Part shown: positions 1 to 64,000 of the stretch, one piece after another | How the letters are laid out: each line of letters starts with the position of its first letter | Numbering within the stretch: position 1 is the stretch's first letter | From: Litorilinea aerophila | GTDB lineage: Bacteria > Chloroflexota > Anaerolineae > Caldilineales > Caldilineaceae | Length of the DNA: 64,000 nt | Assembly: GCA_945897075.1 (NCBI GenBank) | Contig: CAMDEX010000003.1 | Coordinates: 1,940-65,939 of the forward strand | Direction: 5' to 3' | Program-made: the position numbers and the translations under genes | Notes under the pieces: model-generated | Seen by the model: only the letters and a program-made list of their open reading frames with translations | What the model was told of the DNA's origin: nothing | Databases searched by the model: none

Positions 1-62
1 TAAACACGAGAATCGATGAGTTCAACAAGACAGGCGTACTCGGATCAGAAGGTCTGAATGCC

Positions 63-1985
63 GTGGCTGATGCCACGGCACTAATCAGCCATTTAGTTGA
101 TGTCGTTGAAGGAGGCATCAACATCAATGTCGGGCTGGATAAAGCCACTCTTAAAATGGCCGAAGATTGGGGAGCTATCATCAATGCAGCGCCCGAAAAA
201 TGGCAACACTCACTAGGCATCTTGATCAAATCGCTGGGAGTGGTGGGTTCTGATTTGTCGGGCAAGATTGTCAGCGATTTGATCAAAGTCGAGACCAAGG
301 TGGCTGGCGATATTCAAGGAATTGGAGAGCAGGTGCGCTGCACTGTGGACTACGCTGGTCAAAAGATCGATGAGACCGCTTCAACCGCTGGCCCCAGATT
401 TGTCGCCAGCATTTTACCATTCCTTGGCTCGGTGTATGAGAAAAATCTCACGATTGCACAGATTCCAGGCGTCTGCGTGATCACCCCGTTTCAAATTCAG
501 TTAGTTTGGAAAGATGGCGTGCTTGTCCCCGACGATGTGTCGCAGGTGATCGACATCTCAGGATTCAACATTTCTAATGAGAACCTGCCGAAAATTGAAA
601 TCTTCCCGGAAGACGAGAATAAACCACCTTACCCAATCCCATTATCTGCCATACGGACAACGAATTATCATCTTGCTGTGAACCTACAAGGAGGGGGCAA
701 GGACTACACAAAAGTTGCGCCCGGTGCCGTGCTGGTCATCAAATGGTCCGATGCTGTGCCCGATCTGGTATTCCGTAAGATAATTCTTGTCGAATCACCA
801 TGCTATTCACGGGCGAGTTTCACTGCCAACACTCAACAAGGCAACGCGCCGTTACGTGTTCAATTCATCGACCATTCGTCTTGTAATCCGACTACCCGCG
901 CCTGGGAGTTCATTCCTCCCGGGGAGTTTGGTAGCGTCGGAACATCAGACGATGAAACACCCACGTACGATTTCGACATCCCAGGGGTATGGACAGTCAA
1001 ACTGACTGTCGACAACGCCTTTCATCGGACTGATACCATTGTAATGACAGACTTTATCACCGTCACTCTGCCACTTCCTCCTGTACCTGCTTTTGTTGCG
1101 GATAAAACAGTCGGCGAGGTGCCGCTAGATGTCCAATTCACCGGCGAGTCCACGGGCAATCCTGGATCATGGCTGTGGGAGTTCAGTGACGGTCAGAAGT
1201 CGACTGATCAGTCACCGTCAGTTACATTTTCAAATCCTGGTTTCATTACAGTTCGTCTTACTGTAAAGGATGCATATAACCAGCCAGGACAGACGGAAGT
1301 GCCTAGTTACATTACTGTGAGTCCGCCGCCGCCGCCTGTGCCCGATTTTGTTGCGGATCAAACAGTCGGCGAGGGGTCGCTAAATGTCCAATTCACCGGC
1401 CAGTCCACGGGCGATCCCGTGTCGTGGCTATGGGAATTCGGTGACGGTCAACAATCCACTGACCGCAATCCAAAAGTCACATTTTCTAACGTAGGTTCCT
1501 ATACAGTTCGACTTACCGTGAAGGACAAATTCGCCCAACCAGGCGTGAAGGAAAAACCATCCTACATTGTCGTCACTGCCCCCCCCCCGCCGCTGCCTAC
1601 TGTGACGCCAACACCGGAGTTCACCTCCTACATTATCGAGGTTCATACTGGCTGTGGGGATGATACGGGCACGGACAGCCCCTTTATCATTCGTTTAGTA
1701 GGCGATCACAATTCATGGGAGAGATCTCTGGACATCCCAGACTACGAAGACCAATCTCCATGCAGTCAGGATATATACACTTACTCCATACCCACCTTGG
1801 GTAGGATCCAGTACATTGAAGTGGAGATCCCAGGAGAGGATGATTGGAGGACAGATGGGCTCGCAGTCACGGACACAAACACCGGTGAGAGGTACATCTT
1901 CAGTTGCGACGGCGTATGGGTCGGCAACGATTCCCCAGGGTGGAGAATTCGAATACCTGCTTATGGTTACTGTGACTATTATTGA
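63..1985 (+). CDS. PKD-repeat protein with C-terminal PLAT/LH2-like domain (probably 5'-truncated by the window edge)
   Basis: 640-aa ORF. Three PKD-like repeats (PLRVQFIDHSS..WEF; PLDVQFTGESTGNPGSWLWEFSDGQKS; SLNVQFTGQSTGDPVSWLWEFGDGQQS). The last ~120 aa (YIIEVHTGCGDDTGTDSPFIIRLVG...DDWRTDGLAVTD..GERYIFSCDGVWVG) fit the PLAT/LH2 pattern. The frame is open from nt 3 to the GTG at 63, so the true start may lie upstream. No signal peptide seen. Confidence 0.8.
   Translation: MADATALISHLVDVVEGGININVGLDKATLKMAEDWGAIINAAPEKWQHSLGILIKSLGVVGSDLSGKIVSDLIKVETKVAGDIQGIGEQVRCTVDYAGQKIDETASTAGPRFVASILPFLGSVYEKNLTIAQIPGVCVITPFQIQLVWKDGVLVPDDVSQVIDISGFNISNENLPKIEIFPEDENKPPYPIPLSAIRTTNYHLAVNLQGGGKDYTKVAPGAVLVIKWSDAVPDLVFRKIILVESPCYSRASFTANTQQGNAPLRVQFIDHSSCNPTTRAWEFIPPGEFGSVGTSDDETPTYDFDIPGVWTVKLTVDNAFHRTDTIVMTDFITVTLPLPPVPAFVADKTVGEVPLDVQFTGESTGNPGSWLWEFSDGQKSTDQSPSVTFSNPGFITVRLTVKDAYNQPGQTEVPSYITVSPPPPPVPDFVADQTVGEGSLNVQFTGQSTGDPVSWLWEFGDGQQSTDRNPKVTFSNVGSYTVRLTVKDKFAQPGVKEKPSYIVVTAPPPPLPTVTPTPEFTSYIIEVHTGCGDDTGTDSPFIIRLVGDHNSWERSLDIPDYEDQSPCSQDIYTYSIPTLGRIQYIEVEIPGEDDWRTDGLAVTDTNTGERYIFSCDGVWVGNDSPGWRIRIPAYGYCDYY
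1078..1560 (+). repeat. tandem duplication of a ~240-nt PKD-domain coding unit
   Basis: 1078-1320 and 1320-1560 align at nucleotide level (cctgt.cc.g.ttttgttgcggat.aaacagtcggcgagg..cgcta.atgtccaattcaccggc.agtccacgggc.atcc...). Confidence 0.85.
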
Positions 1986-2080
1986 TTGCCTTATCGGCGA
2001 CCACGTCTATGGCACCCATGGGCAACCAGTGTCGCAGCCATTGCCTATGAAATGCGAACCGTCGAAATTCAGCTACCGCT

Positions 2081-2404
2081 TTGATTTGGCAAATCTCAAT
2101 CGAGCTGTGCCGCTCCGAATTGGGCATGCGTCAGTACGTGAGTGCAGACCTTAACCCAACGATTCCTTATGGAGCAGGCAAACATCATTATGTCCTGCAA
2201 ATCGATCTATACGGACACAATGTGGATTGGGAAGCGGAATCTTACGTTAAAGCAAACATCGATTGGGCGGGCGACTACGTCCTTACAAGCCCACGCGAAA
2301 GTCATTTCTTTGAACCGGGTGATCGAATGGGATTGGTGAGAAAGGCCAAGCACCGGCTGGTCGACCAGCCGGTGCTTGGTCATCTTCCGGCAGATAATTC
2401 CTGA
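2081..2404 (+). CDS. hypothetical protein (weak call)
   Basis: 107-aa ORF in the low-G+C spacer. No recognisable domain and no clear Shine-Dalgarno. Contains a 34-bp perfect palindrome near its 3' end. Confidence 0.2.
   Translation: MIWQISIELCRSELGMRQYVSADLNPTIPYGAGKHHYVLQIDLYGHNVDWEAESYVKANIDWAGDYVLTSPRESHFFEPGDRMGLVRKAKHRLVDQPVLGHLPADNS
2346..2379. repeat. 34-bp perfect palindrome
   Basis: ccaagcaccggctggtc|gaccagccggtgcttgg. Confidence 0.9.
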
Positions 2405-2516
2405 CAAACTCTTAAGATAGGACAAGTCGCAGATCCGCACTAGTTTATGGAGCTACACAATTTGAGCCATGTCCAAAATCCCTATACTTTCTCCGGCGAT
2501 TTGAAAGGAGATTGAT

Positions 2517-2780
2517 ATGTCATCCATTGTATCTCGACATCAATTCACCAGTAATGGATGGGAAACCATTGAAAATGCCTGGAATATCCCCGCCCGAAGA
2601 ATTTGTATAGCCCCTTTACTACCATTGCGTGTCAAGACGACCTTTATTGTCACGGCAAGTTCTTCCAATGGATGTATCGAATATGGTGGAGGTGTTTCGA
2701 TTGCATTCCAACGTGTTCAGGCAAAAGGACAGAAAGGCCAAACGATTCAAGTTGTGCAAACCCTTCCACTTGCACGTTAA
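2517..2780 (+). CDS. hypothetical small protein
   Basis: 87-aa ORF preceded by a good Shine-Dalgarno (GAAAGGAGATTGAT-ATG). No recognisable domain. Confidence 0.4.
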   Translation: MSSIVSRHQFTSNGWETIENAWNIPARRICIAPLLPLRVKTTFIVTASSSNGCIEYGGGVSIAFQRVQAKGQKGQTIQVVQTLPLAR

Positions 2781-3028
2781 CAAATGTCAGCTATAGCAAA
2801 CCCACTTTGAAAAACGGAGTTTCGTAGGGCAGATTTCTTAACTGCCAGTAGTGGGAGAGATGAATATCTGCCCTATAAAACTCCTGGTTGTAATGGATCT
2901 TTGCTATTGAATGCACATCATCGCGCTTGGATTTAGGACAAGTTTCTGCAGAAAGCATTTGGATAGATCCACACGGATTCACGCCGGTTTCGCCAGGAGA
3001 TTGCATTGCTGCATTACAGGTGGATTAA

Positions 3029-3220
3029 CAAAGATGTGCAAATACTGACAACGACGCACACTCCCAACTCTTCACCCTGCGTCTCTGGCGCGCCGCGGAA
3101 GAGACCGACGCGCGCGCTCCCTATATGCAGATGCACCACGCGCTCACGCTGCCAGGATATGCTCCAATCAAACCAGGAGAACACCTTGCGCGTCCGCTGC
3201 CGCGCGCAGGGCGTCGGTGA
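3029..3220 (+). pseudogene. start-less, decayed paralogue of the small protein encoded at 3353-3568
   Basis: nt 3061-3150 align with nt 3391-3480 (ctcccaactcttcacc[c/g]tgcgtctctggcgcg...tatatgcag). Translation is ..SQLFTLRLWRAAEETDARAPYMQMHH.. versus SQLFTVRLWRDTEQSDAPAPYMQVRH. There is no start codon upstream in frame (stop at 3026-3028). Confidence 0.5.
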
Positions 3221-3352
3221 AACCTGCGCGTGAAAATAGGGCAAAGATTGGACGGGCTTATCCTCCGCCCCAACCGCATAGAACGCCTTTAGAACGCTCA
3301 CCCTGTCATCATAGCGCCAGTGCTGCGCAGATGGAGAAACGGGGAGACGCCA

Positions 3353-3568
3353 ATGCCCGACGAAACCGCTCCACCCCAACCCCAACCCCGCTCCCAACTC
3401 TTCACCGTGCGTCTCTGGCGCGACACGGAACAGAGCGACGCGCCCGCCCCATATATGCAGGTGCGCCACGTGCTGACCGGAGAGACGCGCTACTTCAGCA
3501 CCTGGCCGCCGGTTATTGCGTATCTGTTGAGCAAGCTGGATTCCCTGCCTTTGCCCGAAGAAACGTGA
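3353..3568 (+). CDS. small conserved-looking hypothetical protein (71 aa)
   Basis: ATG at 3353 has GGGGAG 7 nt upstream (the ORF track starts at the GTG at 3320). Sequence ..LFTVRLWRD...YMQVRHVLTGETRYFSTWPPVIAYLLSKL. A decayed duplicate lies just upstream. No named domain recognised. Confidence 0.55.
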   Translation: MPDETAPPQPQPRSQLFTVRLWRDTEQSDAPAPYMQVRHVLTGETRYFSTWPPVIAYLLSKLDSLPLPEET

Positions 3569-3657
3569 AGTGAGCAGTGAGCAGTGAACAGTGAACAGTA
3601 CTCGTGAAGACTACTTACTGATTACTGATTACTGTTCACTGATAACTGATAACTGAC
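3565..3657. repeat. palindromic short-tandem-repeat (STR) hairpin, unit TGARCAG / CTGWTHA (7 nt)
   Basis: cgTGAAGTGAGCAGTGAGCAGTGAACAGTGAACAGTA..loop..TTACTGATTACTGATTACTGTTCACTGATAACTGATAACTGAC. It begins at the stop codon of the 71-aa gene. The arms are only partly complementary. Confidence 0.8.
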
Positions 3658-3694
3658 GTGTGGCGCATTCTATTTTCCCACAGGAGGAAACCGT

Positions 3695-6600
3695 ATGAAA
3701 CGCATTGCCCGTTGGTACAAAATCGTGTTTGTGCTGGCCGCCTTGCTCGTCATCGGGCGGGGTATCCAGCTTGCCCAGGCCGCGCCGCCAGCCGATGACG
3801 ACATAGACGCCCTGATCGCCAATGCCGAGAGCGCCGCGCCCACAGCCATCGCCCAGGACGCCACGATTCTGGGCTGGGACGACGACGGGATGGCAACGGT
3901 CGTCCTGCGCGAGGGCACGAACGGGTGGACTTGTCTCACCGATTGGCCCGTCTCGCCGGGCAACGATCCCCAGTGCAATGATACCGTCTGGCAGGAGTTT
4001 AGCAAAGCCTTCGGCGCTGGCGAAGAACCGGAGATTGACGGCACGGGCATCGCCTATATGCTGGCTGGCGGCAGTGATCCCAGCAATACCGACCCGATGG
4101 CGATGCAGCCAGCCGCGGGCGAGGATTGGGTGACATCACCGCCCCACATTATGTTTCTCATGCCCGACGGCTTTGACGCTGACTTCTTCTCCACCACTCC
4201 CAGCGACAGCGTGCCTTACATTATGTGGGACGGCACGCCCTACGAACATCTGATGGTTCCGGTAGTGGCGATTACAGCCGAACAGATGGGCGACGTCAGC
4301 GATGAGATGATGAGCGCGATGAGTGCGGCCCCCGCTGAGATTGCCATGAATGCCATAATTATGGGCAACCCGGAAAAAGCTGGCGACCCGAAGGTTGTGC
4401 TGCAAGAAGGGACGAATGGCTGGGTCTGCTATCCCGACCGGGCGGTTTCGCCGGGTGACGATCCCATGTGCAATGACGCCACGATGGATGCTGGTTTCGC
4501 CAACGGTGCGACCCGGGATGTGTCTGGCCCCGGCCTCGGCTATATGCTGGCTGGCGGCAGCGACGAGAGCAACACCGACCCCATGGCCAGCGGCCCTGCC
4601 GAGGGCGAAGAGTGGGTCACCACCCCGTCCCACCTGATGTTGATGGTTCCCGGCGGCTTTGATGCCGACTACTTCAGCACCGACCACAACTCCGGCTTCC
4701 CGTACATTATGTTCGCCGGCACCGACTTCGAACATCTGATGATCCCCGTGGCCGATATGTCAGGGATGGACATGGGGCACATGCAGGACGTTGCAGCGAT
4801 GGATGACGATGCGCTGCGCACAGCGATCATGGATGCAGAATTTAAGACGTGGGATGATCTCATGGCGCATGACGTGGACGCAACCAGGGCAGAGATCGCC
4901 GAAGATTTCATCATGATCAACCCCGACGGGGACAGGCTCGGTCGCGAGGATTTACTGGATATAGTCGGTGATATGGCATTGACTTTTGAGAAGCCGGTTC
5001 GTGACAATATCGTGGTTTGGCGTCTCGGACCCGACACGGCGATAATCGTCTATGTGATCGAATACAACGGTAGCTACGACGGCGATGCATTCTCCGGTAA
5101 TGAAGAAACTGCTTCCATCTGGCAGGTGCGCGATGGCCGCTGGCAGAACATTTTCCTGCAAAGCACACGGCGTACCGCCGCCATAGAGTTGGCAAAGCGC
5201 ATTGCCAACGCCGAGAGCGCGGCCCCGTCAGCCATCGCCCAGGACGCCACGATTATCGATTGGGCCGAGGACGGCAGCCCCACTGTCGTCCTGCGCGAGG
5301 GCACAAACGGCTGGAGCTGCGTCACCGACTGGCCGGTCTCGCCTGGCAACGATCCCCAGTGCAACGATCCTACCTGGCAGAAGTTTAGCAAAGCCTTTGG
5401 TGGGGGCGAGGAGCCAGAGATTGACGGTCCGGGCATCGCCTATATGTTGGCTGGCGGCAGCGACCCATCCAACACCGATCCAATGGCGATGCAACCGGCA
5501 GAGGGTGAGGAGTGGATCACCACCCCGCCCCACATTATGCTTCTCATGCCCGGTGGCTTTGACGCAGACCTCTTCCCCACCGAACCCAAGCAGGACGAGC
5601 CGTATATTATGTGGGACGGCACGCCCTACGAGCATCTGATGGTGCCTGTGGTGGCGATCACAGCCGAGGAGATGGGCGACGTCGACGAGGCCCTGCATAA
5701 TACGATGAGCGCTGGTCCAACCGGCATTGCTATGAATGCCACGATTATGGGCGACCCGGAAAAGGCGGGCGACCCGATGGTTGTCCTGCAAGAGGGGACG
5801 AATGGGTGGGTCTGCTATCCGGACGGACTTGGCTCTCCAGGCAACGACCCGGCCTGTTTTGACGCCATCACCGATGCAGGCTTTGGGGGGGGTGCAACCA
5901 AAGAAGTCCCCGGACCGGGCATCTCTTATATGCTGGCGGGCGGCAGCGATCCCAGCAATACCGACCCCAGCCTGACCGCTCCTGCCGAAGGGGATGACTG
6001 GATCACCACACCAGCCCACGTGATGCTGATGGTTCCCGGCGGCTTTGATTCCACCTACTTCACTACCGACCACACCTCCGGCTTCCCCTACATTATGGTA
6101 GAAGAGTCGAATGTGGAGCATCTGATGATCCCCGTGGCCGATATGCCGGTGATGGATATGGAAGATACGCGGATAATGCTGCCCAACGGCTTCCAACCGG
6201 AAGGAATCGCTGTCGGTCAAGATGGGATGGCGTACGTAAGTTCGGTTGGCTCGGGGGCCATCTACCAAGTCGATTTGGAGACCGGTAACGGCAGCTTCCT
6301 TGTGGAACCCCAAGAGACACAGAAGGCGCTGGGGATGGTCTACGATCAGCGCACCGATCTGCTCTATGTGGCTGGTCATAGCTCTGGCAATGGGATGGTC
6401 TTCAATGGGTTGACCGGTGAACTGGTGGCGAATGTTCAGTTCACCACCGATCCCGACGGGCTGGTAAACGATGTCGCGCTGGCCGATGAGGTGGTCTACT
6501 TCACCGACTCCAATCTGCCCCTCGTCTATCGTCTGCCTCTGACAGCAGAACACCAGCCCGACCTGTCGGCCACGCAAACCATCTCGCTGACCGGCGACTT

Positions 6601-7003
6601 TGAACATCTGCCAGGGGGCATCAACGGCAACGGCATCGTCGCTACGGCTGACGGTACGACGCTGATCATCGCCCACACCGACCTGGGCAAACTCTATACG
6701 GTGGATGCAGCCAGCGGCGAGGCCACGGAGTTTGCGCTGGACGGGGAGGTGGAAATTTATCACGACGGTCTGGTTCTGGCCGGTGATACACTCTATATCG
6801 TCAACTACAACGACAAAATCTATGAGATCGCACTTGCGCCCGACTGGATGTCCGGCACACTCGTGCGCACCGTCACCGATCCAATGCTGGAGGCCCCGGC
6901 CACGGCTGCCATCTACGACGACGCGCTCTATGTGGTCAACGCGCGCTGGGACGCCGAGCAGACGCCGGATACGGAGTTCTGGCTGACCCAACTCAAGCGG
7001 TAG
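3695..7003 (+). CDS. secreted multi-domain protein: 4 copies of an uncharacterised ~160-aa two-Cys module, an NTF2/SnoaL(DUF4440)-like domain and a C-terminal SMP-30/gluconolactonase-like beta-propeller
   Basis: 1102-aa ORF with SD AGGAGG upstream and signal peptide MKRIARWYKIVFVLAALLVIGRGIQLAQA. Module signature EGTNGW.C..D...SPG.DP.C.D ... YMLAGGSD.SNTDP ... PYIM..GT..EHLM.PV occurs four times. The central region (IWQVRDGRWQNIF) is NTF2-like. The C-terminus (NGFQPEGIAVGQDG..YVS..GSGAIYQVD) is propeller-like. Confidence 0.9.
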   Translation: MKRIARWYKIVFVLAALLVIGRGIQLAQAAPPADDDIDALIANAESAAPTAIAQDATILGWDDDGMATVVLREGTNGWTCLTDWPVSPGNDPQCNDTVWQEFSKAFGAGEEPEIDGTGIAYMLAGGSDPSNTDPMAMQPAAGEDWVTSPPHIMFLMPDGFDADFFSTTPSDSVPYIMWDGTPYEHLMVPVVAITAEQMGDVSDEMMSAMSAAPAEIAMNAIIMGNPEKAGDPKVVLQEGTNGWVCYPDRAVSPGDDPMCNDATMDAGFANGATRDVSGPGLGYMLAGGSDESNTDPMASGPAEGEEWVTTPSHLMLMVPGGFDADYFSTDHNSGFPYIMFAGTDFEHLMIPVADMSGMDMGHMQDVAAMDDDALRTAIMDAEFKTWDDLMAHDVDATRAEIAEDFIMINPDGDRLGREDLLDIVGDMALTFEKPVRDNIVVWRLGPDTAIIVYVIEYNGSYDGDAFSGNEETASIWQVRDGRWQNIFLQSTRRTAAIELAKRIANAESAAPSAIAQDATIIDWAEDGSPTVVLREGTNGWSCVTDWPVSPGNDPQCNDPTWQKFSKAFGGGEEPEIDGPGIAYMLAGGSDPSNTDPMAMQPAEGEEWITTPPHIMLLMPGGFDADLFPTEPKQDEPYIMWDGTPYEHLMVPVVAITAEEMGDVDEALHNTMSAGPTGIAMNATIMGDPEKAGDPMVVLQEGTNGWVCYPDGLGSPGNDPACFDAITDAGFGGGATKEVPGPGISYMLAGGSDPSNTDPSLTAPAEGDDWITTPAHVMLMVPGGFDSTYFTTDHTSGFPYIMVEESNVEHLMIPVADMPVMDMEDTRIMLPNGFQPEGIAVGQDGMAYVSSVGSGAIYQVDLETGNGSFLVEPQETQKALGMVYDQRTDLLYVAGHSSGNGMVFNGLTGELVANVQFTTDPDGLVNDVALADEVVYFTDSNLPLVYRLPLTAEHQPDLSATQTISLTGDFEHLPGGINGNGIVATADGTTLIIAHTDLGKLYTVDAASGEATEFALDGEVEIYHDGLVLAGDTLYIVNYNDKIYEIALAPDWMSGTLVRTVTDPMLEAPATAAIYDDALYVVNARWDAEQTPDTEFWLTQLKR
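3806..4790 (+). repeat. segmental duplication, copy 1 (modules 1-2 of the 1102-aa protein)
   Basis: Clear nucleotide-level similarity to 5195-6160 (e.g. gccatcgcccaggacgccacgatt...gtcgtcctgcgcgagggcac.aacgg.tgg...ggcaacgatccccagtgcaa.ga). Confidence 0.85.
5195..6160 (+). repeat. segmental duplication, copy 2 (modules 3-4 of the 1102-aa protein)
   Basis: See copy 1. Confidence 0.85.
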
Positions 7004-7023
7004 TTCGTGACGACGGGTCACAA

Positions 7024-7074
7024 AGAGGAAAAGAGACGAGTACACCCGCGGGGTGTACTCGTTTCTTTTCCTCT
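7024..7074 (+). terminator. long hairpin after the 1102-aa gene
   Basis: agaggaaaagagacgagtacaccc-gcg-gggtgtactcgtttcttttcctct. 24-bp stem with one G:U pair. The 3' arm is U-rich. Confidence 0.6.
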
Positions 7075-7244
7075 GCTTTGCGCAAAACCCGGCCAAAAAA
7101 TGCCGCTTTACACAGCCACCCGACCTGTGCTATACTCCATCCTAACGAAGTTTCTTCGTAAACCCCTTTTTCCAATGGCATAATTGATGCGTACAACCTG
7201 CCCGCCGTCCGGGTCGTCGGGCAGGTTGCGGAAGATCCCGTCTG

Positions 7245-10200
7245 GTGTCAGGCAACCCAGCATTTGCCGTGGCCTATCTGCGCGTCTGCCTCTTCGGTGG
7301 GTTCAGGCTGTTCGCTGGAGAAGACACTATCTCCTCCCTGCAAGCCCCGCGCCTGCAATCCTTGACCGCCTATCTGCTCATCCACCGCGCCGCGCCCCAG
7401 AGCCGCCAACAGATCGCCTTTCGCTTTTGGCCGGAGACCAGCGACGCCCAGGCCCAAACCAATCTGCGCCAACTGCTGCACAGCCTGCGCCAGCGGCTGC
7501 CCAGGGCGGGCGACTACCTGCGCGTGGAGGAGCGCACAGCGGGCTGGCGCGGCGACGGCGACTACACGCTGGATGTGGCCGACTTCGAGCAGGCCCTGCT
7601 GACCGCCTCGCAGAGCGCAGGACAGGCCAAGATCGCCGCGCTGGAGCGGGCTGCAACCCTCTACAGCGGCGATCTGCTGCCCGGCTGCTACGACGAATGG
7701 GTCATCCCCGTGCGCGAACGTCTGGCCCAACGCTTTGTGGCCGCACTGGAAGAGCTTGTCCTGCTTTATGAAGAAGCGCGCAGCTACGCCCCGGCCATCA
7801 CCCTCGCCCAACGCCTGCTCCGCTACGACCCCCTCCACGAAGCCGCCTACCGCCATCTCATGCGTCTTTTGGCGTTGACCGGCGAACGCGCGGCGGCCCT
7901 GCGCGTCTATCACTCCTGCGTTTCGACGCTGGAACGGGAGCTGGACGTGCCCCCCAGCGCGGCCACCCAGGAACTGTATGAGCGTTTGCTGCGCGTGGAC
8001 GATATCCATACACCGCCGCGCAGCGCACAACTCCCCTTTGTGGGCCGAGAAAGCGGCTGGTCCGCGCTGCAAAGCCTCTGGCAGACGGCCAACCGGGGCA
8101 ACCTGCGTCTGGTCTGCATCGAGGGCGAAGCCGGGCTGGGCAAGACACGCCTGGCCGAGGAGTTGCTGCATTGGGCCGAGCAACAGGGCACCCCCACCCT
8201 GCACAGCCGGGTCTATGCGGCCGAGGGCGGTCTGGCCTACGCGCCGTTGGTGGAATGGCTGCGCAGCCCGGCCCTGCAACCGGCCATCGAACGGTTGGCC
8301 GCGGTCTGGCGCACGGAACTGGCCCGTCTGCTGCCGGAACTGCTCACGGCAGACCCAACGCTGCCCGCGCCCGAACCTCTGACTGAACGCTGGCAGCGTC
8401 AACGGCTTTTTGATGCCCTGGACAGGGCGATTGTGCCAGACGACCGCGCCCTGATTCTGGCCCTGGACGACCTGCACTGGTGCGACGAGGAGACGCTGGC
8501 CTGGCTGCTCTTTGTGATCCACCGCCACCCCCAGGCCCGGTTGCTGCTCATTGCCACCCTGCGCAGCGACGAATTGGTAAGCGACAGCCCCGTGGCGGAT
8601 TTTCTGCTGGAACTGCGCCGTCTCGACCTGCTCAGCGAATTGGCCCTGCCCCCGCTGGACGTGGCCGAAACCATTGCTCTGGCCGAAGCCATTAGCGAGC
8701 AAAAACTGGAGCGCGCCCAGGCGGAGCGACTCTACGCCGCCACCGAAGGCAACCCCCTCTTTGTCATCGAGACGATGCGCAGCCAGCCGAGCGGTCCGGT
8801 CAATTTCTCCAGCCCGCTGGCCCTGCCGCCCAAAGTCCACGGGGTGATCCGGGCGCGCCTGGCCCAGCTTTCCCAGCCCAGCCGGGAGTTGGCCGGGCTG
8901 GCCGCGGTCATCGGGCGCTCCTTCACCGTCGATCTGCTGGTGGCGGCCAGCGAAGAGAATGAGGAACGAGTCGTGGCTGGTCTGGACGAGCTTTGGCAGC
9001 GGCGCATTGTGCGTGTACAGGGCACAGACCGCTACGACTTCAGCCACGAGCGTCTGTGCGAAGTGGCCTACGGCGAAGTGCCACCGGCGCGGCGGCGTCT
9101 GCTGCATCGGCGGGTGGCTGGGGTGTTGGAACAACTGTACCCCGACGCGCCAGGCGCGGTCTGTGTTCGGTTAGCGCAGCATTACGAGCAGAGCGGATCG
9201 GTAGAGCAGGCCATCTTCTATTTGCAGCAGGCCGCGGTCGCTGCGCGTCAACTCTATTCCTATCGCGAGGCCATCGCCTATTTGGAGCGAGCGATCAACT
9301 TGCTCCGCTCCAAGCCTGCTGATGCCGCCGCTCTCGAACGCGAGTTGGAAGTGCAGATGGCACTCTGTCAAGACTGGACTGTCGTCACCAATCATCTGGG
9401 CGCAGAGGTCGAGGCTGCCTATCAACGGGCGCTCTACTTGTGCCGTCAGCTAGACGTTACCCCTCATCTGTTTACAGCCTATTGGGGATTGCACGAGATT
9501 GCTCTCTACCGGGGCGATTACACAGAAAGTTTGGAGCTTGCCGCCCACTGTTTGCGCATTGCGCAAGAGATGGGCGATCCGGGTCTGTTGCTGCAAGCCC
9601 ATCACGCCCTGTGGGCACCTTATCATTTTCTGGGCCAACACGCCCAGGCATTGGTCCATATGGAGGCCGGGCTTGCGCTCTATCAGCATCCTGCGCACGA
9701 AGCGCTCAGCCCCCATTACGGCTGGCACGATGCGGCCGCCTGCGCCCTGGAATTCGCGTCTCTGTCTCTCTGGCAGATCGGATTTCTTGATCAGGCCGCG
9801 CAAAGGCAGCAGCAATTGATCGAGCACGCCAATCGCTTGGCCCAGCCCGTGAACAGCGCCGACGGCTATGGATTTGCCGCGGTCGTCTACTATCTGTTGC
9901 GCACCCCAGCCTCGGCGCAAACCTATGCCGAGATGACTTTGCGCGCAGGTGTCGAGCGCGGCTATCCGGGAATACGCATTCTGGGCGCAATCTCTCTTGG
10001 TTGGAGTCTCGTCATGCAGGGCAGGCCAGGCGAGGGACTGGCCCTGATCGAGCAGGCCATTGAAGAAGACCAGGCAATGGGCCATCGTCTGCGGCAAAGC
10101 CAGAATTTTGTGATGCTGGCCGAGGCGTATCTGGCCGTGGGTCGCCCGGACGCGGCCATTGCCACTGTGGAGCGGGGCATCGACGCCTTTGTTCGCTACC

Positions 10201-10505
10201 GGGATTTGGTCTGCGCGCCGGATTTGTACACGCTCAAAGGCGACGCTCTGCTGGCTCTGGATAGGGCTGATACGGAAGTGGAGGAGTGCTATTACGCTGC
10301 GTTGTCCCTGGCCCAGGAGTTGGGCGCGAAGACGTCCGAGTTGCGCGCCGCGTGCAACCTGGCCCGTCTGCGCCAGCGCCAGGGCTACGCGGCGGAGGGG
10401 CTGGCCAGGCTGCGCACGATCTACGATTGGTTTACAGAGGGCTTTGACACGCCGGACCTGGCCGCGGCCAAAGAGTTGCTGGATGAATTGGCCGGGGAGA
10501 GGTAG
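7245..10505 (+). CDS. AfsR/SARP-family STAND transcriptional regulator (winged-helix + BTAD + AAA/NB-ARC ATPase + TPR)
   Basis: 1086-aa ORF. N-terminus LRVCLFGGFRL...QIAFRFWPE...NLRQLLHSLRQ plus BTAD (YSGDLLPGCYDEWV...RE.L). Walker A GEAGLGKT, Walker B-like LILALDDLHWCD, and a long C-terminal TPR-like helical region. Confidence 0.9.
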   Translation: MSGNPAFAVAYLRVCLFGGFRLFAGEDTISSLQAPRLQSLTAYLLIHRAAPQSRQQIAFRFWPETSDAQAQTNLRQLLHSLRQRLPRAGDYLRVEERTAGWRGDGDYTLDVADFEQALLTASQSAGQAKIAALERAATLYSGDLLPGCYDEWVIPVRERLAQRFVAALEELVLLYEEARSYAPAITLAQRLLRYDPLHEAAYRHLMRLLALTGERAAALRVYHSCVSTLERELDVPPSAATQELYERLLRVDDIHTPPRSAQLPFVGRESGWSALQSLWQTANRGNLRLVCIEGEAGLGKTRLAEELLHWAEQQGTPTLHSRVYAAEGGLAYAPLVEWLRSPALQPAIERLAAVWRTELARLLPELLTADPTLPAPEPLTERWQRQRLFDALDRAIVPDDRALILALDDLHWCDEETLAWLLFVIHRHPQARLLLIATLRSDELVSDSPVADFLLELRRLDLLSELALPPLDVAETIALAEAISEQKLERAQAERLYAATEGNPLFVIETMRSQPSGPVNFSSPLALPPKVHGVIRARLAQLSQPSRELAGLAAVIGRSFTVDLLVAASEENEERVVAGLDELWQRRIVRVQGTDRYDFSHERLCEVAYGEVPPARRRLLHRRVAGVLEQLYPDAPGAVCVRLAQHYEQSGSVEQAIFYLQQAAVAARQLYSYREAIAYLERAINLLRSKPADAAALERELEVQMALCQDWTVVTNHLGAEVEAAYQRALYLCRQLDVTPHLFTAYWGLHEIALYRGDYTESLELAAHCLRIAQEMGDPGLLLQAHHALWAPYHFLGQHAQALVHMEAGLALYQHPAHEALSPHYGWHDAAACALEFASLSLWQIGFLDQAAQRQQQLIEHANRLAQPVNSADGYGFAAVVYYLLRTPASAQTYAEMTLRAGVERGYPGIRILGAISLGWSLVMQGRPGEGLALIEQAIEEDQAMGHRLRQSQNFVMLAEAYLAVGRPDAAIATVERGIDAFVRYRDLVCAPDLYTLKGDALLALDRADTEVEECYYAALSLAQELGAKTSELRAACNLARLRQRQGYAAEGLARLRTIYDWFTEGFDTPDLAAAKELLDELAGER

Positions 10506-10515
10506 GGTATCCGTC

Positions 10516-11445
10516 TCACCCCACCGACGCCTGATACTCCTCCACTGCGCGTCGGGTTGTCATCCAATTGCGCCCGCGCTTGACCGCCTCCAACCGCCCC
10601 GTGCGCGCCAGCAGGCTCAGATATTCTTGGCTGTAGGGCGTTCCGTCTGCCGCCTCTCGCATGGAAATCCACTGCTCCTTTGCTGCTGGCGGCGCAGTGC
10701 GGGGTGTGCAAGCGTCCAGATAGAGAGTCAGGCTGCGTTCCACCGCCCGCCCTACGAAATTGACCAGCGCTGCGTCCTGATGGCTGTCGGCCTGGGCCAA
10801 CACCCGATAGTATTGTCCGCGGTTGTTCTGTTGGATGATTGTGGGCGGATAGCCCTCCTGCATCAGCAACAGATTCATCGCCAGCCGGGCCGTGCGTCCA
10901 TTGCCATCAATGAAAGGATGGATCGCCACCAATCGGTGATGGGCCAGAGCAGCCCGCGCCACCGGATGCAGGAGGCGGCTTTCGCCACCCAGCCAATCCC
11001 CCCATTCGAGCATCAACCGCTCGATCTCCCAGGCGTCGGGTGGTGTGAGAGCAGAACCAGCAATCCGCACAGGCAGGCGGCGGTATTGCCCGGCGCTGAC
11101 GTCGTCAATATGGGCCAACACCAAATGGTGAATCTGACGCACCACAACCGGCGTCAATGGCTGGTGATCTTCCACAAGTCCCTGGACAAAATGGATGGCG
11201 CTGCGATGGTTTGTCACCTCAAAATGCTCGCGCAGACTTTTGCCGCCGATGGTAAGACCCGTTTCCAGGATGAGCCGGGTCTCCTGCAGCGTCAGGGTGT
11301 TCCCTTCAATCGCGTTGGAATGGTAGGTCCACTCGATGAGTATTTCGTCTTGCAGCCGTTGCAGCGCTGCCGCTGGCAAAGGCCGCAGATCATCCAAAGT
11401 CTGCTTCTTCTTGTCAATTCGCTCTTGCAGTCGTTTTTGCAGCAT
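10516..11445 (-). CDS. Fic family protein (AMPylase-type) with C-terminal DNA-binding-like tail
   Basis: Fic motif HPFIDGNGRTARL. N-terminal inhibitory-type motif SNAIEGN. The last ~55 aa (WISMREAA...YLSLLARTGRLEAVKRGRNWMTTRRAVEEY) resemble an excisionase/MerR-type HTH. Confidence 0.9.
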   Translation of the reverse strand: MLQKRLQERIDKKKQTLDDLRPLPAAALQRLQDEILIEWTYHSNAIEGNTLTLQETRLILETGLTIGGKSLREHFEVTNHRSAIHFVQGLVEDHQPLTPVVVRQIHHLVLAHIDDVSAGQYRRLPVRIAGSALTPPDAWEIERLMLEWGDWLGGESRLLHPVARAALAHHRLVAIHPFIDGNGRTARLAMNLLLMQEGYPPTIIQQNNRGQYYRVLAQADSHQDAALVNFVGRAVERSLTLYLDACTPRTAPPAAKEQWISMREAADGTPYSQEYLSLLARTGRLEAVKRGRNWMTTRRAVEEYQASVG

Positions 11446-11464
11446 AGCTCACTTACACACAACC

Positions 11465-11507
11465 ATCGGTATCGGATAAGGCAGATTTTACTCTATCCGA
11501 TACCGAT
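11465..11507. promoter_or_regulatory. 14-bp perfect inverted repeat (candidate operator) 20-60 nt upstream of the Fic gene start
   Basis: ATCGGTATCGGATA-n15-TATCCGATACCGAT in the AT-richer spacer upstream of 11445. Confidence 0.5.
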
Positions 11508-11617
11508 AGGCAAGAATGGCTCGCCGCCACGCTTGACATTCACACGAATACTCTGTGTTATACCGGTCCGTTATGATAATCGATAGGTATAATTGATATG
11601 AATGCTTCATCAATTCC

Positions 11618-11905
11618 ATGGAAAAAGTGTTGGTGCTGGGGGAGTGCAAATGGGGTACGCAGCCCATTGGGCGCAGTGTGTTGACTGATCTGATCGACAA
11701 GACAAGCGAAATTGTGCCCGCAACTGGCAACTGGCAGGTCTATTACCTGGGCTTTGCGCGCGACGGCTGGACCGAACAGAGCCTGGCACTGGCGCAAGAA
11801 CTCACAACGACCGCACCGACGGGTAAAAACTGGCGGGTGCTTGGGATGAAATTGTTGGATTTGTCCCAGGTCGATCGGGATTTGGGCGCGTGGACTGTCT
11901 TGTAA
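11618..11905 (+). pseudogene. C-terminal fragment of a DUF234-type ATPase
   Basis: The 95-aa ORF (VLVLGECKWGTQPIGRSVLTDLIDKT...YLGFARDGWTEQ) matches only the C-terminal DUF234 part of ~450-aa ATP-binding proteins. The ATPase part is absent. Confidence 0.6.
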
Positions 11906-11906
11906 A
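11774..11906. repeat. 133-bp direct repeat, copy 1 (3' end of the DUF234 fragment)
   Basis: gaacagagcctggcactggcgcaagaactcacaacgaccgcaccgacgggtaaaaactggcgggtgcttgggatgaaattgttggatttgtcccag..gtcttgtaaa. Roughly 95 percent identical by eye to 12695-12827. Confidence 0.9.
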
Positions 11907-11945
11907 CAATTGAACGGTTTTACGTGGCAACAGTTTAGCCAGGGG

Positions 11946-12578
11946 CTATCGCCACGTTGCAGGACGCTGCAAAATGAATCCATCCGGTTTGACGACTTGA
12001 TCGGGAAACACGCTCTTGGACAGCACATCGCGACCGATGAAAGTGTACGCATGAGCAGCCTGTTTGAGCGCGTTTGAGGAACGGTCCGGTGGAAAAGTGA
12101 CTACAATCCGCTTTTGCTCAAAGAGTCGTTGCACTGTTTGGATCGGCCCTACCAGATCGCTGTCGGCGGAGACGATCAATGCAACGTCGAATTTGTCTTG
12201 AAAAGCATCGGACATCAGCTCTACAGCGATGTTTACGTCGGTCATCTTCTCGTGATAGGTTTGGTAAGTATGTCCGCAGTGCCTACAGATCACTGTGCCC
12301 GAAAGGTAGTGGCCGTAGTAAACTTCAACGCTGTCTAATGTCCTTAGAGCTTCTAGATAGATCGCTTGCCTTCTGTGCTTGTCAGCAGGATAGTTGACAA
12401 CGCTGGTGAAGTACTTGGTTGTGATCAACATTTGGTCGGGCTTTAACATGCCCCGCGCCATTTCTTGGATGTTGAGCCAGTAGAACCATCTCCAGCCTTT
12501 GGAGCGCAAGCCGTAATACAAGTTGAACCCGTCAATGTAGGCGACGACTCGTTTCACGAAGGTTTCCTTGTACTCCAC
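11946..12578 (-). CDS. NYN (PIN-like/LabA-like) domain protein with internal CxxC zinc-ribbon
   Basis: 210-aa ORF: VAYIDGFNLYYG...TKYF...CRHCGH...EKMTDVNIAVELMSDA...DVALIVSADSDLVGPI. Lower G+C than the flanks. Confidence 0.85.
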   Translation of the reverse strand: MEYKETFVKRVVAYIDGFNLYYGLRSKGWRWFYWLNIQEMARGMLKPDQMLITTKYFTSVVNYPADKHRRQAIYLEALRTLDSVEVYYGHYLSGTVICRHCGHTYQTYHEKMTDVNIAVELMSDAFQDKFDVALIVSADSDLVGPIQTVQRLFEQKRIVVTFPPDRSSNALKQAAHAYTFIGRDVLSKSVFPDQVVKPDGFILQRPATWR

Positions 12579-12694
12579 AAAAGAGACGACCCACCCTTGC
12601 GGGTGGGCGTCGGGCCAGAGATGCTATCTCTGGCGGGGTATTGATGCCATTGTATCACAATATCGGCAGCAGTCAACTTCTGATTGCTGTCACT

Positions 12695-12827
12695 GAACAG
12701 AGCCTGGCATTGGCGCAAGAACTCACAACGACCGCACCGACAGGTAAAAACTGGCGGGTGCTTGGGATGAAATTGTTGGATTTGTCCCAGATCGATCAGG
12801 ATTTGGGCGCGTGGGTTGTCTTGTAAA
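12695..12827. repeat. 133-bp direct repeat, copy 2 (other side of the NYN gene)
   Basis: Same sequence as 11774-11906 with a handful of substitutions. Together the two copies bracket the NYN gene. Confidence 0.9.
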
Positions 12828-12850
12828 ACGCATGCAATGGAAATGCTCCT

Positions 12851-13345
12851 ATGCTCCGTCTCGATTTTCTCCTGCGCCGGATCTTCACTTCTACGGTCGT
12901 CGTGGCTGGTGTCATCACACTCACCTTTTTCGTCACGCGCATGCTGGGCTTGGGCCTGGCCTGGTGGCCGCTCTACGCCGTGCTTGTGCGGGGAGATGTG
13001 GTGCGTCTGCGTGGCCTGCCCTTTGTGGAAGCGGCCCGCTCTATCGGCGCGTCGCCCTGACGCGTCGCCCGTCGTCATCTGCTGCCCAATGCGTTGGGGC
13101 CGCTGCTGGTGCAGGCGACTGTGGATGTGGGCGCGGTGATTCTGGTGGCCTCTGGGCTGAGCTTCATCGGGCTGGGTCCCCAGCCGCCCACTGCGGATTG
13201 GGGGGCGATGATTAACAGCGGGCGACAGTTTGTGTTGAGCGGAAGTTGGTGGGTGGCCGGTTTCCCCAGCCTGGCAATTCTGCTCACCGCGCTGGCCTTC
13301 GCCACGTTGGGGGATAGTCTGCGTGCGACAGCCGATCCTCGTTGA
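12851..13345 (+). pseudogene. chimeric ABC peptide-transporter permease remnant (OppB/DppB N-terminus fused to OppC/DppC C-terminus, with an in-frame TGA)
   Basis: MLRLDFLLRRIFTSTVVVAGVITLTFFVTRMLG is an OppB-type N-terminus. LRGLPFVEAARSIGASP*RVARRHLLPNALGPLLVQATVDVGAVILVASGLSFIGLGPQPPTADWGAMI...GDSLRATADPR is an OppC-type C-terminus. The two ORF-track pieces (12851-13060 and 13094-13345) share a frame and are split by the TGA at 13058-13060. Confidence 0.75.
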
Positions 13346-13398
13346 CGAATCCGACCCACTGAACATCGCGCATGTCTGATTCTGTCTTGACTTTTTTG

Positions 13399-13407
13399 TG
13401 ATATACT
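13399..13407 (+). promoter_or_regulatory. candidate extended -10 promoter element for the PIN TA pair
   Basis: TGATATACT, with TTGACT a little upstream (spacing is too short for a canonical -35). Confidence 0.3.
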
Positions 13408-13447
13408 CAAATCAATGGCAAAAACGCAATGGATGAAGGAGGAGAGA

Positions 13448-13726
13448 ATGAACTATAGCGAACGCGCCCTGCTCGTTACAGCGGTTGGCGATGACCGCAC
13501 GATTGTTTTGCCCGCCAGTATTCCCAGAGGAGCTACAATCGGGATTGTGGTACTGTCGAATCCTCCCGCACCGGAATTGAGCCGCAAAGCCCGTTTCAAA
13601 GCTGCGCTGGCCGAAATCGAAGCAGCCATTGTACACAGCGAACGCCAGCCGATCCCAGTGCTTCCTGACGCCGAGTTCAACGCACTGATCGAACACGCTC
13701 GTAAAGATTCAACTCCGCTTGAGTGA
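13448..13726 (+). CDS. putative antitoxin partner of the downstream PIN toxin
   Basis: ATG at 13448 preceded by GAAGGAGGAGAGA (the ORF track starts at 13415). Small acidic protein that ends 12 nt before the PIN gene. No named domain recognised. Confidence 0.55.
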   Translation: MNYSERALLVTAVGDDRTIVLPASIPRGATIGIVVLSNPPAPELSRKARFKAALAEIEAAIVHSERQPIPVLPDAEFNALIEHARKDSTPLE

Positions 13727-13737
13727 CAATACCCCAA

Positions 13738-14157
13738 ATGCGCATCGTTCTTGACACGAATCAACTGGTTCGTGCGTTGGCACGCCCACCTGAACTCGCC
13801 ACATTTGTGATGGCGTGGGCTTCTGCGCGCTTTACTGTGGTATGTTCTGATCAGTTGCTCGACGAATACGAGCAGGTGTTGCTCCGGGATTATGTGCGCG
13901 TGCTTGTTTATCCAGAGTCGGTGCGGGCATTTCGGAACTATCTGGTTGACGCGATTGAGATAATTGGTTTGGGCGCGTTTCCAGCCGTATGTCGCGATCC
14001 GGACGACGACAAAGTTGTTGCCACCGCGATACAAGGACAGGCCGATTACTTGTTGACGGCTGATGAAGACATTCTGGCCGATGAGGTAGCGCTGTTGTTG
14101 ACCCGGGCTGGCATCCGAATGATGACGATTGACGAATTGGTGGCGCGGTTAGGTTAA
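13738..14157 (+). CDS. PIN-domain toxin (putative toxin-antitoxin system toxin component, PIN family)
   Basis: MRIVLDTNQLVRAL...VVCSDQLLDEYEQVL...CRDPDDDKVVATAIQGQADYLLTADEDIL shows the typical PIN acidic residues. Confidence 0.85.
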   Translation: MRIVLDTNQLVRALARPPELATFVMAWASARFTVVCSDQLLDEYEQVLLRDYVRVLVYPESVRAFRNYLVDAIEIIGLGAFPAVCRDPDDDKVVATAIQGQADYLLTADEDILADEVALLLTRAGIRMMTIDELVARLG

Positions 14158-14173
14158 GGATAAGGAGTCAATA

Positions 14174-14410
14174 ATGACGCTAAGAACTACCATCTACTTA
14201 GATGACGACGTTGTGGAGCGAGTCCGTCGTTAAGTTCCCCCGCGCGGACTCAGCCAACTGGTCAATCAGCTATTACAACAAAGAGTGGCGGAGCTTGAAC
14301 AATCTGAAATTGAAGCGCAGATGCGTGAAGGCTATCTTGCCACCCGTGAGGATCGCGTTCTGTTGTCTGAGGAGTGGCGGAGCATCGACGGAAAAGGATG
14401 GCCGGCATGA
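14174..14410 (+). pseudogene. MazF-associated antitoxin gene interrupted by an in-frame TAA (codon 20)
   Basis: SD AAGGAG then ATG at 14174. Reads MTLRTTIYLDDDVVERVRR-TAA(14231-14233)-VPPRGLSQLVNQLLQQRVAELEQSEIEAQMREGYLATREDRVLLSEEWRSIDGKGWPA in one frame. Its TGA overlaps the mazF ATG (ATGA at 14407-14410). Confidence 0.65.
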
Positions 14411-14811
14411 ATCATCCGCAACGGGGCGAAATCTACTGGGTAAACCTGGACCCAACCATCGGCTCCGAAATCGCCAAGACGCGGCCCGCCGTAATTATTT
14501 CCAATAACGTCGGTAATCAATACGCCGAACGGGTCATCGTCGCTCCACTGACAACGGCCAATGTTGGCAAAGTCTACCCCTTCGAAGTGAAACTGGAAGC
14601 GGGTGAGGGAGGCATTGCCCAAACCAGCAAAGTTTTGCTCGATCAGATTCGCACAGTTGACAAGAGCCGCCTGGGGCAAAAGTGGGGATGCTTCCGGCAG
14701 CTCGTGATGCGATCCCAATCGTTTTGCGTCACACCAAAGGGGCCGTCACAGATGTTCAGATCAACCGAATTTTTGAGAACGCTGGACAACGATTCCAACG
14801 CGTCTCCTTGA
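14407..14811 (+). CDS. mazF: MazF/PemK-family endoribonuclease toxin whose native C-terminus is replaced (probably non-functional)
   Basis: MNHPQRGEIYWVNLDPTIGSEIAKTRPAVIISNNVGNQYAERVIVAPLTT...SKVLLDQIRTVDKSRLGQKWG is canonical MazF for ~95 aa. From about nt 14695 the ORF runs antisense through a methyltransferase gene fragment and loses similarity. Confidence 0.7.
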   Translation: MNHPQRGEIYWVNLDPTIGSEIAKTRPAVIISNNVGNQYAERVIVAPLTTANVGKVYPFEVKLEAGEGGIAQTSKVLLDQIRTVDKSRLGQKWGCFRQLVMRSQSFCVTPKGPSQMFRSTEFLRTLDNDSNASP

Positions 14812-14837
14812 TACATCTGATTTCGTTCCAGCTTCAT
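14705..14837 (-). pseudogene. N-terminal remnant of a DNA methyltransferase-like gene
   Basis: MKLERNQMYQGDALESLSSVLKNSVDLNICDGPFGV resembles the N-terminus of N4/N6 DNA methylases (..GD.LE.L..L...SVDLI.TDPPY), with a degenerate DPPY motif. It stops where it meets mazF. Confidence 0.35.
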
Positions 14838-14955
14838 CTTTTTGCTCCCTTCTGGACGCAACGGTTTAGAGCCAGTTCCCTTTCCTCTTCATCCTACACC
14901 CCCGAAAAGCATAAAACATACGTTCGTGATCGGCAACCTTCACTTCCGTATCGGA

Positions 14956-17238
14956 TCACCCTATACCCGACGCGACAAGTAAGGATTCTGGTTTGCGTTT
15001 TCGTTGCCAGTTGTCTGCTTCGCCTGTTGACGGGTGTAACACCGGCGCCACAAACACCTGTGCGTCATAAAAGCACGCGCCGCCGCCCATATCCGCCTCG
15101 TCCTGGCGCGTAATCTGGTTGATGTTGCGCCCATCCGGGCTGTGGCTGGCCCACCAGATTCCGGGGGCCAGCACAGTGCCGGGGATCAGATCGTCGGTCA
15201 CCCGCGCCGTCAGTACAACTTCCCCCAGCCCATTCCACACCCGCACAGTGTCGCTATCCCCAATCTGCCGCGCCGCCGCATCCAGCGGGTGCATCTGCAA
15301 CACCGGCTCTTTCTCCCGTCCGCGCAGCCGATCCACCACCCCAAAAGAGGTGTTGAGAAAGGAGTGGGCGGGGGGAGAGATGCAGATCAGGGATTGGGGA
15401 TTGGGGACTGGCGACTGGGTTGCTGACGACGAAACTTCTTCCCAATCCCCAGTCCCCAGTCCCCGTTCCCCAATCCCCGATCCCGGCAGCGGATCATACC
15501 CATCCGCCGCCATGCGCTGGCTGTAAAATTCGCATTTGCCGCTGGGGGTGGGATAGTTGCCCTGGGCAAAGGGCAGGTAGGGGTCGGGCAGGTTGAGCCG
15601 GGCGAAACCGTCAGCCAGAAGTGTGTCCCAGCCGCAGGTGGCAAATTCAGGCCGGGTCTGGGCCTCGATGAGCGTGCGCAGAATCGTCTCGTCGTCCTCG
15701 CGAAAGCAGCCGTCGCTGTAGCCCAGCGCCCCGGCCAGGCGGCGAAAAATTTCGCTGTTGGGCAGGCTCTGGCCCAGCGGCGCAATGGCTGGGCGGTTGA
15801 GGGAGAGGTAGTTATGGCCGTAGGCCCGGTGCAGATCCCAGTGTTCCAATTGGGTGGTGGCGGGCAAAATGTAGTCGGCGTAGTTGGCGGTGTCGGTCTG
15901 GAACTGTTCCAGGACAACAGTGAAAAGGTCTTCGCGCCCCAAGCCCGCCAGCACAGCGGACTGGTCCGGGTTGGCCGCGGCCGGGTTGGCGTTGTAGACG
16001 ACCAGCGCCTTCAGCGGCGGGCCGATCTCCGCGCCGGTGGGGATGGCGTCAATCGGGCGCGGGCGGTAGTGGGAAAGGGCAATGCGCGCCGGGTCCAGAG
16101 CGAGAGCGTCGCCCAGCCGGTTCATATTGATCGTGCGCGCTGTGGGGTCGCGGCGCAGATCGGGCCGTTGCAGACCCGTCACATCCAGGCGGCGGAAGCC
16201 GCCGCTGGCGCTGAGTTGGATGCCGCCACCGCGCTCCCGCCAGCTCCCCACCAGCGCGGGCAGGCAGGCGACTGTGCGCATCGCCATCCCGCCGCCGGCG
16301 TGACGCTGCATCCCGTAGTTGATGCGGATGGCCGCGGGGCGGGTGGTGGCATATTCCACAGCCAGGGAGCGAATGCGGGCCGCCGGGATGCCGGTAATGG
16401 CTGCGGCTCGCTCCGGTGTCCACTCTCGCACTCGCTCGGCCAGTTGTTCGTAGCCGACGGTGTACTTGTCCACATAATCAGCGTCGTGCAGAGTCTCCCC
16501 AATAATTACGTGCATCATTGCCAGGGCCAGCGCGCCGTCCGTGCCGGGGTGGATGGGCAGCCACTCGTCCGCTGCTCTGGCTGTGCGGGTGCGGGCGGGA
16601 TCGATGACGATCACCCGCGCCCCCTCTTTGCGCGCCGCCTGGATGAACTGCCAGAGGTGCAGATTGCTGGTCAGGGTATTGCTACCCCAGATCAGAATCA
16701 GGCGGGCGTGGGCGAAATCTTCCGGCGCTGTGCCCAGCGTTGCGCCCAACGTATACAGATAGCCCTCGAAACCCGCCTCCGAACAGATGGTGCGCGCCAG
16801 TTTGGACGCGCCTAGCCGATTGAAAAAGCGGGCGGCCATGCCCTCGCCCTGCAAATAGCCCAGCGTGCCGCTGTAGGAGTAGGGCAACACCGCCTGGCTG
16901 CCCCACTCCTCAACGATAGCGGAGAGGCGGTTGGCAATCTCGCCCAACGCCGTACCCCACGTCACTGGCTCGAAGCGCCCGCTCCCTTTCGGCCCAACCC
17001 GGCGCAGGGGCGTCGTCAGTCGCCCGCTGTGGTAGGTGCGCTCCAGATAGCGGTCCACCTTGCCACACAGCGCGCCCTGGGTGATGGGGTGGCTGGCGTT
17101 GCCCCAAATGGCGATGGCCGCGCCGCTTTCCCGCTGCACAGCCACCTGCCAGGAACAGGTGTCTGGGCAGTCGTGCGGACATGCCCCAGTGACAACACGC
17201 ACGGATGGGTCGTTGGCGTAGAATTCAAGACGGGACAT
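14956..17238 (-). CDS. molybdopterin-dependent oxidoreductase (MopB/DMSO-reductase superfamily, substrate unknown)
   Basis: Start refined to the ATG at 17238 ([11 protein letters not shown].., SD GGAGGG 8 nt upstream); the ORF-track start at 17379 reads through a repeat. 4Fe-4S motif [11 protein letters not shown]. Molybdopterin-binding core, and a C-terminal MGD-binding barrel ([34 protein letters not shown]). Confidence 0.9.
15388..15485. repeat. palindromic STR hairpin (GGGGAYT / ARTCCCC heptamers) located in frame inside the molybdopterin oxidoreductase CDS
   Basis: cagGGATTGGGGATTGGGGACTGGCGACTGGG-ttgctgacgacgaaacttctt-CCCAATCCCCAGTCCCCAGTCCCCGTTCCCCAATCCCCGATCCC. Translated on the minus strand as [31 protein letters not shown]. 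Confidence 0.9.
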
Positions 17239-17254
17239 GGCTATACCCTCCGGG

Positions 17255-17337
17255 TGGGATAGGAGATTGGGGATCGGGGATTGGGTAGTAACGACGAATC
17301 CCCAATCCCCAGTCCCCAATCCCCAGTCGCTAATCGC
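17255..17337. repeat. palindromic STR hairpin (GGGGAYT family) in the 5' leader of the molybdopterin oxidoreductase gene
   Basis: TGGGATAGGAGATTGGGGATCGGGGATTGGG-tagtaacgacgaat-CCCCAATCCCCAGTCCCCAATCCCCAGTCGCTAATCGC. The loop shares ACGACGAA with the intragenic copy. Confidence 0.9.
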
Positions 17338-17403
17338 AACTCGCCCGCTGAGTGTACCAGCAGTGGAGGGCGTTGGCAAAAGGCAATTCTCCAGCGTTGC
17401 TTC

Positions 17404-17418
17404 TGTGCAAGTTGCACA
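17404..17418. promoter_or_regulatory. 15-bp perfect palindrome in the divergent Mo-oxidoreductase / glnA control region
   Basis: TGTGCAAgTTGCACA. Confidence 0.4.
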
Positions 17419-17489
17419 AGAAAAGTGATATATGTATGGACAGATGTAACAATAGCATTTTTGTACATTTGTTTGTATAATTCTTCACG

Positions 17490-17505
17490 ATGTCCGTGGG
17501 GACAT
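17490..17505. promoter_or_regulatory. 6-bp inverted repeat with 4-nt spacer ~65 nt upstream of glnA-1, just after a TATAAT hexamer
   Basis: ATGTCCgtggGGACAT. ttgtataat lies at 17473-17481. Confidence 0.3.
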
Positions 17506-17569
17506 CTATTGGTTTTTTAGGGTAGGCAGATGGCATCATCTGTAGTCATCCAGGAAAGGAATTCCGCAC

Positions 17570-18985
17570 ATGCCTTTGAACTGTACTTCTGCGGCGGATG
17601 TGGCGCAGGCCGTTGAGGAAAATGGCATTCAGATTATCGATCTGCGTTTTACTGACGTCTACGGCCAGTGGCAACATTTTTCGCTGCCGGTGGAAGCCTA
17701 CGACGAGGACGACCTCTTCAAGAATGGCCTGGGCTTTGACGGCTCGTCCATCCGCGGCTTCAAATCAATCGAGAGCAGCGATATGCTCTTGGTCAGTGAT
17801 CCAAAAACAGCCTTCATCGATCCCGTGACCGAGCATCCCACACTTTGTCTGATCGGCAATGTCATTGACCCGATCACAAAGCAGCCCTTTGACCGCGACC
17901 CGCGCAATGTGTTGATGCAGGCCGACGCCTATATGAAATCAACCGGCATCGCCGACACCGCATTTATGGGGCCGGAATCCGAATTCTTCATCTTTGACCA
18001 GGTGAAGTACGAGACGGGCCGCTACTCGGCCAGCTATGCGGTGGACAGCGTGGAAGCTCCCTGGAATTCGGGTGAATGGAGTTCCGGCCACAAAGTGGGC
18101 TACAAAGCCGGCTACTTCCCGGTCTCCCCCTACGACACCCTGCAGGATGTGCGTTCGGAGATGGTGCGCACAATGATCAACGCGGGTCTGCCCATCGAAA
18201 AGCATCACCACGAGGTCGCCACCGCCGGCCAGACCGAAATCAACCTGCGCCCCCGCCCTATGCTGCAACAGGCCGACAATGTACAGTTGTACAAGTACAT
18301 TGCCAAGAATGTGGCTCTGCAATACGGCAAGACGGCGACCTTCATGCCCAAGCCCCTCTTCGAGGACAACGGCTCCGGTATGCACACCCACCAGAGCCTG
18401 TGGAAAGATGGCAAACCCCTCTTTGCCGGTGACAAATATGCCGGTGTCAGCCAGGAAGCCATCTGGTACATCGGCGGCATTCTGAAGCACATCAACAGCC
18501 TGCTGGCCTTCTGCGCCCCCACCACCAATAGCTACCGCCGTCTGGTGCCTGGCTACGAAGCGCCCGTCGTCATCGCCTATTCGGCCCGCAACCGCTCGGC
18601 TGCCTGTCGCATTCCGGTGGGTGCCGATTCGCCCAAATCCAAGCGCATCGAGTTCCGCTGCCCGGACCCGGCGGCCAACCCCTATCTGGCCTTTGCCGCG
18701 ATGGTGATGGCCGGTCTGGACGGTATCAAAAACCAGATCGACCCCGGCCTGCCCTCGGAAATGGATCTCTTCGAGGGCGAGACTCTCAAGCACGTACGCA
18801 CGGTGGAGGGTTCTTTGGACGCTGTGTTGAAGGCGCTGGAAGCCGACAACGACTACCTCACGGCTGGCGGCGTCTTTAGCCAGGGTCTTTTGGACACGTA
18901 TATCAGCACCCGCCGCCTGGCGGACGTGGACGCTGTGCGTCTGCGCCCCCATCCCCACGAGTATGTGATGTACTTCGGCGTCTAA
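17570..18985 (+). CDS. glnA: glutamine synthetase, type I
   Basis: 471 aa. Typical GSI blocks (FTDVYGQWQHF, GFDGSSIRGF, GPESEFFIFD, NGSGMHTHQSLW, NSYRRLVPGYEAPV, RIEFRCPDPAANPYL). Confidence 0.95.
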   Translation: MPLNCTSAADVAQAVEENGIQIIDLRFTDVYGQWQHFSLPVEAYDEDDLFKNGLGFDGSSIRGFKSIESSDMLLVSDPKTAFIDPVTEHPTLCLIGNVIDPITKQPFDRDPRNVLMQADAYMKSTGIADTAFMGPESEFFIFDQVKYETGRYSASYAVDSVEAPWNSGEWSSGHKVGYKAGYFPVSPYDTLQDVRSEMVRTMINAGLPIEKHHHEVATAGQTEINLRPRPMLQQADNVQLYKYIAKNVALQYGKTATFMPKPLFEDNGSGMHTHQSLWKDGKPLFAGDKYAGVSQEAIWYIGGILKHINSLLAFCAPTTNSYRRLVPGYEAPVVIAYSARNRSAACRIPVGADSPKSKRIEFRCPDPAANPYLAFAAMVMAGLDGIKNQIDPGLPSEMDLFEGETLKHVRTVEGSLDAVLKALEADNDYLTAGGVFSQGLLDTYISTRRLADVDAVRLRPHPHEYVMYFGV

Positions 18986-18996
18986 GGATGTTTCTA

Positions 18997-19060
18997 CCTT
19001 CCGGGAAGCGGCCAGAACAACTTCCCTACGCCTTTGATTTTGTGGCCGCTTCCCGGAAGG
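18997..19060 (+). other. 17-bp perfect inverted repeat with 30-nt loop just after glnA-1
   Basis: ccttccgggaagcggcc ... ggccgcttcccggaagg. Confidence 0.7.
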
Positions 19061-19093
19061 TTGATTCCTAAACTTCCATCTGTTGAAAATTCA

Positions 19094-19130
19094 AGAGAGC
19101 AGCAGCGTCAGGCTGCTGCTCTCTTTTTTC
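19094..19130 (+). terminator. intrinsic terminator between the two glnA genes
   Basis: agagagcagcagc-gtcag-gctgctgctctct followed by TTTTTTC. Confidence 0.85.
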
Positions 19131-19197
19131 TGGCGGCAATGGCCTTTCGGTGATACAATTGAGTTATCTTTGTCGGGTATAGCAGACGGGGGCAAGC

Positions 19198-20559
19198 ATG
19201 CAAAGCGAGGCAATAGCAAGCGAAAAACGCCGGCAACGGTTGGCCGCCATTGATGAAGTTGTCAAGCGTGCGGACATTCGTTTCGTGCGTCTTCAGTTCA
19301 GCGATATTGTGGGCAGCGCCAAACAGGTGACCATCCCCATCAGCCATTGGGACGATGCGGTGGAAAACGGCGTCTGGTTCGACGGCAGCGCGGTGGAAGG
19401 CTTCGCCCGCGTGGCCGAGAGCGATATGTATCTGGTCGTCGATCTGGAAACCTTCGCCCCCATTCCCTGGGAGATGGAGCTGTCCACGGCGCGGGTGATC
19501 TGCGATGTCTACACGCCGGACGGCACGCCTTTTGTGGGCGACCCCCGTTTTGTGCTGAAACGCCAGTTGGAGCGGGCCGCCCAGATGGGCTACGAATTTA
19601 TGATCGGCCCGGAAGTCGAGTTCTTCCTCTTTCGCCCCCACCGGGATGGCGCGCTGCTCCCTTTGCAGCCCCACGACGAAGCAGGCTATTTCGACGTTAG
19701 CACCGATCTCTCGCACAGCGTGCGCCGCCAGATGATTGATGCACTGGCCGCGCTGGGCATCAAAATCGAGGCGTCCCATCACGAAGTCGCCAGCGGGCAG
19801 AGCGAAATTGACTTTCAGTACGGCCCTGCGCTCTCCATCGCCGACTATACAATGACAGTGCGCATGACGCTGAAGGCCATCGCCCAGAAGAACGGTCTGC
19901 ACTGCACTTTCATGCCCAAACCCATCACAGGCATCAACGGTTCCGGTATGCACGTTCACCAGAGCCTGTGGCACAAAGGCGAGAACCGGACGGCGATGTA
20001 CGACGCCGAGAACGATTACGACTTGAGCCAGCTTGCGCTCCATTTTATCGCCGGCCAGTTGGCACACGCCAAAGCCATGACGTCAATTTTGGCCCCGCTG
20101 GTCAACAGCTACAAACGGCTGGTGCCGGGCTACGAAGCGCCGGTCTACATCTCGTGGGGGCGCACCAACCGCAGCGCGCTGATCCGCATCCCGCGCGCCT
20201 CGCGTGGACGCGCCCAAAGCACCCGTTGCGAGCTGCGCTGCCCAGACCCCAGCGCCAACCCCTACCTAGCCTACGCAGTCATGCTGGCTGCCGGGCTGGA
20301 CGGCATCGAACAGCGTATGACCCCGCCCGCGCCGACGGAAGAAGACCTCTTTCAGGTGGACGGAGAACGGACTGGCCTGGAAATGTTGCCCGGCAGTCTG
20401 GGCGATGCGCTGGATGCGTTGAAAGAGGATGTCGTCATCCAGGAAGCCCTGGGCCAGCACGTCTACGAACGCTACGTGGAGGCCAAGCGTCTGGAGTGGA
20501 ACGACTACCGGATTTTTGTGACCCAATGGGAGTTGAACCGCTATTTGACGATCTATTGA
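19198..20559 (+). CDS. glnA: glutamine synthetase family protein, second type-I paralogue (shorter, alpha-like)
   Basis: 453 aa. FSDIVGSAK, FDGSAVEGF, GPEVEFFLF, NGSGMHVHQSLW, NSYKRLVPGYEAPV, CELRCPDPSANPYL. Confidence 0.9.
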   Translation: MQSEAIASEKRRQRLAAIDEVVKRADIRFVRLQFSDIVGSAKQVTIPISHWDDAVENGVWFDGSAVEGFARVAESDMYLVVDLETFAPIPWEMELSTARVICDVYTPDGTPFVGDPRFVLKRQLERAAQMGYEFMIGPEVEFFLFRPHRDGALLPLQPHDEAGYFDVSTDLSHSVRRQMIDALAALGIKIEASHHEVASGQSEIDFQYGPALSIADYTMTVRMTLKAIAQKNGLHCTFMPKPITGINGSGMHVHQSLWHKGENRTAMYDAENDYDLSQLALHFIAGQLAHAKAMTSILAPLVNSYKRLVPGYEAPVYISWGRTNRSALIRIPRASRGRAQSTRCELRCPDPSANPYLAYAVMLAAGLDGIEQRMTPPAPTEEDLFQVDGERTGLEMLPGSLGDALDALKEDVVIQEALGQHVYERYVEAKRLEWNDYRIFVTQWELNRYLTIY

Positions 20560-20560
20560 T

Positions 20561-20646
20561 AGGGGACTGGGGATCGGGGATCGGGGATTAGGCGGACTGC
20601 TCCGATCCCCGCTCCCCAGTCCCCTATCCCCTATCCCCTATCCCCA
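20561..20646. repeat. palindromic STR hairpin (GGGGAYT family) between glnA-2 and xpt
   Basis: AGGGGACTGGGGATCGGGGATCGGGGATTAGG..loop..CCGATCCCCGCTCCCCAGTCCCCTATCCCCTATCCCCTATCCCC. It starts 1 nt after the stop codon. Confidence 0.9.
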
Positions 20647-20667
20647 ACTGACCGAAGGAGAGTCGCG

Positions 20668-21258
20668 GTGAAAGCACTGGTCGAACGCATCCGCAAGGAA
20701 GGGCGCAATTTGGGGCGGGGTATCTTGAAGGTGGACGGCTTTATCAACCACCAACTGGACCCGGTTCTGACCACAGCGATGGGCCAGGAATTTGCCCGGC
20801 GCTTCTCTGCGGCCGGTGTGGAAAATGTGACAAAAATTGTCACGGCGGAGGTGAGCGGCATTGCCCCCGCGCTGACCGCGGCGATCGTCTACGGCGTGCC
20901 GGTGGTCTATGCTCGCAAACACCGCCCCATCACAATGCCCGACGGCTTCTACTCCTCTGCCGCGCCCAGCCACACCAAAGGCGGCATTGTCCAATTGATG
21001 ATCTCGCCGGAATACCTGACCGCGAGCGACCGGGTGCTGCTGATTGACGACTTCCTCGCCACAGGCAAGACGATCTCGGCGCTGGCAGATGTCATCGGCC
21101 AGTGCGGGGCCACCCTTTGCGGCATTGGCTGTCTGGTGGAGAAATCCTTCGAGTCTGGCCGCCAGCGGCTGGAACATCTGGGCGTGCCGATTGTCACCCT
21201 CGCCATCATAGACAGTATGGAAGGCGACACTATCGTCGTGCGCGATCCAACAGCCTGA
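20668..21258 (+). CDS. xpt: xanthine phosphoribosyltransferase
   Basis: GTG start with SD GAAGGAGAG. LKVDGFINHQLDP...VTAEVSGIAPAL...VLLIDDFLATGKT PRPP-binding motif. Confidence 0.9.
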   Translation: MKALVERIRKEGRNLGRGILKVDGFINHQLDPVLTTAMGQEFARRFSAAGVENVTKIVTAEVSGIAPALTAAIVYGVPVVYARKHRPITMPDGFYSSAAPSHTKGGIVQLMISPEYLTASDRVLLIDDFLATGKTISALADVIGQCGATLCGIGCLVEKSFESGRQRLEHLGVPIVTLAIIDSMEGDTIVVRDPTA

Positions 21259-21291
21259 CCCCAGTTGGGTAATCTGAAAATAGCCGTCGTA

Positions 21292-21391
21292 GGTCGGACT
21301 GGTAGTCCGACCGGAATTTTCGTCGTCACCGGTGTCCGCCGGGCATGTCGCCTGCTCAGAAGTTCGACTTTTTCTGAAAAGTCGGACTTCT
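21292..21391. repeat. two related small hairpins (GTCGGACT / AGTCCGAC core) in the xpt to ABC-F spacer
   Basis: ggtcggactggtagtccgacc (21292-21312) and agaagttcgactttttctgaaaagtcggacttct (21358-21391). Confidence 0.7.
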
Positions 21392-21409
21392 TCCTATTCA
21401 GAACGGGTG

Positions 21410-21418
21410 TGATATAAT
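21410..21418 (+). promoter_or_regulatory. candidate extended -10 promoter (TGATATAAT) upstream of the ABC-F gene
   Basis: gggtgTGATATAATcgg, ~88 nt upstream of the ATG at 21506. Confidence 0.35.
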
Positions 21419-21505
21419 CGGCTTTGTCTGTTCAAGTGTATCTGACCAGTCCACGGCACTTTCTGTCTTTGTGCGCGTTGGGCTGTCCTTGCAGAGGTCT
21501 GATCG

Positions 21506-23479
21506 ATGAGTCTGCTGGTCGGCAATCAGCTTGCCAAAAGTTATGGCGCTAACGATGTGTTTGAAGGCATCGACGTGCGCATTGAACACGAAGATCGCAT
21601 CGGTTTTGTCGGCTCCAACGGCTCCGGCAAGACGAGTTTGCTGCGCATTCTGGCCGGCGTGGAAGCCAGCACCGCCGGCCAGATTTTTGTCGCGCAGAAC
21701 ATCCGTCGCGGCTATCTGCCCCAGGACCCGCCTCCTGCCGGCGAGCAGACGCTCTACGAAGATCTGCACGGGATATTCGAAGCTTTGCTGGCCCAGGGCG
21801 AGGAATTGCGCCGTTTGGAAGCCCAGATGACCGACCCGGCCACCAGCGAGGCGGAACTCAACCACATCCTGGCCGACTACGGCCACAAGCAGGAAGCCTT
21901 TGAGCAGGCGGGCGGCTATACGATTGATCAGCGCGTCAAAAGCGTCCTCAGCGGCCTGGGGCTGGAAGAAGAACTTTGGCACAAACCCCTGGCCTATTTG
22001 AGCGGCGGCCAGCGTACCCGCGCCCTGCTCGGCCGTCTGCTGCTGGAAGAACCGGACCTGCTCCTGCTGGACGAGCCGACCAACCATCTGGACGTGCGTT
22101 CGGTGGAGTGGCTGGAAGGCCAGCTCCTGGCCTGGAAGGGCGCGCTCCTCGTCGTCTCCCACGACCGCTACTTTCTGGATACGGTAGCTACCCGTATGTG
22201 GGAGATGACCCACCACCGGCTGGAAAGCTACCGGGGCAACTACAGCCACTTTCGCCAGCAGCGCAGCGACCGCCTGGAGCGTTGGCGCAAGGAATACGAA
22301 CAGCAGCAGGAATTTATCCGCGAGACCGAAGATTTTGTGCGCCGTTACAAAGCGGGCCAGCGTTCAAAGGAAGCCCAGGGGCGGGAGACCCGGCTGCAAC
22401 GCTTTTTGGAGACAGAAGCGCTGCCCCCGCCCCCGTTGGATCAGCGCATCCGCCTGCCGCTGCGCACAGACATCCGCAGCGGCGATCTGGTTCTGCGCAC
22501 GCGCAAACTGCTCGTGGGCTATCCGGCCAGCGACGGCAACGGCAGTGGACCCACACCGATCCTGACTGTGCCCGACCTGGACTTGCGCCGCGGGCAGATT
22601 ACGGCGCTGATTGGCCCTAACGGTGCGGGCAAAACGACGCTGATTCGCACGCTTTTGGGCGAATTGGAACAGTTGCAGGGCACTTTTCAACTGGGCGCAG
22701 GGGTGGAGATCGGCTATCTGGCCCAACGGCATGTGGGCGCGGGTTTCGGTCTGATGGATTCCGACCAGACGGTTCTCAACGCGTTGCTGGAGATCAAAAA
22801 CCTGCCCCTGGAACGCGCCCGCACCTTTTTGGGCCAGTTTCTTTTCAAGGGTGACGACGTATTCAAGTCCATTGACAGCCTCTCCGGCGGCCAGCGCAGC
22901 CGCATCGCCCTGGCCCGCTTGACCCTACAGGGAGCCAACTTTCTGCTCCTGGACGAGCCGACCAACCATCTGGACCTGGACAGCCAGGAGATTTTGCAGG
23001 ACGCATTGCAACAATTCAGCGGCACGATTCTGCTCGTGACCCACGACCGGGCGCTGGTGGATGCCCTGGCCACCGAACTCTGGATTGTGGAGCCGGGGGA
23101 AGGCGGCGCGCCCAGCCGCATGGAGGTTTTCGGGGGGACGTGGCGGCAGTGGATCAACGAGCGCAACGGACAGATGGCCGCCGCAGAGGGCGCAGCCGCC
23201 AAGCCAGCCGTGGCTGATCAAAACCAGCGCGAACAGCAGCGCACAGAACGCCGTCAACGCCAGACCTCCGCCCGCCGCCAGGCCGATTTGGATGATCTGG
23301 AAGCGCAGATACACCGCATGGAAGCGCGCGTGGCCGAGTTGGAAGAGCAGATGGCCGCGGCCAGCCAAACCCAGGATTATGCACGGGCACAGGCCATCAG
23401 CGCCGAACACCAGGCCGTGCGCCACCGGGTGGAAGAACAAATGGAACGCTGGGCAGAGATGGCGGAGTCGGTGGTGTGA
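21506..23479 (+). CDS. ABC-F family ATPase (two ABC domains plus C-terminal coiled coil; EttA/Uup-like)
   Basis: 657 aa. Walker A twice (GSNGSGKTS, GPNGAGKTT) and signature twice (LSGGQRTR, LSGGQRSR). No transmembrane domain. Charged C-terminal tail. Confidence 0.9.
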   Translation: MSLLVGNQLAKSYGANDVFEGIDVRIEHEDRIGFVGSNGSGKTSLLRILAGVEASTAGQIFVAQNIRRGYLPQDPPPAGEQTLYEDLHGIFEALLAQGEELRRLEAQMTDPATSEAELNHILADYGHKQEAFEQAGGYTIDQRVKSVLSGLGLEEELWHKPLAYLSGGQRTRALLGRLLLEEPDLLLLDEPTNHLDVRSVEWLEGQLLAWKGALLVVSHDRYFLDTVATRMWEMTHHRLESYRGNYSHFRQQRSDRLERWRKEYEQQQEFIRETEDFVRRYKAGQRSKEAQGRETRLQRFLETEALPPPPLDQRIRLPLRTDIRSGDLVLRTRKLLVGYPASDGNGSGPTPILTVPDLDLRRGQITALIGPNGAGKTTLIRTLLGELEQLQGTFQLGAGVEIGYLAQRHVGAGFGLMDSDQTVLNALLEIKNLPLERARTFLGQFLFKGDDVFKSIDSLSGGQRSRIALARLTLQGANFLLLDEPTNHLDLDSQEILQDALQQFSGTILLVTHDRALVDALATELWIVEPGEGGAPSRMEVFGGTWRQWINERNGQMAAAEGAAAKPAVADQNQREQQRTERRQRQTSARRQADLDDLEAQIHRMEARVAELEEQMAAASQTQDYARAQAISAEHQAVRHRVEEQMERWAEMAESVV

Positions 23480-23484
23480 AAAGA

Positions 23485-23611
23485 GACGTGAGACGTGAAG
23501 GCGTGAAACGTGAAGGCGTGAAACGTGAAGGCGTGAAACGTGAAACGTGAAACGTGAAACGTGAAACGTGAGATCAATTGATGATCTCACGTCTCGCGCT
23601 TCACGTTTCGC
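23485..23611. repeat. asymmetric palindromic STR hairpin (GTGAAAC 7-mers and GTGAAGGC 8-mers)
   Basis: The left arm has ~12 units, including a 15-nt super-unit GTGAAGGCGTGAAAC x3 followed by GTGAAAC x4. The loop is gagatcaattgatgatctc. The right arm is only ~3 units (CACGTCTCGCGCTTCACGTTTCG). Confidence 0.9.
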
Positions 23612-23677
23612 TGCGGAGAATTGACTCTGTTGCAAACAGAACTGTCAACCTTTCAGTTAGGAGAGATACATTCGTAT

Positions 23678-24313
23678 ATGACCAGACTTGTCATTGGCCT
23701 CACCGGCAACATTGCAACCGGCAAAAGTACGATTTTGAAATATTTGGCCGAAAAGGGCGCGGCGATTATAGACGCTGACAAGCTGGCCCATCGGGTGATG
23801 GAGCCGGGGGGCGCGGCCTACGAGGCAGTGGTGCGCAGCTTTGGCATCGAGATTCTGAATGAAGACGGTACGATCAACCGCAAGAAACTGGGCGATATCG
23901 TCTTCTCCGACACCTCTGCGCTGGGGCGATTGGAAAAGCTGGTCCACCCCAAAGTCTTTGAGCTGGGCAACCAGGAGATCGAAGCGTCCAAATCTTCTCT
24001 CGTCGTATTGGAAGCCATCAAACTGCTGGAAGCGGGTCTGATGGTTACACTGTGTGATGAGGTTTGGGTGGTCATCTCTAACTTCGCCAATCAGTTGCGC
24101 CGTCTGATCGAGAATCGCAGTATGGATGAGACAAAGGCGGAGCGCATCATCGGCATCCAGCCGCCGCAGGCCGCCAAAGTCAACCAGGCCGACCGGGTGA
24201 TCGAAAACAACGGCGCGCTGGACGAACTCTATGCCCAATTGGACGCGATCTGGGCCGATCTGAGCCATCGGTATCCGCTGCAAATGTCGGCCTTGCAGCC
24301 TGTCACGGAGTAG
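23678..24313 (+). CDS. coaE: dephospho-CoA kinase
   Basis: Start refined to the ATG at 23678 (SD AGGAGAG). IGLTGNIATGKST P-loop, ..IDADKLAH.., LEKLVHPKV. Confidence 0.9.
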   Translation: MTRLVIGLTGNIATGKSTILKYLAEKGAAIIDADKLAHRVMEPGGAAYEAVVRSFGIEILNEDGTINRKKLGDIVFSDTSALGRLEKLVHPKVFELGNQEIEASKSSLVVLEAIKLLEAGLMVTLCDEVWVVISNFANQLRRLIENRSMDETKAERIIGIQPPQAAKVNQADRVIENNGALDELYAQLDAIWADLSHRYPLQMSALQPVTE

Positions 24314-24317
24314 AGGT

Positions 24318-24509
24318 ATGCAGAGTCTCAAACGCTTCTGGAACGAACATCCGGCACTTTCCAACTGGGCGGTGTTGACCGTGGGAATGGTGATCATTCT
24401 CATCTTCAGCGCGCGCCAGGTGGGCTTTGAACCCCGCCAGTGGGCGGCGCTCGTCGGCGCGACAATCGTGCTGGCCGGTCTCTGCGCCTGGATTCTGGGC
24501 TGGGAGTAG
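24318..24509 (+). CDS. small membrane protein (two predicted TM helices)
   Basis: 63 aa, 5 nt after the coaE stop. Hydrophobic segments AVLTVGMVIILIF and LVGATIVLAGLCAWILG. Confidence 0.5.
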   Translation: MQSLKRFWNEHPALSNWAVLTVGMVIILIFSARQVGFEPRQWAALVGATIVLAGLCAWILGWE

Positions 24510-24552
24510 TCCGGCCAAAAAGCGGACGCAGATTTTCATGATTTGAATTGAT

Positions 24553-24787
24553 CTGCGCTGATTCTCGTTTCAAATCTTTGCTCTGCGTCCGCTTTTGATT
24601 GATTGGATAAATCAGCGACTATCAATAACAATCATGAAAATCTGCGTCCACTCTGCTCTTGTACTCGTGCACTGGCCCTGCGCTGATTTTCGTTTCAAAC
24701 CTTTGCTCTGCGTCTGCTTTTGATTGATTGGATAAATCAGCGACTATCAATAAAAATCATGAAAATCTGCGTCCACTCTGCTCTTGT
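24553..24787. repeat. two 110-nt direct repeats (24553-24662 and 24678-24787) upstream of dnaJ
   Basis: Unit ctgcgctgatt.tcgtttcaaa.ctttgctctgcgtc.gcttttgattgattggataaatcagcgactatcaataa.aatcatgaaaatctgcgtccactctgctcttgt, with a 15-nt spacer. 24517-24542 is the reverse complement of the aatcatgaaaatctgcgtcc segment. Confidence 0.85.
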
Positions 24788-24828
24788 GGTCATCCACTGG
24801 CGCTCTTTGATAAATTTCTGAGGAACTG

Positions 24829-25965
24829 ATGGACAAACACGATTACTACGAAACCCTCGGTGTGGAACGCAACGCCGACGACGCTGTGATGAAAAAGGCT
24901 TTCCGCAAGCTGGCCCAGAAATATCACCCGGATGTAAATCCGTCCGCAGAGGCTGAAGCCCAGTTTAAGGAGATCAACGAGGCCTATCAGGTCTTGAGTG
25001 ACCCCCAGAAGCGCGCGGTCTATGACCGCTACGGCCACGCCGGTCTGAGTGCTGCCAGTGGCGCGGCGGGCGCAGGCGGCTTCAACCAGGGCTTTGGCGA
25101 TCTGAGCAGTATCTTTGAGGATATTTTTGGCGGATTTGCCGGGGCAGGCCGGGGGAATAGTGGGCGTCGCTCCCCGCGCCGGGGTGCAGACCTGCGCGTG
25201 GACATCTCGCTCAGCTTCGAGCAGGCCGCCTTTGGCACCGATCGGGAATTGGAAGTGCCGCGTATGGAGGAGTGCGACCGTTGCCGCGCCAGCGGCGCGG
25301 AGCCGGGCAGTTCGCCGGAACGCTGCTCCACCTGTGGCGGTACGGGTGAAGTGCAACGCCGTCAGCAAAGCCCGCTCTTTGGCACAATCGTCACCGCCTC
25401 GCCCTGTCCCCGCTGCAACGGTGAAGGTGAAATTGTCAACTCGCCCTGCGCCAAATGCAGTGGCCAGAAGCGGGTGCGGGTAACGCGCAAAATAAAAGTG
25501 AATGTACCTGCCGGCGTGGACGACGGCACGCGCATCCGTCTGGCCGGCGAAGGCGAGCCGGGTGCTTTAGGCGGCCCTGCCGGCAACCTCTACGTCGTAA
25601 TCTCTGTGGAACCCCACCCGGTCTTTGCCCGCAACGAGTTTGACCTGCACATGGAACTGCCCATCAATATCGCCCAGGCCGCTTTGGGCGCGACGGTGCA
25701 GATTCCCACGTTGGACGGTCACCAGGACAAATTGGAAATTCCCGCGGGCACCCAGACGGGCAAGAGCTTCCGCAAACGGGGGCTGGGCATTCCCCGCCTG
25801 CAGCGCACCGGGCGAGGCGATCTGATCGTCACCGCCCGCATCGTCACCCCCACCGCTCTCAACAGCGAGCAGAAAGAGCTTCTGCGCCGTCTAGCCGAGA
25901 GCTTTGGCGACGAAACAGTCGAACATAAAAAGGGTTTCTTTGACCGCATTTTGGGGACGGACTGA
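24829..25965 (+). CDS. dnaJ: molecular chaperone DnaJ
   Basis: J domain DYYETLGV...[13 protein letters not shown], a G/F-rich region, four CxxCxGxG zinc-finger repeats and a C-terminal client-binding domain. Confidence 0.95.
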
Positions 25966-25968
25966 AGA

Positions 25969-26072
25969 ATGGGGATTAGGGACTGGGGACTGGGGACTGG
26001 GGACTGGCGATCGGTCAGTCGCATCCCCAGTCCCCAGTCCCCAGTCTCCGATCCCCATTCCCCATTCCCTAA
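25969..26072. repeat. palindromic STR hairpin (GGGGAYT family) between dnaJ and the phosphatase gene
   Basis: ATGGGGATTAGGGACTGGGGACTGGGGACTGGGGACTGGCGATCGG..CATCCCCAGTCCCCAGTCCCCAGTCTCCGATCCCCATTCCCCATTCCC. Confidence 0.9.
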
Positions 26073-26079
26073 TCATCCA

Positions 26080-26832
26080 ATGCCACATCTCTCTTGGGAC
26101 GCTTGCTACAACGCCAGAGACCTGGGCGGTCTGCCCGTCACCGACGGTGGACAGATTCGCCCTGGCGCGCTGATCCGCTCAGACATCCTCTCCCGGCTTA
26201 CCCCCGCAGGCAGGCAGGCACTCATCAATTACGGGGTCAAAACCGTCATTGATCTGCGTATGCCCGAGCAGATCGCCGAAGAGCCATCGGCTTTTGTCGC
26301 CGACCAGCCCAAACCGGGTGAACCGGCCTACCTCATCTTGCCCGTGGAAAATCCCAGCTCCCCCCACTTCGCCACAGTGGACAACGCGTCCAGCCGGGCC
26401 GAGAATTACTGCCTGATGCTGGAACACTTTCAACCGCAGTTTGCTGCCATTGTGCGCGCCGTGGCCGATGCGCCAGCGGGTGGCGTGCTGCTGCACTGTC
26501 ACGCGGGCAGGGATCGCACGGGTGTCGTCATTGTCCTGCTGCTGGGGTTGGTCGGCGTGCCCAATGGGGAGATCACGGCGGATTATGCGGCCAGTGAAGA
26601 ACGGCTCTGGCCCCTCTACCACCGGATGGAAGCAGAGGCAGCGGGTGACCCGGTGAAACTGGCCGCGATTCAACGCCAAAAACCCATTGCGTTGCCGGAG
26701 ACGATGCAGGCTGTGCTGGATCATCTGCAAGCGAGCTACGGCGGTGTGATGAAATATCTGTTGGCCACAGGGCTGAGAGAAACCGAGTTGGCGCGCATCC
26801 AAGACCGGCTGGTGGAGAGGCGCAGCAGATGA
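26080..26832 (+). CDS. protein-tyrosine phosphatase family protein (Y_phosphatase3-like)
   Basis: Start refined to the ATG at 26080; the ORF-track start at 25969 reads through a repeat. CX5R active site HCHAGRDRTG. N-terminus NARDLGG...IRPGALIRSD. Confidence 0.85.
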   Translation: MPHLSWDACYNARDLGGLPVTDGGQIRPGALIRSDILSRLTPAGRQALINYGVKTVIDLRMPEQIAEEPSAFVADQPKPGEPAYLILPVENPSSPHFATVDNASSRAENYCLMLEHFQPQFAAIVRAVADAPAGGVLLHCHAGRDRTGVVIVLLLGLVGVPNGEITADYAASEERLWPLYHRMEAEAAGDPVKLAAIQRQKPIALPETMQAVLDHLQASYGGVMKYLLATGLRETELARIQDRLVERRSR

Positions 26833-26897
26833 CGTACCATTGACGAAGCCCAGCACCACTCCTCGCGCACGATTGAAGAACTCTTTGCCCGCCGCGG

Positions 26898-28091
26898 TCA
26901 GCGGTCCATCGCCTGTCCCCCCACAATCACTGCACGCAACGACAAATCCCCATTCAAAACCAGACAATCCGCGTCTGCGCCCACGCCCAGATGCCCTTTG
27001 CGTTCGGATAAGCCCAAATGATAGGCGGGCGTAGCCGACGCCAACCCAACGGCGCTGTGCAAAGATAGTCCAGCTAGTGTCACCCCGCGGCGCACAGCTT
27101 CCAGCAGTGTGATTGTGCTGCCCGCCAACCAGCGCCCGTCGCGGCCACTGGTGGCGTAGCCCGCGGCGTACACGGTGGCGATGAGTCCGCCGCCGCTGTA
27201 TTCCCCCGGCGGGCAACCGGCGACGGTTGAGGCGTCGGAAGTGAGGAGCAGGCCGTGGGGCGCTTTTAGCCGCGCCAACGGGGCCACCAGCGCGGGGTGG
27301 AAGTGGAAGCCGTCCAGGATGACGCTGCCGGAGAGCCGGTCGTCGGCCAGCAGACTACCCACCAGCCCCGGTTCGCTGCCCCAGAAGCCTTCGGGACGGG
27401 GTGCGCGGTGCGGCCAATCCGAGGCGTTGCCAGCGTGGGTGACGAAGGAGAGACCGGCGTCCGCCGCGGCCTGCATCTGGGCGTAGGTGGCCGCGCTGTG
27501 ACCGGCGGAGACGACAATCCCCTGGCCTGCCAGATTGCGCATGAGTTCGAGGCTGCCGGGCAGTTCCGGGGCGAGGGTGACGATACGTATCTGTCCCCTG
27601 GCCGCAGAGAGAAGGCGGGTCAGCAGCGGGCCATCCGGCAAACGCAACGCGGCGGGGTCGTGCGCGCCCGCCTTTTCCGGGGAGAGAAAGGGGCCTTCCA
27701 AATGGATGCCGGGCAGGGTGGCGACGGGTGAGGAGACGCAGTAATCGGCCAGGACGGAGAGGGAAGCGGTCAGTGTCGTCTCGTCGGCGCTGATGAGGGT
27801 GGGCAGAAAGGTGGTGGTGCCCGCGGCCAGGTGGTGGGCCACAACCGCGTCGAAATGCTGCCGGTGCTGGGACTGGAAGCTCCAGCCCAGCGCGCCGTTG
27901 ACCTGTAGATCCACCAGGCCGGGGATGACGATGGCGTCGCGGGCATCAAAAATCCCGTCACCGCCGGGTGGATGCGGGGGGAGATCGTCCCACGCGCAGA
28001 CCCGGCCAGCGGAGAAGGAGAGTTGCACGCTTTCTACAAACCCGGCAGACGACCAGAGCCGCCCGGCCAGCAGATGGGTGACGGCGTTCAT
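26898..28091 (-). CDS. nagA: N-acetylglucosamine-6-phosphate deacetylase
   Basis: Start refined to the ATG at 28091, overlapping the nagB stop (ATGA). Motifs PGLVDLQVNG, HLEGPFLSPEKAGAH, THAGNA. Confidence 0.9.
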   Translation of the reverse strand: MNAVTHLLAGRLWSSAGFVESVQLSFSAGRVCAWDDLPPHPPGGDGIFDARDAIVIPGLVDLQVNGALGWSFQSQHRQHFDAVVAHHLAAGTTTFLPTLISADETTLTASLSVLADYCVSSPVATLPGIHLEGPFLSPEKAGAHDPAALRLPDGPLLTRLLSAARGQIRIVTLAPELPGSLELMRNLAGQGIVVSAGHSAATYAQMQAAADAGLSFVTHAGNASDWPHRAPRPEGFWGSEPGLVGSLLADDRLSGSVILDGFHFHPALVAPLARLKAPHGLLLTSDASTVAGCPPGEYSGGGLIATVYAAGYATSGRDGRWLAGSTITLLEAVRRGVTLAGLSLHSAVGLASATPAYHLGLSERKGHLGVGADADCLVLNGDLSLRAVIVGGQAMDR

Positions 28092-28873
28092 TGGGCGTGG
28101 CCCTTCAGCAGCCCGGCGGAGGCGCTGTCCAGATAGAGATGGCAGTGGGTGTGGGTGCGCAAGGCGGAGGCAGGGCAGGCCGGGTCTATGCGGCCCGCCA
28201 GTGTACACTGCACAGCCGCGGCTTTGCGCGCATCCGGCACAACGCAGGCGATGACTTTTGCCTCTAAGATGGCCGGGACTGTCATGGAAAGGGCCTGGGG
28301 CGGCACGTCGGCCAAAGAGGGGAAATGGCCTTCGCCCACCTGCTGGCGGCGACAGGCTTCGTCCAACTGCACGATATGCACACCGGCGCTGGTGGCAAAA
28401 TCCGCGGGCGGGTCGTTGAAGGCCAGATGGCCGTTCTCGCCGATGCCCACACAGGCGACGTCAATGGGGGATTCGGCCAGCAGCGCGGCGTAGCGGCGGC
28501 ACTCAGCCACGGGGTCCGGAGCGTCGCCCTGCAGAAGATGGACCGCGCCAAAGGGCAGACGGCTGAAGAGACGTTCCTGCAAATAGCGGCGGAAGCTGGC
28601 CGGGTGGTCGGCGGCGATGCCCACATACTCGTCCAGGTGAAAGGCCGTGACCAGTGACCAGTCGATCCCCGGACTGGCGCAGAGCGCGTCCAGGAAGTCG
28701 TACTGGCTGGCCCCCGTAGCAAAGATCACTCGGCTGCTGCCCCGCTCGGTGATGGCGGCGCGGATGTGTTCGGCCACAAAATCGGCCGCGGCGCGGCTAA
28801 GGGTCGGCTTGTCCGCGTAGATTTCGACGGCTACGCTGTCAACGGCGAAGATGGATAGGGGCTGACTGGGCAT
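28088..28873 (-). CDS. nagB: glucosamine-6-phosphate deaminase
   Basis: Start refined to the ATG at 28873 (MPSQPLSIFAV..); the ORF-track start reads through a repeat element. FATGASQ, FHLDEYVGI, GIGENGHLAFNDP. Confidence 0.9.
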   Translation of the reverse strand: MPSQPLSIFAVDSVAVEIYADKPTLSRAAADFVAEHIRAAITERGSSRVIFATGASQYDFLDALCASPGIDWSLVTAFHLDEYVGIAADHPASFRRYLQERLFSRLPFGAVHLLQGDAPDPVAECRRYAALLAESPIDVACVGIGENGHLAFNDPPADFATSAGVHIVQLDEACRRQQVGEGHFPSLADVPPQALSMTVPAILEAKVIACVVPDARKAAAVQCTLAGRIDPACPASALRTHTHCHLYLDSASAGLLKGHAQ

Positions 28874-28932
28874 GGCGGGGTCTCCGGATGGGTGGAAGGG
28901 TGATTGTCTGGGGGTAGTATACACTGATAACG

Positions 28933-29023
28933 ATGAAAATGGGACGCGGAGCGTCCGCAGAATGTTCCCACGCGGAGCGATGGGAACAAGCAAATCCGCA
29001 AATTCTGTCATCCGTGTTCTATT
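28933..29023. repeat. ~90-nt REP-like element, copy A (upstream of nagB)
   Basis: atgaaaatGGGACGCGGAGCGTCCgcagaatgTTCCCACGCGGAGCGATGGGAAcaagcaaatccgcaaattctgtcatccgtgttctatt. It is the reverse complement of 63019-63116. Confidence 0.85.
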
Positions 29024-29331
29024 TCTTGGACAGATTGCCATCCATCGGCTTTTGCTGTATGATACTTCTTGATGGCTGCCTACGGTCAGCCTTCGCATTT
29101 ATCGTGACGCGACACGCGGTCTTCATTATCTCTTTTATTGCCCTGTGTCGCCGCTTATTTCGTGATTGATTGTTTTAGCCTTTCCAGCACCAGATATGTT
29201 GACCGAACTGACTTTTCTTCTCGCATTCATCTTGTCTTTATCCACAACGCCTACGCTTTGTGCCCTCTTTTCTTTTATTGCACAGACCCAGGCGTTGGCA
29301 TGTATGGCAGAACTTATAGGAGGTCTCATCC

Positions 29332-30432
29332 ATGCGTTGGGATCGCTTTCTGCGTGTGGTGGTGATGCTCATCGCGGCCTGGCTGGGGTGGGAAATTGGC
29401 CGCAGCATTACGAACATCAAAACACTTGAAGAGCTGACACTTGAATCAGCCCAAATTATCGCTCCTTCGATTCTCGTCGGCCTGCTGCTGGGCTACGTCA
29501 TCGCGCCCTGGGTGACTGTGCGCCCGGCGCGCGCCCTGCGCGGTGTGCCGACGATCCAACTGCTGGCGGGCACGGCTGGTCTGGCCATCGGGCTGATGAT
29601 CGCAGCGCTGCTCGCCTATCCCCTCTCCCTGCTCCCCACCCCTTTCGGGACGATTCTGCCCTTCGTCGGTGTGATCGTCTTTGCTTATCTGGCCGTAACG
29701 GTGATGCTGATGCGACAAAAGGAGATTTTTTCCTTCTTTCGCATTGACCGGGAGAGCGAAGGCGAGACGAAAACGGCGGAAGCCGCCCCTGCCGCCGCCA
29801 GCAAACCCCAGCATACGCTGATGCTCCTGGACACGAGTGTCATCATTGACGGGCGCATTGCGGATGTGGCCGAAACCGGCTTTCTGTGGGCGACGCTGGC
29901 CGTGCCCCGCTTTGTGTTGAACGAACTGCAATACATCGCGGATTCGTCCGAGGTGCTGCGCCGCAACCGCGGTCGTCGTGGGCTGGAAATGCTGGATCGG
30001 CTGCAACAGAATACAAACGTGGAGATTGTTTTTCTGGATCAAGACCCCAGCGACGCCAAACAAGTGGACGACAAGCTGATCAGTCTGGGCATGGAATTGA
30101 ACGCGGCGGTTGTCACCAACGACTACAATCTCAACCGGGTGGCGCGCTTACAGGGCGTCACTGTTCTCAACATCAACGAACTGGCCAACGCTGTCAAGTC
30201 GGTTGTCCTGCCTGGCGAAGAGATGGAGATTCGGGTGATCCAGGAGGGCAAAGAGGTCAACCAGGGCGTTGGCTATCTGGAAGACGGCACAATGGTTGTG
30301 GTGGAGAACGGACGCCGCCACCTGAACGAACTGGTGCTGGTGCAGGTGACGAAGGTGTTGCAGACCAACGCCGGACGCCTGATCTTTGCCACGCCAGAGG
30401 TGGAGCCGCGCTCGCGGGCAGGGCAACGATGA
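29332..30432 (+). CDS. PIN/TRAM-domain membrane protein (YacL-like)
   Basis: SD AGGAGG. N-terminal TM helices. PIN domain (LLDTSVIIDGRI...VTNDYNLNRVA). C-terminal TRAM-like barrel (EMEIRVIQEGKEVNQGVGYLEDGTMVVVENG). Confidence 0.85.
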   Translation: MRWDRFLRVVVMLIAAWLGWEIGRSITNIKTLEELTLESAQIIAPSILVGLLLGYVIAPWVTVRPARALRGVPTIQLLAGTAGLAIGLMIAALLAYPLSLLPTPFGTILPFVGVIVFAYLAVTVMLMRQKEIFSFFRIDRESEGETKTAEAAPAAASKPQHTLMLLDTSVIIDGRIADVAETGFLWATLAVPRFVLNELQYIADSSEVLRRNRGRRGLEMLDRLQQNTNVEIVFLDQDPSDAKQVDDKLISLGMELNAAVVTNDYNLNRVARLQGVTVLNINELANAVKSVVLPGEEMEIRVIQEGKEVNQGVGYLEDGTMVVVENGRRHLNELVLVQVTKVLQTNAGRLIFATPEVEPRSRAGQR

Positions 30433-30440
30433 TGAAAAGC

Positions 30441-30523
30441 GGAACGCAGATTGCGCAGAAACCACAGATTTACGCAGATTTTTAATCCGCGTTGATCAGC
30501 CCAATCCGCTAAATCCGCGTTCT
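30441..30523. repeat. imperfect inverted repeat of CGCAGATT / AATCCGCG motifs downstream of the YacL-like gene
   Basis: ggaacgcagattgcgcagaaaccacagatttacgcagatttttaatccgcgttgatcagcccaatccgctaaatccgcgttc. Confidence 0.7.
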
Positions 30524-30676
30524 GTTTTCAGGGCAGCCACACAATCGGGACTTGCGCGGCCGGGAACGCCGCCATCCCTGGCGGCAGCCAGCAGGAGGCT
30601 GGCGTTCCCAGGAGTAACTGCGTAAGTCCTGACAATATCGATAACTGACAAGTGATAGAGCAGACAGGAACGCAGA

Positions 30677-32083
30677 ATGTTGCAGATTTATAGTACACTC
30701 ACACGCCAGACGCAGCCGTTTGTTCCATTGGAAGAGGGCAAAGTTCGCATGTACGTCTGCGGGCCGACGGTCTATGCCGACGCGCACATCGGCCACGCGA
30801 TGAGCGCGATTGTCTTCGATATGATCCGCCGCTACCTGCAATTCCGGGGCTATGCGGTGACATACGTGACCAACTTTACGGATGTGGACGACAAGATCAT
30901 CGTCCGGGCCAACGCGGTGGGGCGCGATCCCTTTGAGTTGGCGAATTTCTATGCCGAGAAGTATCTGGCGCATCTGGCCGATCTCAATGTGATGCCCGCC
31001 GACGAGTACCCGCGGGTGACAAATGAAATTCCCAATATCATCCGGGTCATCGGCGAACTGGGCGAGACGGGTTATGCCTACGAAAACGAGGGCAGCGTCT
31101 ACTTCCGAGTGGAGCGCGACGACGACTACGGCAAGTTGAGCCGACGCACCCAGGAAGCCGCGCTGACAGGAACGCGGGTGGAATCCGACGAGCGCAAGGA
31201 AAACGTGGCCGATTTTGCCCTCTGGAAGGCAGCCAAAGCGGGCGAACCCTCCTGGCCCAGCCCGTGGGGTGATGGGCGGCCCGGCTGGCACATCGAATGC
31301 TCGGCTATGTGCTTGAGCCAACTGGGCGAAAGCATCGACATCCACGGCGGCGGCAACGATCTGATCTTTCCCCACCACGAAAACGAGATCGCCCAGAGCG
31401 AGAGTCTGACCGGCAAGCCCTTTGCCCAGGTCTGGATGCACCACGGCATGTTGCAACTGGCCGGGGAGAAGATGAGCAAATCCCTGGGCAATCTGATTAC
31501 GATTGATGATTTTCTGCGCGCACACTCGCCGGACGCATTGCGCCTGCTCATTTTTTCCGGCCATTACCGCAAGCCGGTGGTCTACAACGATGAAACCATC
31601 GAAAGCGCCGAGCGCAGCATCGCCCGTCTGCGCAGTGCGTTGCGCCCGGCCACGGGCAACGCCAGCGTCGGGGAAGATGCCGACAGCCTGCGCGAAGCCA
31701 CGGAAAACGCCCGGGTTGCCTTCACCGAAGCGATGGACGACGATTTCAACACGGCCAGCGCGCTGGCCGTTCTCTTTGAACTGGTGCGGGCCATCAACAC
31801 AGGCCGCGCCGCCGGGGTGAGCGGGCCATTCTTCGACGTGGCCCAGCGCGCGTTGCGCCAACTCGCCGGTGTGTTGGGGTTGGCCTTGCCCGCAGAGGTG
31901 GCGGGCGGCGATCAGATGACGGCCAAACCGTTCATCGATCTGCTGGTGCAGGTACGGGCCGACCTGCGTGCGGCCAAACAGTGGGCATTATCCGACAAAA
32001 TCCGGGACAGTCTGGGCACGCTTGCAGTGGTGCTGGAAGATGGACCGACCGGCACGACTTGGCGTTATGAGGAGCAGACATGA
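30677..32083 (+). CDS. cysS: cysteine--tRNA ligase
   Basis: HIGH motif (DAHIGHA), KMSKS motif, Zn-binding WHIECS. Confidence 0.95.
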
Positions 32084-32826
32084 GTGAACTTTTGACTGGT
32101 AGACAGGCCGTGCGCGAAGCCCTGCGCGCCAACCGGCGGCGCATCTACCGTCTCTGGCTGGCAGGTGAAGAGACGGAAGCGAACACAGGCATCACCGGCG
32201 AGATTATCGCGCTGGCCGAAGCGCGCAACATTCCTGTGAAGGCTGTCAAAGGCCCACTTTTTGACAATCTGACCGAGCAGCGCGTCAATCACCAGGGCGT
32301 AGCGTTGGAGACCGACGGCTACCCTTATGTAAATTTGGACACAATTGTGCGTTCCAAGTCTGGCGCGCTTCTGTTGCTTATCCTCGACCACATCCAGGAC
32401 CCGCAGAATCTGGGCACTCTAATCCGCACGGCCGAGGCGGTGGGTGTGGATGGGCTGCTCCTGCCCGATCGCCGGGCCGCGGGTGTCACCCCGGCGGTAA
32501 GCAACGCCAGCGCGGGCGCGGTGGAACATCTGCGCGTGGCCCAGGTGACGAACCTGAACCGCACGATTGAGGAGCTGAAGAAACAGGGCGTCTGGGTGGT
32601 CGGCCTGGACAGCGGGGACGACGCCGTAGCGCTCGACAAAGCCAATCTGAGCGGTGCCCTGGCTCTGGTGGTGGGCAACGAAAGCAGCGGGCTAAGCCGT
32701 CTGACGCGGGAGAAGTGTGATTTTATCGTCCATCTGCCGATGGTGGGCCAGGTGGAGAGCCTGAACGCGGCGGTGGCGGGGAGTATTGTGTTGTATCAGG
32801 TTTTCACGGGGAGACAAAAGACGTAA
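32080..32826 (+). CDS. rlmB: 23S rRNA (guanosine-2'-O)-methyltransferase RlmB / TrmH-family SpoU methylase
   Basis: ATGA overlap with cysS. SpoU motifs [40 protein letters not shown]. Confidence 0.85.
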
Positions 32827-32861
32827 TGCGTAAGGTGGCAGAGCCACGATTTGCGTGCGAA

Positions 32862-33030
32862 AACGTGAAGACGTGAAGACGTGAAACGTGAAGACGTGAA
32901 ACGTGAAGACGTGAAACGTGAAGACGTGAAACGTGAAGACGTGAAACGTGAAGACGTGAAGACGTGAAACGTGAAGACGTGAAACGTGAAAGTACGTCAC
33001 ATAAACTCACGTTTCACGTTTCACGTTTCA
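32862..33030. repeat. strongly asymmetric palindromic STR hairpin (15-nt super-unit GTGAAGACGTGAAAC)
   Basis: ~130 nt of alternating GTGAAGAC/GTGAAAC units, a short loop (gtacgtcacataaact), and a right arm of CACGTTT x3. Confidence 0.9.
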
Positions 33031-33180
33031 GATGCTTGGCCGACCGACTAACGCTTGTGCGTTAGTTCCTCGCTGGTACGGAGTAAGGTGGTGATGACAC
33101 AGCGTTGCGTGCAAACCAGGCCAGTGAGCGCTGATTGAGTAGCCGTCAGAATCCTACGGATTCTGCGTCTTCGAGGCGTA

Positions 33181-33316
33181 TCGCTTGTACTGAGCCTGTC
33201 GAAGTGAAATCAAGCGAACGGGTCTAACAAGAAATTTCGTCTCTACCCGCTTGGTTTCGATACGGCGGGAAACAGCACCCGCTTATCCTTCACTTCGACA
33301 GGCTCAGTACAAGCGA
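33181..33316. repeat. 136-nt element with 28-bp perfect terminal inverted repeats (MITE-like or a very long hairpin)
   Basis: tcgcttgtactgagcctgtcgaagtgaa (33181-33208) and ttcacttcgacaggctcagtacaagcga (33289-33316) are exact reverse complements with an 80-nt spacer. Confidence 0.85.
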
Positions 33317-33358
33317 CAGGCTCAGGAACCGCTCAACCGGCGCTGGTCTTGCGTCGTT

Positions 33359-33377
33359 ATTCACGTTTCACGTTTCT
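33359..33377. repeat. orphan CACGTTT arm fragment
   Basis: attCACGTTTCACGTTTCtc. Same unit as the right arm ending at 33030, separated from it by ~330 nt. Confidence 0.6.
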
Positions 33378-33461
33378 CGCCCCACCCAATCACTCTAACC
33401 ATCGCACCAATCACGACATACATCTTCCATTCCGCACTCTGCATTCCCCATTCACAGGAGG

Positions 33462-34520
33462 TTGGCTATGGCTGTCAACGACGATAGCGCGGTTGTCGCA
33501 AAAGACCCCTATGCGGGCAAAATTGTCACCATCGAACGTTTTATTCTGGATCAGCAGCGCATCTACCCGGACGCTACGGGAACTCTCACAAACATTCTGT
33601 ACGACATTGCCCTGGCCGCCAAAATCATCGCCAGCAAGACGACGAGGGCCGGGCTGACCGACATTCTGGGCAGTGCGGACAAAGAGAATGTGCAGGGCGA
33701 GGTCGTCCAGAAGTTGGACGAATACGCTGACCAGATACTCTTCAAGCTGAACGACCACACTGGCCGTCTGGCCGTGATGGCTTCGGAAGAACGCGCCGAG
33801 ATCATCCCCATCCCGGATCATTTTCCGGTGGGCCCCTACGTCCTCCTCTATGACCCTCTTGACGGTTCTTCCAATATAGACGTGAATGTGAGCGTCGGCA
33901 CGATCTTTGCCATCTACCGGCGCAAAACGGCTTCCGGGCGGGGCACGCTGGAGGATTGTCTGCAAAAGGGGCGCGATCTGGTGGCGGCTGGCTATGTCAT
34001 CTACGGCTCCAGCACGATGCTCGTCTACTCCACCGGTCAGGGCGTACACGGCTTCACGCTGGACCCCACAATTGGCGAGTTTTTTCTCTCCCATCCCAAC
34101 ATCCGCATCCCAGAGAAGCCCAAATTTTACAGCGTCAACCAGGGCTACGAACAGTTCTGGTCGGAAGGGGTGCAGCGCTATACCGAATGGTTGCAGGGCA
34201 AGGACAAGACGGCCAAGCCCCTTTCCATGCGCTACATCGGATCGCTGGTAGCGGACTTTCACCGCAATCTGCTCAGCGGCGGCGTCTATTACTATCCGGC
34301 AGACACAAAGGATCCCGGCCAAACCAGCGGCAAGCTGCGTCTGGTCTACGAATGCGCACCGATGGCCTTTCTGGCCGAACAGGCCGGGGGCAAAGCCTCC
34401 ACCGGCACAGAGCGCATTTTAGAGATGCAGCCCAGCGCACTGCACCAGCGGGTGCCCTTTTTTGTGGGCAACAGTCTACTGGTGGAGAAGGCGCAGGAGT
34501 TCATTCGCGATTTCGATTGA
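33462..34520 (+). CDS. fbp: fructose-1,6-bisphosphatase, class 1
   Basis: [43 protein letters not shown]. Confidence 0.95.
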
Positions 34521-34534
34521 CGGTTCGCTGCCCC

Positions 34535-34873
34535 TTACGTTCTCTCTACCCACTTCCCGCTTGGGGCAGCCTGTGTTGCGGGCAGCCAAAGGATTGTCTC
34601 TTCGATCTTGCGCGCCAACTCGTAATCTTTGACGGTGATGCCGCCCGCGCTGTGGGTTTCCAGGTGAACTTCCACCGATGGATAGTTGAGGATCAACTCC
34701 GGGTGGTGGTCGGCGGCTTCGGCCAGAAAGCCAATCGCGTTGGCCACCAGCAGCGTCACCCGCCAACTGCGGGTTTTGTAGACCCGCAGCAGATAGCTCT
34801 TTTGCAGCCGCCAAGTGGGCAGATTGGCGGCCAGCCATTCCTGTACAGCAGCATCGGTCTCAGTTGTAGTCAT
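34535..34873 (-). CDS. 4a-hydroxytetrahydrobiopterin (pterin-4-alpha-carbinolamine) dehydratase
   Basis: 112 aa. FLAEAADHHPELILNYPSVEVHLETH matches the PCD signature. Confidence 0.85.
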   Translation of the reverse strand: MTTTETDAAVQEWLAANLPTWRLQKSYLLRVYKTRSWRVTLLVANAIGFLAEAADHHPELILNYPSVEVHLETHSAGGITVKDYELARKIEETILWLPATQAAPSGKWVERT

Positions 34874-35012
34874 TGTTTCCTCTTTGTGAATTTTTGCGCA
34901 CAGAATTGCATCCCGGCGCGTCCCGTGTTACACTGTTCCCTGTTTATTGTATCCGGTTCGTAGTCCATCCACCGAAATCGCCCTGGGCTGCACTTTTTTG
35001 CGGAGAGTATCG

Positions 35013-35546
35013 ATGGAACTTCGTCGTCAATTTCGCTTCTATCTTATTGCTGCGCTGCTGTTGGGGATATTTGTGATCGCTGCCTGTACGCCCAATCCTC
35101 GCGCCCAGCTCATTTCGCCGGATATGGTGCCCGAGGTCAAGGGCCAGGCGTTTGTGCCGCCCACACCGACACCCATTCCTGATATTACCCTTTTGAGCGA
35201 GGAACAGATTTACGCTGGTCTGCCCGCGGATGTGGCCGCTCTCTTGCCTGGCGACCCGGCCAAAGGGGAGACCGTAGCTGCCAGCGCTGGTTGTATCGGC
35301 TGCCACCGGCTGGATGATACGAATTCGGTGGTTGCGCCCACCTGGGGCGGGGTTGCCCACACGGCCATCACACGGGTTGCCGGTGAAAGCCCGGCGCTCT
35401 ATCTTTATCAGAGCATCACGGCACCCAATGCATTTGTGGTCAATGGGTATAATGGCGGTCTTATGCCCCAAATCTACAAAGACACATTGAGCGCTCAGGA
35501 TATCGTAGATATCGTAAGTTATCTGCTGACACAGCGAGGCCAATAG
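35013..35546 (+). CDS. c-type cytochrome lipoprotein
   Basis: Start refined to the ATG at 35013 (SD GGAGAG). Lipobox-like LLLGIFVIAAC. Haem motif CIGCH. Followed by a strong intrinsic terminator. Confidence 0.75.
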   Translation: MELRRQFRFYLIAALLLGIFVIAACTPNPRAQLISPDMVPEVKGQAFVPPTPTPIPDITLLSEEQIYAGLPADVAALLPGDPAKGETVAASAGCIGCHRLDDTNSVVAPTWGGVAHTAITRVAGESPALYLYQSITAPNAFVVNGYNGGLMPQIYKDTLSAQDIVDIVSYLLTQRGQ

Positions 35547-35568
35547 CCCTCCTTTCTGGACGATTGCC

Positions 35569-35618
35569 AACGCCCTTCAGCGTGAATTCGCTGAAGGGCG
35601 TTTTTTGTTTTTTTCATT
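35569..35618 (+). terminator. intrinsic terminator after the cytochrome c gene
   Basis: aacgcccttcagcg-tgaatt-cgctgaagggcgtt followed by TTTTGTTTTTTTC. Confidence 0.85.
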
Positions 35619-35654
35619 TCGCCGCCAATCCCCCAAACGTGCTATAATCTCGCC

Positions 35655-36746
35655 ATGACACAGAATGTTGGCACTTCCCCCCATCAACTGCGCCGCTGCC
35701 CGAATTGTGGCAGCCGGGTGGCCCAAGAAGCCGAGACCTGCTATTTCTGCGGTTTCGATCTGACCAGCGCGCCGCGCGGTCGCCGTCGCATCACCTGGAT
35801 AGACCTGGCCCTGGTCGTCGGGCTGCTTGTGCTGATTGTCATCTGGTGGCAGATGGGCAGCCGCACGGATGGACCGAACGCCCAGGCGGAAGTAGTGATC
35901 AACACACCTACGCCCGTCGATCCTGCGCAGACCGCAATCCCGGCGACGGCGTTCATCGCTACAGCCACGCCTGTCTCTGCCGTTGAGCCGACGTCTGGCC
36001 CACTGGTGGTGGTGCATACCGTCCAATCCGGCGAGACGCTCTCCTCCATCGCCATCCAATACAGCGTCACCGTCGAGGAGATTCAACAGACCAACGGGTT
36101 GACGGATGCACTGATCCGTGCCGGCGACGAACTGATCATCCCCATCCCCCAGGTTGTTGCGGAGAACAGCAATCAGATCGGTGTGCCTACGGTTTTTCGC
36201 TACACAGTTCAACCGGGGGACACAATCGTCTCGATTGCCGTGCGTTTTGGCGCAACCGTCGAGGGGATTTTGAGCGCCAACGGCATCTCGGCCAGCGACT
36301 TTATCCGCCCGGAACAGGTATTGCGCATCCCGGTGGAGGTGCCCTCGACGGTTGTCTCCTCCAGCGAATCGGCGCGCAACGCAGCGGGGCTGAGCAGCGC
36401 GCCCGCCAGCTATGCCGCGCCCCGTCTGTTGGAGCCGGGGGCGGAGGCGGCCTTGCCCCGCACCGAGGAGGTCATCTTCCGCTGGATCAGCGTGGACATC
36501 CTTGCGCCCAACGAGTGGTATGTCCTGCGCATCTGGCCGGTGGAAGGTTCCGTGGGTCTGCTGCCCGCTGTGTGGAGCAAAGCCACCAGCCACCGCCTGC
36601 ACCCGGACGCGGTGCCTCTCACCAGCGCGGCCATGACCTACGGCTGGCAGGTGGCCGTCGTGCGCATCCTGCCCGATCAGGGCGAAGGGCGCGGTATCCA
36701 GGCGGCCAGCGTCCCCAGCGAAGTGCGCAACTTTACGTGGCGGTGA
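35655..36746 (+). CDS. LysM-domain protein with N-terminal zinc ribbon and TM anchor
   Basis: CPNCGSRV...CYFCGF, TM segment IDLALVVGLLVLIVIWW, two LysM repeats (HTVQSGETLSSIAIQYSVTVEEI; YTVQPGDTIVSIAVRFGATVEGI). Confidence 0.85.
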   Translation: MTQNVGTSPHQLRRCPNCGSRVAQEAETCYFCGFDLTSAPRGRRRITWIDLALVVGLLVLIVIWWQMGSRTDGPNAQAEVVINTPTPVDPAQTAIPATAFIATATPVSAVEPTSGPLVVVHTVQSGETLSSIAIQYSVTVEEIQQTNGLTDALIRAGDELIIPIPQVVAENSNQIGVPTVFRYTVQPGDTIVSIAVRFGATVEGILSANGISASDFIRPEQVLRIPVEVPSTVVSSSESARNAAGLSSAPASYAAPRLLEPGAEAALPRTEEVIFRWISVDILAPNEWYVLRIWPVEGSVGLLPAVWSKATSHRLHPDAVPLTSAAMTYGWQVAVVRILPDQGEGRGIQAASVPSEVRNFTWR

Positions 36747-36827
36747 GCGGTGGATTTTCGTGGTCTTTTTGCAGGGGTGATTGTATAGTTGGGATTGGGT
36801 ATCTTTATGCAGCACGGGGCGGAATAG

Positions 36828-38327
36828 ATGACGATTCCAACATTCAAATCTGCGCAAAGTTTGGAATGGCAACCGATAGAAGATTTACCACCCGCTTGGC
36901 AGCAATTAGCCAATACTGAGTTACCGCCCTTAGTAACTGTGTGGAATGATCAAGCAGAACGCCTGCGTGATTCTGGCGAATTCAAAACGTATATGGAGAA
37001 ATTACGGCGAGAGATAGCCATCGAGACCGGAATTATTGAAAGACTCTATACGATTGATCGTGGGATCACCCGCTTACTCATCGAACAAGGGATCAATGAA
37101 TCTCTGATCCCGCATGGAACTACTGACCGTCCAGTAAAACAAGTCGTAGCTTTGATCAAAGATCAAGAAAGCGCCGTTGAAGGGTTATTTGATTTCGTTG
37201 GAGGGGAGAGAACACTATCAACTTCGTACATAAAACAACTGCATCAATTGTTAACCCAAAATCAGGGTCGCATAGAAGCCTTCGTTCCCTCGACCGGTCA
37301 AACCATCCTTGTCGATTTTCTGCGCGGTGATTGGAAGCGGCTGCCGAACAATCCGATGCGACCCGATGGCTCTATCCATGAATACTGTCCGCCTGAACAA
37401 GTTGCCTCTGAAATGGACAGGTTGATTACATTCCATATTCGACATCAAGCCATCAAAGTTTCCCCTGAAATTGAAGCGGCCTGGCTGCATCATCGCTTTA
37501 CACAAATTCATCCCTTTCAGGACGGGAATGGGCGAGTTGCGCGCTGTCTCGCCAGTTTGGCATTTATCCAATCTGGATGGTTTCCTTTGGTTCTTACGCG
37601 CGATGATCGCGCTGTCTATATTGATGCCTTAGAACAAGCCGATCAAGGCAATTTATCTGATCTGATCCGTCTGTTTGCAAAAAGTCAAAAACAGGCATTT
37701 ATTCGTAGCCTTGGTTTATCTGAACAAGTCTTGTCCGAAGCAAGACGAACCCAAGTCATCATTTCAACCATTGCTGATAAACTCAAGCAAAATCAGATTG
37801 CATCAATTCAAAAACGGCAACAGGCTGCTGAAACTTATGCAACTCATTTATTTGAGATCGCCTCAAATCATTTACGCGAGTTGGCGGGAGAAATCAAAGC
37901 ATCCGTCCAAAATTTGGTCAATGGTTCACAAGTTTTTGTGGTTGCAGCGCCGTTCGGCGATGAACGAGCTTATTATCACCGCTATCAGGTGATAGAAACA
38001 GCCAAACTATTGGGGTATTTTGCCAACCTGCGTAACTATCACAGTTGGACACAGTTGGTCATTCAGATAGAAAGGCCGACGATACTACTACTCTCCTTTC
38101 ATGTTTTAGGACGCGAACATCTTGGTCTATTGGTTTGTTCTGCCTGCGCCTATCATAAAGACAATACAGACGAGGGTGAACGTACGATTAGCGATATTCA
38201 AGCCTTATCCGACTCTCCATTCCAATTCTCCTATGCTGATGAAGAAAACAACCTGGAAGTGCGCTTCAGGCAGTGGCTGGAGAGCGTTTTGGTTACTGGC
38301 CTAGAATATTGGAATAAAAGCATCTAA
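36828..38327 (+). CDS. Fic family protein with an uncharacterised ~190-aa C-terminal extension
   Basis: 499 aa. Fic motif [13 protein letters not shown] at nt 37509-37547. Visibly lower G+C than both neighbours. Confidence 0.85.
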
Positions 38328-38364
38328 AACTTGTCATCACAACCGACACACACAGGAGGAACTC

Positions 38365-39360
38365 ATGTCACGACCCGTCACACTCTTCACCGGCCAATGG
38401 GCGGACCTGCCCCTGGAAACCCTCGCCCAGAAGGTGAGTGCCTGGGGCTTCGACGGTCTGGAATTGGCCTGTTGGGGCGATCATTTCGAGGTGGACAAGG
38501 CGCTGGAAAGCGACGGTTATGTGCGCGCCAAACGCGACCTGCTGGAAAAGTATGGCTTGGGCTGCTGGGCCATCAGCAACCATCTGGTGGGGCAGGCCGT
38601 CTGCGACCCCATTGACACGCGCCACAAATCGATCCTCTCCCCCGCCATTTGGGGCGATGGCGACGCCGAGGGTGTGCGCCAGCGGGCCGCCGAGGAGATG
38701 AAGAAGACCGCCAGCGCCGCCAAGCTCTTTGGCGTGGATGTGGTCAACGGCTTCACGGGCAGCAGCGTATGGGCCAAACTCTACTTCTTCCCGCCCACCA
38801 GCCAGGCCGACATCAACGCTGGCTACACGGACTTCGCCGAGCGCTGGATTCCCATCCTTGACCACTACCAGGCCAACGGCATCAAATTCGCACTGGAAGT
38901 CCACCCCACTGAAATCGCCTACGACATCTACACCTTCCAGCGCGCGATTGACGCCGTACACGGCCACCCGGCCTTTGGGGCCAACTTTGACCCCAGCCAT
39001 CTGATCCACCAGTTTGTCAATCCGGTGGAATTTCTCAACGCCTTTACCGACCGCATCTTCCACGTACACGTTAAGGACAGCCGGGTGCAGCTCAACGGGC
39101 GCAACAGCATCCTCTCCAGCCATCTGGACTTCGGCGACCACCGCCGCGGCTGGGATTTCGTTTCCCCCGGCCACGGCGACGTGAAGTGGGACCCGATTGT
39201 GCGTGTACTCAACCGCATCGGCTACAACGGCCCCCTCTCCATCGAGTGGGAAGATAGCGGTATGAACCGGGAGTTTGGCGCACAGGAAGCTCTGCAACTG
39301 GTACGCAAGAATGATTTTGCCGCGTCCGATGTGGCCTTTGACGCGGCCTTTGCGGAATAA
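38365..39360 (+). CDS. sugar phosphate isomerase/epimerase (xylose-isomerase-like TIM barrel)
   Basis: 331 aa. [13 protein letters not shown]..., [19 protein letters not shown]. Confidence 0.85.
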
Positions 39361-39368
39361 AAATCAGC

Positions 39369-39446
39369 TATTGGGTATTGGATATTTCGTAGTCAAACGG
39401 CGGCGCGCCCCAACGAAATACCCAATACCCAATATCCAATACCCAC
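39369..39446. repeat. palindromic STR hairpin, unit ATTGGGT / ACCCAAT
   Basis: ctATTGGGTATTGGATATTTCGT..loop..ACGAAATACCCAATACCCAATATCCAATACCCA, immediately followed by AAGGAG and the ATG at 39459. Confidence 0.9.
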
Positions 39447-39458
39447 AAGGAGACGACA

Positions 39459-40658
39459 ATGAGCGAAGCATCTGGTTTTACTTCGATGGCCGGGGCAAAG
39501 GCCGAGGGTCAGGCCCCGCAGATTGGCGTGGGGATGTTGGGCTATGCCTTTATGGGCAAGGCCCACACCCACGCGATGCTCAACATCGGGCATATGATGT
39601 ACCCGCCGCCCGCTGTGCCCAAACTGGTGGGCATTGCCGGACGCAACCGGGAGGCGGTGGCCGAGGCGGCCAAGCGTTACGGCTACCAGCACGCCTACAC
39701 CGACTGGCGCGACCTGATCAACAACCCGGACATTCAGTTTTTTGACAACGGCGGCCCCAACGACGCCCACGCGGAGCCTTGCATTGCCGCGGCCCAGGCG
39801 GGCAAGCATATCCTGTGCGAGAAGCCCCTGGCGCGCACTGCCGAAGAATCCAAGCTGATGCTGGACGCGGTGCAAAAGGCGGGCGTTAAGCATATGGTGG
39901 CCTTCAACTACCGTTTCGTCCCCGCCATCCGCCAGATTCGCAAACTGGTGGATTCCGGGCTGCTGGGCAAAATCTACCACTTCCGCGCCGTCTATCTGCA
40001 AGAGTGGATTATGCCCCACTACAATATGCCGATGATCTGGCGGCTGCAGAAAAAGATGGCAGGCAGCGGCGCACTGGGTGATCTGGGCGCGCATATCATT
40101 GACCTGGCCCGCTATCTGGTGGGCGAAGTGCGCAGCGTCTCTGGCATGACGCGCACCTTCATCGAGGAGCGGCCCTGGGGCGACGGCACAATGGGCAAAG
40201 TGGACGTGGACGACGCTTTCGTTTCGCTGCTCGATTTTGAGAACGGCGCGCTGGGCACTGTCGAAGCCACCCGTTTCGCCGCTGGTCGCAAGAACGGCCA
40301 GCGCATCGAGATCAACGCCGAAAAGGCCACGATCGTCTTCAATCTGGAACGGCTCAACGAACTGGAAGTCTATTGGGTGGGCGACCAGCCAAAAGAGACA
40401 CAGGGCTTCCGCAATGTGCTGGTCTCGGAACCCTTCCACCCCTGGTGGGAGAACTGGTGGCCGCAGGGACATATGATCGGCTGGGAACACACCTTCGTCC
40501 ACGAGATCACCCACCTGCTCGATTGTATCGTCAACAACCGGGCGGTCTCTCCCATCGGCGCGGACTTCCTGGACGGCTACCGCAATTCGGTGATCTGCGA
40601 CGCGATTGTGCGTTCGTCCGAGAGCAGACGCCAGGTAGATTGCGTCTACGAAGCGTAA
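39459..40658 (+). CDS. Gfo/Idh/MocA family oxidoreductase
   Basis: 399 aa. Rossmann N-terminus IGVGMLGYAFMGKAH, ILCEKPLA motif. Confidence 0.9.
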   Translation: MSEASGFTSMAGAKAEGQAPQIGVGMLGYAFMGKAHTHAMLNIGHMMYPPPAVPKLVGIAGRNREAVAEAAKRYGYQHAYTDWRDLINNPDIQFFDNGGPNDAHAEPCIAAAQAGKHILCEKPLARTAEESKLMLDAVQKAGVKHMVAFNYRFVPAIRQIRKLVDSGLLGKIYHFRAVYLQEWIMPHYNMPMIWRLQKKMAGSGALGDLGAHIIDLARYLVGEVRSVSGMTRTFIEERPWGDGTMGKVDVDDAFVSLLDFENGALGTVEATRFAAGRKNGQRIEINAEKATIVFNLERLNELEVYWVGDQPKETQGFRNVLVSEPFHPWWENWWPQGHMIGWEHTFVHEITHLLDCIVNNRAVSPIGADFLDGYRNSVICDAIVRSSESRRQVDCVYEA

Positions 40659-40661
40659 GAA

Positions 40662-40731
40662 TATTGGTTGATTGGTTGATTGGGAGCAACCAGCCAACCA
40701 ATCAACCAATCAACCAGCCAACCAATCAACT
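40662..40731. repeat. palindromic STR hairpin, 8-nt unit ATTGGTTG / CAACCAAT
   Basis: tATTGGTTGATTGGTTGATTGGgagcaaccagCCAACCAATCAACCAATCAACCAGCCAACCAATCAAC. Confidence 0.9.
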
Positions 40732-40742
40732 GGAAACTTACA

Positions 40743-41855
40743 ATGAAAATCGAACGCATTGAACTGCGCCGCATCCACCTACCCTACGTGCGCCGCTTTG
40801 AGACCAGCGGCTGGTATCACGACGCCAGCGACGCCATTATTGTGCGCGTGGACGCCGACGGCGTGACCGGCTGGGGCGAAGCGCCGATGAGTGAAGGTCC
40901 CTGGTACAACGAAGAGACCTACCAGACGGCCTGGTTTATGATGGAAACCTATCTCGGCCCGCTGCTGCTCCAATCCGAAGTGGACGACCCGCGCCAGACC
41001 CGCCACCTCTTCAAGCGGATGCGAGCCAACCGGATGGCAAAGAGCGGACTGGAGTTTGCCGTCTGGGATCTCTTCGCCCGCGCCCAAAATGTCAGCCTCT
41101 CCAAATTGTTGGGCGGGACGCGGGATCGAGTGGATGTGGGCGTCAGTGTGCCCATCCGTCCGGACATCCCCGCGCTGCTAGAAACGGTGGAGGGCTATCT
41201 GAACAACGGCTACAAACGGGTGAAGCTCAAAATTAAGCCGGGCTGGGATGTGGCGCCGACGCGGGCTGTGCGCGAGCGTTGGCCCGATCTGCGCTTGCAG
41301 GTGGACGGCAACAGTATCTATCACCTGAGCGACGCCGAGCATCTGAAGGAGTTGGATCAGTTCGATCTGCTCCTCAACGAGCAGCCGCTCGATCACGACG
41401 ACATCTTCGATCACGCCAAACTGGCCAAGCTGATCAAAACGCCCCTCTGTCTGGACGAGAGTATCGTCTCTCCGGATCACGCACGCTGGGCCATCGAGCT
41501 GAATGCCTGCAAAATTATCAACATCAAACCCACGCGCATTGGCGGTCTGGCCGATGCGGTGGAGATTCACAACCTGGCCCAGGCCGCGGGGATGCCCGTC
41601 TGGCACGGGGGGATGCTGGAAACAGGCATCGGGCGGGCGACGAATGTAGCCCTGGCCAGCCTGCCCAACTTCACTCTACCCGGCGATATCAGCGCCAACG
41701 ACCGCTATTTCCCCCGCGACATCGTACACAACCCCTTCACCCTCAACAGTGACAGCACACTGACCGTGCCCAGCGGCGCGGGCAACGGCGCGCTTGTGGA
41801 TGAGGCGTTTCTGGAGACTGTGACCCAGGAGCGGCTTGTATTAAGCAGACAGTAG
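40743..41855 (+). CDS. menC: o-succinylbenzoate synthase / N-acylamino-acid racemase (enolase superfamily)
   Basis: Start refined to the ATG at 40743; the ORF-track start reads through a repeat. KLKIKPGWD, VDGNS, NEQPL..DD, LDES catalytic blocks. Confidence 0.8.
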   Translation: MKIERIELRRIHLPYVRRFETSGWYHDASDAIIVRVDADGVTGWGEAPMSEGPWYNEETYQTAWFMMETYLGPLLLQSEVDDPRQTRHLFKRMRANRMAKSGLEFAVWDLFARAQNVSLSKLLGGTRDRVDVGVSVPIRPDIPALLETVEGYLNNGYKRVKLKIKPGWDVAPTRAVRERWPDLRLQVDGNSIYHLSDAEHLKELDQFDLLLNEQPLDHDDIFDHAKLAKLIKTPLCLDESIVSPDHARWAIELNACKIINIKPTRIGGLADAVEIHNLAQAAGMPVWHGGMLETGIGRATNVALASLPNFTLPGDISANDRYFPRDIVHNPFTLNSDSTLTVPSGAGNGALVDEAFLETVTQERLVLSRQ

Positions 41856-41862
41856 GATAGCG

Positions 41863-42621
41863 ATGGGGAAGCAAGACGAAGCAGCCGTCTTTATCGGTAT
41901 CGATCTGGCCTGGAAGACGGCAAACCCCTCTGGCGGCGCAGCAATCCGCGACGGACGGCTGGTGGCGCATACGGGCACGTTGGGCAGCAACGACGAGATT
42001 ATGGCCTTCATCGCCGAACATCTGTCCCCAATGGGCGGCGCAGTGGTGGCCGTGGACGCTCCCCTGCGCGTCCCCAACCAGACGGGGAGACGGCCCTGCG
42101 ATGCTGCGCTCTCGGCGCAGTGGCGGCGCTTCCACGCTGGCGCGTTGCCCGCCAACCGGACGCGCCTGGCCGAGGCTGGCGTTGTGCGGGGGGAGGCGCT
42201 GGTGGCTGCACTGGTTGCGCGGCTGCGCTTTGCCGAAGCATCCACGATTCCCCGGCACAGCCAGGCACGGCTGGTCTGCGAGGTCTTCCCCCACCCGGCC
42301 CACATTGCGCTCTTCGGGCTGGAGCGCATCCTCAAATACAAGCGGGGCAGTGTATCCGAACGGCGCTCCGAACTGGCCCGCTATCAAACGCTGCTGCGGG
42401 GGTTACGCAAAGCATCGCCAGCCCTGAAAGGGACGGGAGATCTGCTGGTGGGCGTGGATGTGGCGGGGCTGCGCGGGCGGGCGCTGAAAGAGCATGAGGA
42501 TACACTGGACGCCCTCACCTGCGCCTACGTGGCCGCCTATCTGTGGGAGCACGGGCCAAAAGCGGCCATCAGCTACGGCTCATTGGCTGAGGGGTCTATT
42601 TTGGTGCCCGTGCGCAAGTAG
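41863..42621 (+). CDS. DUF429-domain protein (predicted RNase H-like fold)
   Basis: 252 aa. FIGIDLAWK...VAVDAPLRVPNQTGRRPCD fits the DUF429 N-terminal pattern. Confidence 0.7.
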   Translation: MGKQDEAAVFIGIDLAWKTANPSGGAAIRDGRLVAHTGTLGSNDEIMAFIAEHLSPMGGAVVAVDAPLRVPNQTGRRPCDAALSAQWRRFHAGALPANRTRLAEAGVVRGEALVAALVARLRFAEASTIPRHSQARLVCEVFPHPAHIALFGLERILKYKRGSVSERRSELARYQTLLRGLRKASPALKGTGDLLVGVDVAGLRGRALKEHEDTLDALTCAYVAAYLWEHGPKAAISYGSLAEGSILVPVRK

Positions 42622-42659
42622 AGTGAAGGTGAATTGGTAACCAAAGAAGGGAAGATCAG

Positions 42660-43706
42660 ATGCCCCGCGGACTTTTTGTAGACGCACCCCAACACGCCAT
42701 TCTGGCCGACTACACCGACGCGCCGCTCCCAGCCGGCCAGGTGCGCTTCCGCACCGAATTCGCCGCGGTGAAGCACGGCACAATGTTCCACATATTCAGC
42801 GGTGAATCGCCCTTCCAGGCGCAGCGCTTTGACCCGGCCCTGCGCCTTTTTGTACACACCCCAGCCGACGCGCCCAATGCCGCGCCCGGTTTCGTCGGCC
42901 AGTTCATCGGCAATATGGCTGTGGGCCAGGTGACGGAAGTCGGCGCGGGTGTGGCTGACTTTCAGCCCGGCGACCGCGTCTACTGCTACGGCCCTGTGGC
43001 CGAGACAGTGACCAAACCGGCTGCCGCTCTCCACCACTTGCCGCCGGAGCTTTCCCTCGCGGATGCGGTCTGTCTGGACCCGGCCCTCTACGCCTACGGG
43101 GCTGTGCGCGACGCCCGCATCACCCTGGGCGATACCGTCGCCGTCTCCGGGATGGGTGCGATTGGGCTGTGTGTGATCCAACTGCTGGCCCGCGCCGGCT
43201 GCGCCCAGATCGTCGCTGTGGACCCTTTGCCCAAACGCCGCGCCCTGGCCGCACGTTACGGCGCGACCGCCACTGTCGATCCCGCGGCGGAGGATGTGGG
43301 GCTGGCCGTGCGCCGTCTGTTGGGTCGCCCCGCAGATGTGGCGATTGAGGCCAGCGGCAGTTACCGGGCGCTCTACGGGGCTATGCGCAGTGTGGGCCAG
43401 TGTGCCCGCATCGTCACACTGGGCTATTACAAAGGCGACCACAGCAGCCTGCCCTTGGGCGCGGAGTGGCATCACAACCGGCTGGAGTTGATCAGCAGTA
43501 TGCCCGTCTGGGACAACCCCAGCCGGGAAGCGCCCCTCTGGGATCTGGCGCGTTTGGAGGCGACGGTCGTGGACTTTTTCCGCCGCGGCTGGCTGACAGC
43601 AGACGGCATCGCCGATCCAATTGTGCCTTTCGCCCAGGCCGCCGACGCCTTTCTCCACACCTTCCAGGACCCGGCAGACGCCATCAAATTGTGTGTTCGC
43701 TTTTAG
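42660..43706 (+). CDS. medium-chain (zinc-type) dehydrogenase/reductase family oxidoreductase
   Basis: 348 aa. GDRV, nucleotide-binding VSGMGAIGLCVIQLLARAG..VAVD. Confidence 0.8.
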   Translation: MPRGLFVDAPQHAILADYTDAPLPAGQVRFRTEFAAVKHGTMFHIFSGESPFQAQRFDPALRLFVHTPADAPNAAPGFVGQFIGNMAVGQVTEVGAGVADFQPGDRVYCYGPVAETVTKPAAALHHLPPELSLADAVCLDPALYAYGAVRDARITLGDTVAVSGMGAIGLCVIQLLARAGCAQIVAVDPLPKRRALAARYGATATVDPAAEDVGLAVRRLLGRPADVAIEASGSYRALYGAMRSVGQCARIVTLGYYKGDHSSLPLGAEWHHNRLELISSMPVWDNPSREAPLWDLARLEATVVDFFRRGWLTADGIADPIVPFAQAADAFLHTFQDPADAIKLCVRF

Positions 43707-43755
43707 TACATAACCAGTGAAATTCTTGTTTTTTGGGCAAGAAAAGAGAAATTTT

Positions 43756-43820
43756 TGTATACACGGATGGAAAGGAACACGGATCAGAAAAATCCGTGTT
43801 CCTTTCCATCCGTGTATACA
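43756..43820 (+). terminator. 29-bp perfect-stem hairpin after the MDR dehydrogenase gene
   Basis: tgtatacacggatggaaaggaacacggat-cagaaaa-atccgtgttcctttccatccgtgtataca. No clean T-tract. Confidence 0.55.
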
Positions 43821-43851
43821 ACCCTCTTTGGTTCTGACTTTGCCAGGTTAG

Positions 43852-43986
43852 GTAGGGGCGCTGCTTGCTGCACCCGGCGGAAAGAGTAGAGTTTCGTAGG
43901 GGCGCTGCTTGCTGCGCCCGGCGGAAAAAGTAGAGTTCCGTAGGAGCGCTGCTTGCTGCGCCCGCAGGAAAGAGCAGCGCCCCTAC
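43852..43986. repeat. three tandem ~44-nt units, each with a GGGCGC..GCGCCC hairpin
   Basis: gtaggggcgctgcttgctgc.cccggcggaaa.agtagagtt.c x3. The last unit ends in agagcagcgcccctac, complementary to the unit start. Confidence 0.85.
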
Positions 43987-44014
43987 CGTATTCAACGAAG
44001 GACAGAAGGTAAAT

Positions 44015-45247
44015 ATGCCAACTGCAACCCACTTGCAGCGCTTCAACACCCGATCTGGTATGCGCATTCGTTCACTGCTGGGGGTGGCGTGGATAATCCT
44101 GCTGCTGTGCGGCTGTAGCGCATCCAGCGTGCAGCCGTCTACGCCAGTGCAGGAAAACACTCGTTCCGTCCCGCTGGTCACAAAAGCTGCGCAGGTCAAT
44201 GAGCGGTGGGTTGCTGATTTCGCCGCCTACATCCAGGACGAACAGGAGAAGGCACACATCCCCGGATTGGCGCTGGCTGTTGTCAATGGCGACGGCCCAC
44301 TTCTGCTGCAGGGCTACGGGCTGCGCGATGTGGAGAAGAAGCTGCCTGTGGACGCCGACACGCTCTTCCACATCGGCTCCACCCACAAATCCATGACCGC
44401 CCTGCTTGTCGCTACTCTTGTGGATGCGGGCGTGGTGGATTGGGACACGCCTGTCGTGCAAATCGCTCCGAATTTTCGCCTCTCCGACGCCGACGCCAGC
44501 GCAGCCGTGACATTCCGCCATCTGCTCAGTATGACCAGCGGCATCCCCGACGCGGCAGAGGAGGATTTGCCCGACGAACCCGGACTGAGTGACGTATTTG
44601 CTGTGGCAGCCGAGACGGAACTGCTGGGAATGCCGGGTGAAGTCTACAGCTACAGCAACATTTCGGCCTCGCTGGCGGGCTATCTGGCTGTGCTGGCTGC
44701 GGACAAAAACGCCGTCGATCTGCACGACGGCTACGCCCACCTGCTGCGCCAGCGCATCCTCGACCCGCTGGGAATGAAGAGCGCCACAATTTATATCAGC
44801 GAAGCCCAGCGCAACCGCAACTACTCGCTCGCCTATGACACCAGCGGCGACGCGGCGCAAGCGCTGGAACCCGAAGATACGGACGACGACGCCATGGCCC
44901 CCGCCGGTTCGCTCAAAGCCAGTGCGCGGGAGATGGCCCTCTATATGCAGATGCTGGTGAAGGGCGGCGTGGCTGCCAACGGAACACGCATCGTTTCGCA
45001 AGCAGCTCTGGCAGAGATGTGGACGCCTCTGCTGGAGGAGTACGGCCTGGGCTGGGAGATCGCAGAGGTGGACGGTCTGCGACTCGTAAGTCACACCGGC
45101 GCTTACGACGGTTTTGTCAGCGTAATCGGTCTGCTGCCCGAGGCCAAAGTTGGCTTTGTGCTGCTGGTCAACGAGGAAGAAGCGGGTGGAGATTTGACCG
45201 ACGCCGCGGCCCAGGCGTTCGCCGAACTCTACAAGGCGCGGCGATGA
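44015..45247 (+). CDS. serine hydrolase (beta-lactamase/PBP-like, class C family) lipoprotein
   Basis: Lipobox LLLCGCS. SxxK motif GSTHKS. YSN motif (YSYSNIS). Confidence 0.85.
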   Translation: MPTATHLQRFNTRSGMRIRSLLGVAWIILLLCGCSASSVQPSTPVQENTRSVPLVTKAAQVNERWVADFAAYIQDEQEKAHIPGLALAVVNGDGPLLLQGYGLRDVEKKLPVDADTLFHIGSTHKSMTALLVATLVDAGVVDWDTPVVQIAPNFRLSDADASAAVTFRHLLSMTSGIPDAAEEDLPDEPGLSDVFAVAAETELLGMPGEVYSYSNISASLAGYLAVLAADKNAVDLHDGYAHLLRQRILDPLGMKSATIYISEAQRNRNYSLAYDTSGDAAQALEPEDTDDDAMAPAGSLKASAREMALYMQMLVKGGVAANGTRIVSQAALAEMWTPLLEEYGLGWEIAEVDGLRLVSHTGAYDGFVSVIGLLPEAKVGFVLLVNEEEAGGDLTDAAAQAFAELYKARR

Positions 45248-45350
45248 GAGCTTTTTACGAACGGAGCGAACGGCGTCTTGCCCATTTTTTCGCTATAACC
45301 CGTTTGCCTCCGCGTTTCACTCCTTACATTCCCAAAGGTTCATCCACCCC

Positions 45351-46283
45351 GTGACATCACTGCCTACGCCATCCGCCATCGGCAAGCCGCTTTCCCTCGG
45401 TTCGCGCACCTCGCCGCTGGCGCTGTGGCAGAGCCGCCACGTGCTGGCCGCACTGCAAGCGGCCTGGCCGGGTCTGCAATGTGTGATTGTGCCTTTTGTC
45501 ACCCAGGGCGACCGGACGCTGGACCGTCCCCTACCGGAGATTGGCGGCAAAGGGCTGTTTACGCTGGAATTGGAAAACGGTCTACGCGACGGGCGCATCG
45601 CCCTGGCCGTGCATTCGCTAAAAGACCTGCCGGTTGACGACGCGCCCGGTCTGGCGCTGGGCGCGCTTGTGGGCCGGGCCGACGTGCGCGATGTGCTGGT
45701 GGCGAAGAACGGGCTGACACTGGACGAATTGCCCGCGGGCGCGTTGGTGGGGACAAGTAGTCTGCGCCGCCAGGCCCAATTGCTGGCTGTGCGCCCAGAC
45801 TTGACAATCCGCTCGATTCGCGGCAATGTGGAAACCCGCATCCACAAGGCTCTGCACGGGGAGTACGACGCCACAGTTTTGGCCGCGGCTGGCCTCACCC
45901 GTCTGGGGTTGGACGCACAGATCAGCCAGTGGCTGCCGCTGGATGTGATGCTGCCCGCGCCGGGGCAGGGCGCATTGGCTGTCCAGTGTCGGGCCGACGA
46001 CGCGACGACGCTGGGGCTGCTGGCTGCCATCCACAACGACGCAGTGGCCCAGGCGGTGAGCGCGGAACGGGCTTTCCTTTCCGGTTTGGGCGGGGGCTGT
46101 TCCGTGCCGGTGGCCGCCTACGCCACAGTCAACGACGGGACAATCCATCTGCGCGGCCTCGTCGCCACGCCCGATGGCCGCCGCATCATTCGCGTGGAGG
46201 GCAGAGGCCCATCTCCACAGGAATTGGGCGCGGCCCTGGCCGAGGAGGCCAAATCCCAGGGCGCGCTGGAACTGATTGGATGA
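45351..46283 (+). CDS. hemC: hydroxymethylbilane synthase (porphobilinogen deaminase)
   Basis: [41 protein letters not shown]. Confidence 0.95.
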
Positions 46284-46290
46284 ATTCTCG

Positions 46291-46405
46291 TTCCCACGCT
46301 CTGCGTGGGAATGCAAACACGACGCTCTGCGTCGAAGTCTGCGCTATATCAGTGGACAATTTGGGACGCAGAGCGTCCAGCAGACGTGCCCACGCAGAGC
46401 GTGGG
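46291..46405. repeat. composite palindrome of four small hairpins (NACGC-NNN-GCGTN) in the hemC-hemB spacer
   Basis: TTCCCACGCtctGCGTGGGAA, CGACGCtctGCGTCG, GGACGCagaGCGTCC, CCCACGCagaGCGTGGG. The outer and inner pairs are reverse complements of each other. Confidence 0.85.
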
Positions 46406-46422
46406 TACGAGTGAGGAGAGCT

Positions 46423-47403
46423 ATGCCATTCCCGACAATTCGCCCCCGCCGTCTGCGCCACACCCCGGCCCTACGCCGGATGGTAGCGGAGACGACTCTC
46501 GACCCGACCGATTTTATCTACCCCCTCTTTATCCAGCACGGGGAAAACCAGCGTATTCCCATCCGTTCTATGCCCGGCCAGTCTCGCCTCTCTGTAGACC
46601 AGTTGGCCGGGGAAGCCGCCGAACTGAAAAGTCTGGGCGTGCCTGCGGTGGTCCTCTTCGGCCTGCCTGCCCACAAAGACCCGGTGGGGCTGGAGAATTT
46701 CGCCGATGACGGTATTGTGCAGCAGGCCATCCGCGCCCTGAAGCAGGCCAACCCGGATCTGGTGGTTATCACCGACGTCTGTCTGTGCGAGTATACGGAT
46801 CACGGCCACTGCGGGCTGCTCGACAAGAATGGCTACGTCCTCAACGACGAAACGCTGGAAATTTTGCAGAGGGTCGTCGTCTCCCACGCCCGCTGCGGCG
46901 CGGACATTGTGGCCCCCAGCGGGATGATTGACGGGATGGTAGCGGCCATCCGCGGCGCGCTGGACGGGGAAGGCTACAGCCATCTGGCGGTACTTTCTTA
47001 TGCGGTGAAGTATGCGTCGGCCTTCTACGGCCCCTTCCGCGAGGCAGCGGACGGCGCGCCCCGCTTCGGGGATCGCAAATCTCACCAGATGGACCCGGCC
47101 AACGCCGCCGAAGCGCTGCGCGAGGCCGCTTTGGACGTGGCAGAGGGCGCTGATTTTCTGATGGTCAAACCCGCTCTGGCCTATCTGGACGTGATCCGCC
47201 GCGTGAAGGAGCGCTTCCCGGAGCTGCCCCTGGCCGCCTACAACGTCAGCGGTGAGTACGCGATGCTCAAAGCGGCCAGCGCCAACGGCTGGCTGGACGA
47301 GCAGCGGGCGATCCTGGAGACCCTCACCGGCATCCGTCGCGCCGGGGCCGATCTGATCTTGACCTATCACGCCAAAGAAGCGGCGGGGTGGTTGGATAGT
47401 TGA
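46423..47403 (+). CDS. hemB: porphobilinogen synthase (delta-aminolevulinate dehydratase)
   Basis: Start refined to the ATG at 46423 (SD GAGGAGAG); the ORF-track start reads through a hairpin cluster. RPRRLR, Zn-type [14 protein letters not shown], active-site MVKPA. Confidence 0.95.
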
Positions 47404-47432
47404 TATTGGGATGGCGGTGTGGCGAGAGGTTA

Positions 47433-47753
47433 TCAGTGAACAGTAATCAATGGTGTAACAACTGACGCGATGCGGTCAAGGACGGGCTGTTCGGTCTGCT
47501 GTGCGTGGTAGAGATCCCAGCGCAGTTGCAGGTTCATCCAAAAATCTGGCGTCATCCCGAAGAACTGGGCCAGACGCAGAGCCGTGCCCGGTGTGATGCC
47601 CCGCTTGCCGTTGACGATTTCATTCACCCGCTGGTAGGACGTTTCGATGCCGTCTGCCAGTTGGCGTTGGGTGATGCCCAGGGGCAGGAGGAACTCTTCC
47701 CGCAGCATTTCGCCGGGGTGGGTTGGGACGCGGTGGGTGGGGATGCGGATCAT
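47433..47753 (-). CDS. higA: HigA-family antitoxin (XRE HTH)
   Basis: 106 aa. HPGEMLREEFL.PLGITQRQLADGI....VNEIVNGKRGITPGTALRLAQFFG. Confidence 0.85.
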   Translation of the reverse strand: MIRIPTHRVPTHPGEMLREEFLLPLGITQRQLADGIETSYQRVNEIVNGKRGITPGTALRLAQFFGMTPDFWMNLQLRWDLYHAQQTEQPVLDRIASVVTPLITVH

Positions 47754-47772
47754 AACTATTTCACCTTTTGCT

Positions 47773-48066
47773 CTAGTGATAATCAACGATCTCGACTTCA
47801 GCAGGCCCTTTGTCGGTCCATACGAAACAGATTCGGTACTGATCGTTGATGCGTATGCTATATTGTCCGGTTCGGTCAGCCCGCAACGCTTCCAAGCGAT
47901 TACCCGGAGGCACGCGCAACTCGTTGAGAAGGACAACAGAGTCCAATTGCTCAAGTCTGCGTGCCGCGATGCGCCACAGCGATTGAGGACAGGTGGCCCT
48001 CGCCTGGCGGGAGTTGACACCGTTGAATATATCTTCGGTTGCCGCATCCCTGAATGACTGAACCAT
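47773..48066 (-). CDS. higB: HigB toxin (RelE/ParE superfamily, plasmid-maintenance-killer type)
   Basis: 97 aa. FRDAATEDIFNG...LRVPPGNRLEALRADRTGQYSIRINDQYRICF. Toxin-first order is typical of HigBA. Confidence 0.85.
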   Translation of the reverse strand: MVQSFRDAATEDIFNGVNSRQARATCPQSLWRIAARRLEQLDSVVLLNELRVPPGNRLEALRADRTGQYSIRINDQYRICFVWTDKGPAEVEIVDYH

Positions 48067-48160
48067 AGCACCACTATAGCATGGATACCGTGTTACGTCA
48101 AGCGCGAAAATGCTCTGCTATTTTGAATTTGCAGAAGTGTTCAGAGAGGGTAAAGAAGCT

Positions 48161-48460
48161 ATGAGTGTCATCTACATAGAAGCCAACGGGGATGCTAGAC
48201 AGGTACGCCAACTGGTGCGGTCAGCGATTGACGGTGAAATTGCCAAATTACAATTGGCGCTGCTATTGGCGCAGAAGCGGTTGCTGCCCTTTGAGGAAAA
48301 ATATGGCGTTCTATCAGAGCAGTTCACCGCCGAAATGACAGCGGAAGACCTGACCGGCGGGGATGATGAATATGTGCGCTGGGCTGGCGAATATCGGTTG
48401 AGGGAGCGTCTGCAAGGTAAACTGCAAAAACTATTCTCCTTTACTCCAGAATCTCAATAA
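48161..48460 (+). CDS. hypothetical small protein (antitoxin-like helical protein, no partner nearby)
   Basis: 99 aa from the ATG at 48161. ..LLPFEEKYGVLSEQFTAEMTAEDLTGGDDEYVRWAGEY.. resembles small orphan TA-associated helical proteins. No named domain recognised. Confidence 0.45.
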   Translation: MSVIYIEANGDARQVRQLVRSAIDGEIAKLQLALLLAQKRLLPFEEKYGVLSEQFTAEMTAEDLTGGDDEYVRWAGEYRLRERLQGKLQKLFSFTPESQ

Positions 48461-49214
48461 TCGTCGGCACAAAGCGCAATTCACCGATGCGCACAAGTAG
48501 CAGAAAGAAACGCAGCAGGCGTCCCGGCGGGACGAGCAGAGCGCCCAGAACGGCGATCTCCTGATCCAGTCTGGCGATGCGGCCCGCTTGCGCATCCGGC
48601 GGCAGCAGGGCCAACTCTTCAGCCAGCAGCCAGGCATGGCCGCGTGTCAGCCACATCCCCACATTGGCCAGCCCCTCGTCGCTCTCACCCACAAAGCGAT
48701 CCAGCAGACGCAGCAGCGGCCAGACTTCCGTCAACTCCTCTTGGGTCTCCTGGACAAGCGCAGCCAGAATCGCGTTGATTTTGAAGAAATCCGACTTCAC
48801 ACCAGCCAATGCGCCCGGCGGCACGCAGGCCACCGCCGCGATGCCCAAGTCCATATTGATGTGGGCGTTCATCCCCAACAACAGGTGTTGCAGGACGATA
48901 GGCCACCACTGCTCCGCTGTCTCGAAAGCCAGACGCCAGGCGCGGGGGGTGCTTTCCCGGTCGGACTGATAGCGTTCCAGCGCGTCCAGATAGCGGTTGG
49001 CGAAGATCACATCCAACCGCTCCATGCGTGGGCCATCCGCAAAGCTGCCGTCGGCAATGCCCTGTTTGACGGCGCGGGTGACTTTGCGATAGAGCGCGGC
49101 AAAGTAGCCCAGACGGCTGCTGTTCTGTTTGGCCCATTCGATCACCCGATCCAGCGAGAGCAGCACGCCGTCAATGGTTGCGGCCTGTAAGTTTTGCAAA
49201 GGGTCTGGGTGCAT
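48441..49214 (-). CDS. DUF5995-like protein
   Basis: Start refined to the ATG at 49214. YFAALYRKVTRAV...RMERLDVIFANRYLDA...LLGMNAHINMDLG matches my recollection of DUF5995. Confidence 0.65.
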   Translation of the reverse strand: MHPDPLQNLQAATIDGVLLSLDRVIEWAKQNSSRLGYFAALYRKVTRAVKQGIADGSFADGPRMERLDVIFANRYLDALERYQSDRESTPRAWRLAFETAEQWWPIVLQHLLLGMNAHINMDLGIAAVACVPPGALAGVKSDFFKINAILAALVQETQEELTEVWPLLRLLDRFVGESDEGLANVGMWLTRGHAWLLAEELALLPPDAQAGRIARLDQEIAVLGALLVPPGRLLRFFLLLVRIGELRFVPTIIEILE

Positions 49215-49242
49215 TTTGACTCTCCGTCTGGGAGCGACAACG

Positions 49243-49314
49243 AACATAAAGTCGTAGGTTGGGTTCTCCCGGCGCAGGCTGGTCTGGTAGATGGCGCTCT
49301 CTTGCCGGGAGAAC
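49243..49314. repeat. hairpin element with a 21-bp perfect stem (CGTAGGTTGGGTTCTCCCGGC) and 30-nt loop
   Basis: Arms at 49243-49263 and 49294-49314 are exact reverse complements. Lies in the divergent spacer upstream of the 1287-aa gene. Confidence 0.9.
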
Positions 49315-49573
49315 CCAACCTACGAACGGGAGCGACAACGGCACAAAGTGGGAGAAGAGGCGGCAGGTATCATGCCATTTTTGGGGTTTTTGCGCAACCC
49401 AGATTGCGCAACGCCCCGCTGAAGGTGGATGCGAGCGGCGAAGCATTGCTTATTCGTTGGCAAATCATCAGTTTGCAGGGGTTGACGGGCAAAATTTGTC
49501 GGTGTATAGTGTAACCTACCCAATGTACGCAGTTGCATCCCCTTTTGCTTCAATTAGATAACCCGGAGGAATT

Positions 49574-52500
49574 ATGCCAGTAGCCATGCGCAAAATCCGT
49601 ATGCCCAGATTGTTTGGAGTGCTTCTGTTGTGCAGCCTCGTATTGGCTGGATTGGTGCAGGTGGGCCGCATCTATGCGTCGCCCTCTGCTCTGCCCCCGC
49701 TCAAAAATAGCCTGCCTGCCCCGCTTGCCCAAGAACCGCAGCCGGCATCGATCCCATCCTCTCAAACGACACCCATCATCAATGGCTCGTGTGACGCAGA
49801 CGGGGAATACAAGGATGCACTCGTCCTCAACTTCCAGGACGGCGGGCAGTTCCAGGGCCAGGTGCGGGTGCAACATAACGGCCAGATGCTCTACGTCTGT
49901 ATGAATGGAGCGCCTGGCAGCTTGGAGGAACGTTTCGTCAGCGTCTACCTGGACAGGGACAACGCGGCCGAAGCGGTGGCCGAAGAAGACGATTACTCCC
50001 TGCGCGTGGAGGTGATCACGAACCTTCTGAGCAATTTGCAGGGCAACGGCACGCCCGATGGCTACCAACCCAATACAGTAAACGGCTGGACTGCCGCTGC
50101 CACGACAGGACGCATTGGGGATCAGGCCGAATACGCCATCCCGCTGGAGATCGTTTCGTTGGAACTGAACGGTGGTCTCTGCAATGCCCACTTCGGGCTG
50201 GCCGTCTATCACCACTGGCTCACCGATCAGGGCGAAGATTACGGGATGCCCTCCAGCCAATACTTCGACCAGCCCCAGACCTGGCAGCCGGCGGTCTTGG
50301 ACACGGGCAAACCTTGCGACCCACCAACCGCAACACCCACTTCAACGCCGACCCCGACGTCCACCGGCGAACCGGCCACAGACACACCCACGGCTACACC
50401 CACAGACGTCGACGCCACGCCCACACCGCCGGGCACGCCAGACCTGGGCGACGCGCCCGATTCCACCAACGGGTCTGAGACGGCGATGTCGGCCTATCCC
50501 GGCGTGTCGGCCGCTTTCCCGTCGGTCTTCCAGGCCGGTTCGCCCCCCTATGGCCCCTACCACAGAAACTATCCGCTCCTTTTCCATCTGGGCAAAGAGA
50601 TCAGCCGGGAATTCGAGGCGGACAGCGGCCCGGACGACGACGGCGTCAACAACATCAACCCCAAAACGGATGTTTCCGACCGCGACGGTTTCGACGACGG
50701 CGTGCCCCAGGGCTTTCCCAGCTTCACACCTTGCACCTATCAAGAGTTCAACTACGAAGTGCGGGCCTATGCCGGCGCGCCGGAGAAGGTCTATGTGAAT
50801 GTCTGGGTGGACTGGGATCAGAATGGCAAATGGGGCGAATTATTCCAATGTTTCATTGGAGATGTGGGCATCGCCGTAAGCGAATGGGCGGTGGAGAACC
50901 AGGAGGTTGCGCTCTCCGGTTCAGGCAGCTTCAGCTATACGACACCATCTATCATTTCTTTTCCGGGCGATCCAAATAAGGGACGCTGGCTGCGTATCAG
51001 CGTCAGCAGCGAACCTGCCACCAACTCCGACGGCAGCGGCCCGGAAACGGGCTATCAATACGGCGAGACGGAAGATTATCTCCTGCCCGGCAAACAGCCG
51101 ACGCCGACGCCAACCACGACAGCGACGGGGACGGACACGCCCACCATCACACCGACACCCACAAACACGACGACGCCGACCGAAACACCGACTGCTACAA
51201 ATACGCCGACGGCCAGCAATACCCCGACGCGCACGCCGACACCGACGCATACGCATACGCCGACGCGCACGCCGACACCCACCCGTACACCGACACGCAC
51301 ACCGACGCATACACCCACAAACACGCCGACCCGTACACCCACCGCCACGCCCATCATTCTGGATCTGCGCGTGGTCAACATCGAGATCAACCAGGGCATC
51401 CAAAACCTGGCCAGCAATGTGCCGCTGACCGCAGGCAAAGACACCTTTGTGCGCGTCTATCCCATCAGCACAGGCCAGAACGCGTCGCCGGTCTTTGCCC
51501 GTCTGCGCGGTTTCCGCAATGGCGCAGAACTGGCTGGCTCGCCCCTCTCCCCCGTCAACGGTTCGATTGGGGTCTTCACAGGCGGGGCCGACCGCAGCAA
51601 CCTGGGCGCTACCTACAACTTCTGGCTACCCGCCAGTTGGCGCACAGGGACAGTCACATTGCAGGCCGAAATTGATCCCTTCAATGCCCGCCCGGAGAAC
51701 AACGAGGGCAACAACACCTTCTCTATCGTGCGTGGCTTTGGCAACCAGGAACCCATCTGTGTGGTGGTGCGGCCTGTGCGCACAAATGGCTCCCACTACA
51801 CGACCGCCAGCCCCGGTTTCTGGAGTGTGATTGGCCGCTTCCAGACTCTCTGGCCGCTGGCCGACTTCCGCTACTACCAGAATGCCAGCCGGATGGAACG
51901 GCCCTGCGGCTTCCTCTGGCTCTCCAAGTGCCCCTGGGAATTGCCCGGCCAGTCGGACGAGCTGATGTTCCATCTGATTACGTGGAACACCTTCACCTCT
52001 AACCCGGCCGGCTGCAACAGTTCGGGGGCCGCCACCCACTATATGGGAATGGTCAGCCCCGACACCAACACGGGGAATAATCTGGGCTATGCCAACTATG
52101 CCATCGGTTCTTCTTACGTAAAGATGGAGAGCGGCGGCGGCGGCTTCAACAGCGATCGCGGCGGCGGCACAATGGCCCAGGAGTTGGCCCACAACTACAA
52201 CGGCGTTTTCGGCAGCCGCTGGAAGCACGTCAACTGTGGCAACCCCGGCGATCTGAACAACAGCTACCCCTACCCCGGCTGTCAGATCGCCCAGATAGGC
52301 ACATCCAACCACTATGGCTACGACACGCGCAGCAACCAGGTGATTGCTCCCAACGGCGCGGCGGACTTTATGTCCTACGGCGGCACAAAGTGGGTCTCGG
52401 ATTATACGTGGACAGGTCTGCAGAACCGGGCGCTGGTCTCGGTGGCAGAGGCCGACGCCAGCGATGCCCTGACCCGCATCCTCGCCAGCGATGAGATGCT

Positions 52501-53437
52501 CATCATCGGCGGTGTGATTACGCCCACCACCCAGTCCGCCCTGCTCTTCCCGGCCTATCGGGTAGCACCGACGATGCTGGACCGCACAAAGCTGAAGCAG
52601 GCGGTGGAGGCACAGTTCGTGCCGCGCACCCACCCTCATCCGTTGGCCGATCCCGCTTATAGCCTGGACTTCCTCAATGCCCAGGGCGGGCTGATCGCCA
52701 GCGAACCTGTGACACCCACCGAAGCCTTCGAGCACAGCCCCAGCCAGGTACTCTTTGTGACAGTGCCCTTCCACGCGGGCACAGCCACCATCCGTTTGAC
52801 CCAGGACGGGCAAGCTATCGCGGCCATGCCGGTGAGCGGCAACGCACCGACTGTGCAGATCACATCGCCCAACGGCGGCGAGACTGTCAACGGCCCGTTG
52901 ACCATCGAGTGGACGGCCAGCGACGCCGACCAGGACACCCTCTACTATCTGGTGCAATACAGCGTGGACGGCGGCAGCAACTGGGAGACGTTGGTCAATA
53001 TGCACACAACGACCAGTTTTGTGCTCAGCGACACGACTACCCTGCAGGGCAGCGGCCAGGCCCGCATCCGGGTCACAGCCAGCGACGGGGTGAACACCGG
53101 CTCGGACACCTCCGACGCCAACTTCACCGTCAGCGACAAGCAACCGCTGCCCCACATAGACAGCCCGGCGGACGGCACGCAACTGCTCGTCACCGATGTG
53201 GTTGTCACTGGCGGGGCCTACGACCCGGAAGATGGCAATCTGGGCGACGCAGGGCTGAGTTGGACGGTGGACGGCAACGCGGCTGGCACAGGCGCACAGG
53301 TAACACTCAGCGCTCTGGCGACAGGCCAACACACAGTCGTTCTCACCGCCACGGACAGCCAGAACAACCAGGCAACGACCAGTCTGACCTTCTGGGTGGG
53401 CAGCGCGCTCTGGCTGCCCGCGATTGAACGGCAGTAA
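49574..53437 (+). CDS. very large secreted protein: N-terminal carbohydrate-binding-like domain, GEVED-like domain, Thr/Pro linkers, degenerate metalloprotease-like region, C-terminal Ig-like repeats
   Basis: 1287 aa. Signal/anchor [24 protein letters not shown]...DDGV...[10 protein letters not shown]...YGETEDY (GEVED-like). ~85-aa TP-rich linker. [10 protein letters not shown] at nt 52178-52192. Two Ig-like repeats at the C-terminus. Confidence 0.9.
51094..51350 (+). other. Thr/Pro-rich linker-coding low-complexity region inside the 1287-aa gene
   Basis: Encodes [85 protein letters not shown]. Confidence 0.9.
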
Positions 53438-53446
53438 GTAGTTCCA

Positions 53447-53517
53447 GTAGGTTGGGTTCTTCCGGCACAAACGGCAAGTCATTCCTATCTGACTTCTGCC
53501 GGAAGAACCCAACCTAC
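53447..53517. repeat. second copy of the same hairpin family (GTAGGTTGGGTTCTTCCGGC, 20-bp perfect stem, 31-nt loop)
   Basis: Arms at 53447-53466 and 53498-53517. Starts 10 nt after the stop of the 1287-aa gene. Confidence 0.9.
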
Positions 53518-53530
53518 GGCTGCCGCAGAT

Positions 53531-53571
53531 AAAAAGTCCCCGGCACTGCGGAAAGTGCCGGGGACTTTTTT
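53531..53571. terminator. bidirectional hairpin terminator between convergent genes
   Basis: AAAAAGTCCCCGGCACT-gcggaa-AGTGCCGGGGACTTTTTT, with an A-tract upstream and a T-tract downstream. Confidence 0.85.
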
Positions 53572-53577
53572 GTCACC

Positions 53578-55620
53578 TTAGACGATTGCCCGCTCCACGC
53601 GGAAGGGTGTCCCCTCCACCGGCTCTTCGTCGAATTCCCGTGCCGCCAAATGGCCCGCATAGACGGCCTGGGCGATGATATTGGGCGCTTCGGCGTCGCC
53701 GATGACCCGCAGCGAGGCCAGCTTTCCCCCGGCCAGCGCGGGCAGGAGATCGCTGTAAAGCGCGTCGTTGGGCTGTCGCTCTGTGACCAGCGCCACCCCG
53801 TCGCAGGCGATTTCGTCCACCCCGCCGCTGATCAGATCGGTCACCAGCACCCTGCCCGGCTGAATGGTGGCCAGGCTGTGTTGGGTACGCCAAGTGACGC
53901 CCAGACGGGCCAACCGCTGCTGGATGCGCTTCTGTTCCAGGGAGTGTTGTGTCCACTGAGAGAGCAGATCGGCGGGGGTGATCAGCGTCACCTGGCAGCC
54001 GTGGGCCACGAGCAGTTCGGCTAGCACGCCGCCCATATAATAGCTGTCGTCGTCGTAGATGACCACCTGACCGTTGGGCAACCGTCCGGCCATCAGATCG
54101 TCCGGTGTATAGACGTTCTCCCCGTCGCTCCCCGCCACGGGCCGCCAGAGCGTGCGGCCAATCCCATCGCGCCGCCAGTTCGCCCCCGTCGCCAGGATCA
54201 CGTGAGGGATTCCCGCATCCAGCACATCCGCCGCGGCCATCGGGCTGCCGGGGTAGAGGGAGACATTTGGCAACTTCTGGAGTTGGGTCAGCCGCCAGTC
54301 CGCCACCCGCCGCCATTCGCGCAGGCCGGGCAGGGCAGATTCCAGAATCACCCGTCCGCCCAACTCGCGGCGGGCTTCGGTCAGCACGACTGTATAGCCG
54401 CGCTGTCCCAGGGCGCGGGCAGATTCCAGCCCCGCGGGTCCGCCGCCCACCACAAGCACTGCTTTGTTGCTGCGTTTGGGCTGGATGATTTCCGGGTGCC
54501 AGCCCCGCCGCCACTCCTCGCCCATTGTCGGGTTCTGGGTGCAGCGGATGGGCACAATCTGCATATCGCCGGTGATGCAGATGTTGCAGCCGATACACTC
54601 CCGGATATCCTCGCTGCGCCCTTCCTGGATTTTGCGGGGCAGAAAGGGGTCGGCGATGGAGGGACGGGCCGCACCGATCAGGTCCAGCACGCCGCGGCGG
54701 ATGGCCGAAACCATCGAGTCGGGTGAGGTGTACCGCCCCACACCCACCACCGGTTTGCTGGTCAGGGATTTGACAAAGGCGATGTACTTTTCCTGGTAGC
54801 CCTCCTTTTCAAAACGGGAGGTGGCCGAATCGTTGGCCCAACCGCTGATATTTACATCCCAGAGGTCGGGCAGCTCGGCCAGCAGCGCCACAATCTCGTA
54901 GCCCTCGCCCTGGCTGGTCAGCCCGTCGTCGCCCAGCAACTCGTCCACGGCCAAGCGCACCGCCACCCCGCAGCGATCCCCCACCGTCTCTTTGCTCTCT
55001 TCGATCAACTCGCGCAGAAGACGCGTACGGTTTGCCAGGCTGCCGCCGTATTCATCTGTGCGGTCGTTATAACGGCGCAGAAGCATCTGCATGGGCAGCG
55101 TCATATTGTGGCCGGCGTAGCAGTATACAATGTCGAAGCCAGCGCGCAGGGCGCGCAGGGCCGCGTCCCGATGCCAACGGCGCACATTGCGCAAATCCTC
55201 TTTGTCCATGCGCCGGCTCTGCACAGGCGCGGTGTGGGTCACGCTCATCGAGCGCGGGCCGAGAGGCGGCACGCGCGAGAAGAGATTGGAGGCGTCAATG
55301 CCGTTATGCACCAGTTCGATGGCAGCCAGGCTGCCGTGGGCGTGGATGGCTTCGTTCATCCGCTGCCAGAGGGGGATATCCTCGTCGCCCCACAGACGGC
55401 CTTCGATATAGGGCGCAATGTCGCTGGTGTGGTGAATCTCCACCTCTTCGGTACAGACGACACCCCAACCCCCTTCGGCCTTCACCCCGCGCATAGCGGC
55501 CATGGATTTGGGCATCCGATAGCCCATCCCGTTGCAGTGGGGTACTTGATAGAAGCGGTTGGGCGCTGTCACGGGGCCGATCTGAATCGGCTGGAAGAGA
55601 ATGTCAAAGGGGTTGGACAT
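53578..55620 (-). CDS. NADH:flavin oxidoreductase with Fe-S and FAD/NAD(P) domains (trimethylamine dehydrogenase / 2,4-dienoyl-CoA reductase family)
   Basis: 680 aa. OYE-like N-terminus with RFYQVPHCNG (TMADH-type Cys). 4Fe-4S CIGCNIC. Dinucleotide fold VLVVGGGPAGLE. Confidence 0.9.
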   Translation of the reverse strand: MSNPFDILFQPIQIGPVTAPNRFYQVPHCNGMGYRMPKSMAAMRGVKAEGGWGVVCTEEVEIHHTSDIAPYIEGRLWGDEDIPLWQRMNEAIHAHGSLAAIELVHNGIDASNLFSRVPPLGPRSMSVTHTAPVQSRRMDKEDLRNVRRWHRDAALRALRAGFDIVYCYAGHNMTLPMQMLLRRYNDRTDEYGGSLANRTRLLRELIEESKETVGDRCGVAVRLAVDELLGDDGLTSQGEGYEIVALLAELPDLWDVNISGWANDSATSRFEKEGYQEKYIAFVKSLTSKPVVGVGRYTSPDSMVSAIRRGVLDLIGAARPSIADPFLPRKIQEGRSEDIRECIGCNICITGDMQIVPIRCTQNPTMGEEWRRGWHPEIIQPKRSNKAVLVVGGGPAGLESARALGQRGYTVVLTEARRELGGRVILESALPGLREWRRVADWRLTQLQKLPNVSLYPGSPMAAADVLDAGIPHVILATGANWRRDGIGRTLWRPVAGSDGENVYTPDDLMAGRLPNGQVVIYDDDSYYMGGVLAELLVAHGCQVTLITPADLLSQWTQHSLEQKRIQQRLARLGVTWRTQHSLATIQPGRVLVTDLISGGVDEIACDGVALVTERQPNDALYSDLLPALAGGKLASLRVIGDAEAPNIIAQAVYAGHLAAREFDEEPVEGTPFRVERAIV

Positions 55621-55690
55621 AAGGGTTTCCTTGTGCGTGGCGCGTGGCGCGTAAAACAGTGTAGCCGACAGCCAAAGGTGCGGGCCGAAA

Positions 55691-55759
55691 GGTGAAGCGT
55701 GAAACGTGAAACGTGAAACGTGAGGGTATGTGACTTGAATTCACGTTTTACGTTTCACG
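55691..55759. repeat. palindromic STR hairpin (GTGAAAC family) between two minus-strand oxidoreductase genes
   Basis: GGTGAAGCGTGAAACGTGAAACGTGAAACGTGAGGgtatgtgacttgaatTCACGTTTTACGTTTCAC. Confidence 0.9.
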
Positions 55760-55782
55760 GGTCTGAAGGTTGCGCAGCGCTC

Positions 55783-57048
55783 TCAGGCAAAGATCGTAGC
55801 GTCCAGATAGTCATTGCGGAACTTGCCCTGGGGATCGAAGGCTTGGGCCAGCGCCCGGAACTCATGCAGTTTGGGGTAGCGGGCTTGAATCTGCTCTCCT
55901 GGCATCGTAAAGAGTTTGCCCCAGTGCGGGCGGGGCTGGAAGGGGGCAAGCTGCTTTTCGATCAGGGGCAGCAGACCGCGCACAGAGGGCCAATCGTTGT
56001 TCAAAGAAAAGTGGATGCCGATCGTCGCCTGCTCATACGCGGTGCTCATCCACAGGCTGTCAGCAGCCACGCTGCGTATCTCGGAAAGGATCAGAACCGG
56101 GCCCAATTCGCGGCGCAGGCGGGCCACAGCAGCCAGGGCTGCCACCGCATACTTGCGATCCACGAAGTACTCAGCCTGCAACTCGTCGCCGCTGGCCGGG
56201 GCGTGATCGATCAAAAAGTGGGGCAGCCGGGTCTGCCAGGGGCCTGGAATGCCCATCTGTGGGGTGCAGGGGTCCGCGGAAAGCCGCTTCAACGGGTGCA
56301 AATGGCGGGTGGCGAGGGCACCGCCGTAGAAGGTGGGCGCAGGGGTCAGCCCACTTCCATCCGCCAGATGCCGCTTGAGCCAGACCTGATTGATTGATTC
56401 CTCCTGCCAGTCGGTGAAGAAGCTGACACTGTAGGCGCTGGAAAAGATGGCGTCAAAATGGGCTTCGGCCTGGGCCAGTGGTAGCCTTTCGTAGACCTCC
56501 TGCTGCATAACAAAGGCTGGTTGCGTCTCCAGTGCCATGCGCGTCACCACCCCCAGCGCGCCCAGATTCACCACCGCGCCCAGAAAGGTCTCGCCATCTT
56601 TCTGCCGGGAAAGGGTGACAATCTCCCCATCTGCCCGCACCAGTTCCAGGGCCGTGACGGCTGTCGCCAGGTTGCCGTTGCCGTCACCGGAGCCATGGGT
56701 GGCCGTAGCAACAGCCCCGGCCACGCTAATGTGGGGCAGGGAGGCCATATTGTGCAGGGCGCGGCCCGCCTTGTCCAATTGGGTGCAGAGTTGGCCGTAG
56801 GTAATACCGCCGCTGACTGTTACGCTCTGCCCTGTCTGGTCAATCGAAAGGCTCTGGTCCATTTTGTCCAGGCAGATCTGTTCTTCCGTCGTGTCAGTGA
56901 TGGCGTTGAAGGAGTGGCGCGCGCCGAAGACTTTCACTTTGCGGCTGCGGGCAACGATCTCTTGCACTTGCTCGATAGATTCGGGGTGGTGGACTCTGGC
57001 CGAGGCGTAGCGAATGTTTCCGGCCCAGTTGCGTCGAAGCTCATTCAT
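55783..57048 (-). CDS. FAD-linked oxidase of the D-arabinono-1,4-lactone / alditol oxidase family
   Basis: Start refined to the ATG at 57048. NWAGNIRY...VFGARHSFN, C-terminal ALO block PHWGK. Confidence 0.85.
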   Translation of the reverse strand: MNELRRNWAGNIRYASARVHHPESIEQVQEIVARSRKVKVFGARHSFNAITDTTEEQICLDKMDQSLSIDQTGQSVTVSGGITYGQLCTQLDKAGRALHNMASLPHISVAGAVATATHGSGDGNGNLATAVTALELVRADGEIVTLSRQKDGETFLGAVVNLGALGVVTRMALETQPAFVMQQEVYERLPLAQAEAHFDAIFSSAYSVSFFTDWQEESINQVWLKRHLADGSGLTPAPTFYGGALATRHLHPLKRLSADPCTPQMGIPGPWQTRLPHFLIDHAPASGDELQAEYFVDRKYAVAALAAVARLRRELGPVLILSEIRSVAADSLWMSTAYEQATIGIHFSLNNDWPSVRGLLPLIEKQLAPFQPRPHWGKLFTMPGEQIQARYPKLHEFRALAQAFDPQGKFRNDYLDATIFA

Positions 57049-57125
57049 CTGTATACTCCTTGTGGGTACAATGGCGTGTAAGAAAGCACAAGAGAAATCA
57101 TACACCATTCAGGCAAAAAAGAGCT

Positions 57126-58439
57126 ATGAACGCTACTCACCTACCTGCGACGGGCGCAACCTACCGCGTGCCCGGTCTCGTTCTCACCGACCACTGGTTT
57201 GATCTGCCTCTTGATCACGCACAGCCCGCTGGCCCGACCATTTCAGTCTATGGACGGGAGGTGGTCGCCCCCCAAAAGCAAAACGACGCTCTGCCCTGGC
57301 TGCTCTTTCTGCAGGGTGGCCCTGGCTTTGGCGCGCCCCGACCGCTCAGCGCCAGTGGCTGGCTGAAACGGGCCATGCAGGAGTTCCGCATCTTCCTCTT
57401 GGACCAGCGGGGCACAGGCCGCAGCACGCCAGTCAACCGGCAGACGCTGGCTGCTCTTGGCTCAGCCCGACAGCAGGCCGACTATTTGAAGCACTTTCGC
57501 GCCGACTCGATTGTGCAGGATGCGGAATGGATCCGGCGCAGGCTGGTCGGCGCAAACGAACCGTGGAGCGTACTCGGGCAGAGCTATGGCGGCTTCTGTA
57601 CGGTTCACTATCTTTCTGCCGCGCCGGAAGGAGTGCGCGAAGTCTTCATCACCGGCGGTCTGCCCCCACTCATGGCGACCGCGGATGAAGTCTATAGAGC
57701 TACCTATCGCCGGGTATTGGAGCAGAACGGGTTGTATTACCGCCGCTATCCGAGAGACGTGGAGGTGGTGCGCCGGGTGGTGGATGCCCTGACCGCACGC
57801 GAGGTTCTGTTGCCATCGGGTGATCTGCTGACACCCCGCCGACTGCAACAATTGGGGCTGGCGTTTGGGGCCAGCGATGGCCGCGAGCAGGTCCACTACC
57901 TCTTCGAGCAGGCCTTTGTGCAAGGCAGACACGGCCCAGAGTTGGGCTATCCTTTCTTGCACGCGGTTGAAGCGATGCAATCGTTCAACACCAACCCCAT
58001 CTTTGCCATCCTGCACGAATCAATCTACTGCCAGCAGAAGGCTTCCAACTGGGCCGCCCACCGCATCCGCAACGAATATCCCGCCTTTGACAGCGCCCAA
58101 GCTGGGCCTGTCTATTTTACCGGCGAAATGATCTACCCGTGGATGTTCGATGAGTACGGCGAGTTGCAGCCACTGCAAGAAGCCGCCGATCTTCTCGCCT
58201 CTGATGCCAGTTGGCCGCGGCTCTACGACGGGGAGCGGCTGGCCCAGAATCAGGTGCCGGGGGCAGCCGCGGTCTATTACGACGATATGTATGTGGAGCG
58301 CAGCTTCTCTGAGGAGACGGCGCGGGCCATTCCCAACCTGCGTATGTGGATCACAAACGAATATGAGCACAATGCCCTGCGCGCCGACGGCGAGGTCGTC
58401 CTGGAGCGGCTGATTCAGATGGTGCGCGGCGAACGGTAG
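57126..58439 (+). CDS. alpha/beta hydrolase, prolyl aminopeptidase (S33) family
   Basis: Start refined to the ATG at 57126. LFLQGGPGFG, LLDQRGTGRS, nucleophile elbow GQSYGG. Confidence 0.85.
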   Translation: MNATHLPATGATYRVPGLVLTDHWFDLPLDHAQPAGPTISVYGREVVAPQKQNDALPWLLFLQGGPGFGAPRPLSASGWLKRAMQEFRIFLLDQRGTGRSTPVNRQTLAALGSARQQADYLKHFRADSIVQDAEWIRRRLVGANEPWSVLGQSYGGFCTVHYLSAAPEGVREVFITGGLPPLMATADEVYRATYRRVLEQNGLYYRRYPRDVEVVRRVVDALTAREVLLPSGDLLTPRRLQQLGLAFGASDGREQVHYLFEQAFVQGRHGPELGYPFLHAVEAMQSFNTNPIFAILHESIYCQQKASNWAAHRIRNEYPAFDSAQAGPVYFTGEMIYPWMFDEYGELQPLQEAADLLASDASWPRLYDGERLAQNQVPGAAAVYYDDMYVERSFSEETARAIPNLRMWITNEYEHNALRADGEVVLERLIQMVRGER

Positions 58440-58472
58440 CAATCTATCAACCATTCCCGAAAGGAACCACCT

Positions 58473-59054
58473 ATGCCCACGCCAACCCGCCAGGAAGCCT
58501 ACGCTCTGCTCTGTGAATGGGTAGAATCGGAAAGCCTGCGCCGCCACAACCTGGCCGTGGAAGCGGCCCTGCGCGCTTATGCCCGTCATTACGGCGAGGA
58601 CGAGGAACTCTGGGGGCTGACCGGGCTACTCCACGACCTGGACTACGAACGCTGGCCCGATATGGACGACACGCAAAACGGCCATCCGCGCACGGAGCTG
58701 CGTCTCTTTCGCGAACGGGGCTACCCCGCCGCACTGATCCACGCCGTGGAAGCCCACGCCACTTTTCTGGGCGTGCCGCGTATCTCCCAATTGGACAAGG
58801 CGCTGCTGGCCTGTGACGAGCTGACCGGACTGATTCTGGCCTGCGCCTATGTGCGCCCGGACAAAAATCTGCGCGATGTGGGGGTCAGTTCGGTCAAAAA
58901 GAAATGGAAAAACCGCAAATTTACCGAAGCCATTGACCGCGACGAGAACGAACACTTCATTGCCGAGCTGGGCGTGGACTTCGACGAACACGTGGGGCGG
59001 GTTCTGGCGGCTATGCAAGAGGTGGCAGAGGCGTTGGGGGTGGCGGGGGAGTAG
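58473..59054 (+). CDS. HD-domain phosphohydrolase
   Basis: 193 aa. LRRHNLAVE...LTGLLHDLDYE HD signature. Confidence 0.8.
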   Translation: MPTPTRQEAYALLCEWVESESLRRHNLAVEAALRAYARHYGEDEELWGLTGLLHDLDYERWPDMDDTQNGHPRTELRLFRERGYPAALIHAVEAHATFLGVPRISQLDKALLACDELTGLILACAYVRPDKNLRDVGVSSVKKKWKNRKFTEAIDRDENEHFIAELGVDFDEHVGRVLAAMQEVAEALGVAGE

Positions 59055-59113
59055 GGATTGGGGATTGGGGACTGGGGATTGGGTGTCAAGTCCCGATCCC
59101 CAATCCCCAATCA
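59054..59113. repeat. palindromic STR hairpin (GGGGAYT family) between convergent HD and GT2 genes
   Basis: TAGGGATTGGGGATTGGGGACTGGGGATTGGGtgtcaagtCCCGATCCCCAATCCCCAATCA. It touches both stop codons. Confidence 0.9.
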
Positions 59114-60082
59114 CCGCTTCCTCTCCTCCAACTCCCTCTTGCGCTGCCGGTAGAGGATTTCCTCCAGCAGCCCGCGCTGGGTGGAGGAGATGTCCGCCAG
59201 AACGCCGAAGAGGAAGATCAAGAAGCCGACGGTGAGCAGTGTGCCGCCGATGGTGACCGATTGGGTGAGGCGACCCACGCCGGCTTGGGTGGTAAAGAGA
59301 TAGAAAAAGAAGAAGCGCGCCAGCAGAAGCAGGCCGCCGACAATGAAGGGCGCGGCCAGAAAGGAGAAGCTGCGCAGGGGTTCGTAAAAGGTGTAGAGGC
59401 GCACGATTGTGGCCGAAGATCGCTTCACATAACTCCAGGTGCTGCGCATCAGCCGCGAGTCACGCGTCGGGTCGTTGACCTCAATCGGCACGCTGGCAAT
59501 CACCAACCCCTTTTTCCCCGCCTGGATAATCGTCTCCAGCGTGTAGGTGTAGCTGGTCAGTACAATCAGACGCAGGGCGGCTTCCCGGCTAAAGGCACGG
59601 AAGCCGCTGGTGGCGTCCGGGACAGGCGTGCCCGACGCCACCCGCACCACCCAACTCCCCCCCTGCTGCAGGAAGCGCTTGAGCGGCGAAAAGTGGGTGA
59701 TCTGGTAGGTCTGGCGATCCCCAATCACAATGTCGGCTTCCCCGCGCAGCACAGGCCCGATCAGAGCGCCGACAAAGCGCCCCGGATACTGGTTGTCCCC
59801 ATCCGTATTGACCACCAGATCCGCGCCGGCGGCCAGACAATAGTCCAGCCCGGCCTGGAAAGCCGCGGCCAGCCCCCGGTTGCGGGGCAGACGCAAAATG
59901 TGCTCTACGCCCAATTCCGCGGCGATGCGGGCTGTGCCGTCGCTGCTGCCGTCATCAATCACCAGCACCTCCAGACGGGAGACACCGGGCAGGGAACGGG
60001 GCAGATCAGCCAGGACGAGGGGCAGAGTCTCTGCTTCGTTGTAACAGGGAATTTGGATGATCAGGTGCATAAAGGCGGCCAT
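59111..60082 (-). CDS. family 2 glycosyltransferase with C-terminal TM helices
   Basis: IQIPCYNEAETL, VIDDGSSDGT, NTDGDNQY (DxD-like). Two C-terminal hydrophobic helices. Confidence 0.9.
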   Translation of the reverse strand: MAAFMHLIIQIPCYNEAETLPLVLADLPRSLPGVSRLEVLVIDDGSSDGTARIAAELGVEHILRLPRNRGLAAAFQAGLDYCLAAGADLVVNTDGDNQYPGRFVGALIGPVLRGEADIVIGDRQTYQITHFSPLKRFLQQGGSWVVRVASGTPVPDATSGFRAFSREAALRLIVLTSYTYTLETIIQAGKKGLVIASVPIEVNDPTRDSRLMRSTWSYVKRSSATIVRLYTFYEPLRSFSFLAAPFIVGGLLLLARFFFFYLFTTQAGVGRLTQSVTIGGTLLTVGFLIFLFGVLADISSTQRGLLEEILYRQRKRELEERKR

Positions 60083-60134
60083 TTCGGGGCGATAAGTGAC
60101 AAAAAGCTACGCCGATTGTACCACAAGGCTGCTC

Positions 60135-60171
60135 AAAGTCCCCGGCACTTTCTGAAGTGCCGGGGACTTTT
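60135..60171. terminator. second copy of the same terminator hairpin (GTCCCCGGCACT stem)
   Basis: AAAGTCCCCGGCACT-ttctga-AGTGCCGGGGACTTTT, between the 60212-61045 gene and the GT2 gene. Confidence 0.7.
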
Positions 60172-60211
60172 GACAAATGACACCCTCTCCTCCCTTCCTC
60201 CCTGCCTCCCT

Positions 60212-61045
60212 TCACCTCCCCCTCCACCAATCCTTGCGCGAGCGCGGGTCCATAAATGTACCCCGATCGCGCACGGCCACCAGCACTTCTGCGGAGCGGG
60301 CTGTGCCCAACACATCGCCGTTGCGCAGAGCGGGCAGATTGCCACGCCCGTCTGTGTTGGCCTGCCGATAGAGCGCCAGCAGATTGGCGTCCACACACAG
60401 CGATTCCAGATGCAGCGCATAGCCGGGGGCTACTGTGTCGTGACGGGTGTAAGCGAGCGTCAACCGATTCTCCGCCGCGTAGAGGACGAGGACTTTGTAG
60501 TCGCCTGCGTAGATTTCATCTTTGCGGCTGGCAAAAGAGAGCGTCTCCGTCACAGCGGTCGCCAAGCCCAACAGGGAAACTTCGCTCTCTGTGAGATGGG
60601 GGCTGACGCAGCCATCTACGCCGCACGTCCAATCCCAATCGTAGACCCGGTGCGCTGAGGTAAACGCGGGTGTGCGCCCATCCGCAAAGATGCCCGCCAG
60701 TTGGGGCGCATCCCCGTCCGTGTGCCCATTGATGTCTATGAGGCCGAGCGTCGCGCTGACCGGCATGTGGCCGCGCAGGGCCAGGTTGAGATCGCCGTGC
60801 AATTCGTCCGGGTGATCGGCGGGCTGGCCATCCACCGGGATCAGCTCGTAGATTCGTTCGGAGGTCGGTGGACAGACGGGTGCTGGGTTGCCGGCAACGA
60901 GAGGCAAGTAGAGCGGAGAGGGTGGCAGGGTAGGATGGGAATTTGTCGCCAGCGCGTGGACAGCCCCCACGCTCGCCAACAGAAGCAGCGCCAGAACAAC
61001 AAAAGAGTACCTTCGGTTTCCAGGATTCTTGCGTAGTGTACTCAT
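60212..61045 (-). CDS. secreted hypothetical protein
   Basis: 277 aa. Signal peptide FVVLALLLLASVGAVHALA. No domain recognised. Coding-like composition, followed by a hairpin terminator. Confidence 0.65.
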   Translation of the reverse strand: MSTLRKNPGNRRYSFVVLALLLLASVGAVHALATNSHPTLPPSPLYLPLVAGNPAPVCPPTSERIYELIPVDGQPADHPDELHGDLNLALRGHMPVSATLGLIDINGHTDGDAPQLAGIFADGRTPAFTSAHRVYDWDWTCGVDGCVSPHLTESEVSLLGLATAVTETLSFASRKDEIYAGDYKVLVLYAAENRLTLAYTRHDTVAPGYALHLESLCVDANLLALYRQANTDGRGNLPALRNGDVLGTARSAEVLVAVRDRGTFMDPRSRKDWWRGR

Positions 61046-61112
61046 CGGCTCCTCGTCGTAGGGCGGATTGGCAATCCGCCCAAAGCGGACGGAATACCAT
61101 TCCGTCCTACGG

Positions 61113-61856
61113 CTAACGCAATTTCGGCACCGGACCAGCCACCGTATCCAGGCTGCCGCCTAGGTCGATCAGTTCCGCAGCAATCCGGCGCAGACAGCCC
61201 GCCAGGTCGTCGGCAATCTGTCCGGGGGCCAGGCGCAGCAGCCGCCAGCGGTCGGGGAGGAGCGCGTCGCGCACCTTGTCGGTCTCGTCGCCGCAGCGGA
61301 TGCCCAGATAGCCGTTGCGGGCGCGCAGGGCAATGTCTGCCGGCCAGTCGCCCACCAGCCGGTTGGGCAGCGGACGCAGCCGGTTGTCGCGCAGCGCCTG
61401 CCAGAGTGTGTCGAAAGGGTCGTCGTCCCGGCGCAGATCGGTGATATCTTCGGCGCGCAACAACCGTTCCAGCGTTGTATGGATAAAAGTGACGCGGCGG
61501 AAAGTGGCCGCGGGTATAGGATGATCTAAACGCTGTAACGGGCCGATGTCAATGCGAAAATAGTAATCCTGGGCGCGGGGGTGATCCGTCTCCTGGGGCA
61601 ACAGTTCGGCCCGGGTGAGCAGACGGTAGCGCTGCACCGGGGCAAACCAGGTGACCGTGTGGCTCTCCTCCTTGGGCTGGAACGCGCCCGTCTGGTAGAA
61701 GGCCAGATAGTCAGCGCCGATGCGCCGGGGTGCCCGCCGTTGGGGGATGCGATACCAGCCGTCGGACGCGGCCCGGCGCAAATCTTCCGGCTGGTTGACC
61801 ACCGCCACCAGGACGGTACGCCGCTGCAAATGGGGGTCGGAATAGGCGAAGTCCAT
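61113..61856 (-). CDS. hypothetical protein (247 aa)
   Basis: Start refined to the ATG at 61856 (MDFAYSDPHL..); the ORF-track start reads through a repeat. No domain recognised. Sits immediately downstream of uvsE on the same strand. Confidence 0.6.
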   Translation of the reverse strand: MDFAYSDPHLQRRTVLVAVVNQPEDLRRAASDGWYRIPQRRAPRRIGADYLAFYQTGAFQPKEESHTVTWFAPVQRYRLLTRAELLPQETDHPRAQDYYFRIDIGPLQRLDHPIPAATFRRVTFIHTTLERLLRAEDITDLRRDDDPFDTLWQALRDNRLRPLPNRLVGDWPADIALRARNGYLGIRCGDETDKVRDALLPDRWRLLRLAPGQIADDLAGCLRRIAAELIDLGGSLDTVAGPVPKLR

Positions 61857-61870
61857 AGGCAACCTCTTTT

Positions 61871-62037
61871 GTGGTGCGTGCTGCGTAAAGAAGTAGTGAC
61901 AATTGACGCATATAGCGCGCATGTGGTGCGTGGTGCGTAGTGCGTCAAGCAGTAGTGACGATTGACGCATATATCACGCATTAGGTGTAGTAGCGAAGAA
62001 CGCACCACGCATCACGCACCACGCACCACGCACTACG
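61871..62037. repeat. composite STR element, unit GGTGCGT / ACGCACC, with a nested ~55-bp direct duplication
   Basis: Two direct copies of GTGGTGCGT..GTGCGT..AAG.AGTAGTGAC.ATTGACGCATATA..CGCAT are followed by the inverted arm ACGCACCACGCATCACGCACCACGCACCACGCACTACGC. Confidence 0.85.
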
Positions 62038-62040
62038 CTG

Positions 62041-63018
62041 CTAACCGATATGGGGGTATAAAGCCGGCGCGTAACGCTCGATCTGGCCGCGCAGACGCAG
62101 GAGCGCCACATCTTTGGCTTTGGCTTCCAACAGTATATCAAAAGGACGCAAGGAGAGGGAAAGTGCCTGGCTGAGCAGATCGATAATGGGGAAAGGGTCG
62201 AGGAAATCGCTGTGCTGGTTGAGTAGGGGCGCTTGCATACGCACGCTGCCCGGCTGCCGCAGATAGCGGATTTCCGTGCGCGGGCTGCTGATGTGGATTT
62301 TGGGGCGCACATCCGCCGGCCAGGTGGCCAGGGCCAGACGCAGACCGTCAATGGAGGGGATGGCTTCCGGGTTCAGACAGCGGTGGTGCAGACTGTCGAA
62401 GACGACAGGCACGCCTGTGCGCCGGTGAATCCAGAGCGCATCAGAGAGGCTGTAGCGCCGGTCGTCGTGTTCCAATACCAGACGCCCCCGCACGGGCGCG
62501 GGGAGCTGCTCGCAGCCGCGCACAAAGCGCGCCCGCCCCGCCTCGCGGTTGTCGTGGATTCCGCCCACATGCACGACGATCACCCCGTCCTGCCCCAGAC
62601 CCATCCCGTCCAACAAAGCCGCGGCCATCTCCAACTCCCGGATCGAGCGGGCCAGCAGTGGCGCATCGGGGCTGTTGAGCTGGACAAAAAAGCCCGGGTG
62701 CAAAGTCAGGCGCAGCCGTTGTTGGCGGGCCAGATCACCCACCACAGCCAATTCCGTGGCGCATTCGTCCAACTGGCGGTGAAAGGCGGGCAGCTCTGGG
62801 TGGGTGAGATAGGGAGCCAACTGTCCGGCCAACCGGTAGAAGTGGATGGCCCGGCTCTCCAGATAGAGGAAAATATCGCGCAGATAGGCCAGGCTGACGC
62901 TCAGATGGGGCTGGTTCTGCCAGCGCCTACTGTCGTGCGAGGGCAGAGCGGGCGCGCCCAACACCTTGACGGGAAAGCCCAGACGCATAAGAGAGAGCGG
63001 AGGTGTGTCGCTGGTCAT
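62041..63018 (-). CDS. uvsE: UV damage endonuclease UvsE/UVDE
   Basis: Start refined to the ATG at 63018. MRLGFPVKVLG...SHDSRRWQN.PHLSVSL.YL..I..YL....I.FYRL...L.PY, LTLHPG.F..L.S. Confidence 0.9.
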   Translation of the reverse strand: MTSDTPPLSLMRLGFPVKVLGAPALPSHDSRRWQNQPHLSVSLAYLRDIFLYLESRAIHFYRLAGQLAPYLTHPELPAFHRQLDECATELAVVGDLARQQRLRLTLHPGFFVQLNSPDAPLLARSIRELEMAAALLDGMGLGQDGVIVVHVGGIHDNREAGRARFVRGCEQLPAPVRGRLVLEHDDRRYSLSDALWIHRRTGVPVVFDSLHHRCLNPEAIPSIDGLRLALATWPADVRPKIHISSPRTEIRYLRQPGSVRMQAPLLNQHSDFLDPFPIIDLLSQALSLSLRPFDILLEAKAKDVALLRLRGQIERYAPALYPHIG

Positions 63019-63116
63019 AATAGAACACGGATGACAGAATTGACGGATTTGCTTGTTGCTTGTTCCCATCGCTCCGCGTGGGAACACTCTGCGGACGCTC
63101 CGCGTCCCCTTTTCAT
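63019..63116. repeat. ~95-nt REP-like element, copy B (abuts the uvsE start codon), inverted relative to copy A
   Basis: aatagaacacggatgacagaattgacggatttgcttgtt(gcttgtt)cccatcgctccgcgtgggaacactctgcggacgctccgcgtcccctttt cat. Confidence 0.85.
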
Positions 63117-63135
63117 CCCTATCAGCCCCTCCAGG

Positions 63136-63927
63136 TTATATCGTCTGAATCGCCCAGGCCAGCACATCCAGACGGCGGGCGAAGTGCAGGAGGGGCGGGC
63201 TGTCTGGCAGAGAAATCCCCGCGGCCTGGGCCAGCCCATTGCGCTCAAATTCTGCTTCGGCCTTCTGCAGCGGCCAGGGCGCGTGGTGGATCTCCCCGCG
63301 GTAGATGCGCCCGCGTTTGTCCACGCTGTAGAGACAGTAGCGCTCGGTCAGCCAGGCTTCCAGCCTGCCCGGTAGCGCTGTATAGACCGGGCCAATCGGC
63401 GCGTAGCTGCCACGCAACTCGGCCGCCGGCGCGTCGCTGTGGGTGCGTCGGCTGGCGTAACGGATGCCATCGCCTTCGCTTTGACAAGTCATCTGCGCCC
63501 GCAAATAGGGCAGATGAAAAAACGCACGGGCAATCGCCACGGCAAGCGGGTTGGCCGCGTCCAGGCTGAAAAAGTAGACCCCCGGCTTGTCACCCACGCG
63601 TACATACGTGCGCACGTTCAGTTCGGGAAAGGCAGACAGTCCCGGCACGCTTGGAAAAAAGCGCGGGCGCACGCCGCTCATACGAAAGGGGGCGACGGCC
63701 ACCCACGCCTCCCCCTCCCACACATCCAGCGCCAGACCCGGCGGCAAGAGTGCGGCCATCTCTGCGGCGGGGATGGGCCAGTGGGCAAAGAGCAGGTCGT
63801 GCCAGACCTGCGCCATCACCCACGGCTGGCGGGGCAGCGGCCAGGGGCGGTGGTCTGTGTGGAGAAGGGGGTTGAGAACACGGATAGCAGAATTGACGGA
63901 TTTGTCCATTTGTAGTTTTGTTTGCAT
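63136..63927 (-). CDS. DUF2071-domain protein (YqjF-like)
   Basis: RPWPLPRQPWVMAQVWHDLLFAHWP...LNVRTYV...PGVYFFSLDA. Start uncertain (63927 or 63909), because the first codons overlap a repeat element. Confidence 0.75.
   Translation of the reverse strand: MQTKLQMDKSVNSAIRVLNPLLHTDHRPWPLPRQPWVMAQVWHDLLFAHWPIPAAEMAALLPPGLALDVWEGEAWVAVAPFRMSGVRPRFFPSVPGLSAFPELNVRTYVRVGDKPGVYFFSLDAANPLAVAIARAFFHLPYLRAQMTCQSEGDGIRYASRRTHSDAPAAELRGSYAPIGPVYTALPGRLEAWLTERYCLYSVDKRGRIYRGEIHHAPWPLQKAEAEFERNGLAQAAGISLPDSPPLLHFARRLDVLAWAIQTI
63874..63906. repeat. partial third copy of the same element
   Basis: gagaacacggatagcagaattgacggatttgtc. Confidence 0.6.
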
Positions 63928-64000
63928 GGAAATGACCGCGAATAGGGGGAGTAGGCGAATGATTGTCGTGTGGGGATGCGCCTGGACAATGCAAAGCGAC

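Follow-up and report, generated by a model that had tools for sequence, protein, structure and literature searches.

The 64,000-nt stretch of DNA analyzed here (the window) carries twelve loci at which two tandem arrays of short units face each other as the arms of a hairpin. We give an even chance to the reading that these are STRR-type inverted microsatellite pairs, generated by slippage and arm-to-arm switching, tolerated where they are harmless and REP-like when transcribed.

Tandem Repeats Finder (TRF) and an inverted-repeat finder recovered all 12 loci as tandem arrays of 7- or 8-nt units paired in inverted orientation, each locus laid out as a purine- or G-rich array, a unique spacer of 5–54 nt and the reverse-complement array. 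This bears out an earlier note on this DNA, which had described paired tandem-unit hairpins with locus-specific units under a constant architecture, and its list of units also holds: GGGGAYT, GTGAAAC with or without GTGAAGRC, CAGTGAR/TNACTGA, ATTGGGT, ATTGGTTG and GGTGCGT. The TRF period was 7 at most of the 12 loci, 8 at one and mixed 7/8 at some; with all data pooled, it was 7 in 26 of 32 hairpins with periodic arms. GGGGACT/AGTCCCC units are present at 15385, 17255, 20556, 25959 and 59046, and GGGGACT is the reverse complement of a rotation of the STRR1 unit CCCCAGT; the units of the remaining loci are not among the canonical STRRs. The note had placed GGGGAYT at five intergenic loci, a count corrected here to four plus an intragenic copy. 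The loci are as follows.

3565–3657, plus strand: hairpin of (CAGTGAR) x4.4 and (TNACTGA) x6, arms 3569–3599 and 3615–3656 (dG -36.8, z -5.4 on the plus strand). It separates two plus-strand genes; the upstream stop TGA (3566–3568) lies within the first unit, and downstream come the Shine-Dalgarno sequence (SD) AGGAGG at about 3682 and ATG at 3695.
15385–15486, minus strand: intragenic GGGGAYT/ARTCCCC hairpin, arms 15390–15419 and 15441–15484 (repeat finders, folding, translation), inside a molybdopterin oxidoreductase gene (14956–17238, minus strand).
17255–17337, minus strand: GGGGAYT hairpin in a divergent intergenic region, arms 17256–17285 and 17297–17328 (folding, promoter scan, relatives). 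It is 5'-UTR-like, since only 2 nt separate it from the SD of the minus-strand oxidoreductase gene (ATG 17238); a promoter-like match lies just upstream, at 17379–17351.
20556–20646, plus strand: GGGGAYC hairpin, arms 20558–20588 and 20602–20645 (repeat finders, folding, relatives). The stop TGA (20557–20559) of a glnA-type gene is within the first unit; the SD GAAGGAG follows 8 nt past the 3' arm, with a GTG start at 20668.
23485–23611, plus strand: hairpin with a (GTGAAAC/GTGAAGGC) x12 5' arm, arms 23486–23571 and 23582–23609 (repeat finders, folding, relatives). Its core, GAGATCA..TGATCTC, is palindromic and unique, and some 4 degenerate units make up the 3' arm. The hairpin begins 5 nt past the stop codon of an ABC-F gene.
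25959–26077, plus strand: GGGGAYT hairpin with 45-nt arms, 25959–26007 and 26024–26069 (dG -89, z -10.4). The dnaJ stop TGA (25963–25965) is within the 5' arm, and the true start of the next gene is ATG 26080, 3 nt past the 3' arm.
32859–33030, plus strand: alternating GTGAAAC/GTGAAGAC array of about 17 units against 3.4 GTTTCAC units, arms 32859–32991 and 33007–33030, beginning 32 nt past the stop codon of a SpoU methylase gene.
39369–39446, plus strand: ATTGGGT/ACCCAAT hairpin, arms 39369–39390 and 39413–39445 (TRF, folding, relatives), 8 nt past a TAA stop and abutting the SD AAGGAG (ATG 39459).
40662–40731, plus strand: octamer ATTGGTTG/CAACCAAT hairpin, arms 40663–40683 and 40687–40730 (z -8.3), 3 nt past a TAA stop; the next ATG is at 40743.
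55687–55759, minus strand: GTGAAAC/GTTTCAC hairpin, arms 55687–55723 and 55740–55759 (TRF, folding), with minus-strand genes on either side, 23 nt past the upstream stop (55783–55785).
59046–59113, unstranded: GGGGAYT hairpin between convergent genes, arms 59046–59083 and 59092–59112 (repeat finders, folding). The arm ends hold both stops, TAG 59052–59054 of the plus-strand gene and 59111–59113 of the minus-strand gene.
61871–62038, minus strand: composite GGTGCGT element, arms 61923–61945 and 62000–62038 (repeat finders, folding), in which a GGTGCGT array with a 36–40 nt module occurs twice in direct orientation, followed by (ACGCACC) x5.6. It reaches from 2 nt past the upstream stop (62041–62043) to the SD of the next minus-strand gene (ATG 61859).

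Within the window our hairpin detector picked out 26 hairpins, of which 11 have periodic arms, while 100 first-order Markov simulations gave means of 0.17 hairpins and 0.00 with periodic arms. As the earlier note had anticipated, the 12 loci fold far more stably than dinucleotide shuffles on both strands (z -4.0 to -10.4). Because the hairpins labelled A, E, F and G are base-for-base identical in independent assemblies and run contigs, the hairpins are not assembly artefacts. Arm copy numbers are often very unequal, as in the 17 versus 3.4 units at 32859–33030.

The host is a freshwater Chloroflexota, a Litorilinea-like member of the Caldilineaceae with a genome of 60% G+C. Genomes closest to the window are Caldilineaceae, the top one being a Litorilinea aerophila MAG (GlnA 92% amino-acid and 84% DNA identity). 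Hairpins with periodic arms reach a density of 1.9 per 10 kb in the window versus 0.07–0.14 in relatives, and the trait is absent from most relatives compared.

Eleven of the 12 loci are intergenic in a window of which 12% is intergenic DNA (binomial p = 8e-10). The proposed enrichment at gene boundaries is thus upheld, with a count of 11 boundaries in place of the at least 12 first claimed. Placement flush with both the stop codon and the SD was also claimed and is supported, with these counts: eight of the 11 intergenic hairpins begin 0–10 nt past a stop codon, those at 32859 and 55687 begin 23–32 nt past one, and the distance from the hairpin end to an SD or start codon is about 10 nt or less in only five. 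Most lie within apparent operons with the next SD 0–25 nt away, and the hairpins do not sequester the SD. The G-rich arm is 5' in all 12 window hairpins and in 29 of 32 overall. Between divergent genes we found 1 of 28 repeat hairpins versus 37 of 136 ordinary hairpins (p = 0.006), in a sample biased by locus fetching. Polarity, together with this depletion and its sampling bias, suggests a transcription- or translation-linked filter.

The intragenic copy at 15385 is read in frame and encodes a 34-aa interdomain loop, from the Molybdopterin to the Molydop_binding domain. In six genomes the insert measures 102, 87, 102, 99, 174 and 135 nt, every length a multiple of 3 with zero stop codons (chance 0.004), which supports a selection filter.

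What relatives carry at orthologous sites ranges from hairpins built of different units through palindromes without repeats to no element at all. At the 17255 site, L003 likewise has a GGGGAYT hairpin, and the L049 hairpin is of GGAGATT type. After the glnA-type stop (20556 site), every one of the six genomes compared has a hairpin of some kind, and the six hairpins differ: the one in L003 is built of CAGTGAA units, a palindrome without repeats occupies the site in L004 and L049, and L005 and L006 carry yet others. At 23485, the GTGAAAC-type unit recurs in L004 in lower copy number, and the core there carries a compensatory change; L002 (same species) differs in one unit type, and an X2 contig lacks 7 nt. 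Metagenome relatives at the 39369 site show at least 10 other unit types, plain hairpins or spacers of 0–7 nt, L085 retains only the 3'-arm units at 40662, and the dnaJ site (25959) is just 12 nt long in L004. Since relatives hold 0–12 nt at some of these junctions, the hairpins are dispensable there, which goes against the idea that they are required.

Within the species, arms differ by steps of unit size, seen as a 7-nt deletion and as 7-mers and 8-mers turning into each other; at 32859, run contigs carry 1-nt insertions that turn 7-mers into 8-mers. Both arms change together across orthologous hairpins: among the 39369 orthologues, comparing GGGT/ACCC with GGGG/CCCC, 3 of 11 pairs are altered on both sides, and GAGAT/ATCTC versus GAGAG/CTCTC is likewise a matching change in both arms. 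These observations favor the maintenance by slippage and arm-to-arm correction that the earlier note had put forward.

In the reading of inverted microsatellite pairs, unit-size slippage, strong in the Litorilinea-like lineage, would lengthen the arms of intergenic hairpins, a step supported by the within-species steps and the unequal arm copy numbers. Intramolecular template switching between arms (quasipalindrome correction) would carry changes from one arm to the other, and the stem would therefore persist while unit sequence, copy number and unit type turn over fast. Purifying selection would spare hairpins only where the extruded stem-loop is harmless: from a stop codon to the next ribosome-binding site, at convergent stops, or as in-frame, stop-free units in a tolerant protein loop. 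Within operon mRNAs they would probably be transcribed as near-perfect stems of 15–45 bp lacking a U-tract, and we therefore take them to be like REP or phage T7 intercistronic hairpins, if active at all. By that analogy, active hairpins may be 3' exonuclease barriers or RNase III substrates that set cistron ends. The strict G-rich-5' polarity is not predicted by slippage and template switching.

That polarity would be fixed by selection if the hairpins were lineage-wide, self-renewing operon punctuation, which we consider unlikely. A heptamer-specific process of slippage and fold-back would then create long stems de novo where cistrons meet, always with the C-rich arm 3' of the G-rich arm, which bears the stop codon. 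Once transcribed, the C-rich arm would be sequestered, leaving no Rho loading site or SD mimic beside the next start, and the stems would act as RNase III or exonuclease boundaries that fix cistron stoichiometry; PF05635 (23S rRNA intervening-sequence protein) genes borne on hairpins may be connected with this. Stem G-U mismatches number 8 in the sense and 10 in the antisense orientation. With no sense-strand excess, these counts do not demonstrate selection at the RNA level, and homogenisation of the DNA might be enough to keep the arms complementary. Metatranscriptome contigs are sparse and broken at repeats. It is possible, if doubtful, that the hairpins are neutral or selfish by-products of slippage and template switching, without a role and placed simply at tolerated sites. 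The unbiased G-U mismatches would fit, as would the units left unpaired by unequal arms, the junctions that lack a hairpin in relatives (the dnaJ site of L004 and many loci at the 39369 site) and the patchy occurrence, dense in one lineage only; the hairpin of some kind kept after the glnA-type stop in all six genomes, the strict polarity and the divergent depletion, with its biased sample, argue against it.

Transcription terminators or attenuators, another role suggested earlier, are very unlikely. The stems are very stable, mostly sit directly past stop codons and in one case separate convergent genes, but no T-run or U-tract follows any of the 12 loci, and a terminator scan (14500–34000 and 38000–57900) called 0 of the 9 loci it covered. 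The same genome owns a textbook A-tract/stem/T-tract terminator, called at 19093–19125, so the hairpins are not canonical terminators; the position of most within apparent operons, of one in a 5' UTR and of another inside a coding sequence also speaks against this role. We see a slim chance that they act at the DNA level, as site arrays for a regulator or nucleoid protein, as cruciforms, or as G-quadruplexes (G4) of the G-rich arms. The mismatch spectrum is symmetric, the five GGGGAYT loci contain at least four GGG runs, a sequence pattern that would allow a G-quadruplex, their x4 arms match repeats that form G4 by CD spectroscopy (PMC4692102), and paired heptanucleotide sites in Geobacter metallireducens are annotated as global-regulator sites (PMC2700814). 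However, the GTGAAAC, CAGTGAR, ATTGGGT, ATTGGTTG and GGTGCGT loci lack the four GGG runs, the first four of these units being incapable of G4; units that vary by locus and by orthologous site fit one sequence-specific protein poorly, and the hairpins are depleted from divergent, promoter-bearing regions. The slimmest chance goes to transposase-driven spread of mobile elements resembling REPs or MITEs. The window and L049 share an identical 21-nt stretch of arm at sites that are not orthologous, a sequence match that hints at some dispersal or ectopic conversion; true REP-like palindrome families coexist in the genome at similar sites, including the 24521–24652 family found at the glnA-type site of L004 and L049; and in one relative a PF05635 ORF sits between the hairpin arms. 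Yet arm copy number and the order of unit variants differ at every locus, and the hairpins do not appear to move as whole units because each locus has its own loop and spacer and no transposase, including RAYT (Y1), was found among the 49 predicted window genes scanned against Pfam. MITEs were rejected on the unique spacers and the lack of a target-site duplication at the one presence/absence site (window versus L004).

The earlier note had found no described class for these elements. Rfam returned 0 matches at the curated gathering score over the whole window and there is no named family, but the paired-array architecture has already been reported, without a family name, in cyanobacteria and Xanthomonas. 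In filamentous cyanobacteria, STRR hairpins between hupS and hupL were proposed to act in transcript stability or translational coupling (PMC2670836), and STRRs also occur inside the structured gene rnpB (Vioque 1997, as cited in PMC4046671). Like STRRs, the window arrays are hairpin-capable tandem heptamers of at least three copies at many dispersed intergenic or intercistronic loci. Unlike them, they belong to a Chloroflexota host rather than a heterocystous or filamentous cyanobacterium, nearly all are paired, whereas only a few GGGGAYT arrays are in Nostoc (PMC4692102), and a single architecture serves at least six unit types in 64 kb.

Xanthomonas genomes each hold 70–75 convergent GGGAATC array pairs, a mean of 28 nt past the upstream ORF, about 90% intergenic and rare between divergent genes (Rehm et al. 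2015, PMC4692102). The window hairpins are likewise convergent same-unit arrays able to form a stem-loop, intergenic, nearer the upstream ORF end and rare between divergent ORFs, and their G-rich heptamer arrays also place the G-rich array first. In Xanthomonas, repeat length varies from species to species but the type of repeat is kept, whereas here the unit type turns over at orthologous sites; that work centers on a single unit family and on G-quadruplexes, of which most units here are incapable, and describes no flush stop-to-SD placement, polarity rule or in-frame coding copy (PMC4692102).

REP/BIME of enterobacteria and pseudomonads are also abundant extragenic palindromes without U-tracts in 3' UTRs or between cistrons, and their mRNA-stabilising stem-loops offer a working analogy for what the hairpins may do. 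REPs are palindromes of 20–40 nt whose family sequence is conserved and headed by GTAG or CGTC, and they are linked to RAYT transposases (PMC3733652), whereas the arms here are microsatellites; REP/BIME was rejected as an assignment, since units and spacers differ by locus with no such family sequence or head. The TAACTGA repeats of Beggiatoaceae, cyanobacteria and Bacteroidetes (MacGregor 2015, PMC4679880) resemble the window loci as heptamer arrays by start or stop codons in filamentous bacteria, with strain-to-strain indels in 7-nt steps, and the 3' arm at 3565 itself holds TAACTGA and TTACTGA units. They differ in being direct and unpaired (169 direct sets versus 1 inverted), mostly just upstream of starts, with a proposed protein-binding role (PMC4679880). 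The Geobacter metallireducens sites, compared by description only, are similarly multicopy tandem heptanucleotides, mostly paired, intergenic and intragenic, but are annotated as putative regulator-binding sites (PMC2700814). Altogether, the window hairpins provide an example from a new phylum of STRR-type heptamer-repeat hairpins, and what they add is the G-rich-arm-5' polarity, the turnover of units at orthologous sites and the joint change of both arms.

The earlier note described tandem arrays of 7- or 8-nt units facing their reverse complements at 12 loci of the window. Tandem Repeats Finder and an inverted-repeat finder recovered every one of these hairpins, named here by start coordinate, and their units matched those originally listed when the sequence was read. 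A run of 7-nt units is followed by a unique spacer of 5-54 nt and then by the reverse-complement run; the unit is 8 nt long at 40662, mixed 7/8 nt at 23485 and 32859, and 7 nt elsewhere. All 12 loci fold as RNA, on either strand, into structures far stabler than their dinucleotide shuffles (z -4.0 to -10.4), the most negative free energy being -89 kcal/mol for hairpin 25959-26077. Of the 26 strong hairpins that a hairpin-first detector found in the window, 11 have periodic arms; in 100 first-order Markov simulations of the window scanned with the same detector, the corresponding means were 0.17 and 0.00. Assembly error does not explain the hairpins: over 24607-28965 the window matches an independent ENA assembly (L001) at 100% identity, and contigs of several lake-water runs cross the 15385, 39369 and 40662 hairpins without difference.

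The window has a G+C content of 52-63%, and the runs that contain its sequence are lake and freshwater metagenomes. Its glnA-type gene (19198-20559) encodes a protein 92% identical to those of Caldilineaceae MAGs, one being a Litorilinea aerophila MAG, with a DNA identity of ~84%. Our gene map, built with a codon-usage ORF caller of our own making and checked with Pfam, contains ordinary housekeeping genes, and none of the 49 predicted genes scanned is a transposase. On this map 11 of the 12 hairpins lie in the intergenic 12% of the window (p = 8e-10), so the proposed placement at gene boundaries stands, except for one intragenic copy at 15385. Nine hairpins separate the end of a gene from a co-directional gene, one lies between convergent genes and one between divergent genes; the divergent one (17255-17337) adjoins the Shine-Dalgarno site of the minus-strand gene and therefore lies in a 5' UTR. 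The close contacts with coding signals that had been described hold for part of the set: eight hairpins begin 0-10 nt from a stop codon, with the outermost unit including that codon at 3565, 20556, 25959 and both ends of 59046, and five (17255, 20556, 25959, 39369, 61871) end no more than about 10 nt from the following Shine-Dalgarno site or start. The hairpins mislead gene callers, whose predicted ORFs run through them at 25969 and 40680, and short-read assemblies of these genomes are broken by them. The metagenome annotation starts a phosphatase gene at 25969 and runs it through the hairpin; the true start is ATG 26080, judging by the boundary of the Pfam domain and by comparison with the related locus L004.

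Other features of the window, several of them palindromic, were recorded alongside:

10516-14811 and 36828-38327, toxin-antitoxin-like and related cluster with Fic, NYN, PIN and MazF/PemK, and a second Fic-domain gene further on
24521-24652, non-microsatellite palindrome GGACGCAGATTTTCATGATTTGRATTGATC... upstream of dnaJ, partly duplicated in a 125-nt tandem repeat (24553-24801)
33030-33461, 430 nt free of genes following the 32859 hairpin, containing an inverted repeat with 33-nt arms (33176-33321) and a single TTCACGT x2.4 array (33360-33376); DNA and RNA contig depths are 10-25x those of neighboring bins, which suggests a multicopy element
43755-43821, perfect palindrome with 30-nt arms, then at 43852-43986 a self-complementary 44-nt tandem repeat x2.8, both in the 308-nt gap preceding a beta-lactamase-family gene
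46287-46411, cluster of small hairpins with 47-nt arms 81% complementary and repeated ACGCTCTGCGT motifs, between the stop codon of hemC and what is probably the true start of hemB; the ORF predicted from 46276 reads across it
49252-49325 and 53447-53517, small-hairpin family GTAGGTTGGGTTCTYCCGGC... at separate intergenic sites
53531-53570 and 60135-60170, small-hairpin family AAAGTCCCCGGCACTT... at separate intergenic sites; this family and GTAGGTTGGGTTCTYCCGGC are REP-like repeats and differ from the microsatellite hairpins
49574-53437, 1287-aa ORF with a Thr/Pro-rich low-complexity tandem region (51137-51351) of periods 6, 12, 18, 24 and 36 nt

A molybdopterin oxidoreductase of 760 aa contains the intragenic copy (15385-15486), which falls between its Molybdopterin and Molydop_binding domains (Pfam). 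At the equivalent site, five relatives carry inserts of 87, 102, 99, 174 and 135 nt made of other units, every length being a multiple of three, without stop codons and with conserved peptide on both flanks (chance of all being in frame and stop-free, 0.004). The 15385 hairpin is therefore translated and makes a hypervariable loop in the protein; the site is restricted to units without stop codons in either orientation.

We further compared the hairpins across relatives. Their density is 1.9 per 10 kb in the window, similar in the related locus L003, and 0.07 per 10 kb in other glnA-flanking loci of Chloroflexota totalling 1.3 Mb; the trait is lineage-specific. Orthologous sites in relatives show that hairpin positions are kept while the sequences are replaced. 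After the stop codon of the glnA-type gene the window has a GGGGAYC hairpin, L003 a CAGTGAA hairpin, L005 and L006 yet other hairpins, and L004 and L049 a non-repeat palindrome of the GGACGCAGATTTTCATGATTTGRATTGATC family, whose presence at this site in two relatives makes it look like a REP/MITE-like mobile palindrome. At the 39369-39446 junction, metagenome relatives with 64-94% protein identity have microsatellite hairpins built from at least 10 other units, including GGGGAYY, AGTAAGT, ACGTAAW, GAGATTAA, GGGAGTY, GGAGTAA, GGATTAA, GAATCAGC, CAGGTTG and GTAATTG, and the remaining ones have plain hairpins or just 0-7 nt. The post-dnaJ spacer measures 119 nt in the window versus 12 nt in L004, and synteny at the 40662 site is retained in only two metagenome relatives. 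In the metagenome relative L138, the 39369-orthologous site (520-1130) has GCGAGTK/AAGAGTK arrays facing AACTCGC/AACTCTT (duplex ~-53 kcal/mol) and, between them, an ORF of 147 aa that belongs to PF05635, the family of 23S rRNA intervening-sequence proteins (E = 3e-11), the sole such ORF between repeat arms in the 2.2 Mb examined.

Both arms of a hairpin change in step. In the four closest genomes the 39369 unit is ATTGGGT/ACCCAAT or ATTGGGG/CCCCAAT, with three of the 11 pairs of the consensus stem altered on both sides, and the inner core at 23485 reads GAGAT..ATCTC in the window versus GAGAG..CTCTC in L004. Variation inside the species proceeds in steps of unit size, namely a GTGAAAC/GTGAAGGC swap in L002 and, in run contigs, one 7-nt deletion and 1-nt insertions turning 7-mers into 8-mers. 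Four lake metagenomes showed no copy-number polymorphism at 39369 and 40662, their contigs being identical. Mobility of whole hairpins was considered and rejected: an all-against-all comparison of spacers gave only orthologous or arm-derived matches, and with spacers unique to each locus, whole hairpins are not copied around. A 21-nt arm segment, TATTGGGTATTGGATATTTCG, is identical at window 39369-39389 and L049:823-843, non-orthologous sites in genomes of only ~83% DNA identity, a hint that arm sequences disperse or undergo ectopic conversion.

A further regularity, not stated in the earlier note, is polarity. The G-rich (purine-rich) arm is the 5' arm in all 12 window hairpins, and in 29 of 32 across all sequence with an unbiased detector (p = 3e-6), p-values here being optimistic because orthologous loci are not independent; ordinary hairpins are G-rich-arm-first in 108 cases versus 68. 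The rule is true of either strand because the structure is palindromic, and slippage and template switching do not predict it. The C-rich arm might pair once made, so that a Rho loading site is not exposed; SD-like G-rich units might be kept from the next start codon; or purine-rich units (GTGAAAC, CAGTGAA, ATTGGTTG) might give three-frame stops beside the gene end.

A terminator role, suggested earlier, is not supported: no hairpin is followed by a U-tract, and a terminator scan of 14500-34000 and 38000-57900 called none of the nine loci in those stretches, so they are not canonical intrinsic terminators. The scan did call a textbook terminator (19093-19125; A-tract, 14-bp stem, T-tract) behind the first glnA gene. 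That gene is followed, ahead of the terminator, by a plain hairpin with 25-nt arms (18993-19064), and two runs have metatranscriptome contigs whose ends fall at 19018-19045. Sequestration of Shine-Dalgarno sites or start codons by the hairpins was not seen and is rejected. Stem mismatches, compared for G-U versus A-C asymmetry as a mark of selection acting on the RNA, show no sense-strand G-U excess over antisense (8 vs 10), and homogenisation of the DNA could be enough to keep the arms paired. Folding energies of the sense and antisense strands give no consistent signal either, and metatranscriptome contigs from four runs cover the window at depth 0-12, undirected and breaking at the repeats.

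By their anatomy, the hairpins would form near-perfect stems of 15-45 bp in apparent operons, exactly between cistrons, and may thus resemble REP elements or the T7 intercistronic RNase III sites. Their lack at equivalent junctions of relatives argues that any role is dispensable. The reading we favor, which we hold at roughly even chances as a whole, is that palindromic microsatellites would arise and be kept uniform through slippage and template switching from arm to arm, that selection would confine them to cistron boundaries, and that they would be transcribed as stem-loops of the REP kind. It keeps the slippage and arm-to-arm origin and the boundary position proposed earlier and drops the terminator, and we are more confident of the origin than of the function.

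For 35 years, heptamer microsatellites have been recorded in cyanobacteria, Xanthomonas, Beggiatoa and Geobacter, and we know of no accepted function or mechanism of origin for them. Rfam gave no match in the window, a tRNA/tmRNA scan likewise found nothing, and our literature search found no report of heptamer repeats in Chloroflexota. In filamentous cyanobacteria, STRR heptamers (short tandemly repeated repetitive sequences) form hairpins between hupS and hupL, for which transcript stability or translational coupling was suggested (PMC2670836). Xanthomonas genomes have 70-75 convergent GGGAATC pairs each, intergenic and near upstream ORF ends, their convergent orientation being equal in polarity to the window hairpins (PMC4692102). 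Paired heptanucleotide sites are described from Geobacter metallireducens (PMC2700814), and TAACTGA arrays, direct ones, from Beggiatoaceae and others (PMC4679880). The hairpins therefore belong to a known kind, unnamed and functionally unexplained. To this kind, the present lineage adds near-universal pairing of its arrays, many unit types in one genome, turnover at orthologous sites, the polarity rule and a copy in coding frame. It is also useful for site-by-site comparison, which shows structure kept as sequence is replaced, co-evolving arms, the strict G-rich-first polarity and the in-frame copy. Litorilinea aerophila being cultivable, experiments on whether such repeats act on mRNA are feasible.

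Follow-up and report, generated by a model that had tools for sequence, protein, structure and literature searches.

Results

The Oxidoreductase Gene and Its Intragenic Hairpin

The window, by which we mean the whole 64-kb stretch of DNA analysed here, carries on its minus strand a gene for a molybdopterin (Mo/W-bisPGD) oxidoreductase of 760 aa (14956..17238), and this gene contains a hairpin-forming repeat within its coding sequence. The reading frame is open from an ATG at 17238 to the stop at 14956, and a longer ORF reaches upstream to a TTG at 17379. A Shine-Dalgarno sequence, GGAGGG (17246..17251, minus strand), was read from the sequence 7 nt upstream of the ATG, supporting 17238 as the true start, and the homologues of the protein begin with MSRLEF or MSKL. 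Pfam domains were assigned at residues 14–70 (Molybdop_Fe4S4), 73–503 (Molybdopterin), and 617–721 (Molydop_binding); the N-terminal 4Fe-4S Cys motif, the molybdopterin domains, and the C-terminal MGD-binding barrel expected of the DMSO reductase superfamily are all present, and C20, C24, C28, and C58 are invariant. An AlphaFold2 model (pLDDT 84.5, pTM 0.86) was matched by Foldseek to acetylene hydratase, perchlorate reductase, FDH-H, and Nap with TM-scores of 0.72–0.78. Every match of the protein to the NCBIfam profiles fell below the cut-off of the respective profile.

The intragenic repeat is an inverted pair of GGGGAYT heptamer arrays (15385..15485, minus strand) and encodes linker residues 586–616 (codons 15391–15483). 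On the mRNA strand, the 5' arm is G-rich (15448..15482, minus strand), with about six G-tracts, and is translated as 14 residues; the loop (15420..15447, minus strand) holds TTCGTCGT and reads roughly EEVSSSAT in translation; and the C-rich 3' arm (15385..15419, minus strand) is translated as 11 residues. The two arms, of 35 nt each, are 89% complementary across the 28-nt loop and thus form a convergent inverted pair of the pattern described for Xanthomonas. Folded as RNA, the hairpin reached −75.5 kcal/mol, compared with −46.9 ± 4.1 kcal/mol for shuffled sequences (z = −6.96), and none of 200 shuffles folded as well. The units GGGGATT, GGGGACT, GGGGAAC, and GGGGATC occur about six times in the 5' arm and about five times in the 3' arm, so that the copy contains a tandem array of at least two units as in SSRs of the GGGGA(C/T)T type; the longest perfect run is two units (GGGGACTGGGGACT), with endings alternating among ATT, ACT, AAC, and ATC. 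The mRNA-sense 5' arm also matches a G-quadruplex (G4) motif at the sequence level, with six tracts of G3-4 and 3-nt spacers. A second public assembly (L091) was 100% identical over 2,694 nt, including the repeat, which shows that the in-frame allele is no one-off assembly artefact.

The Repeat-Encoded Linker

In the AlphaFold2 model, residues 579–616 are coil, pLDDT is below 50 for residues 590–609, and Molydop_binding begins at 617. Residues 586–616 are therefore predicted to be a disordered inter-domain linker in front of the C-terminal MGD-binding domain, and the modelled confidence, the secondary structure, and the domain boundaries together suggest that the insert is a surface loop. The repeat peptide is rich in Gly, Asp, and Trp in its first part and in Pro, Ser, Gln, and Asn thereafter. 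It lies in frame in a conserved ORF at a structurally permissive site, as do the in-gene palindromes of the RPE or MITE kind.

Every lineage shows variation in this linker, where low-complexity sequence is frequent. In the outgroups, it is a conserved, non-repetitive 22-aa segment, TYxPPRESxxSxPxLAxRYPLA; repeat-free Caldilineales and Nannocystaceae have linkers of 16–22 aa, while that of the window spans 33 aa and is wholly repeat. In the window, the repeat has overwritten the ancestral "TY.." start of the linker and was not inserted into it.

These results bear out much of the original prediction. The ORF runs uninterrupted through the palindrome, which is translated in frame as 31 residues between the two conserved blocks that had been named, and the linker lies directly before the C-terminal MGD-binding domain. 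In the alignment, repeat-free orthologues are shorter and dissimilar at this position, which supports reading these ~31 aa as a lineage-specific lengthening, by repeat sequence, of a variable inter-domain linker.

The Leader Copy and a Promoter-Like Site

A sibling GGGGAYT hairpin, noted earlier in the 5' leader of the same gene, was confirmed there (17255..17338, minus strand), 16 nt upstream of the ATG and between the Shine-Dalgarno sequence and a promoter-like site. Its predicted fold is −63.7 kcal/mol (z = −4.9). Orthologous leader hairpins occur in the related genomes L083, L001, L081, L084, and L088, and they are degenerate or absent in L089, L082, and L085. The contig of L091 terminates within the leader hairpin. 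The promoter-like site, TTGCCA-17-TGnTACACT (17351..17379, minus strand), was recognized by its consensus match and conservation. Its −10 block (GCTGGTACACTC) is kept in most orthologues, and from the inferred transcription start the mRNA would carry the leader hairpin at its 5' end.

The two copies had also been said to have a loop sequence in common. The octamer ACGACGAA does occur in both loops, on the plus strand at 15426 (intragenic) and 17291 (leader), but the significance of this sharing is doubtful because the octamer is found seven times in the window, counting both strands, and the orthologous loops of the relatives lack it. The sharing is either coincidence or recent local conversion.

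Heptamer Repeats Across the Window

Period-7 tandem arrays number 20 in the window, compared with 0.15 expected from shuffles, and form about 12 loci with several heptamer types. The sequence GGGGAYTGGGGAYT occurs 24 times with at most one mismatch (0.10 expected), always within five palindromes, and these five loci are the GGGGAYT inverted pairs of the 64-kb window. The hairpin in the oxidoreductase gene is the only intragenic heptamer locus of the window, the remaining loci being intergenic. Among the GGGGAYT loci, three lie within 0–8 nt of a stop codon and one in a 5' leader, so that within 64 kb the repeats are dispersed, mostly intergenic, and close to ORF ends, as is typical of GGGGA(C/T)T SSRs. 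The palindrome at 20562..20648 begins 2 nt past the stop of the second glutamine synthetase (GS) gene; that at 25971..26075 lies between the stop of DnaJ (25965) and the probable ATG (26081) of a tyrosine-phosphatase-family gene; and that at 59047..59116 lies between convergent HD-domain and GT2 genes and overlaps both stop codons. The window also holds two palindromes of other heptamer types, CAGTGAR/CAGTAAT (3565..3658, intergenic) and GTGCGTG (61922..62039), and a single intergenic array of six GTGAAAC units (23529..23574). Arrays related to GTGAAAC were found at 33005–33033, 33359–33380, and 55631–55725, and an array of the TGGGTAT type at 39413–39445.

The five GGGGAYT palindromes have unrelated loops, lengths of 63–105 nt, and no common termini. 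No whole-element consensus with an internal region and a conserved peptide, as in RPEs or MITEs, emerged from the five copies, among which only the heptamer-derived peptide motifs GDWGLGI and SPIPNPQ recur. Reading of the flanks of the five copies by eye revealed neither a target-site duplication nor terminal inverted repeats distinct from the body, and in the 64-kb window we saw no transposase near any copy and no RAYT gene. An unrelated contig with 28% GC likewise carries perfect (GGGGATT)n/(AATCCCC)n palindromes.

In all 18 of the 18 skewed heptamer palindromes, the G-rich arm was the 5' one, a uniform polarity that fits a directional process at the DNA level. GGGGAYT arrays are stop-free in all six frames, three units making seven codons. 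This permits the in-frame state, yet we rejected it as a special feature of GGGGAYT because 50% of all heptamers share the property.

A role as intrinsic (Rho-independent) terminators was rejected for the palindromes, including the post-stop copies, as they lack a U-tract: no T-run was found 3' of any of the five, and a terminator scan of 14700–17700 was blank at both oxidoreductase copies. An Rfam search of 13000–21000 in E-value mode returned only far-sub-threshold matches to eukaryotic miRNA hairpins, which we rejected as generic hairpin matches.

Evolution of the Hairpin in Place

The intragenic hairpin is positionally homologous in all nine sequenced relatives and is ancestral to the Litorilinea-like clade (at least 80% protein identity). 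In alignment A2, identity was 87–88% in the flanks, 65–67% in the arms, and 44% in the loop, which indicates that the hairpin evolves much faster than its flanks. Arm-to-arm complementarity was 90–100% in six of nine genomes despite differing heptamers (GGGGAYT, TGGGTAT, and TGAAGAT). A "CAAT" core stays in register across the orthologues, compensatory changes were seen in 8 of 41 consensus pairs, and the loop is homologous among subsets of genomes; the arms change in register, without wholesale replacement. The hairpin region measures 85–112 nt and is in frame throughout these length changes, which include a difference of +21 nt, or three units, for L089 over L083. L082 and L088 retain an intact gene in which the hairpin has decayed (62–67% complementarity; z of −3.7 and −0.2). 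At the post-stop site of the second GS gene, hairpins of differing sequence were found in five genomes, with the GGGGAYT type in L089 and the CAGTRAT type in L083.

Recurrence in Other Lineages and Genes

At least three other lineages (L002, L039, and L052) carry strong hairpins (z ≤ −6) built of unrelated heptamers in this linker. Lineages bearing a hairpin at the oxidoreductase linker are interspersed with repeat-free taxa, and many orthologues have no hairpin. We examined the generality of in-gene heptamer hairpins in a scan of 1.45 Mb of loci, in which L015 was found to carry in-frame heptamer hairpins in its MutS gene and at a second site of its oxidoreductase orthologue. A search with the MutS fragment for a near-identical empty site gave a best match of only 64% identity. 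Further host proteins were sought among 5.8 billion proteins with a single peptide modelled on the translated repeat; the best 120 of 742 matches were ORFs of 37–91 aa without Pfam domains and were rejected as hosts. The matches inspected came from AT-rich contigs, and we conclude that they are gene-calling artefacts across intergenic palindromes.

The original prediction held that the repeat can invade coding DNA and be tolerated there as a linker. Residence in the gene was upheld, and the claim is strengthened because hairpins occur at the same linker elsewhere, at the second site in L015, and in its MutS gene; the word "invade" needs amending, as the hairpin is no discrete element but an inverted pair of simple-sequence heptamer arrays.

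Phase Variation

It had further been proposed that the locus could be a contingency (phase-variable) site. In its full form, this explanation holds that gain or loss of 7-nt units reversibly switches the enzyme ON and OFF and that the switching is under selection. The unit within the ORF, 7 nt, is not divisible by 3, and one allele from a related lineage, P0057, is shifted out of frame within the repeat, identically in three assemblies. The downstream domain of P0057, domain IV, is intact and conserved in another frame, suggesting that the shift is recent. However, P0057 differs from its nearest relatives by −8 or −14 nt, with no clean change by a single heptamer, and may be an assembly artefact. 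No more than two identical units adjoin in these short, imperfect arrays, which do not form the long perfect tract associated with high slippage. The other eight close orthologues for which DNA was read are in frame, protein alignment shows the same for the rest of the close relatives, and the window's own allele is unchanged in the second assembly. Moreover, the host is a cytoplasmic metabolic enzyme, neither a surface nor a restriction-modification gene, and Rehm et al. likewise came to a negative conclusion for G-rich heptamer repeats (PMC4692102). Adaptive phase variation of the oxidoreductase is thus unsupported, and we regard a selected contingency locus as very improbable.

Discussion

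A Proposed Self-Renewing Hairpin Tolerated as a Passenger

We favor, with moderate confidence, the explanation that the locus is a self-renewing simple-sequence heptamer hairpin, one copy of a genome-wide class, which is tolerated as a passenger linker. Each element of the class consists of two convergent tandem arrays of a 7-nt unit, here GGGGA(C/T)T, the G-rich array lying 5' of its complement. Judging from the pattern of change, units may be gained and lost by slipped-strand mispairing in a 7-nt register, and changes may be copied from arm to arm by intramolecular template switching (palindrome correction or conversion); slippage and copying together would allow the hairpin to renew itself at the DNA level. 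The protein would require only an open frame, with selection retaining length variants in multiples of 3 nt, and the inter-domain loop, being structurally permissive, would tolerate the repeat peptide as a passenger. The price of an in-gene hairpin would then be an occasional frameshifted allele. Some observations count the other way. One small set of heptamer types turns up again and again, at unlinked loci as well as in distant phyla, and at the post-GS site the presence of GGGGAYT in the window and L089 versus CAGTRAT in L083 looks more like replacement by another family member, through mobility or gene conversion, than like drift. The persistence of hairpins at the same sites could also reflect selection for RNA or DNA structure, contrary to the passenger view.

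One alternative is in-frame transposition of a mobile miniature palindrome (MITE, REP, or RPE-like) into the gene, the hairpins of other lineages being independent insertions at a hot spot. The repeats do form a multi-copy family with five members in the window, the same linker is filled by unrelated hairpins in at least four lineages amid repeat-free taxa, and the L083 post-GS site holds a different heptamer family; perfect palindromes of the same unit in the unrelated 28%-GC contig and the documented precedent of in-frame RPE insertion (PMC10969869) point in the same direction. Yet the copies have no common loop, non-heptamer termini, fixed length, or visible target duplication, the intragenic copies of the clade are orthologues whose arms change in register, and no transposase lies near any copy in the 64-kb window. 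From its sequence, the intragenic hairpin appears to be no classical mobile element but simple-sequence arrays without conserved loop, termini, or target duplication, and we consider transposition an unlikely origin. That the linker is an ordinary ancestral one whose palindromic look is a coincidence of composition has in its favor that the region is variable and often of low complexity in every lineage. This explanation was rejected, and we give it practically no credence: no shuffle folds as well (z = −7), 24 motif matches stand against 0.1 expected, the GGGGAYT unit recurs at four further, intergenic sites of the window, and repeat-free orthologues are shorter and unrelated in sequence.

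An effect of the mRNA hairpin (−75 kcal/mol) or of a G-quadruplex on translation is possible, and the hairpin or G-quadruplex might itself be the selected structure, pausing the ribosome at the boundary of domains III and IV, perhaps so that cofactor insertion or folding can proceed, or protecting the transcript; the copies in the leader and after stop codons would then serve as stabilisers on the 5' and 3' sides. The predicted folds are very stable, complementarity has been held through sequence turnover with compensatory pairs, and hairpins of differing sequence recur at the same post-stop site in five genomes as well as at the same linker in several lineages. Further, the leader hairpin lies where the mRNA is predicted to start, the G-rich arm invariably precedes the C-rich one, so that a G4 could form first during transcription, and (GGGGAYT)4 forms a G4 in vitro (PMC4692102). 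Against such selection, the intragenic hairpin has decayed in L082 and L088 beside an intact gene, many orthologues have no such hairpin, L082 and L085 lack the leader copy, and the hairpins, being without a U-tract, are no intrinsic terminators. We therefore judge a selected structure to be improbable, to about the same degree as transposition.

A broader and more speculative extension of the self-renewing hairpin, to which we attach a low probability, is that a dedicated, directional process acting on DNA generates the heptamer hairpins, operates in distant phyla, keeps hairpins at fixed sites as it rewrites their sequence, and repeatedly seeds new disordered linkers in conserved proteins. 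Such a process could be snap-back or template-switch synthesis set off while the G-rich strand is nascent, or a novel enzyme that both adds and corrects 7-nt units at hairpins. It would span Chloroflexota, Cyanobacteria, Xanthomonas, and a 28%-GC organism, and linkers in the Mo-enzyme and in MutS. If true, it would be a general route, not described before, by which protein linkers originate and repeats evolve in concert.

G-rich heptamer repeats in cyanobacteria and Xanthomonas and in-frame gene palindromes in Rickettsia are already known. The present locus adds a clean, orthologue-resolved case of a G-rich heptamer repeat in a third, unrelated phylum. It also shows a hairpin position that has long been stable while the 7-nt unit of both arms was rewritten together, a strict polarity of the arms, with the G-rich one 5', and the repeated colonisation of the same permissive protein loops. 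The origin and persistence of heptamer repeats thereby become testable at defined loci, and the locus illustrates one way in which disordered protein linkers may arise from DNA of a non-coding type. In practice, heptamer hairpins break assemblies, yield spurious small ORFs, and can cause frameshifted gene calls.

Comparison with Known Systems

The closest known systems are the heptamer repeats of Nostoc and Xanthomonas; Mazel et al. 1990 reportedly described the same repeats from cyanobacteria as STRR1, with the unit CCCCA(A/G)T. Rehm et al. 2015 described G-rich heptamer SSRs, GGGGA(C/T)T in Nostoc sp. PCC 7120, where 32% are not intergenic and inverted pairs are rare, and GGGAATC in Xanthomonas, with 70–75 convergent inverted pairs and 7–11% inside ORFs (PMC4692102); oligonucleotides of (GGGGAYT)4 were found to form G4 in vitro in the same study (PMC4692102). 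The repeats of the window share the identical 7-nt unit (GGGGATT/GGGGACT) with Nostoc, and convergent inverted pairs and a minority of copies inside ORFs with Xanthomonas. As in both, they are dispersed, mostly intergenic, and 0–50 nt from stop codons, some overlapping the stop, with a varying number of units and a sequence that satisfies the G4 motif. In contrast to Nostoc, the host is a high-GC Chloroflexota (Caldilineaceae) and all five GGGGAYT copies of the window are inverted pairs. Unlike the repeats of Rehm et al., they coexist with several other identically built heptamer types, and that description includes neither concerted change of the unit at a given site nor the repeated occupation of a single protein linker. 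A literature search found no earlier report of GGGGA(C/T)T repeats in Caldilineaceae.

RPEs are palindromic elements of ~150 bp that lie in frame in protein-coding genes of Rickettsia (reviewed in PMC10969869). The window hairpin resembles them as an in-frame palindrome in a conserved metabolic gene, at a fold-compatible site and with a peptide of no evident function. It differs in that RPEs have a full-length family consensus and a conserved peptide, whereas no consensus reaches past the heptamer here, the loops are unrelated, the length is variable, and the sequence is renewed at its site. A REP is a unique, imperfect palindrome 20–40 nt long whose sequence is conserved. REP/BIME and REPIN elements are mobilised by RAYT transposases (PMC3116915). 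Like REP/BIME, the window palindromes are short, hairpin-forming, multi-copy, and mostly extragenic, often just past stop codons or between convergent genes, but their arms are tandem arrays of a 7-nt unit with no REP-type consensus.

MacGregor 2015 described TAACTGA heptamer direct repeats in Beggiatoaceae and Cyanobacteria, with 169 direct sets and one inverted set, summarised the general excess of heptanucleotide SSRs in prokaryotes, and discussed the stop-codon constraint on which repeat orientation can enter ORFs (PMC4679880). Tandem 7-nt units concentrated intergenically beside genes are common to both systems; unlike the window palindromes, the TAACTGA arrays are direct, AT-rich, and contain stop codons in forward orientation. 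With the contingency SSRs of Neisseria and Haemophilus, finally, the locus has in common a unit that is no multiple of 3 within an ORF and one frameshifted allele, whereas its units are few and imperfect and its host gene encodes a metabolic enzyme.

An In-Frame Heptamer Palindrome in the Molybdopterin Oxidoreductase Gene

The minus-strand molybdopterin oxidoreductase ORF (760 aa) runs from an ATG at 17238 to a stop at 14956. A longer version starts at a TTG at 17379; position 17238 was taken as the start, because a Shine-Dalgarno GGAGGG is located 7 nt ahead of it and the N-termini of homologues agree with it. Pfam domains were found at residues 14–70 (Molybdop_Fe4S4), 73–503 (Molybdopterin), and 617–721 (Molydop_binding). 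Every NCBIfam match of the enzyme fell under its family cut-off. An AlphaFold2 model with 58 homologues as input (mean pLDDT 84.5, pTM 0.86) matched acetylene hydratase, perchlorate reductase, FDH-H, and Nap with TM-scores of 0.72–0.78. The nearest named relatives are Litorilinea aerophila MAGs (87%) and other Caldilineaceae. Synteny is kept across the clade, including two tandem glutamine synthetase (GS) paralogues of 471 and 453 aa (17570–18985 and 19198–20559) located divergently upstream.

The ORF reads through a GGGGAYT palindrome at 15385–15485, whose arms (15385–15419 and 15448–15482; 35 nt apiece, 89% complementary) enclose a 28-nt loop and which encodes residues 586–616 (31 residues). 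For the mRNA strand the predicted folding energy is −75.5 kcal/mol, versus −46.9 ± 4.1 kcal/mol for shuffled sequences (z = −7.0). Matches to GGGGAYTGGGGAYT with at most one mismatch numbered 24 in the window against 0.1 expected, all of them within five palindromes, and a second public assembly (L091) was identical to the window across 2,694 nt. As the ORF, the palindrome, the motif counts, and the second assembly agree, the uninterrupted frame described in the original prediction was confirmed. Since the model shows pLDDT below 50 at residues 590–609 and coil at 579–616, the repeat peptide is read as a predicted disordered stretch directly N-terminal to the C-terminal MGD-binding domain.

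Heptamer Arrays in the Window

The other four GGGGAYT palindromes are located at 17255–17338, 20562–20648, 25971–26075, and 59047–59116. The first of these, the leader copy, ends 16 nt 5' of the oxidoreductase ATG; its folding energy is −63.7 kcal/mol (z = −4.9). The 5' end of L091, a short-read contig (ENA ERZ27280297 k141_453177) 100% identical to the window, falls within this leader hairpin, suggesting that assembly breaks at heptamer hairpins. Spurious ORFs were also called across hairpins, such as window 25969–26832, in which the first ATG reads through the palindrome and the true start is probably the ATG at 26081. A period-7 self-similarity scan of the window detected 20 arrays, versus 0.15 in shuffles, at about 12 loci. 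These included CAGTGAR/CAGTAAT (3565–3658), GTGAAAC/CACGTTT (23529, 33005, 33359, and 55691), TGGGTAT (39413), and GTGCGTG (55631 and 61922–62039) arrays, and several of the non-GGGGAYT loci are likewise inverted pairs. According to Pfam and the ORF map, only 15385–15485 is intragenic; the others are intergenic, usually directly after stops, between convergent genes, or in leaders.

The five GGGGAYT copies, 63–105 nt long, have unrelated loops. No shared termini or duplicated flanks were seen by reading their sequences, no U-tract follows any of the five, and an Rfam search gave no real match to the heptamer hairpins. A MITE-, RPE-, or REP-type consensus element was rejected, because the copies have nothing but the heptamer in common; the intragenic element consists of two convergent simple-sequence arrays of a heptamer. 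A separate, MITE-like palindromic element, with ends GCGGACGCAGAT...ATCTGCGTCC, was seen at differing intergenic sites in the loci of two relatives (between 7943 and 8288 in L083, and between 6435 and 6556 in L081) and is missing from the window there.

A Repeat-Derived Linker

An alignment of 120 homologues, together with 65 orthologous loci, was used to compare the linker that the palindrome occupies. Distant outgroups (Gemmatimonadota, Blastocatellia, and others) carry a conserved 22-aa TYxPPRESxxSxPxLAxRYPLA, and Nannocystaceae and repeat-free Caldilineales carry 16–22 unconserved residues, e.g., TYTPPIWQRNAVATADLV. The window linker, measured likewise, has 33 residues; the whole stretch is palindrome-derived and has overwritten the start, "TY(T)PP", of the ancestral segment. 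A repeat-type peptide is present in all orthologues of at least 80% identity (P0001–P0014), the element being inherited within the clade, and no repeat-free orthologue had a similar linker of the same length. The proposal of a lineage-specific, repeat-derived linker was therefore upheld.

Evolution in Place

In an alignment of the element region from the window and the DNA of eight close orthologues, the intragenic element was positionally homologous in 9/9 sequences. Identity was 87–88% in flanking coding DNA, 65–67% in the arms, and 44% in the loop, with loops recognisably akin within subsets (e.g., L083/L001/L089 and L084/L088). Within a genome, arm-to-arm complementarity was 90–100% in six of the nine. 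The unit is GGGGAYT in the window, L083, L001, and L089, TGGGTAT/TGGATAT in L081 (arms perfectly complementary over at least 21 nt), and TGAAGAT/TGGAGAT in L084; L082 and L088 have a decayed hairpin. Between genomes, the "CAAT" core of the unit keeps its register, with compensatory changes at 8/41 consensus pairs. Lengths of 85–112 nt are all in frame (excluding the frameshifted allele P0057, 77 nt), and L089 exceeds L083 by 21 nt, equal to three units or seven codons. These alignments show rapid, in-register concerted evolution at a fixed site, in which units within an arm and both arms change together.

The leader copy is present with drifting units in L083, L001, L081, L084, and L088 and has degenerated or is missing in L089, L082, and L085; within a genome, the leader and intragenic unit types are not coupled. 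Just after the second GS stop codon, the window (20562–20648) and L089 (1673–1775) carry GGGGAYT hairpins whose loops are homologous. In L083 (6476–6582) the hairpin is of the CAGTRAT heptamer type, and its base retains GGGAAGT/CTTCCCC remnants; those of L081 (6435–6556) and L082 (6643–6730) are other, non-heptamer hairpins. All five genomes have a hairpin at this site, though not of one kind, so hairpins are more stable in position than in sequence. A canonical intrinsic terminator, AGAGAGCAGCAGC...GCTGCTGCTCTCTTTTT, follows the first GS gene (window about 19080–19130) and is conserved between the GS genes in all relatives examined (L081, L082, L083, L085, and L089), in contrast to the fast-evolving heptamer hairpins, which have no U-tract.

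Recurrence at Permissive Loops

In a neighbour-joining tree built from 65 orthologues, at least four separated groups had strong linker hairpins (z ≤ −6 versus shuffles) with unrelated units, one of these groups being the window clade. The others were represented by L002 (CGGGAAA type, −59 kcal/mol), L039 (GGGGCGA type, −59 kcal/mol, with TYTPP overwritten here too), and L052 (GGGGTYA/GGGGGTT type, −75 kcal/mol); unpaired period-7 arrays were found at the linker in L034, L040, L024/L073, and L003/L041. We also searched 1.45 Mb (the window and the fetched loci) for long ORFs that run across heptamer elements. In L015, from the Chloroflexota MAG BroJett021, the MutS gene contains an in-frame TGGAGAT palindrome (1631–1739; about 27 bp of perfect stem) within the MutS_III match, and the oxidoreductase orthologue has a second repeat-derived insert site, after RPELLAR (11060–11200). 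Single arrays were present in FtsK-like and ALDH-fusion linkers, and other Chloroflexota MutS homologues have differing palindrome-like peptides at the same loop position. These data support, and extend to other lineages and to MutS, the view that the repeat class is tolerated in coding DNA as a linker. Many Chloroflexota MutS matches (P0241–P0360) are fragments of 250–560 aa on long contigs of up to 2 Mb, suggesting split or frameshifted MutS gene calls in those MAGs.

A search with the repeat peptide gave 742 matches, the best 120 of which were all short ORFs without Pfam domains; those read individually came from AT-rich contigs like L090 (ENA ERZ25039592 contig_6388, 28% GC). In 20 kb of this contig, which has one weak PAH-domain match, there are five perfect (GGGGATT)n-GGGCCC-(AATCCCC)n palindromes (e.g., 10024–10140), each called as a small ORF.

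In the window and L001–L089 (1.45 Mb), the G-rich arm was 5' of the C-rich arm in 18/18 G/C-skewed heptamer palindromes and the reverse in none; orthologous copies are included, and we estimate about 13 independent loci. Window examples are 3565–3658, 17265–17328, and 61922–62039, and the five L090 palindromes have the same order, which by symmetry is true on both strands. This strict polarity suggests a directional process, or selection either for synthesis of the G-rich arm ahead of the other or for folding order.

Proposed Mechanism, Phase Variation, and Regulation

The original prediction was real in its finding and accurate in its description, and its interpretation was partly right: tolerance in coding DNA stood, while an invading element is better replaced by a simple-sequence hairpin renewing itself in place. 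Heptamer units would be gained and lost through slipped-strand mispairing, one arm would be copied to the other through intramolecular template switching, and selection would filter variants for an open frame, with the encoded peptide presumably a passenger. GGGGAYT is stop-free in all six frames, as are half of all heptamers, which permits the in-frame state. The main alternative to renewal in place is replacement of hairpins by other family members via mobility or gene conversion, as suggested by the different heptamer type after the second GS gene in L083 and by the recurrence of few unit types among loci and phyla. The intragenic and leader loops of the window (15426 and 17291) both contain ACGACGAA, missing from the orthologous loops of relatives, and the extended 5' arm and loop of the intragenic copy are unique to the window; the two copies are 1.8 kb apart, and either recent conversion between them or coincidence could account for this.

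The suggestion of a contingency (phase-variable) locus was unsupported. A frameshifted allele does exist: P0057 (82% identity) goes out of frame from within the repeat. The +1 frame still encodes an intact, conserved domain IV, and the allele was identical over 2,256 nt in three Logan assemblies, although these runs may sample one community and the frameshift may be an assembler artefact. Its element differs by −8 nt from L001 and −14 nt from L083, and therefore reflects no clean single-unit change. Moreover, the arrays are short as well as imperfect, the frame is kept in the other eight close orthologues read as DNA, the remaining close relatives align in frame as protein, the second assembly reproduces the window allele, and the host gene encodes a metabolic enzyme. 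We regard frameshifting as a price occasionally paid for the repeat rather than as a demonstrated function.

The intragenic hairpin or an RNA G4 could plausibly slow ribosomes at the domain boundary, and the leader hairpin could plausibly stabilise the message. A promoter-like TTGCCA-17-TGnTACACT is located just upstream of the leader hairpin, its −10 block being conserved in most orthologues. A perfect inverted repeat, TTGTGCAACTTGCACA, is located at 17404–17419 (minus strand), in the intergenic DNA that separates the divergent first GS and oxidoreductase genes, with at most one substitution in 9/9 orthologous regions. It looks like a putative CRP/FNR/NtcA-type operator; if true, this would be a hint that nitrogen regulates expression and, possibly, that the enzyme acts like a nitrate reductase.

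Comparison with Published Heptamer Repeats

A literature search found no published account of such heptamer repeats for Caldilineae or Chloroflexota. Heptanucleotide SSRs are reported to be the commonest long SSR class in most prokaryotic genomes (as summarised in PMC4679880), and the unit in the window is identical to the GGGGA(C/T)T unit of Nostoc PCC 7120, reported at 89 loci, 68% of them intergenic (PMC4692102). The Nostoc repeats and the GGGAATC repeats of Xanthomonas prefer positions less than 50 nt from ORF ends and form G-quadruplexes in vitro, with no function assigned (PMC4692102). The Xanthomonas repeats include 70–75 convergent inverted pairs (PMC4692102), an arrangement with which the G-rich-first order described here agrees. 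The window repeat is thus a known kind of repeat in a new phylum, with some new evolutionary detail.
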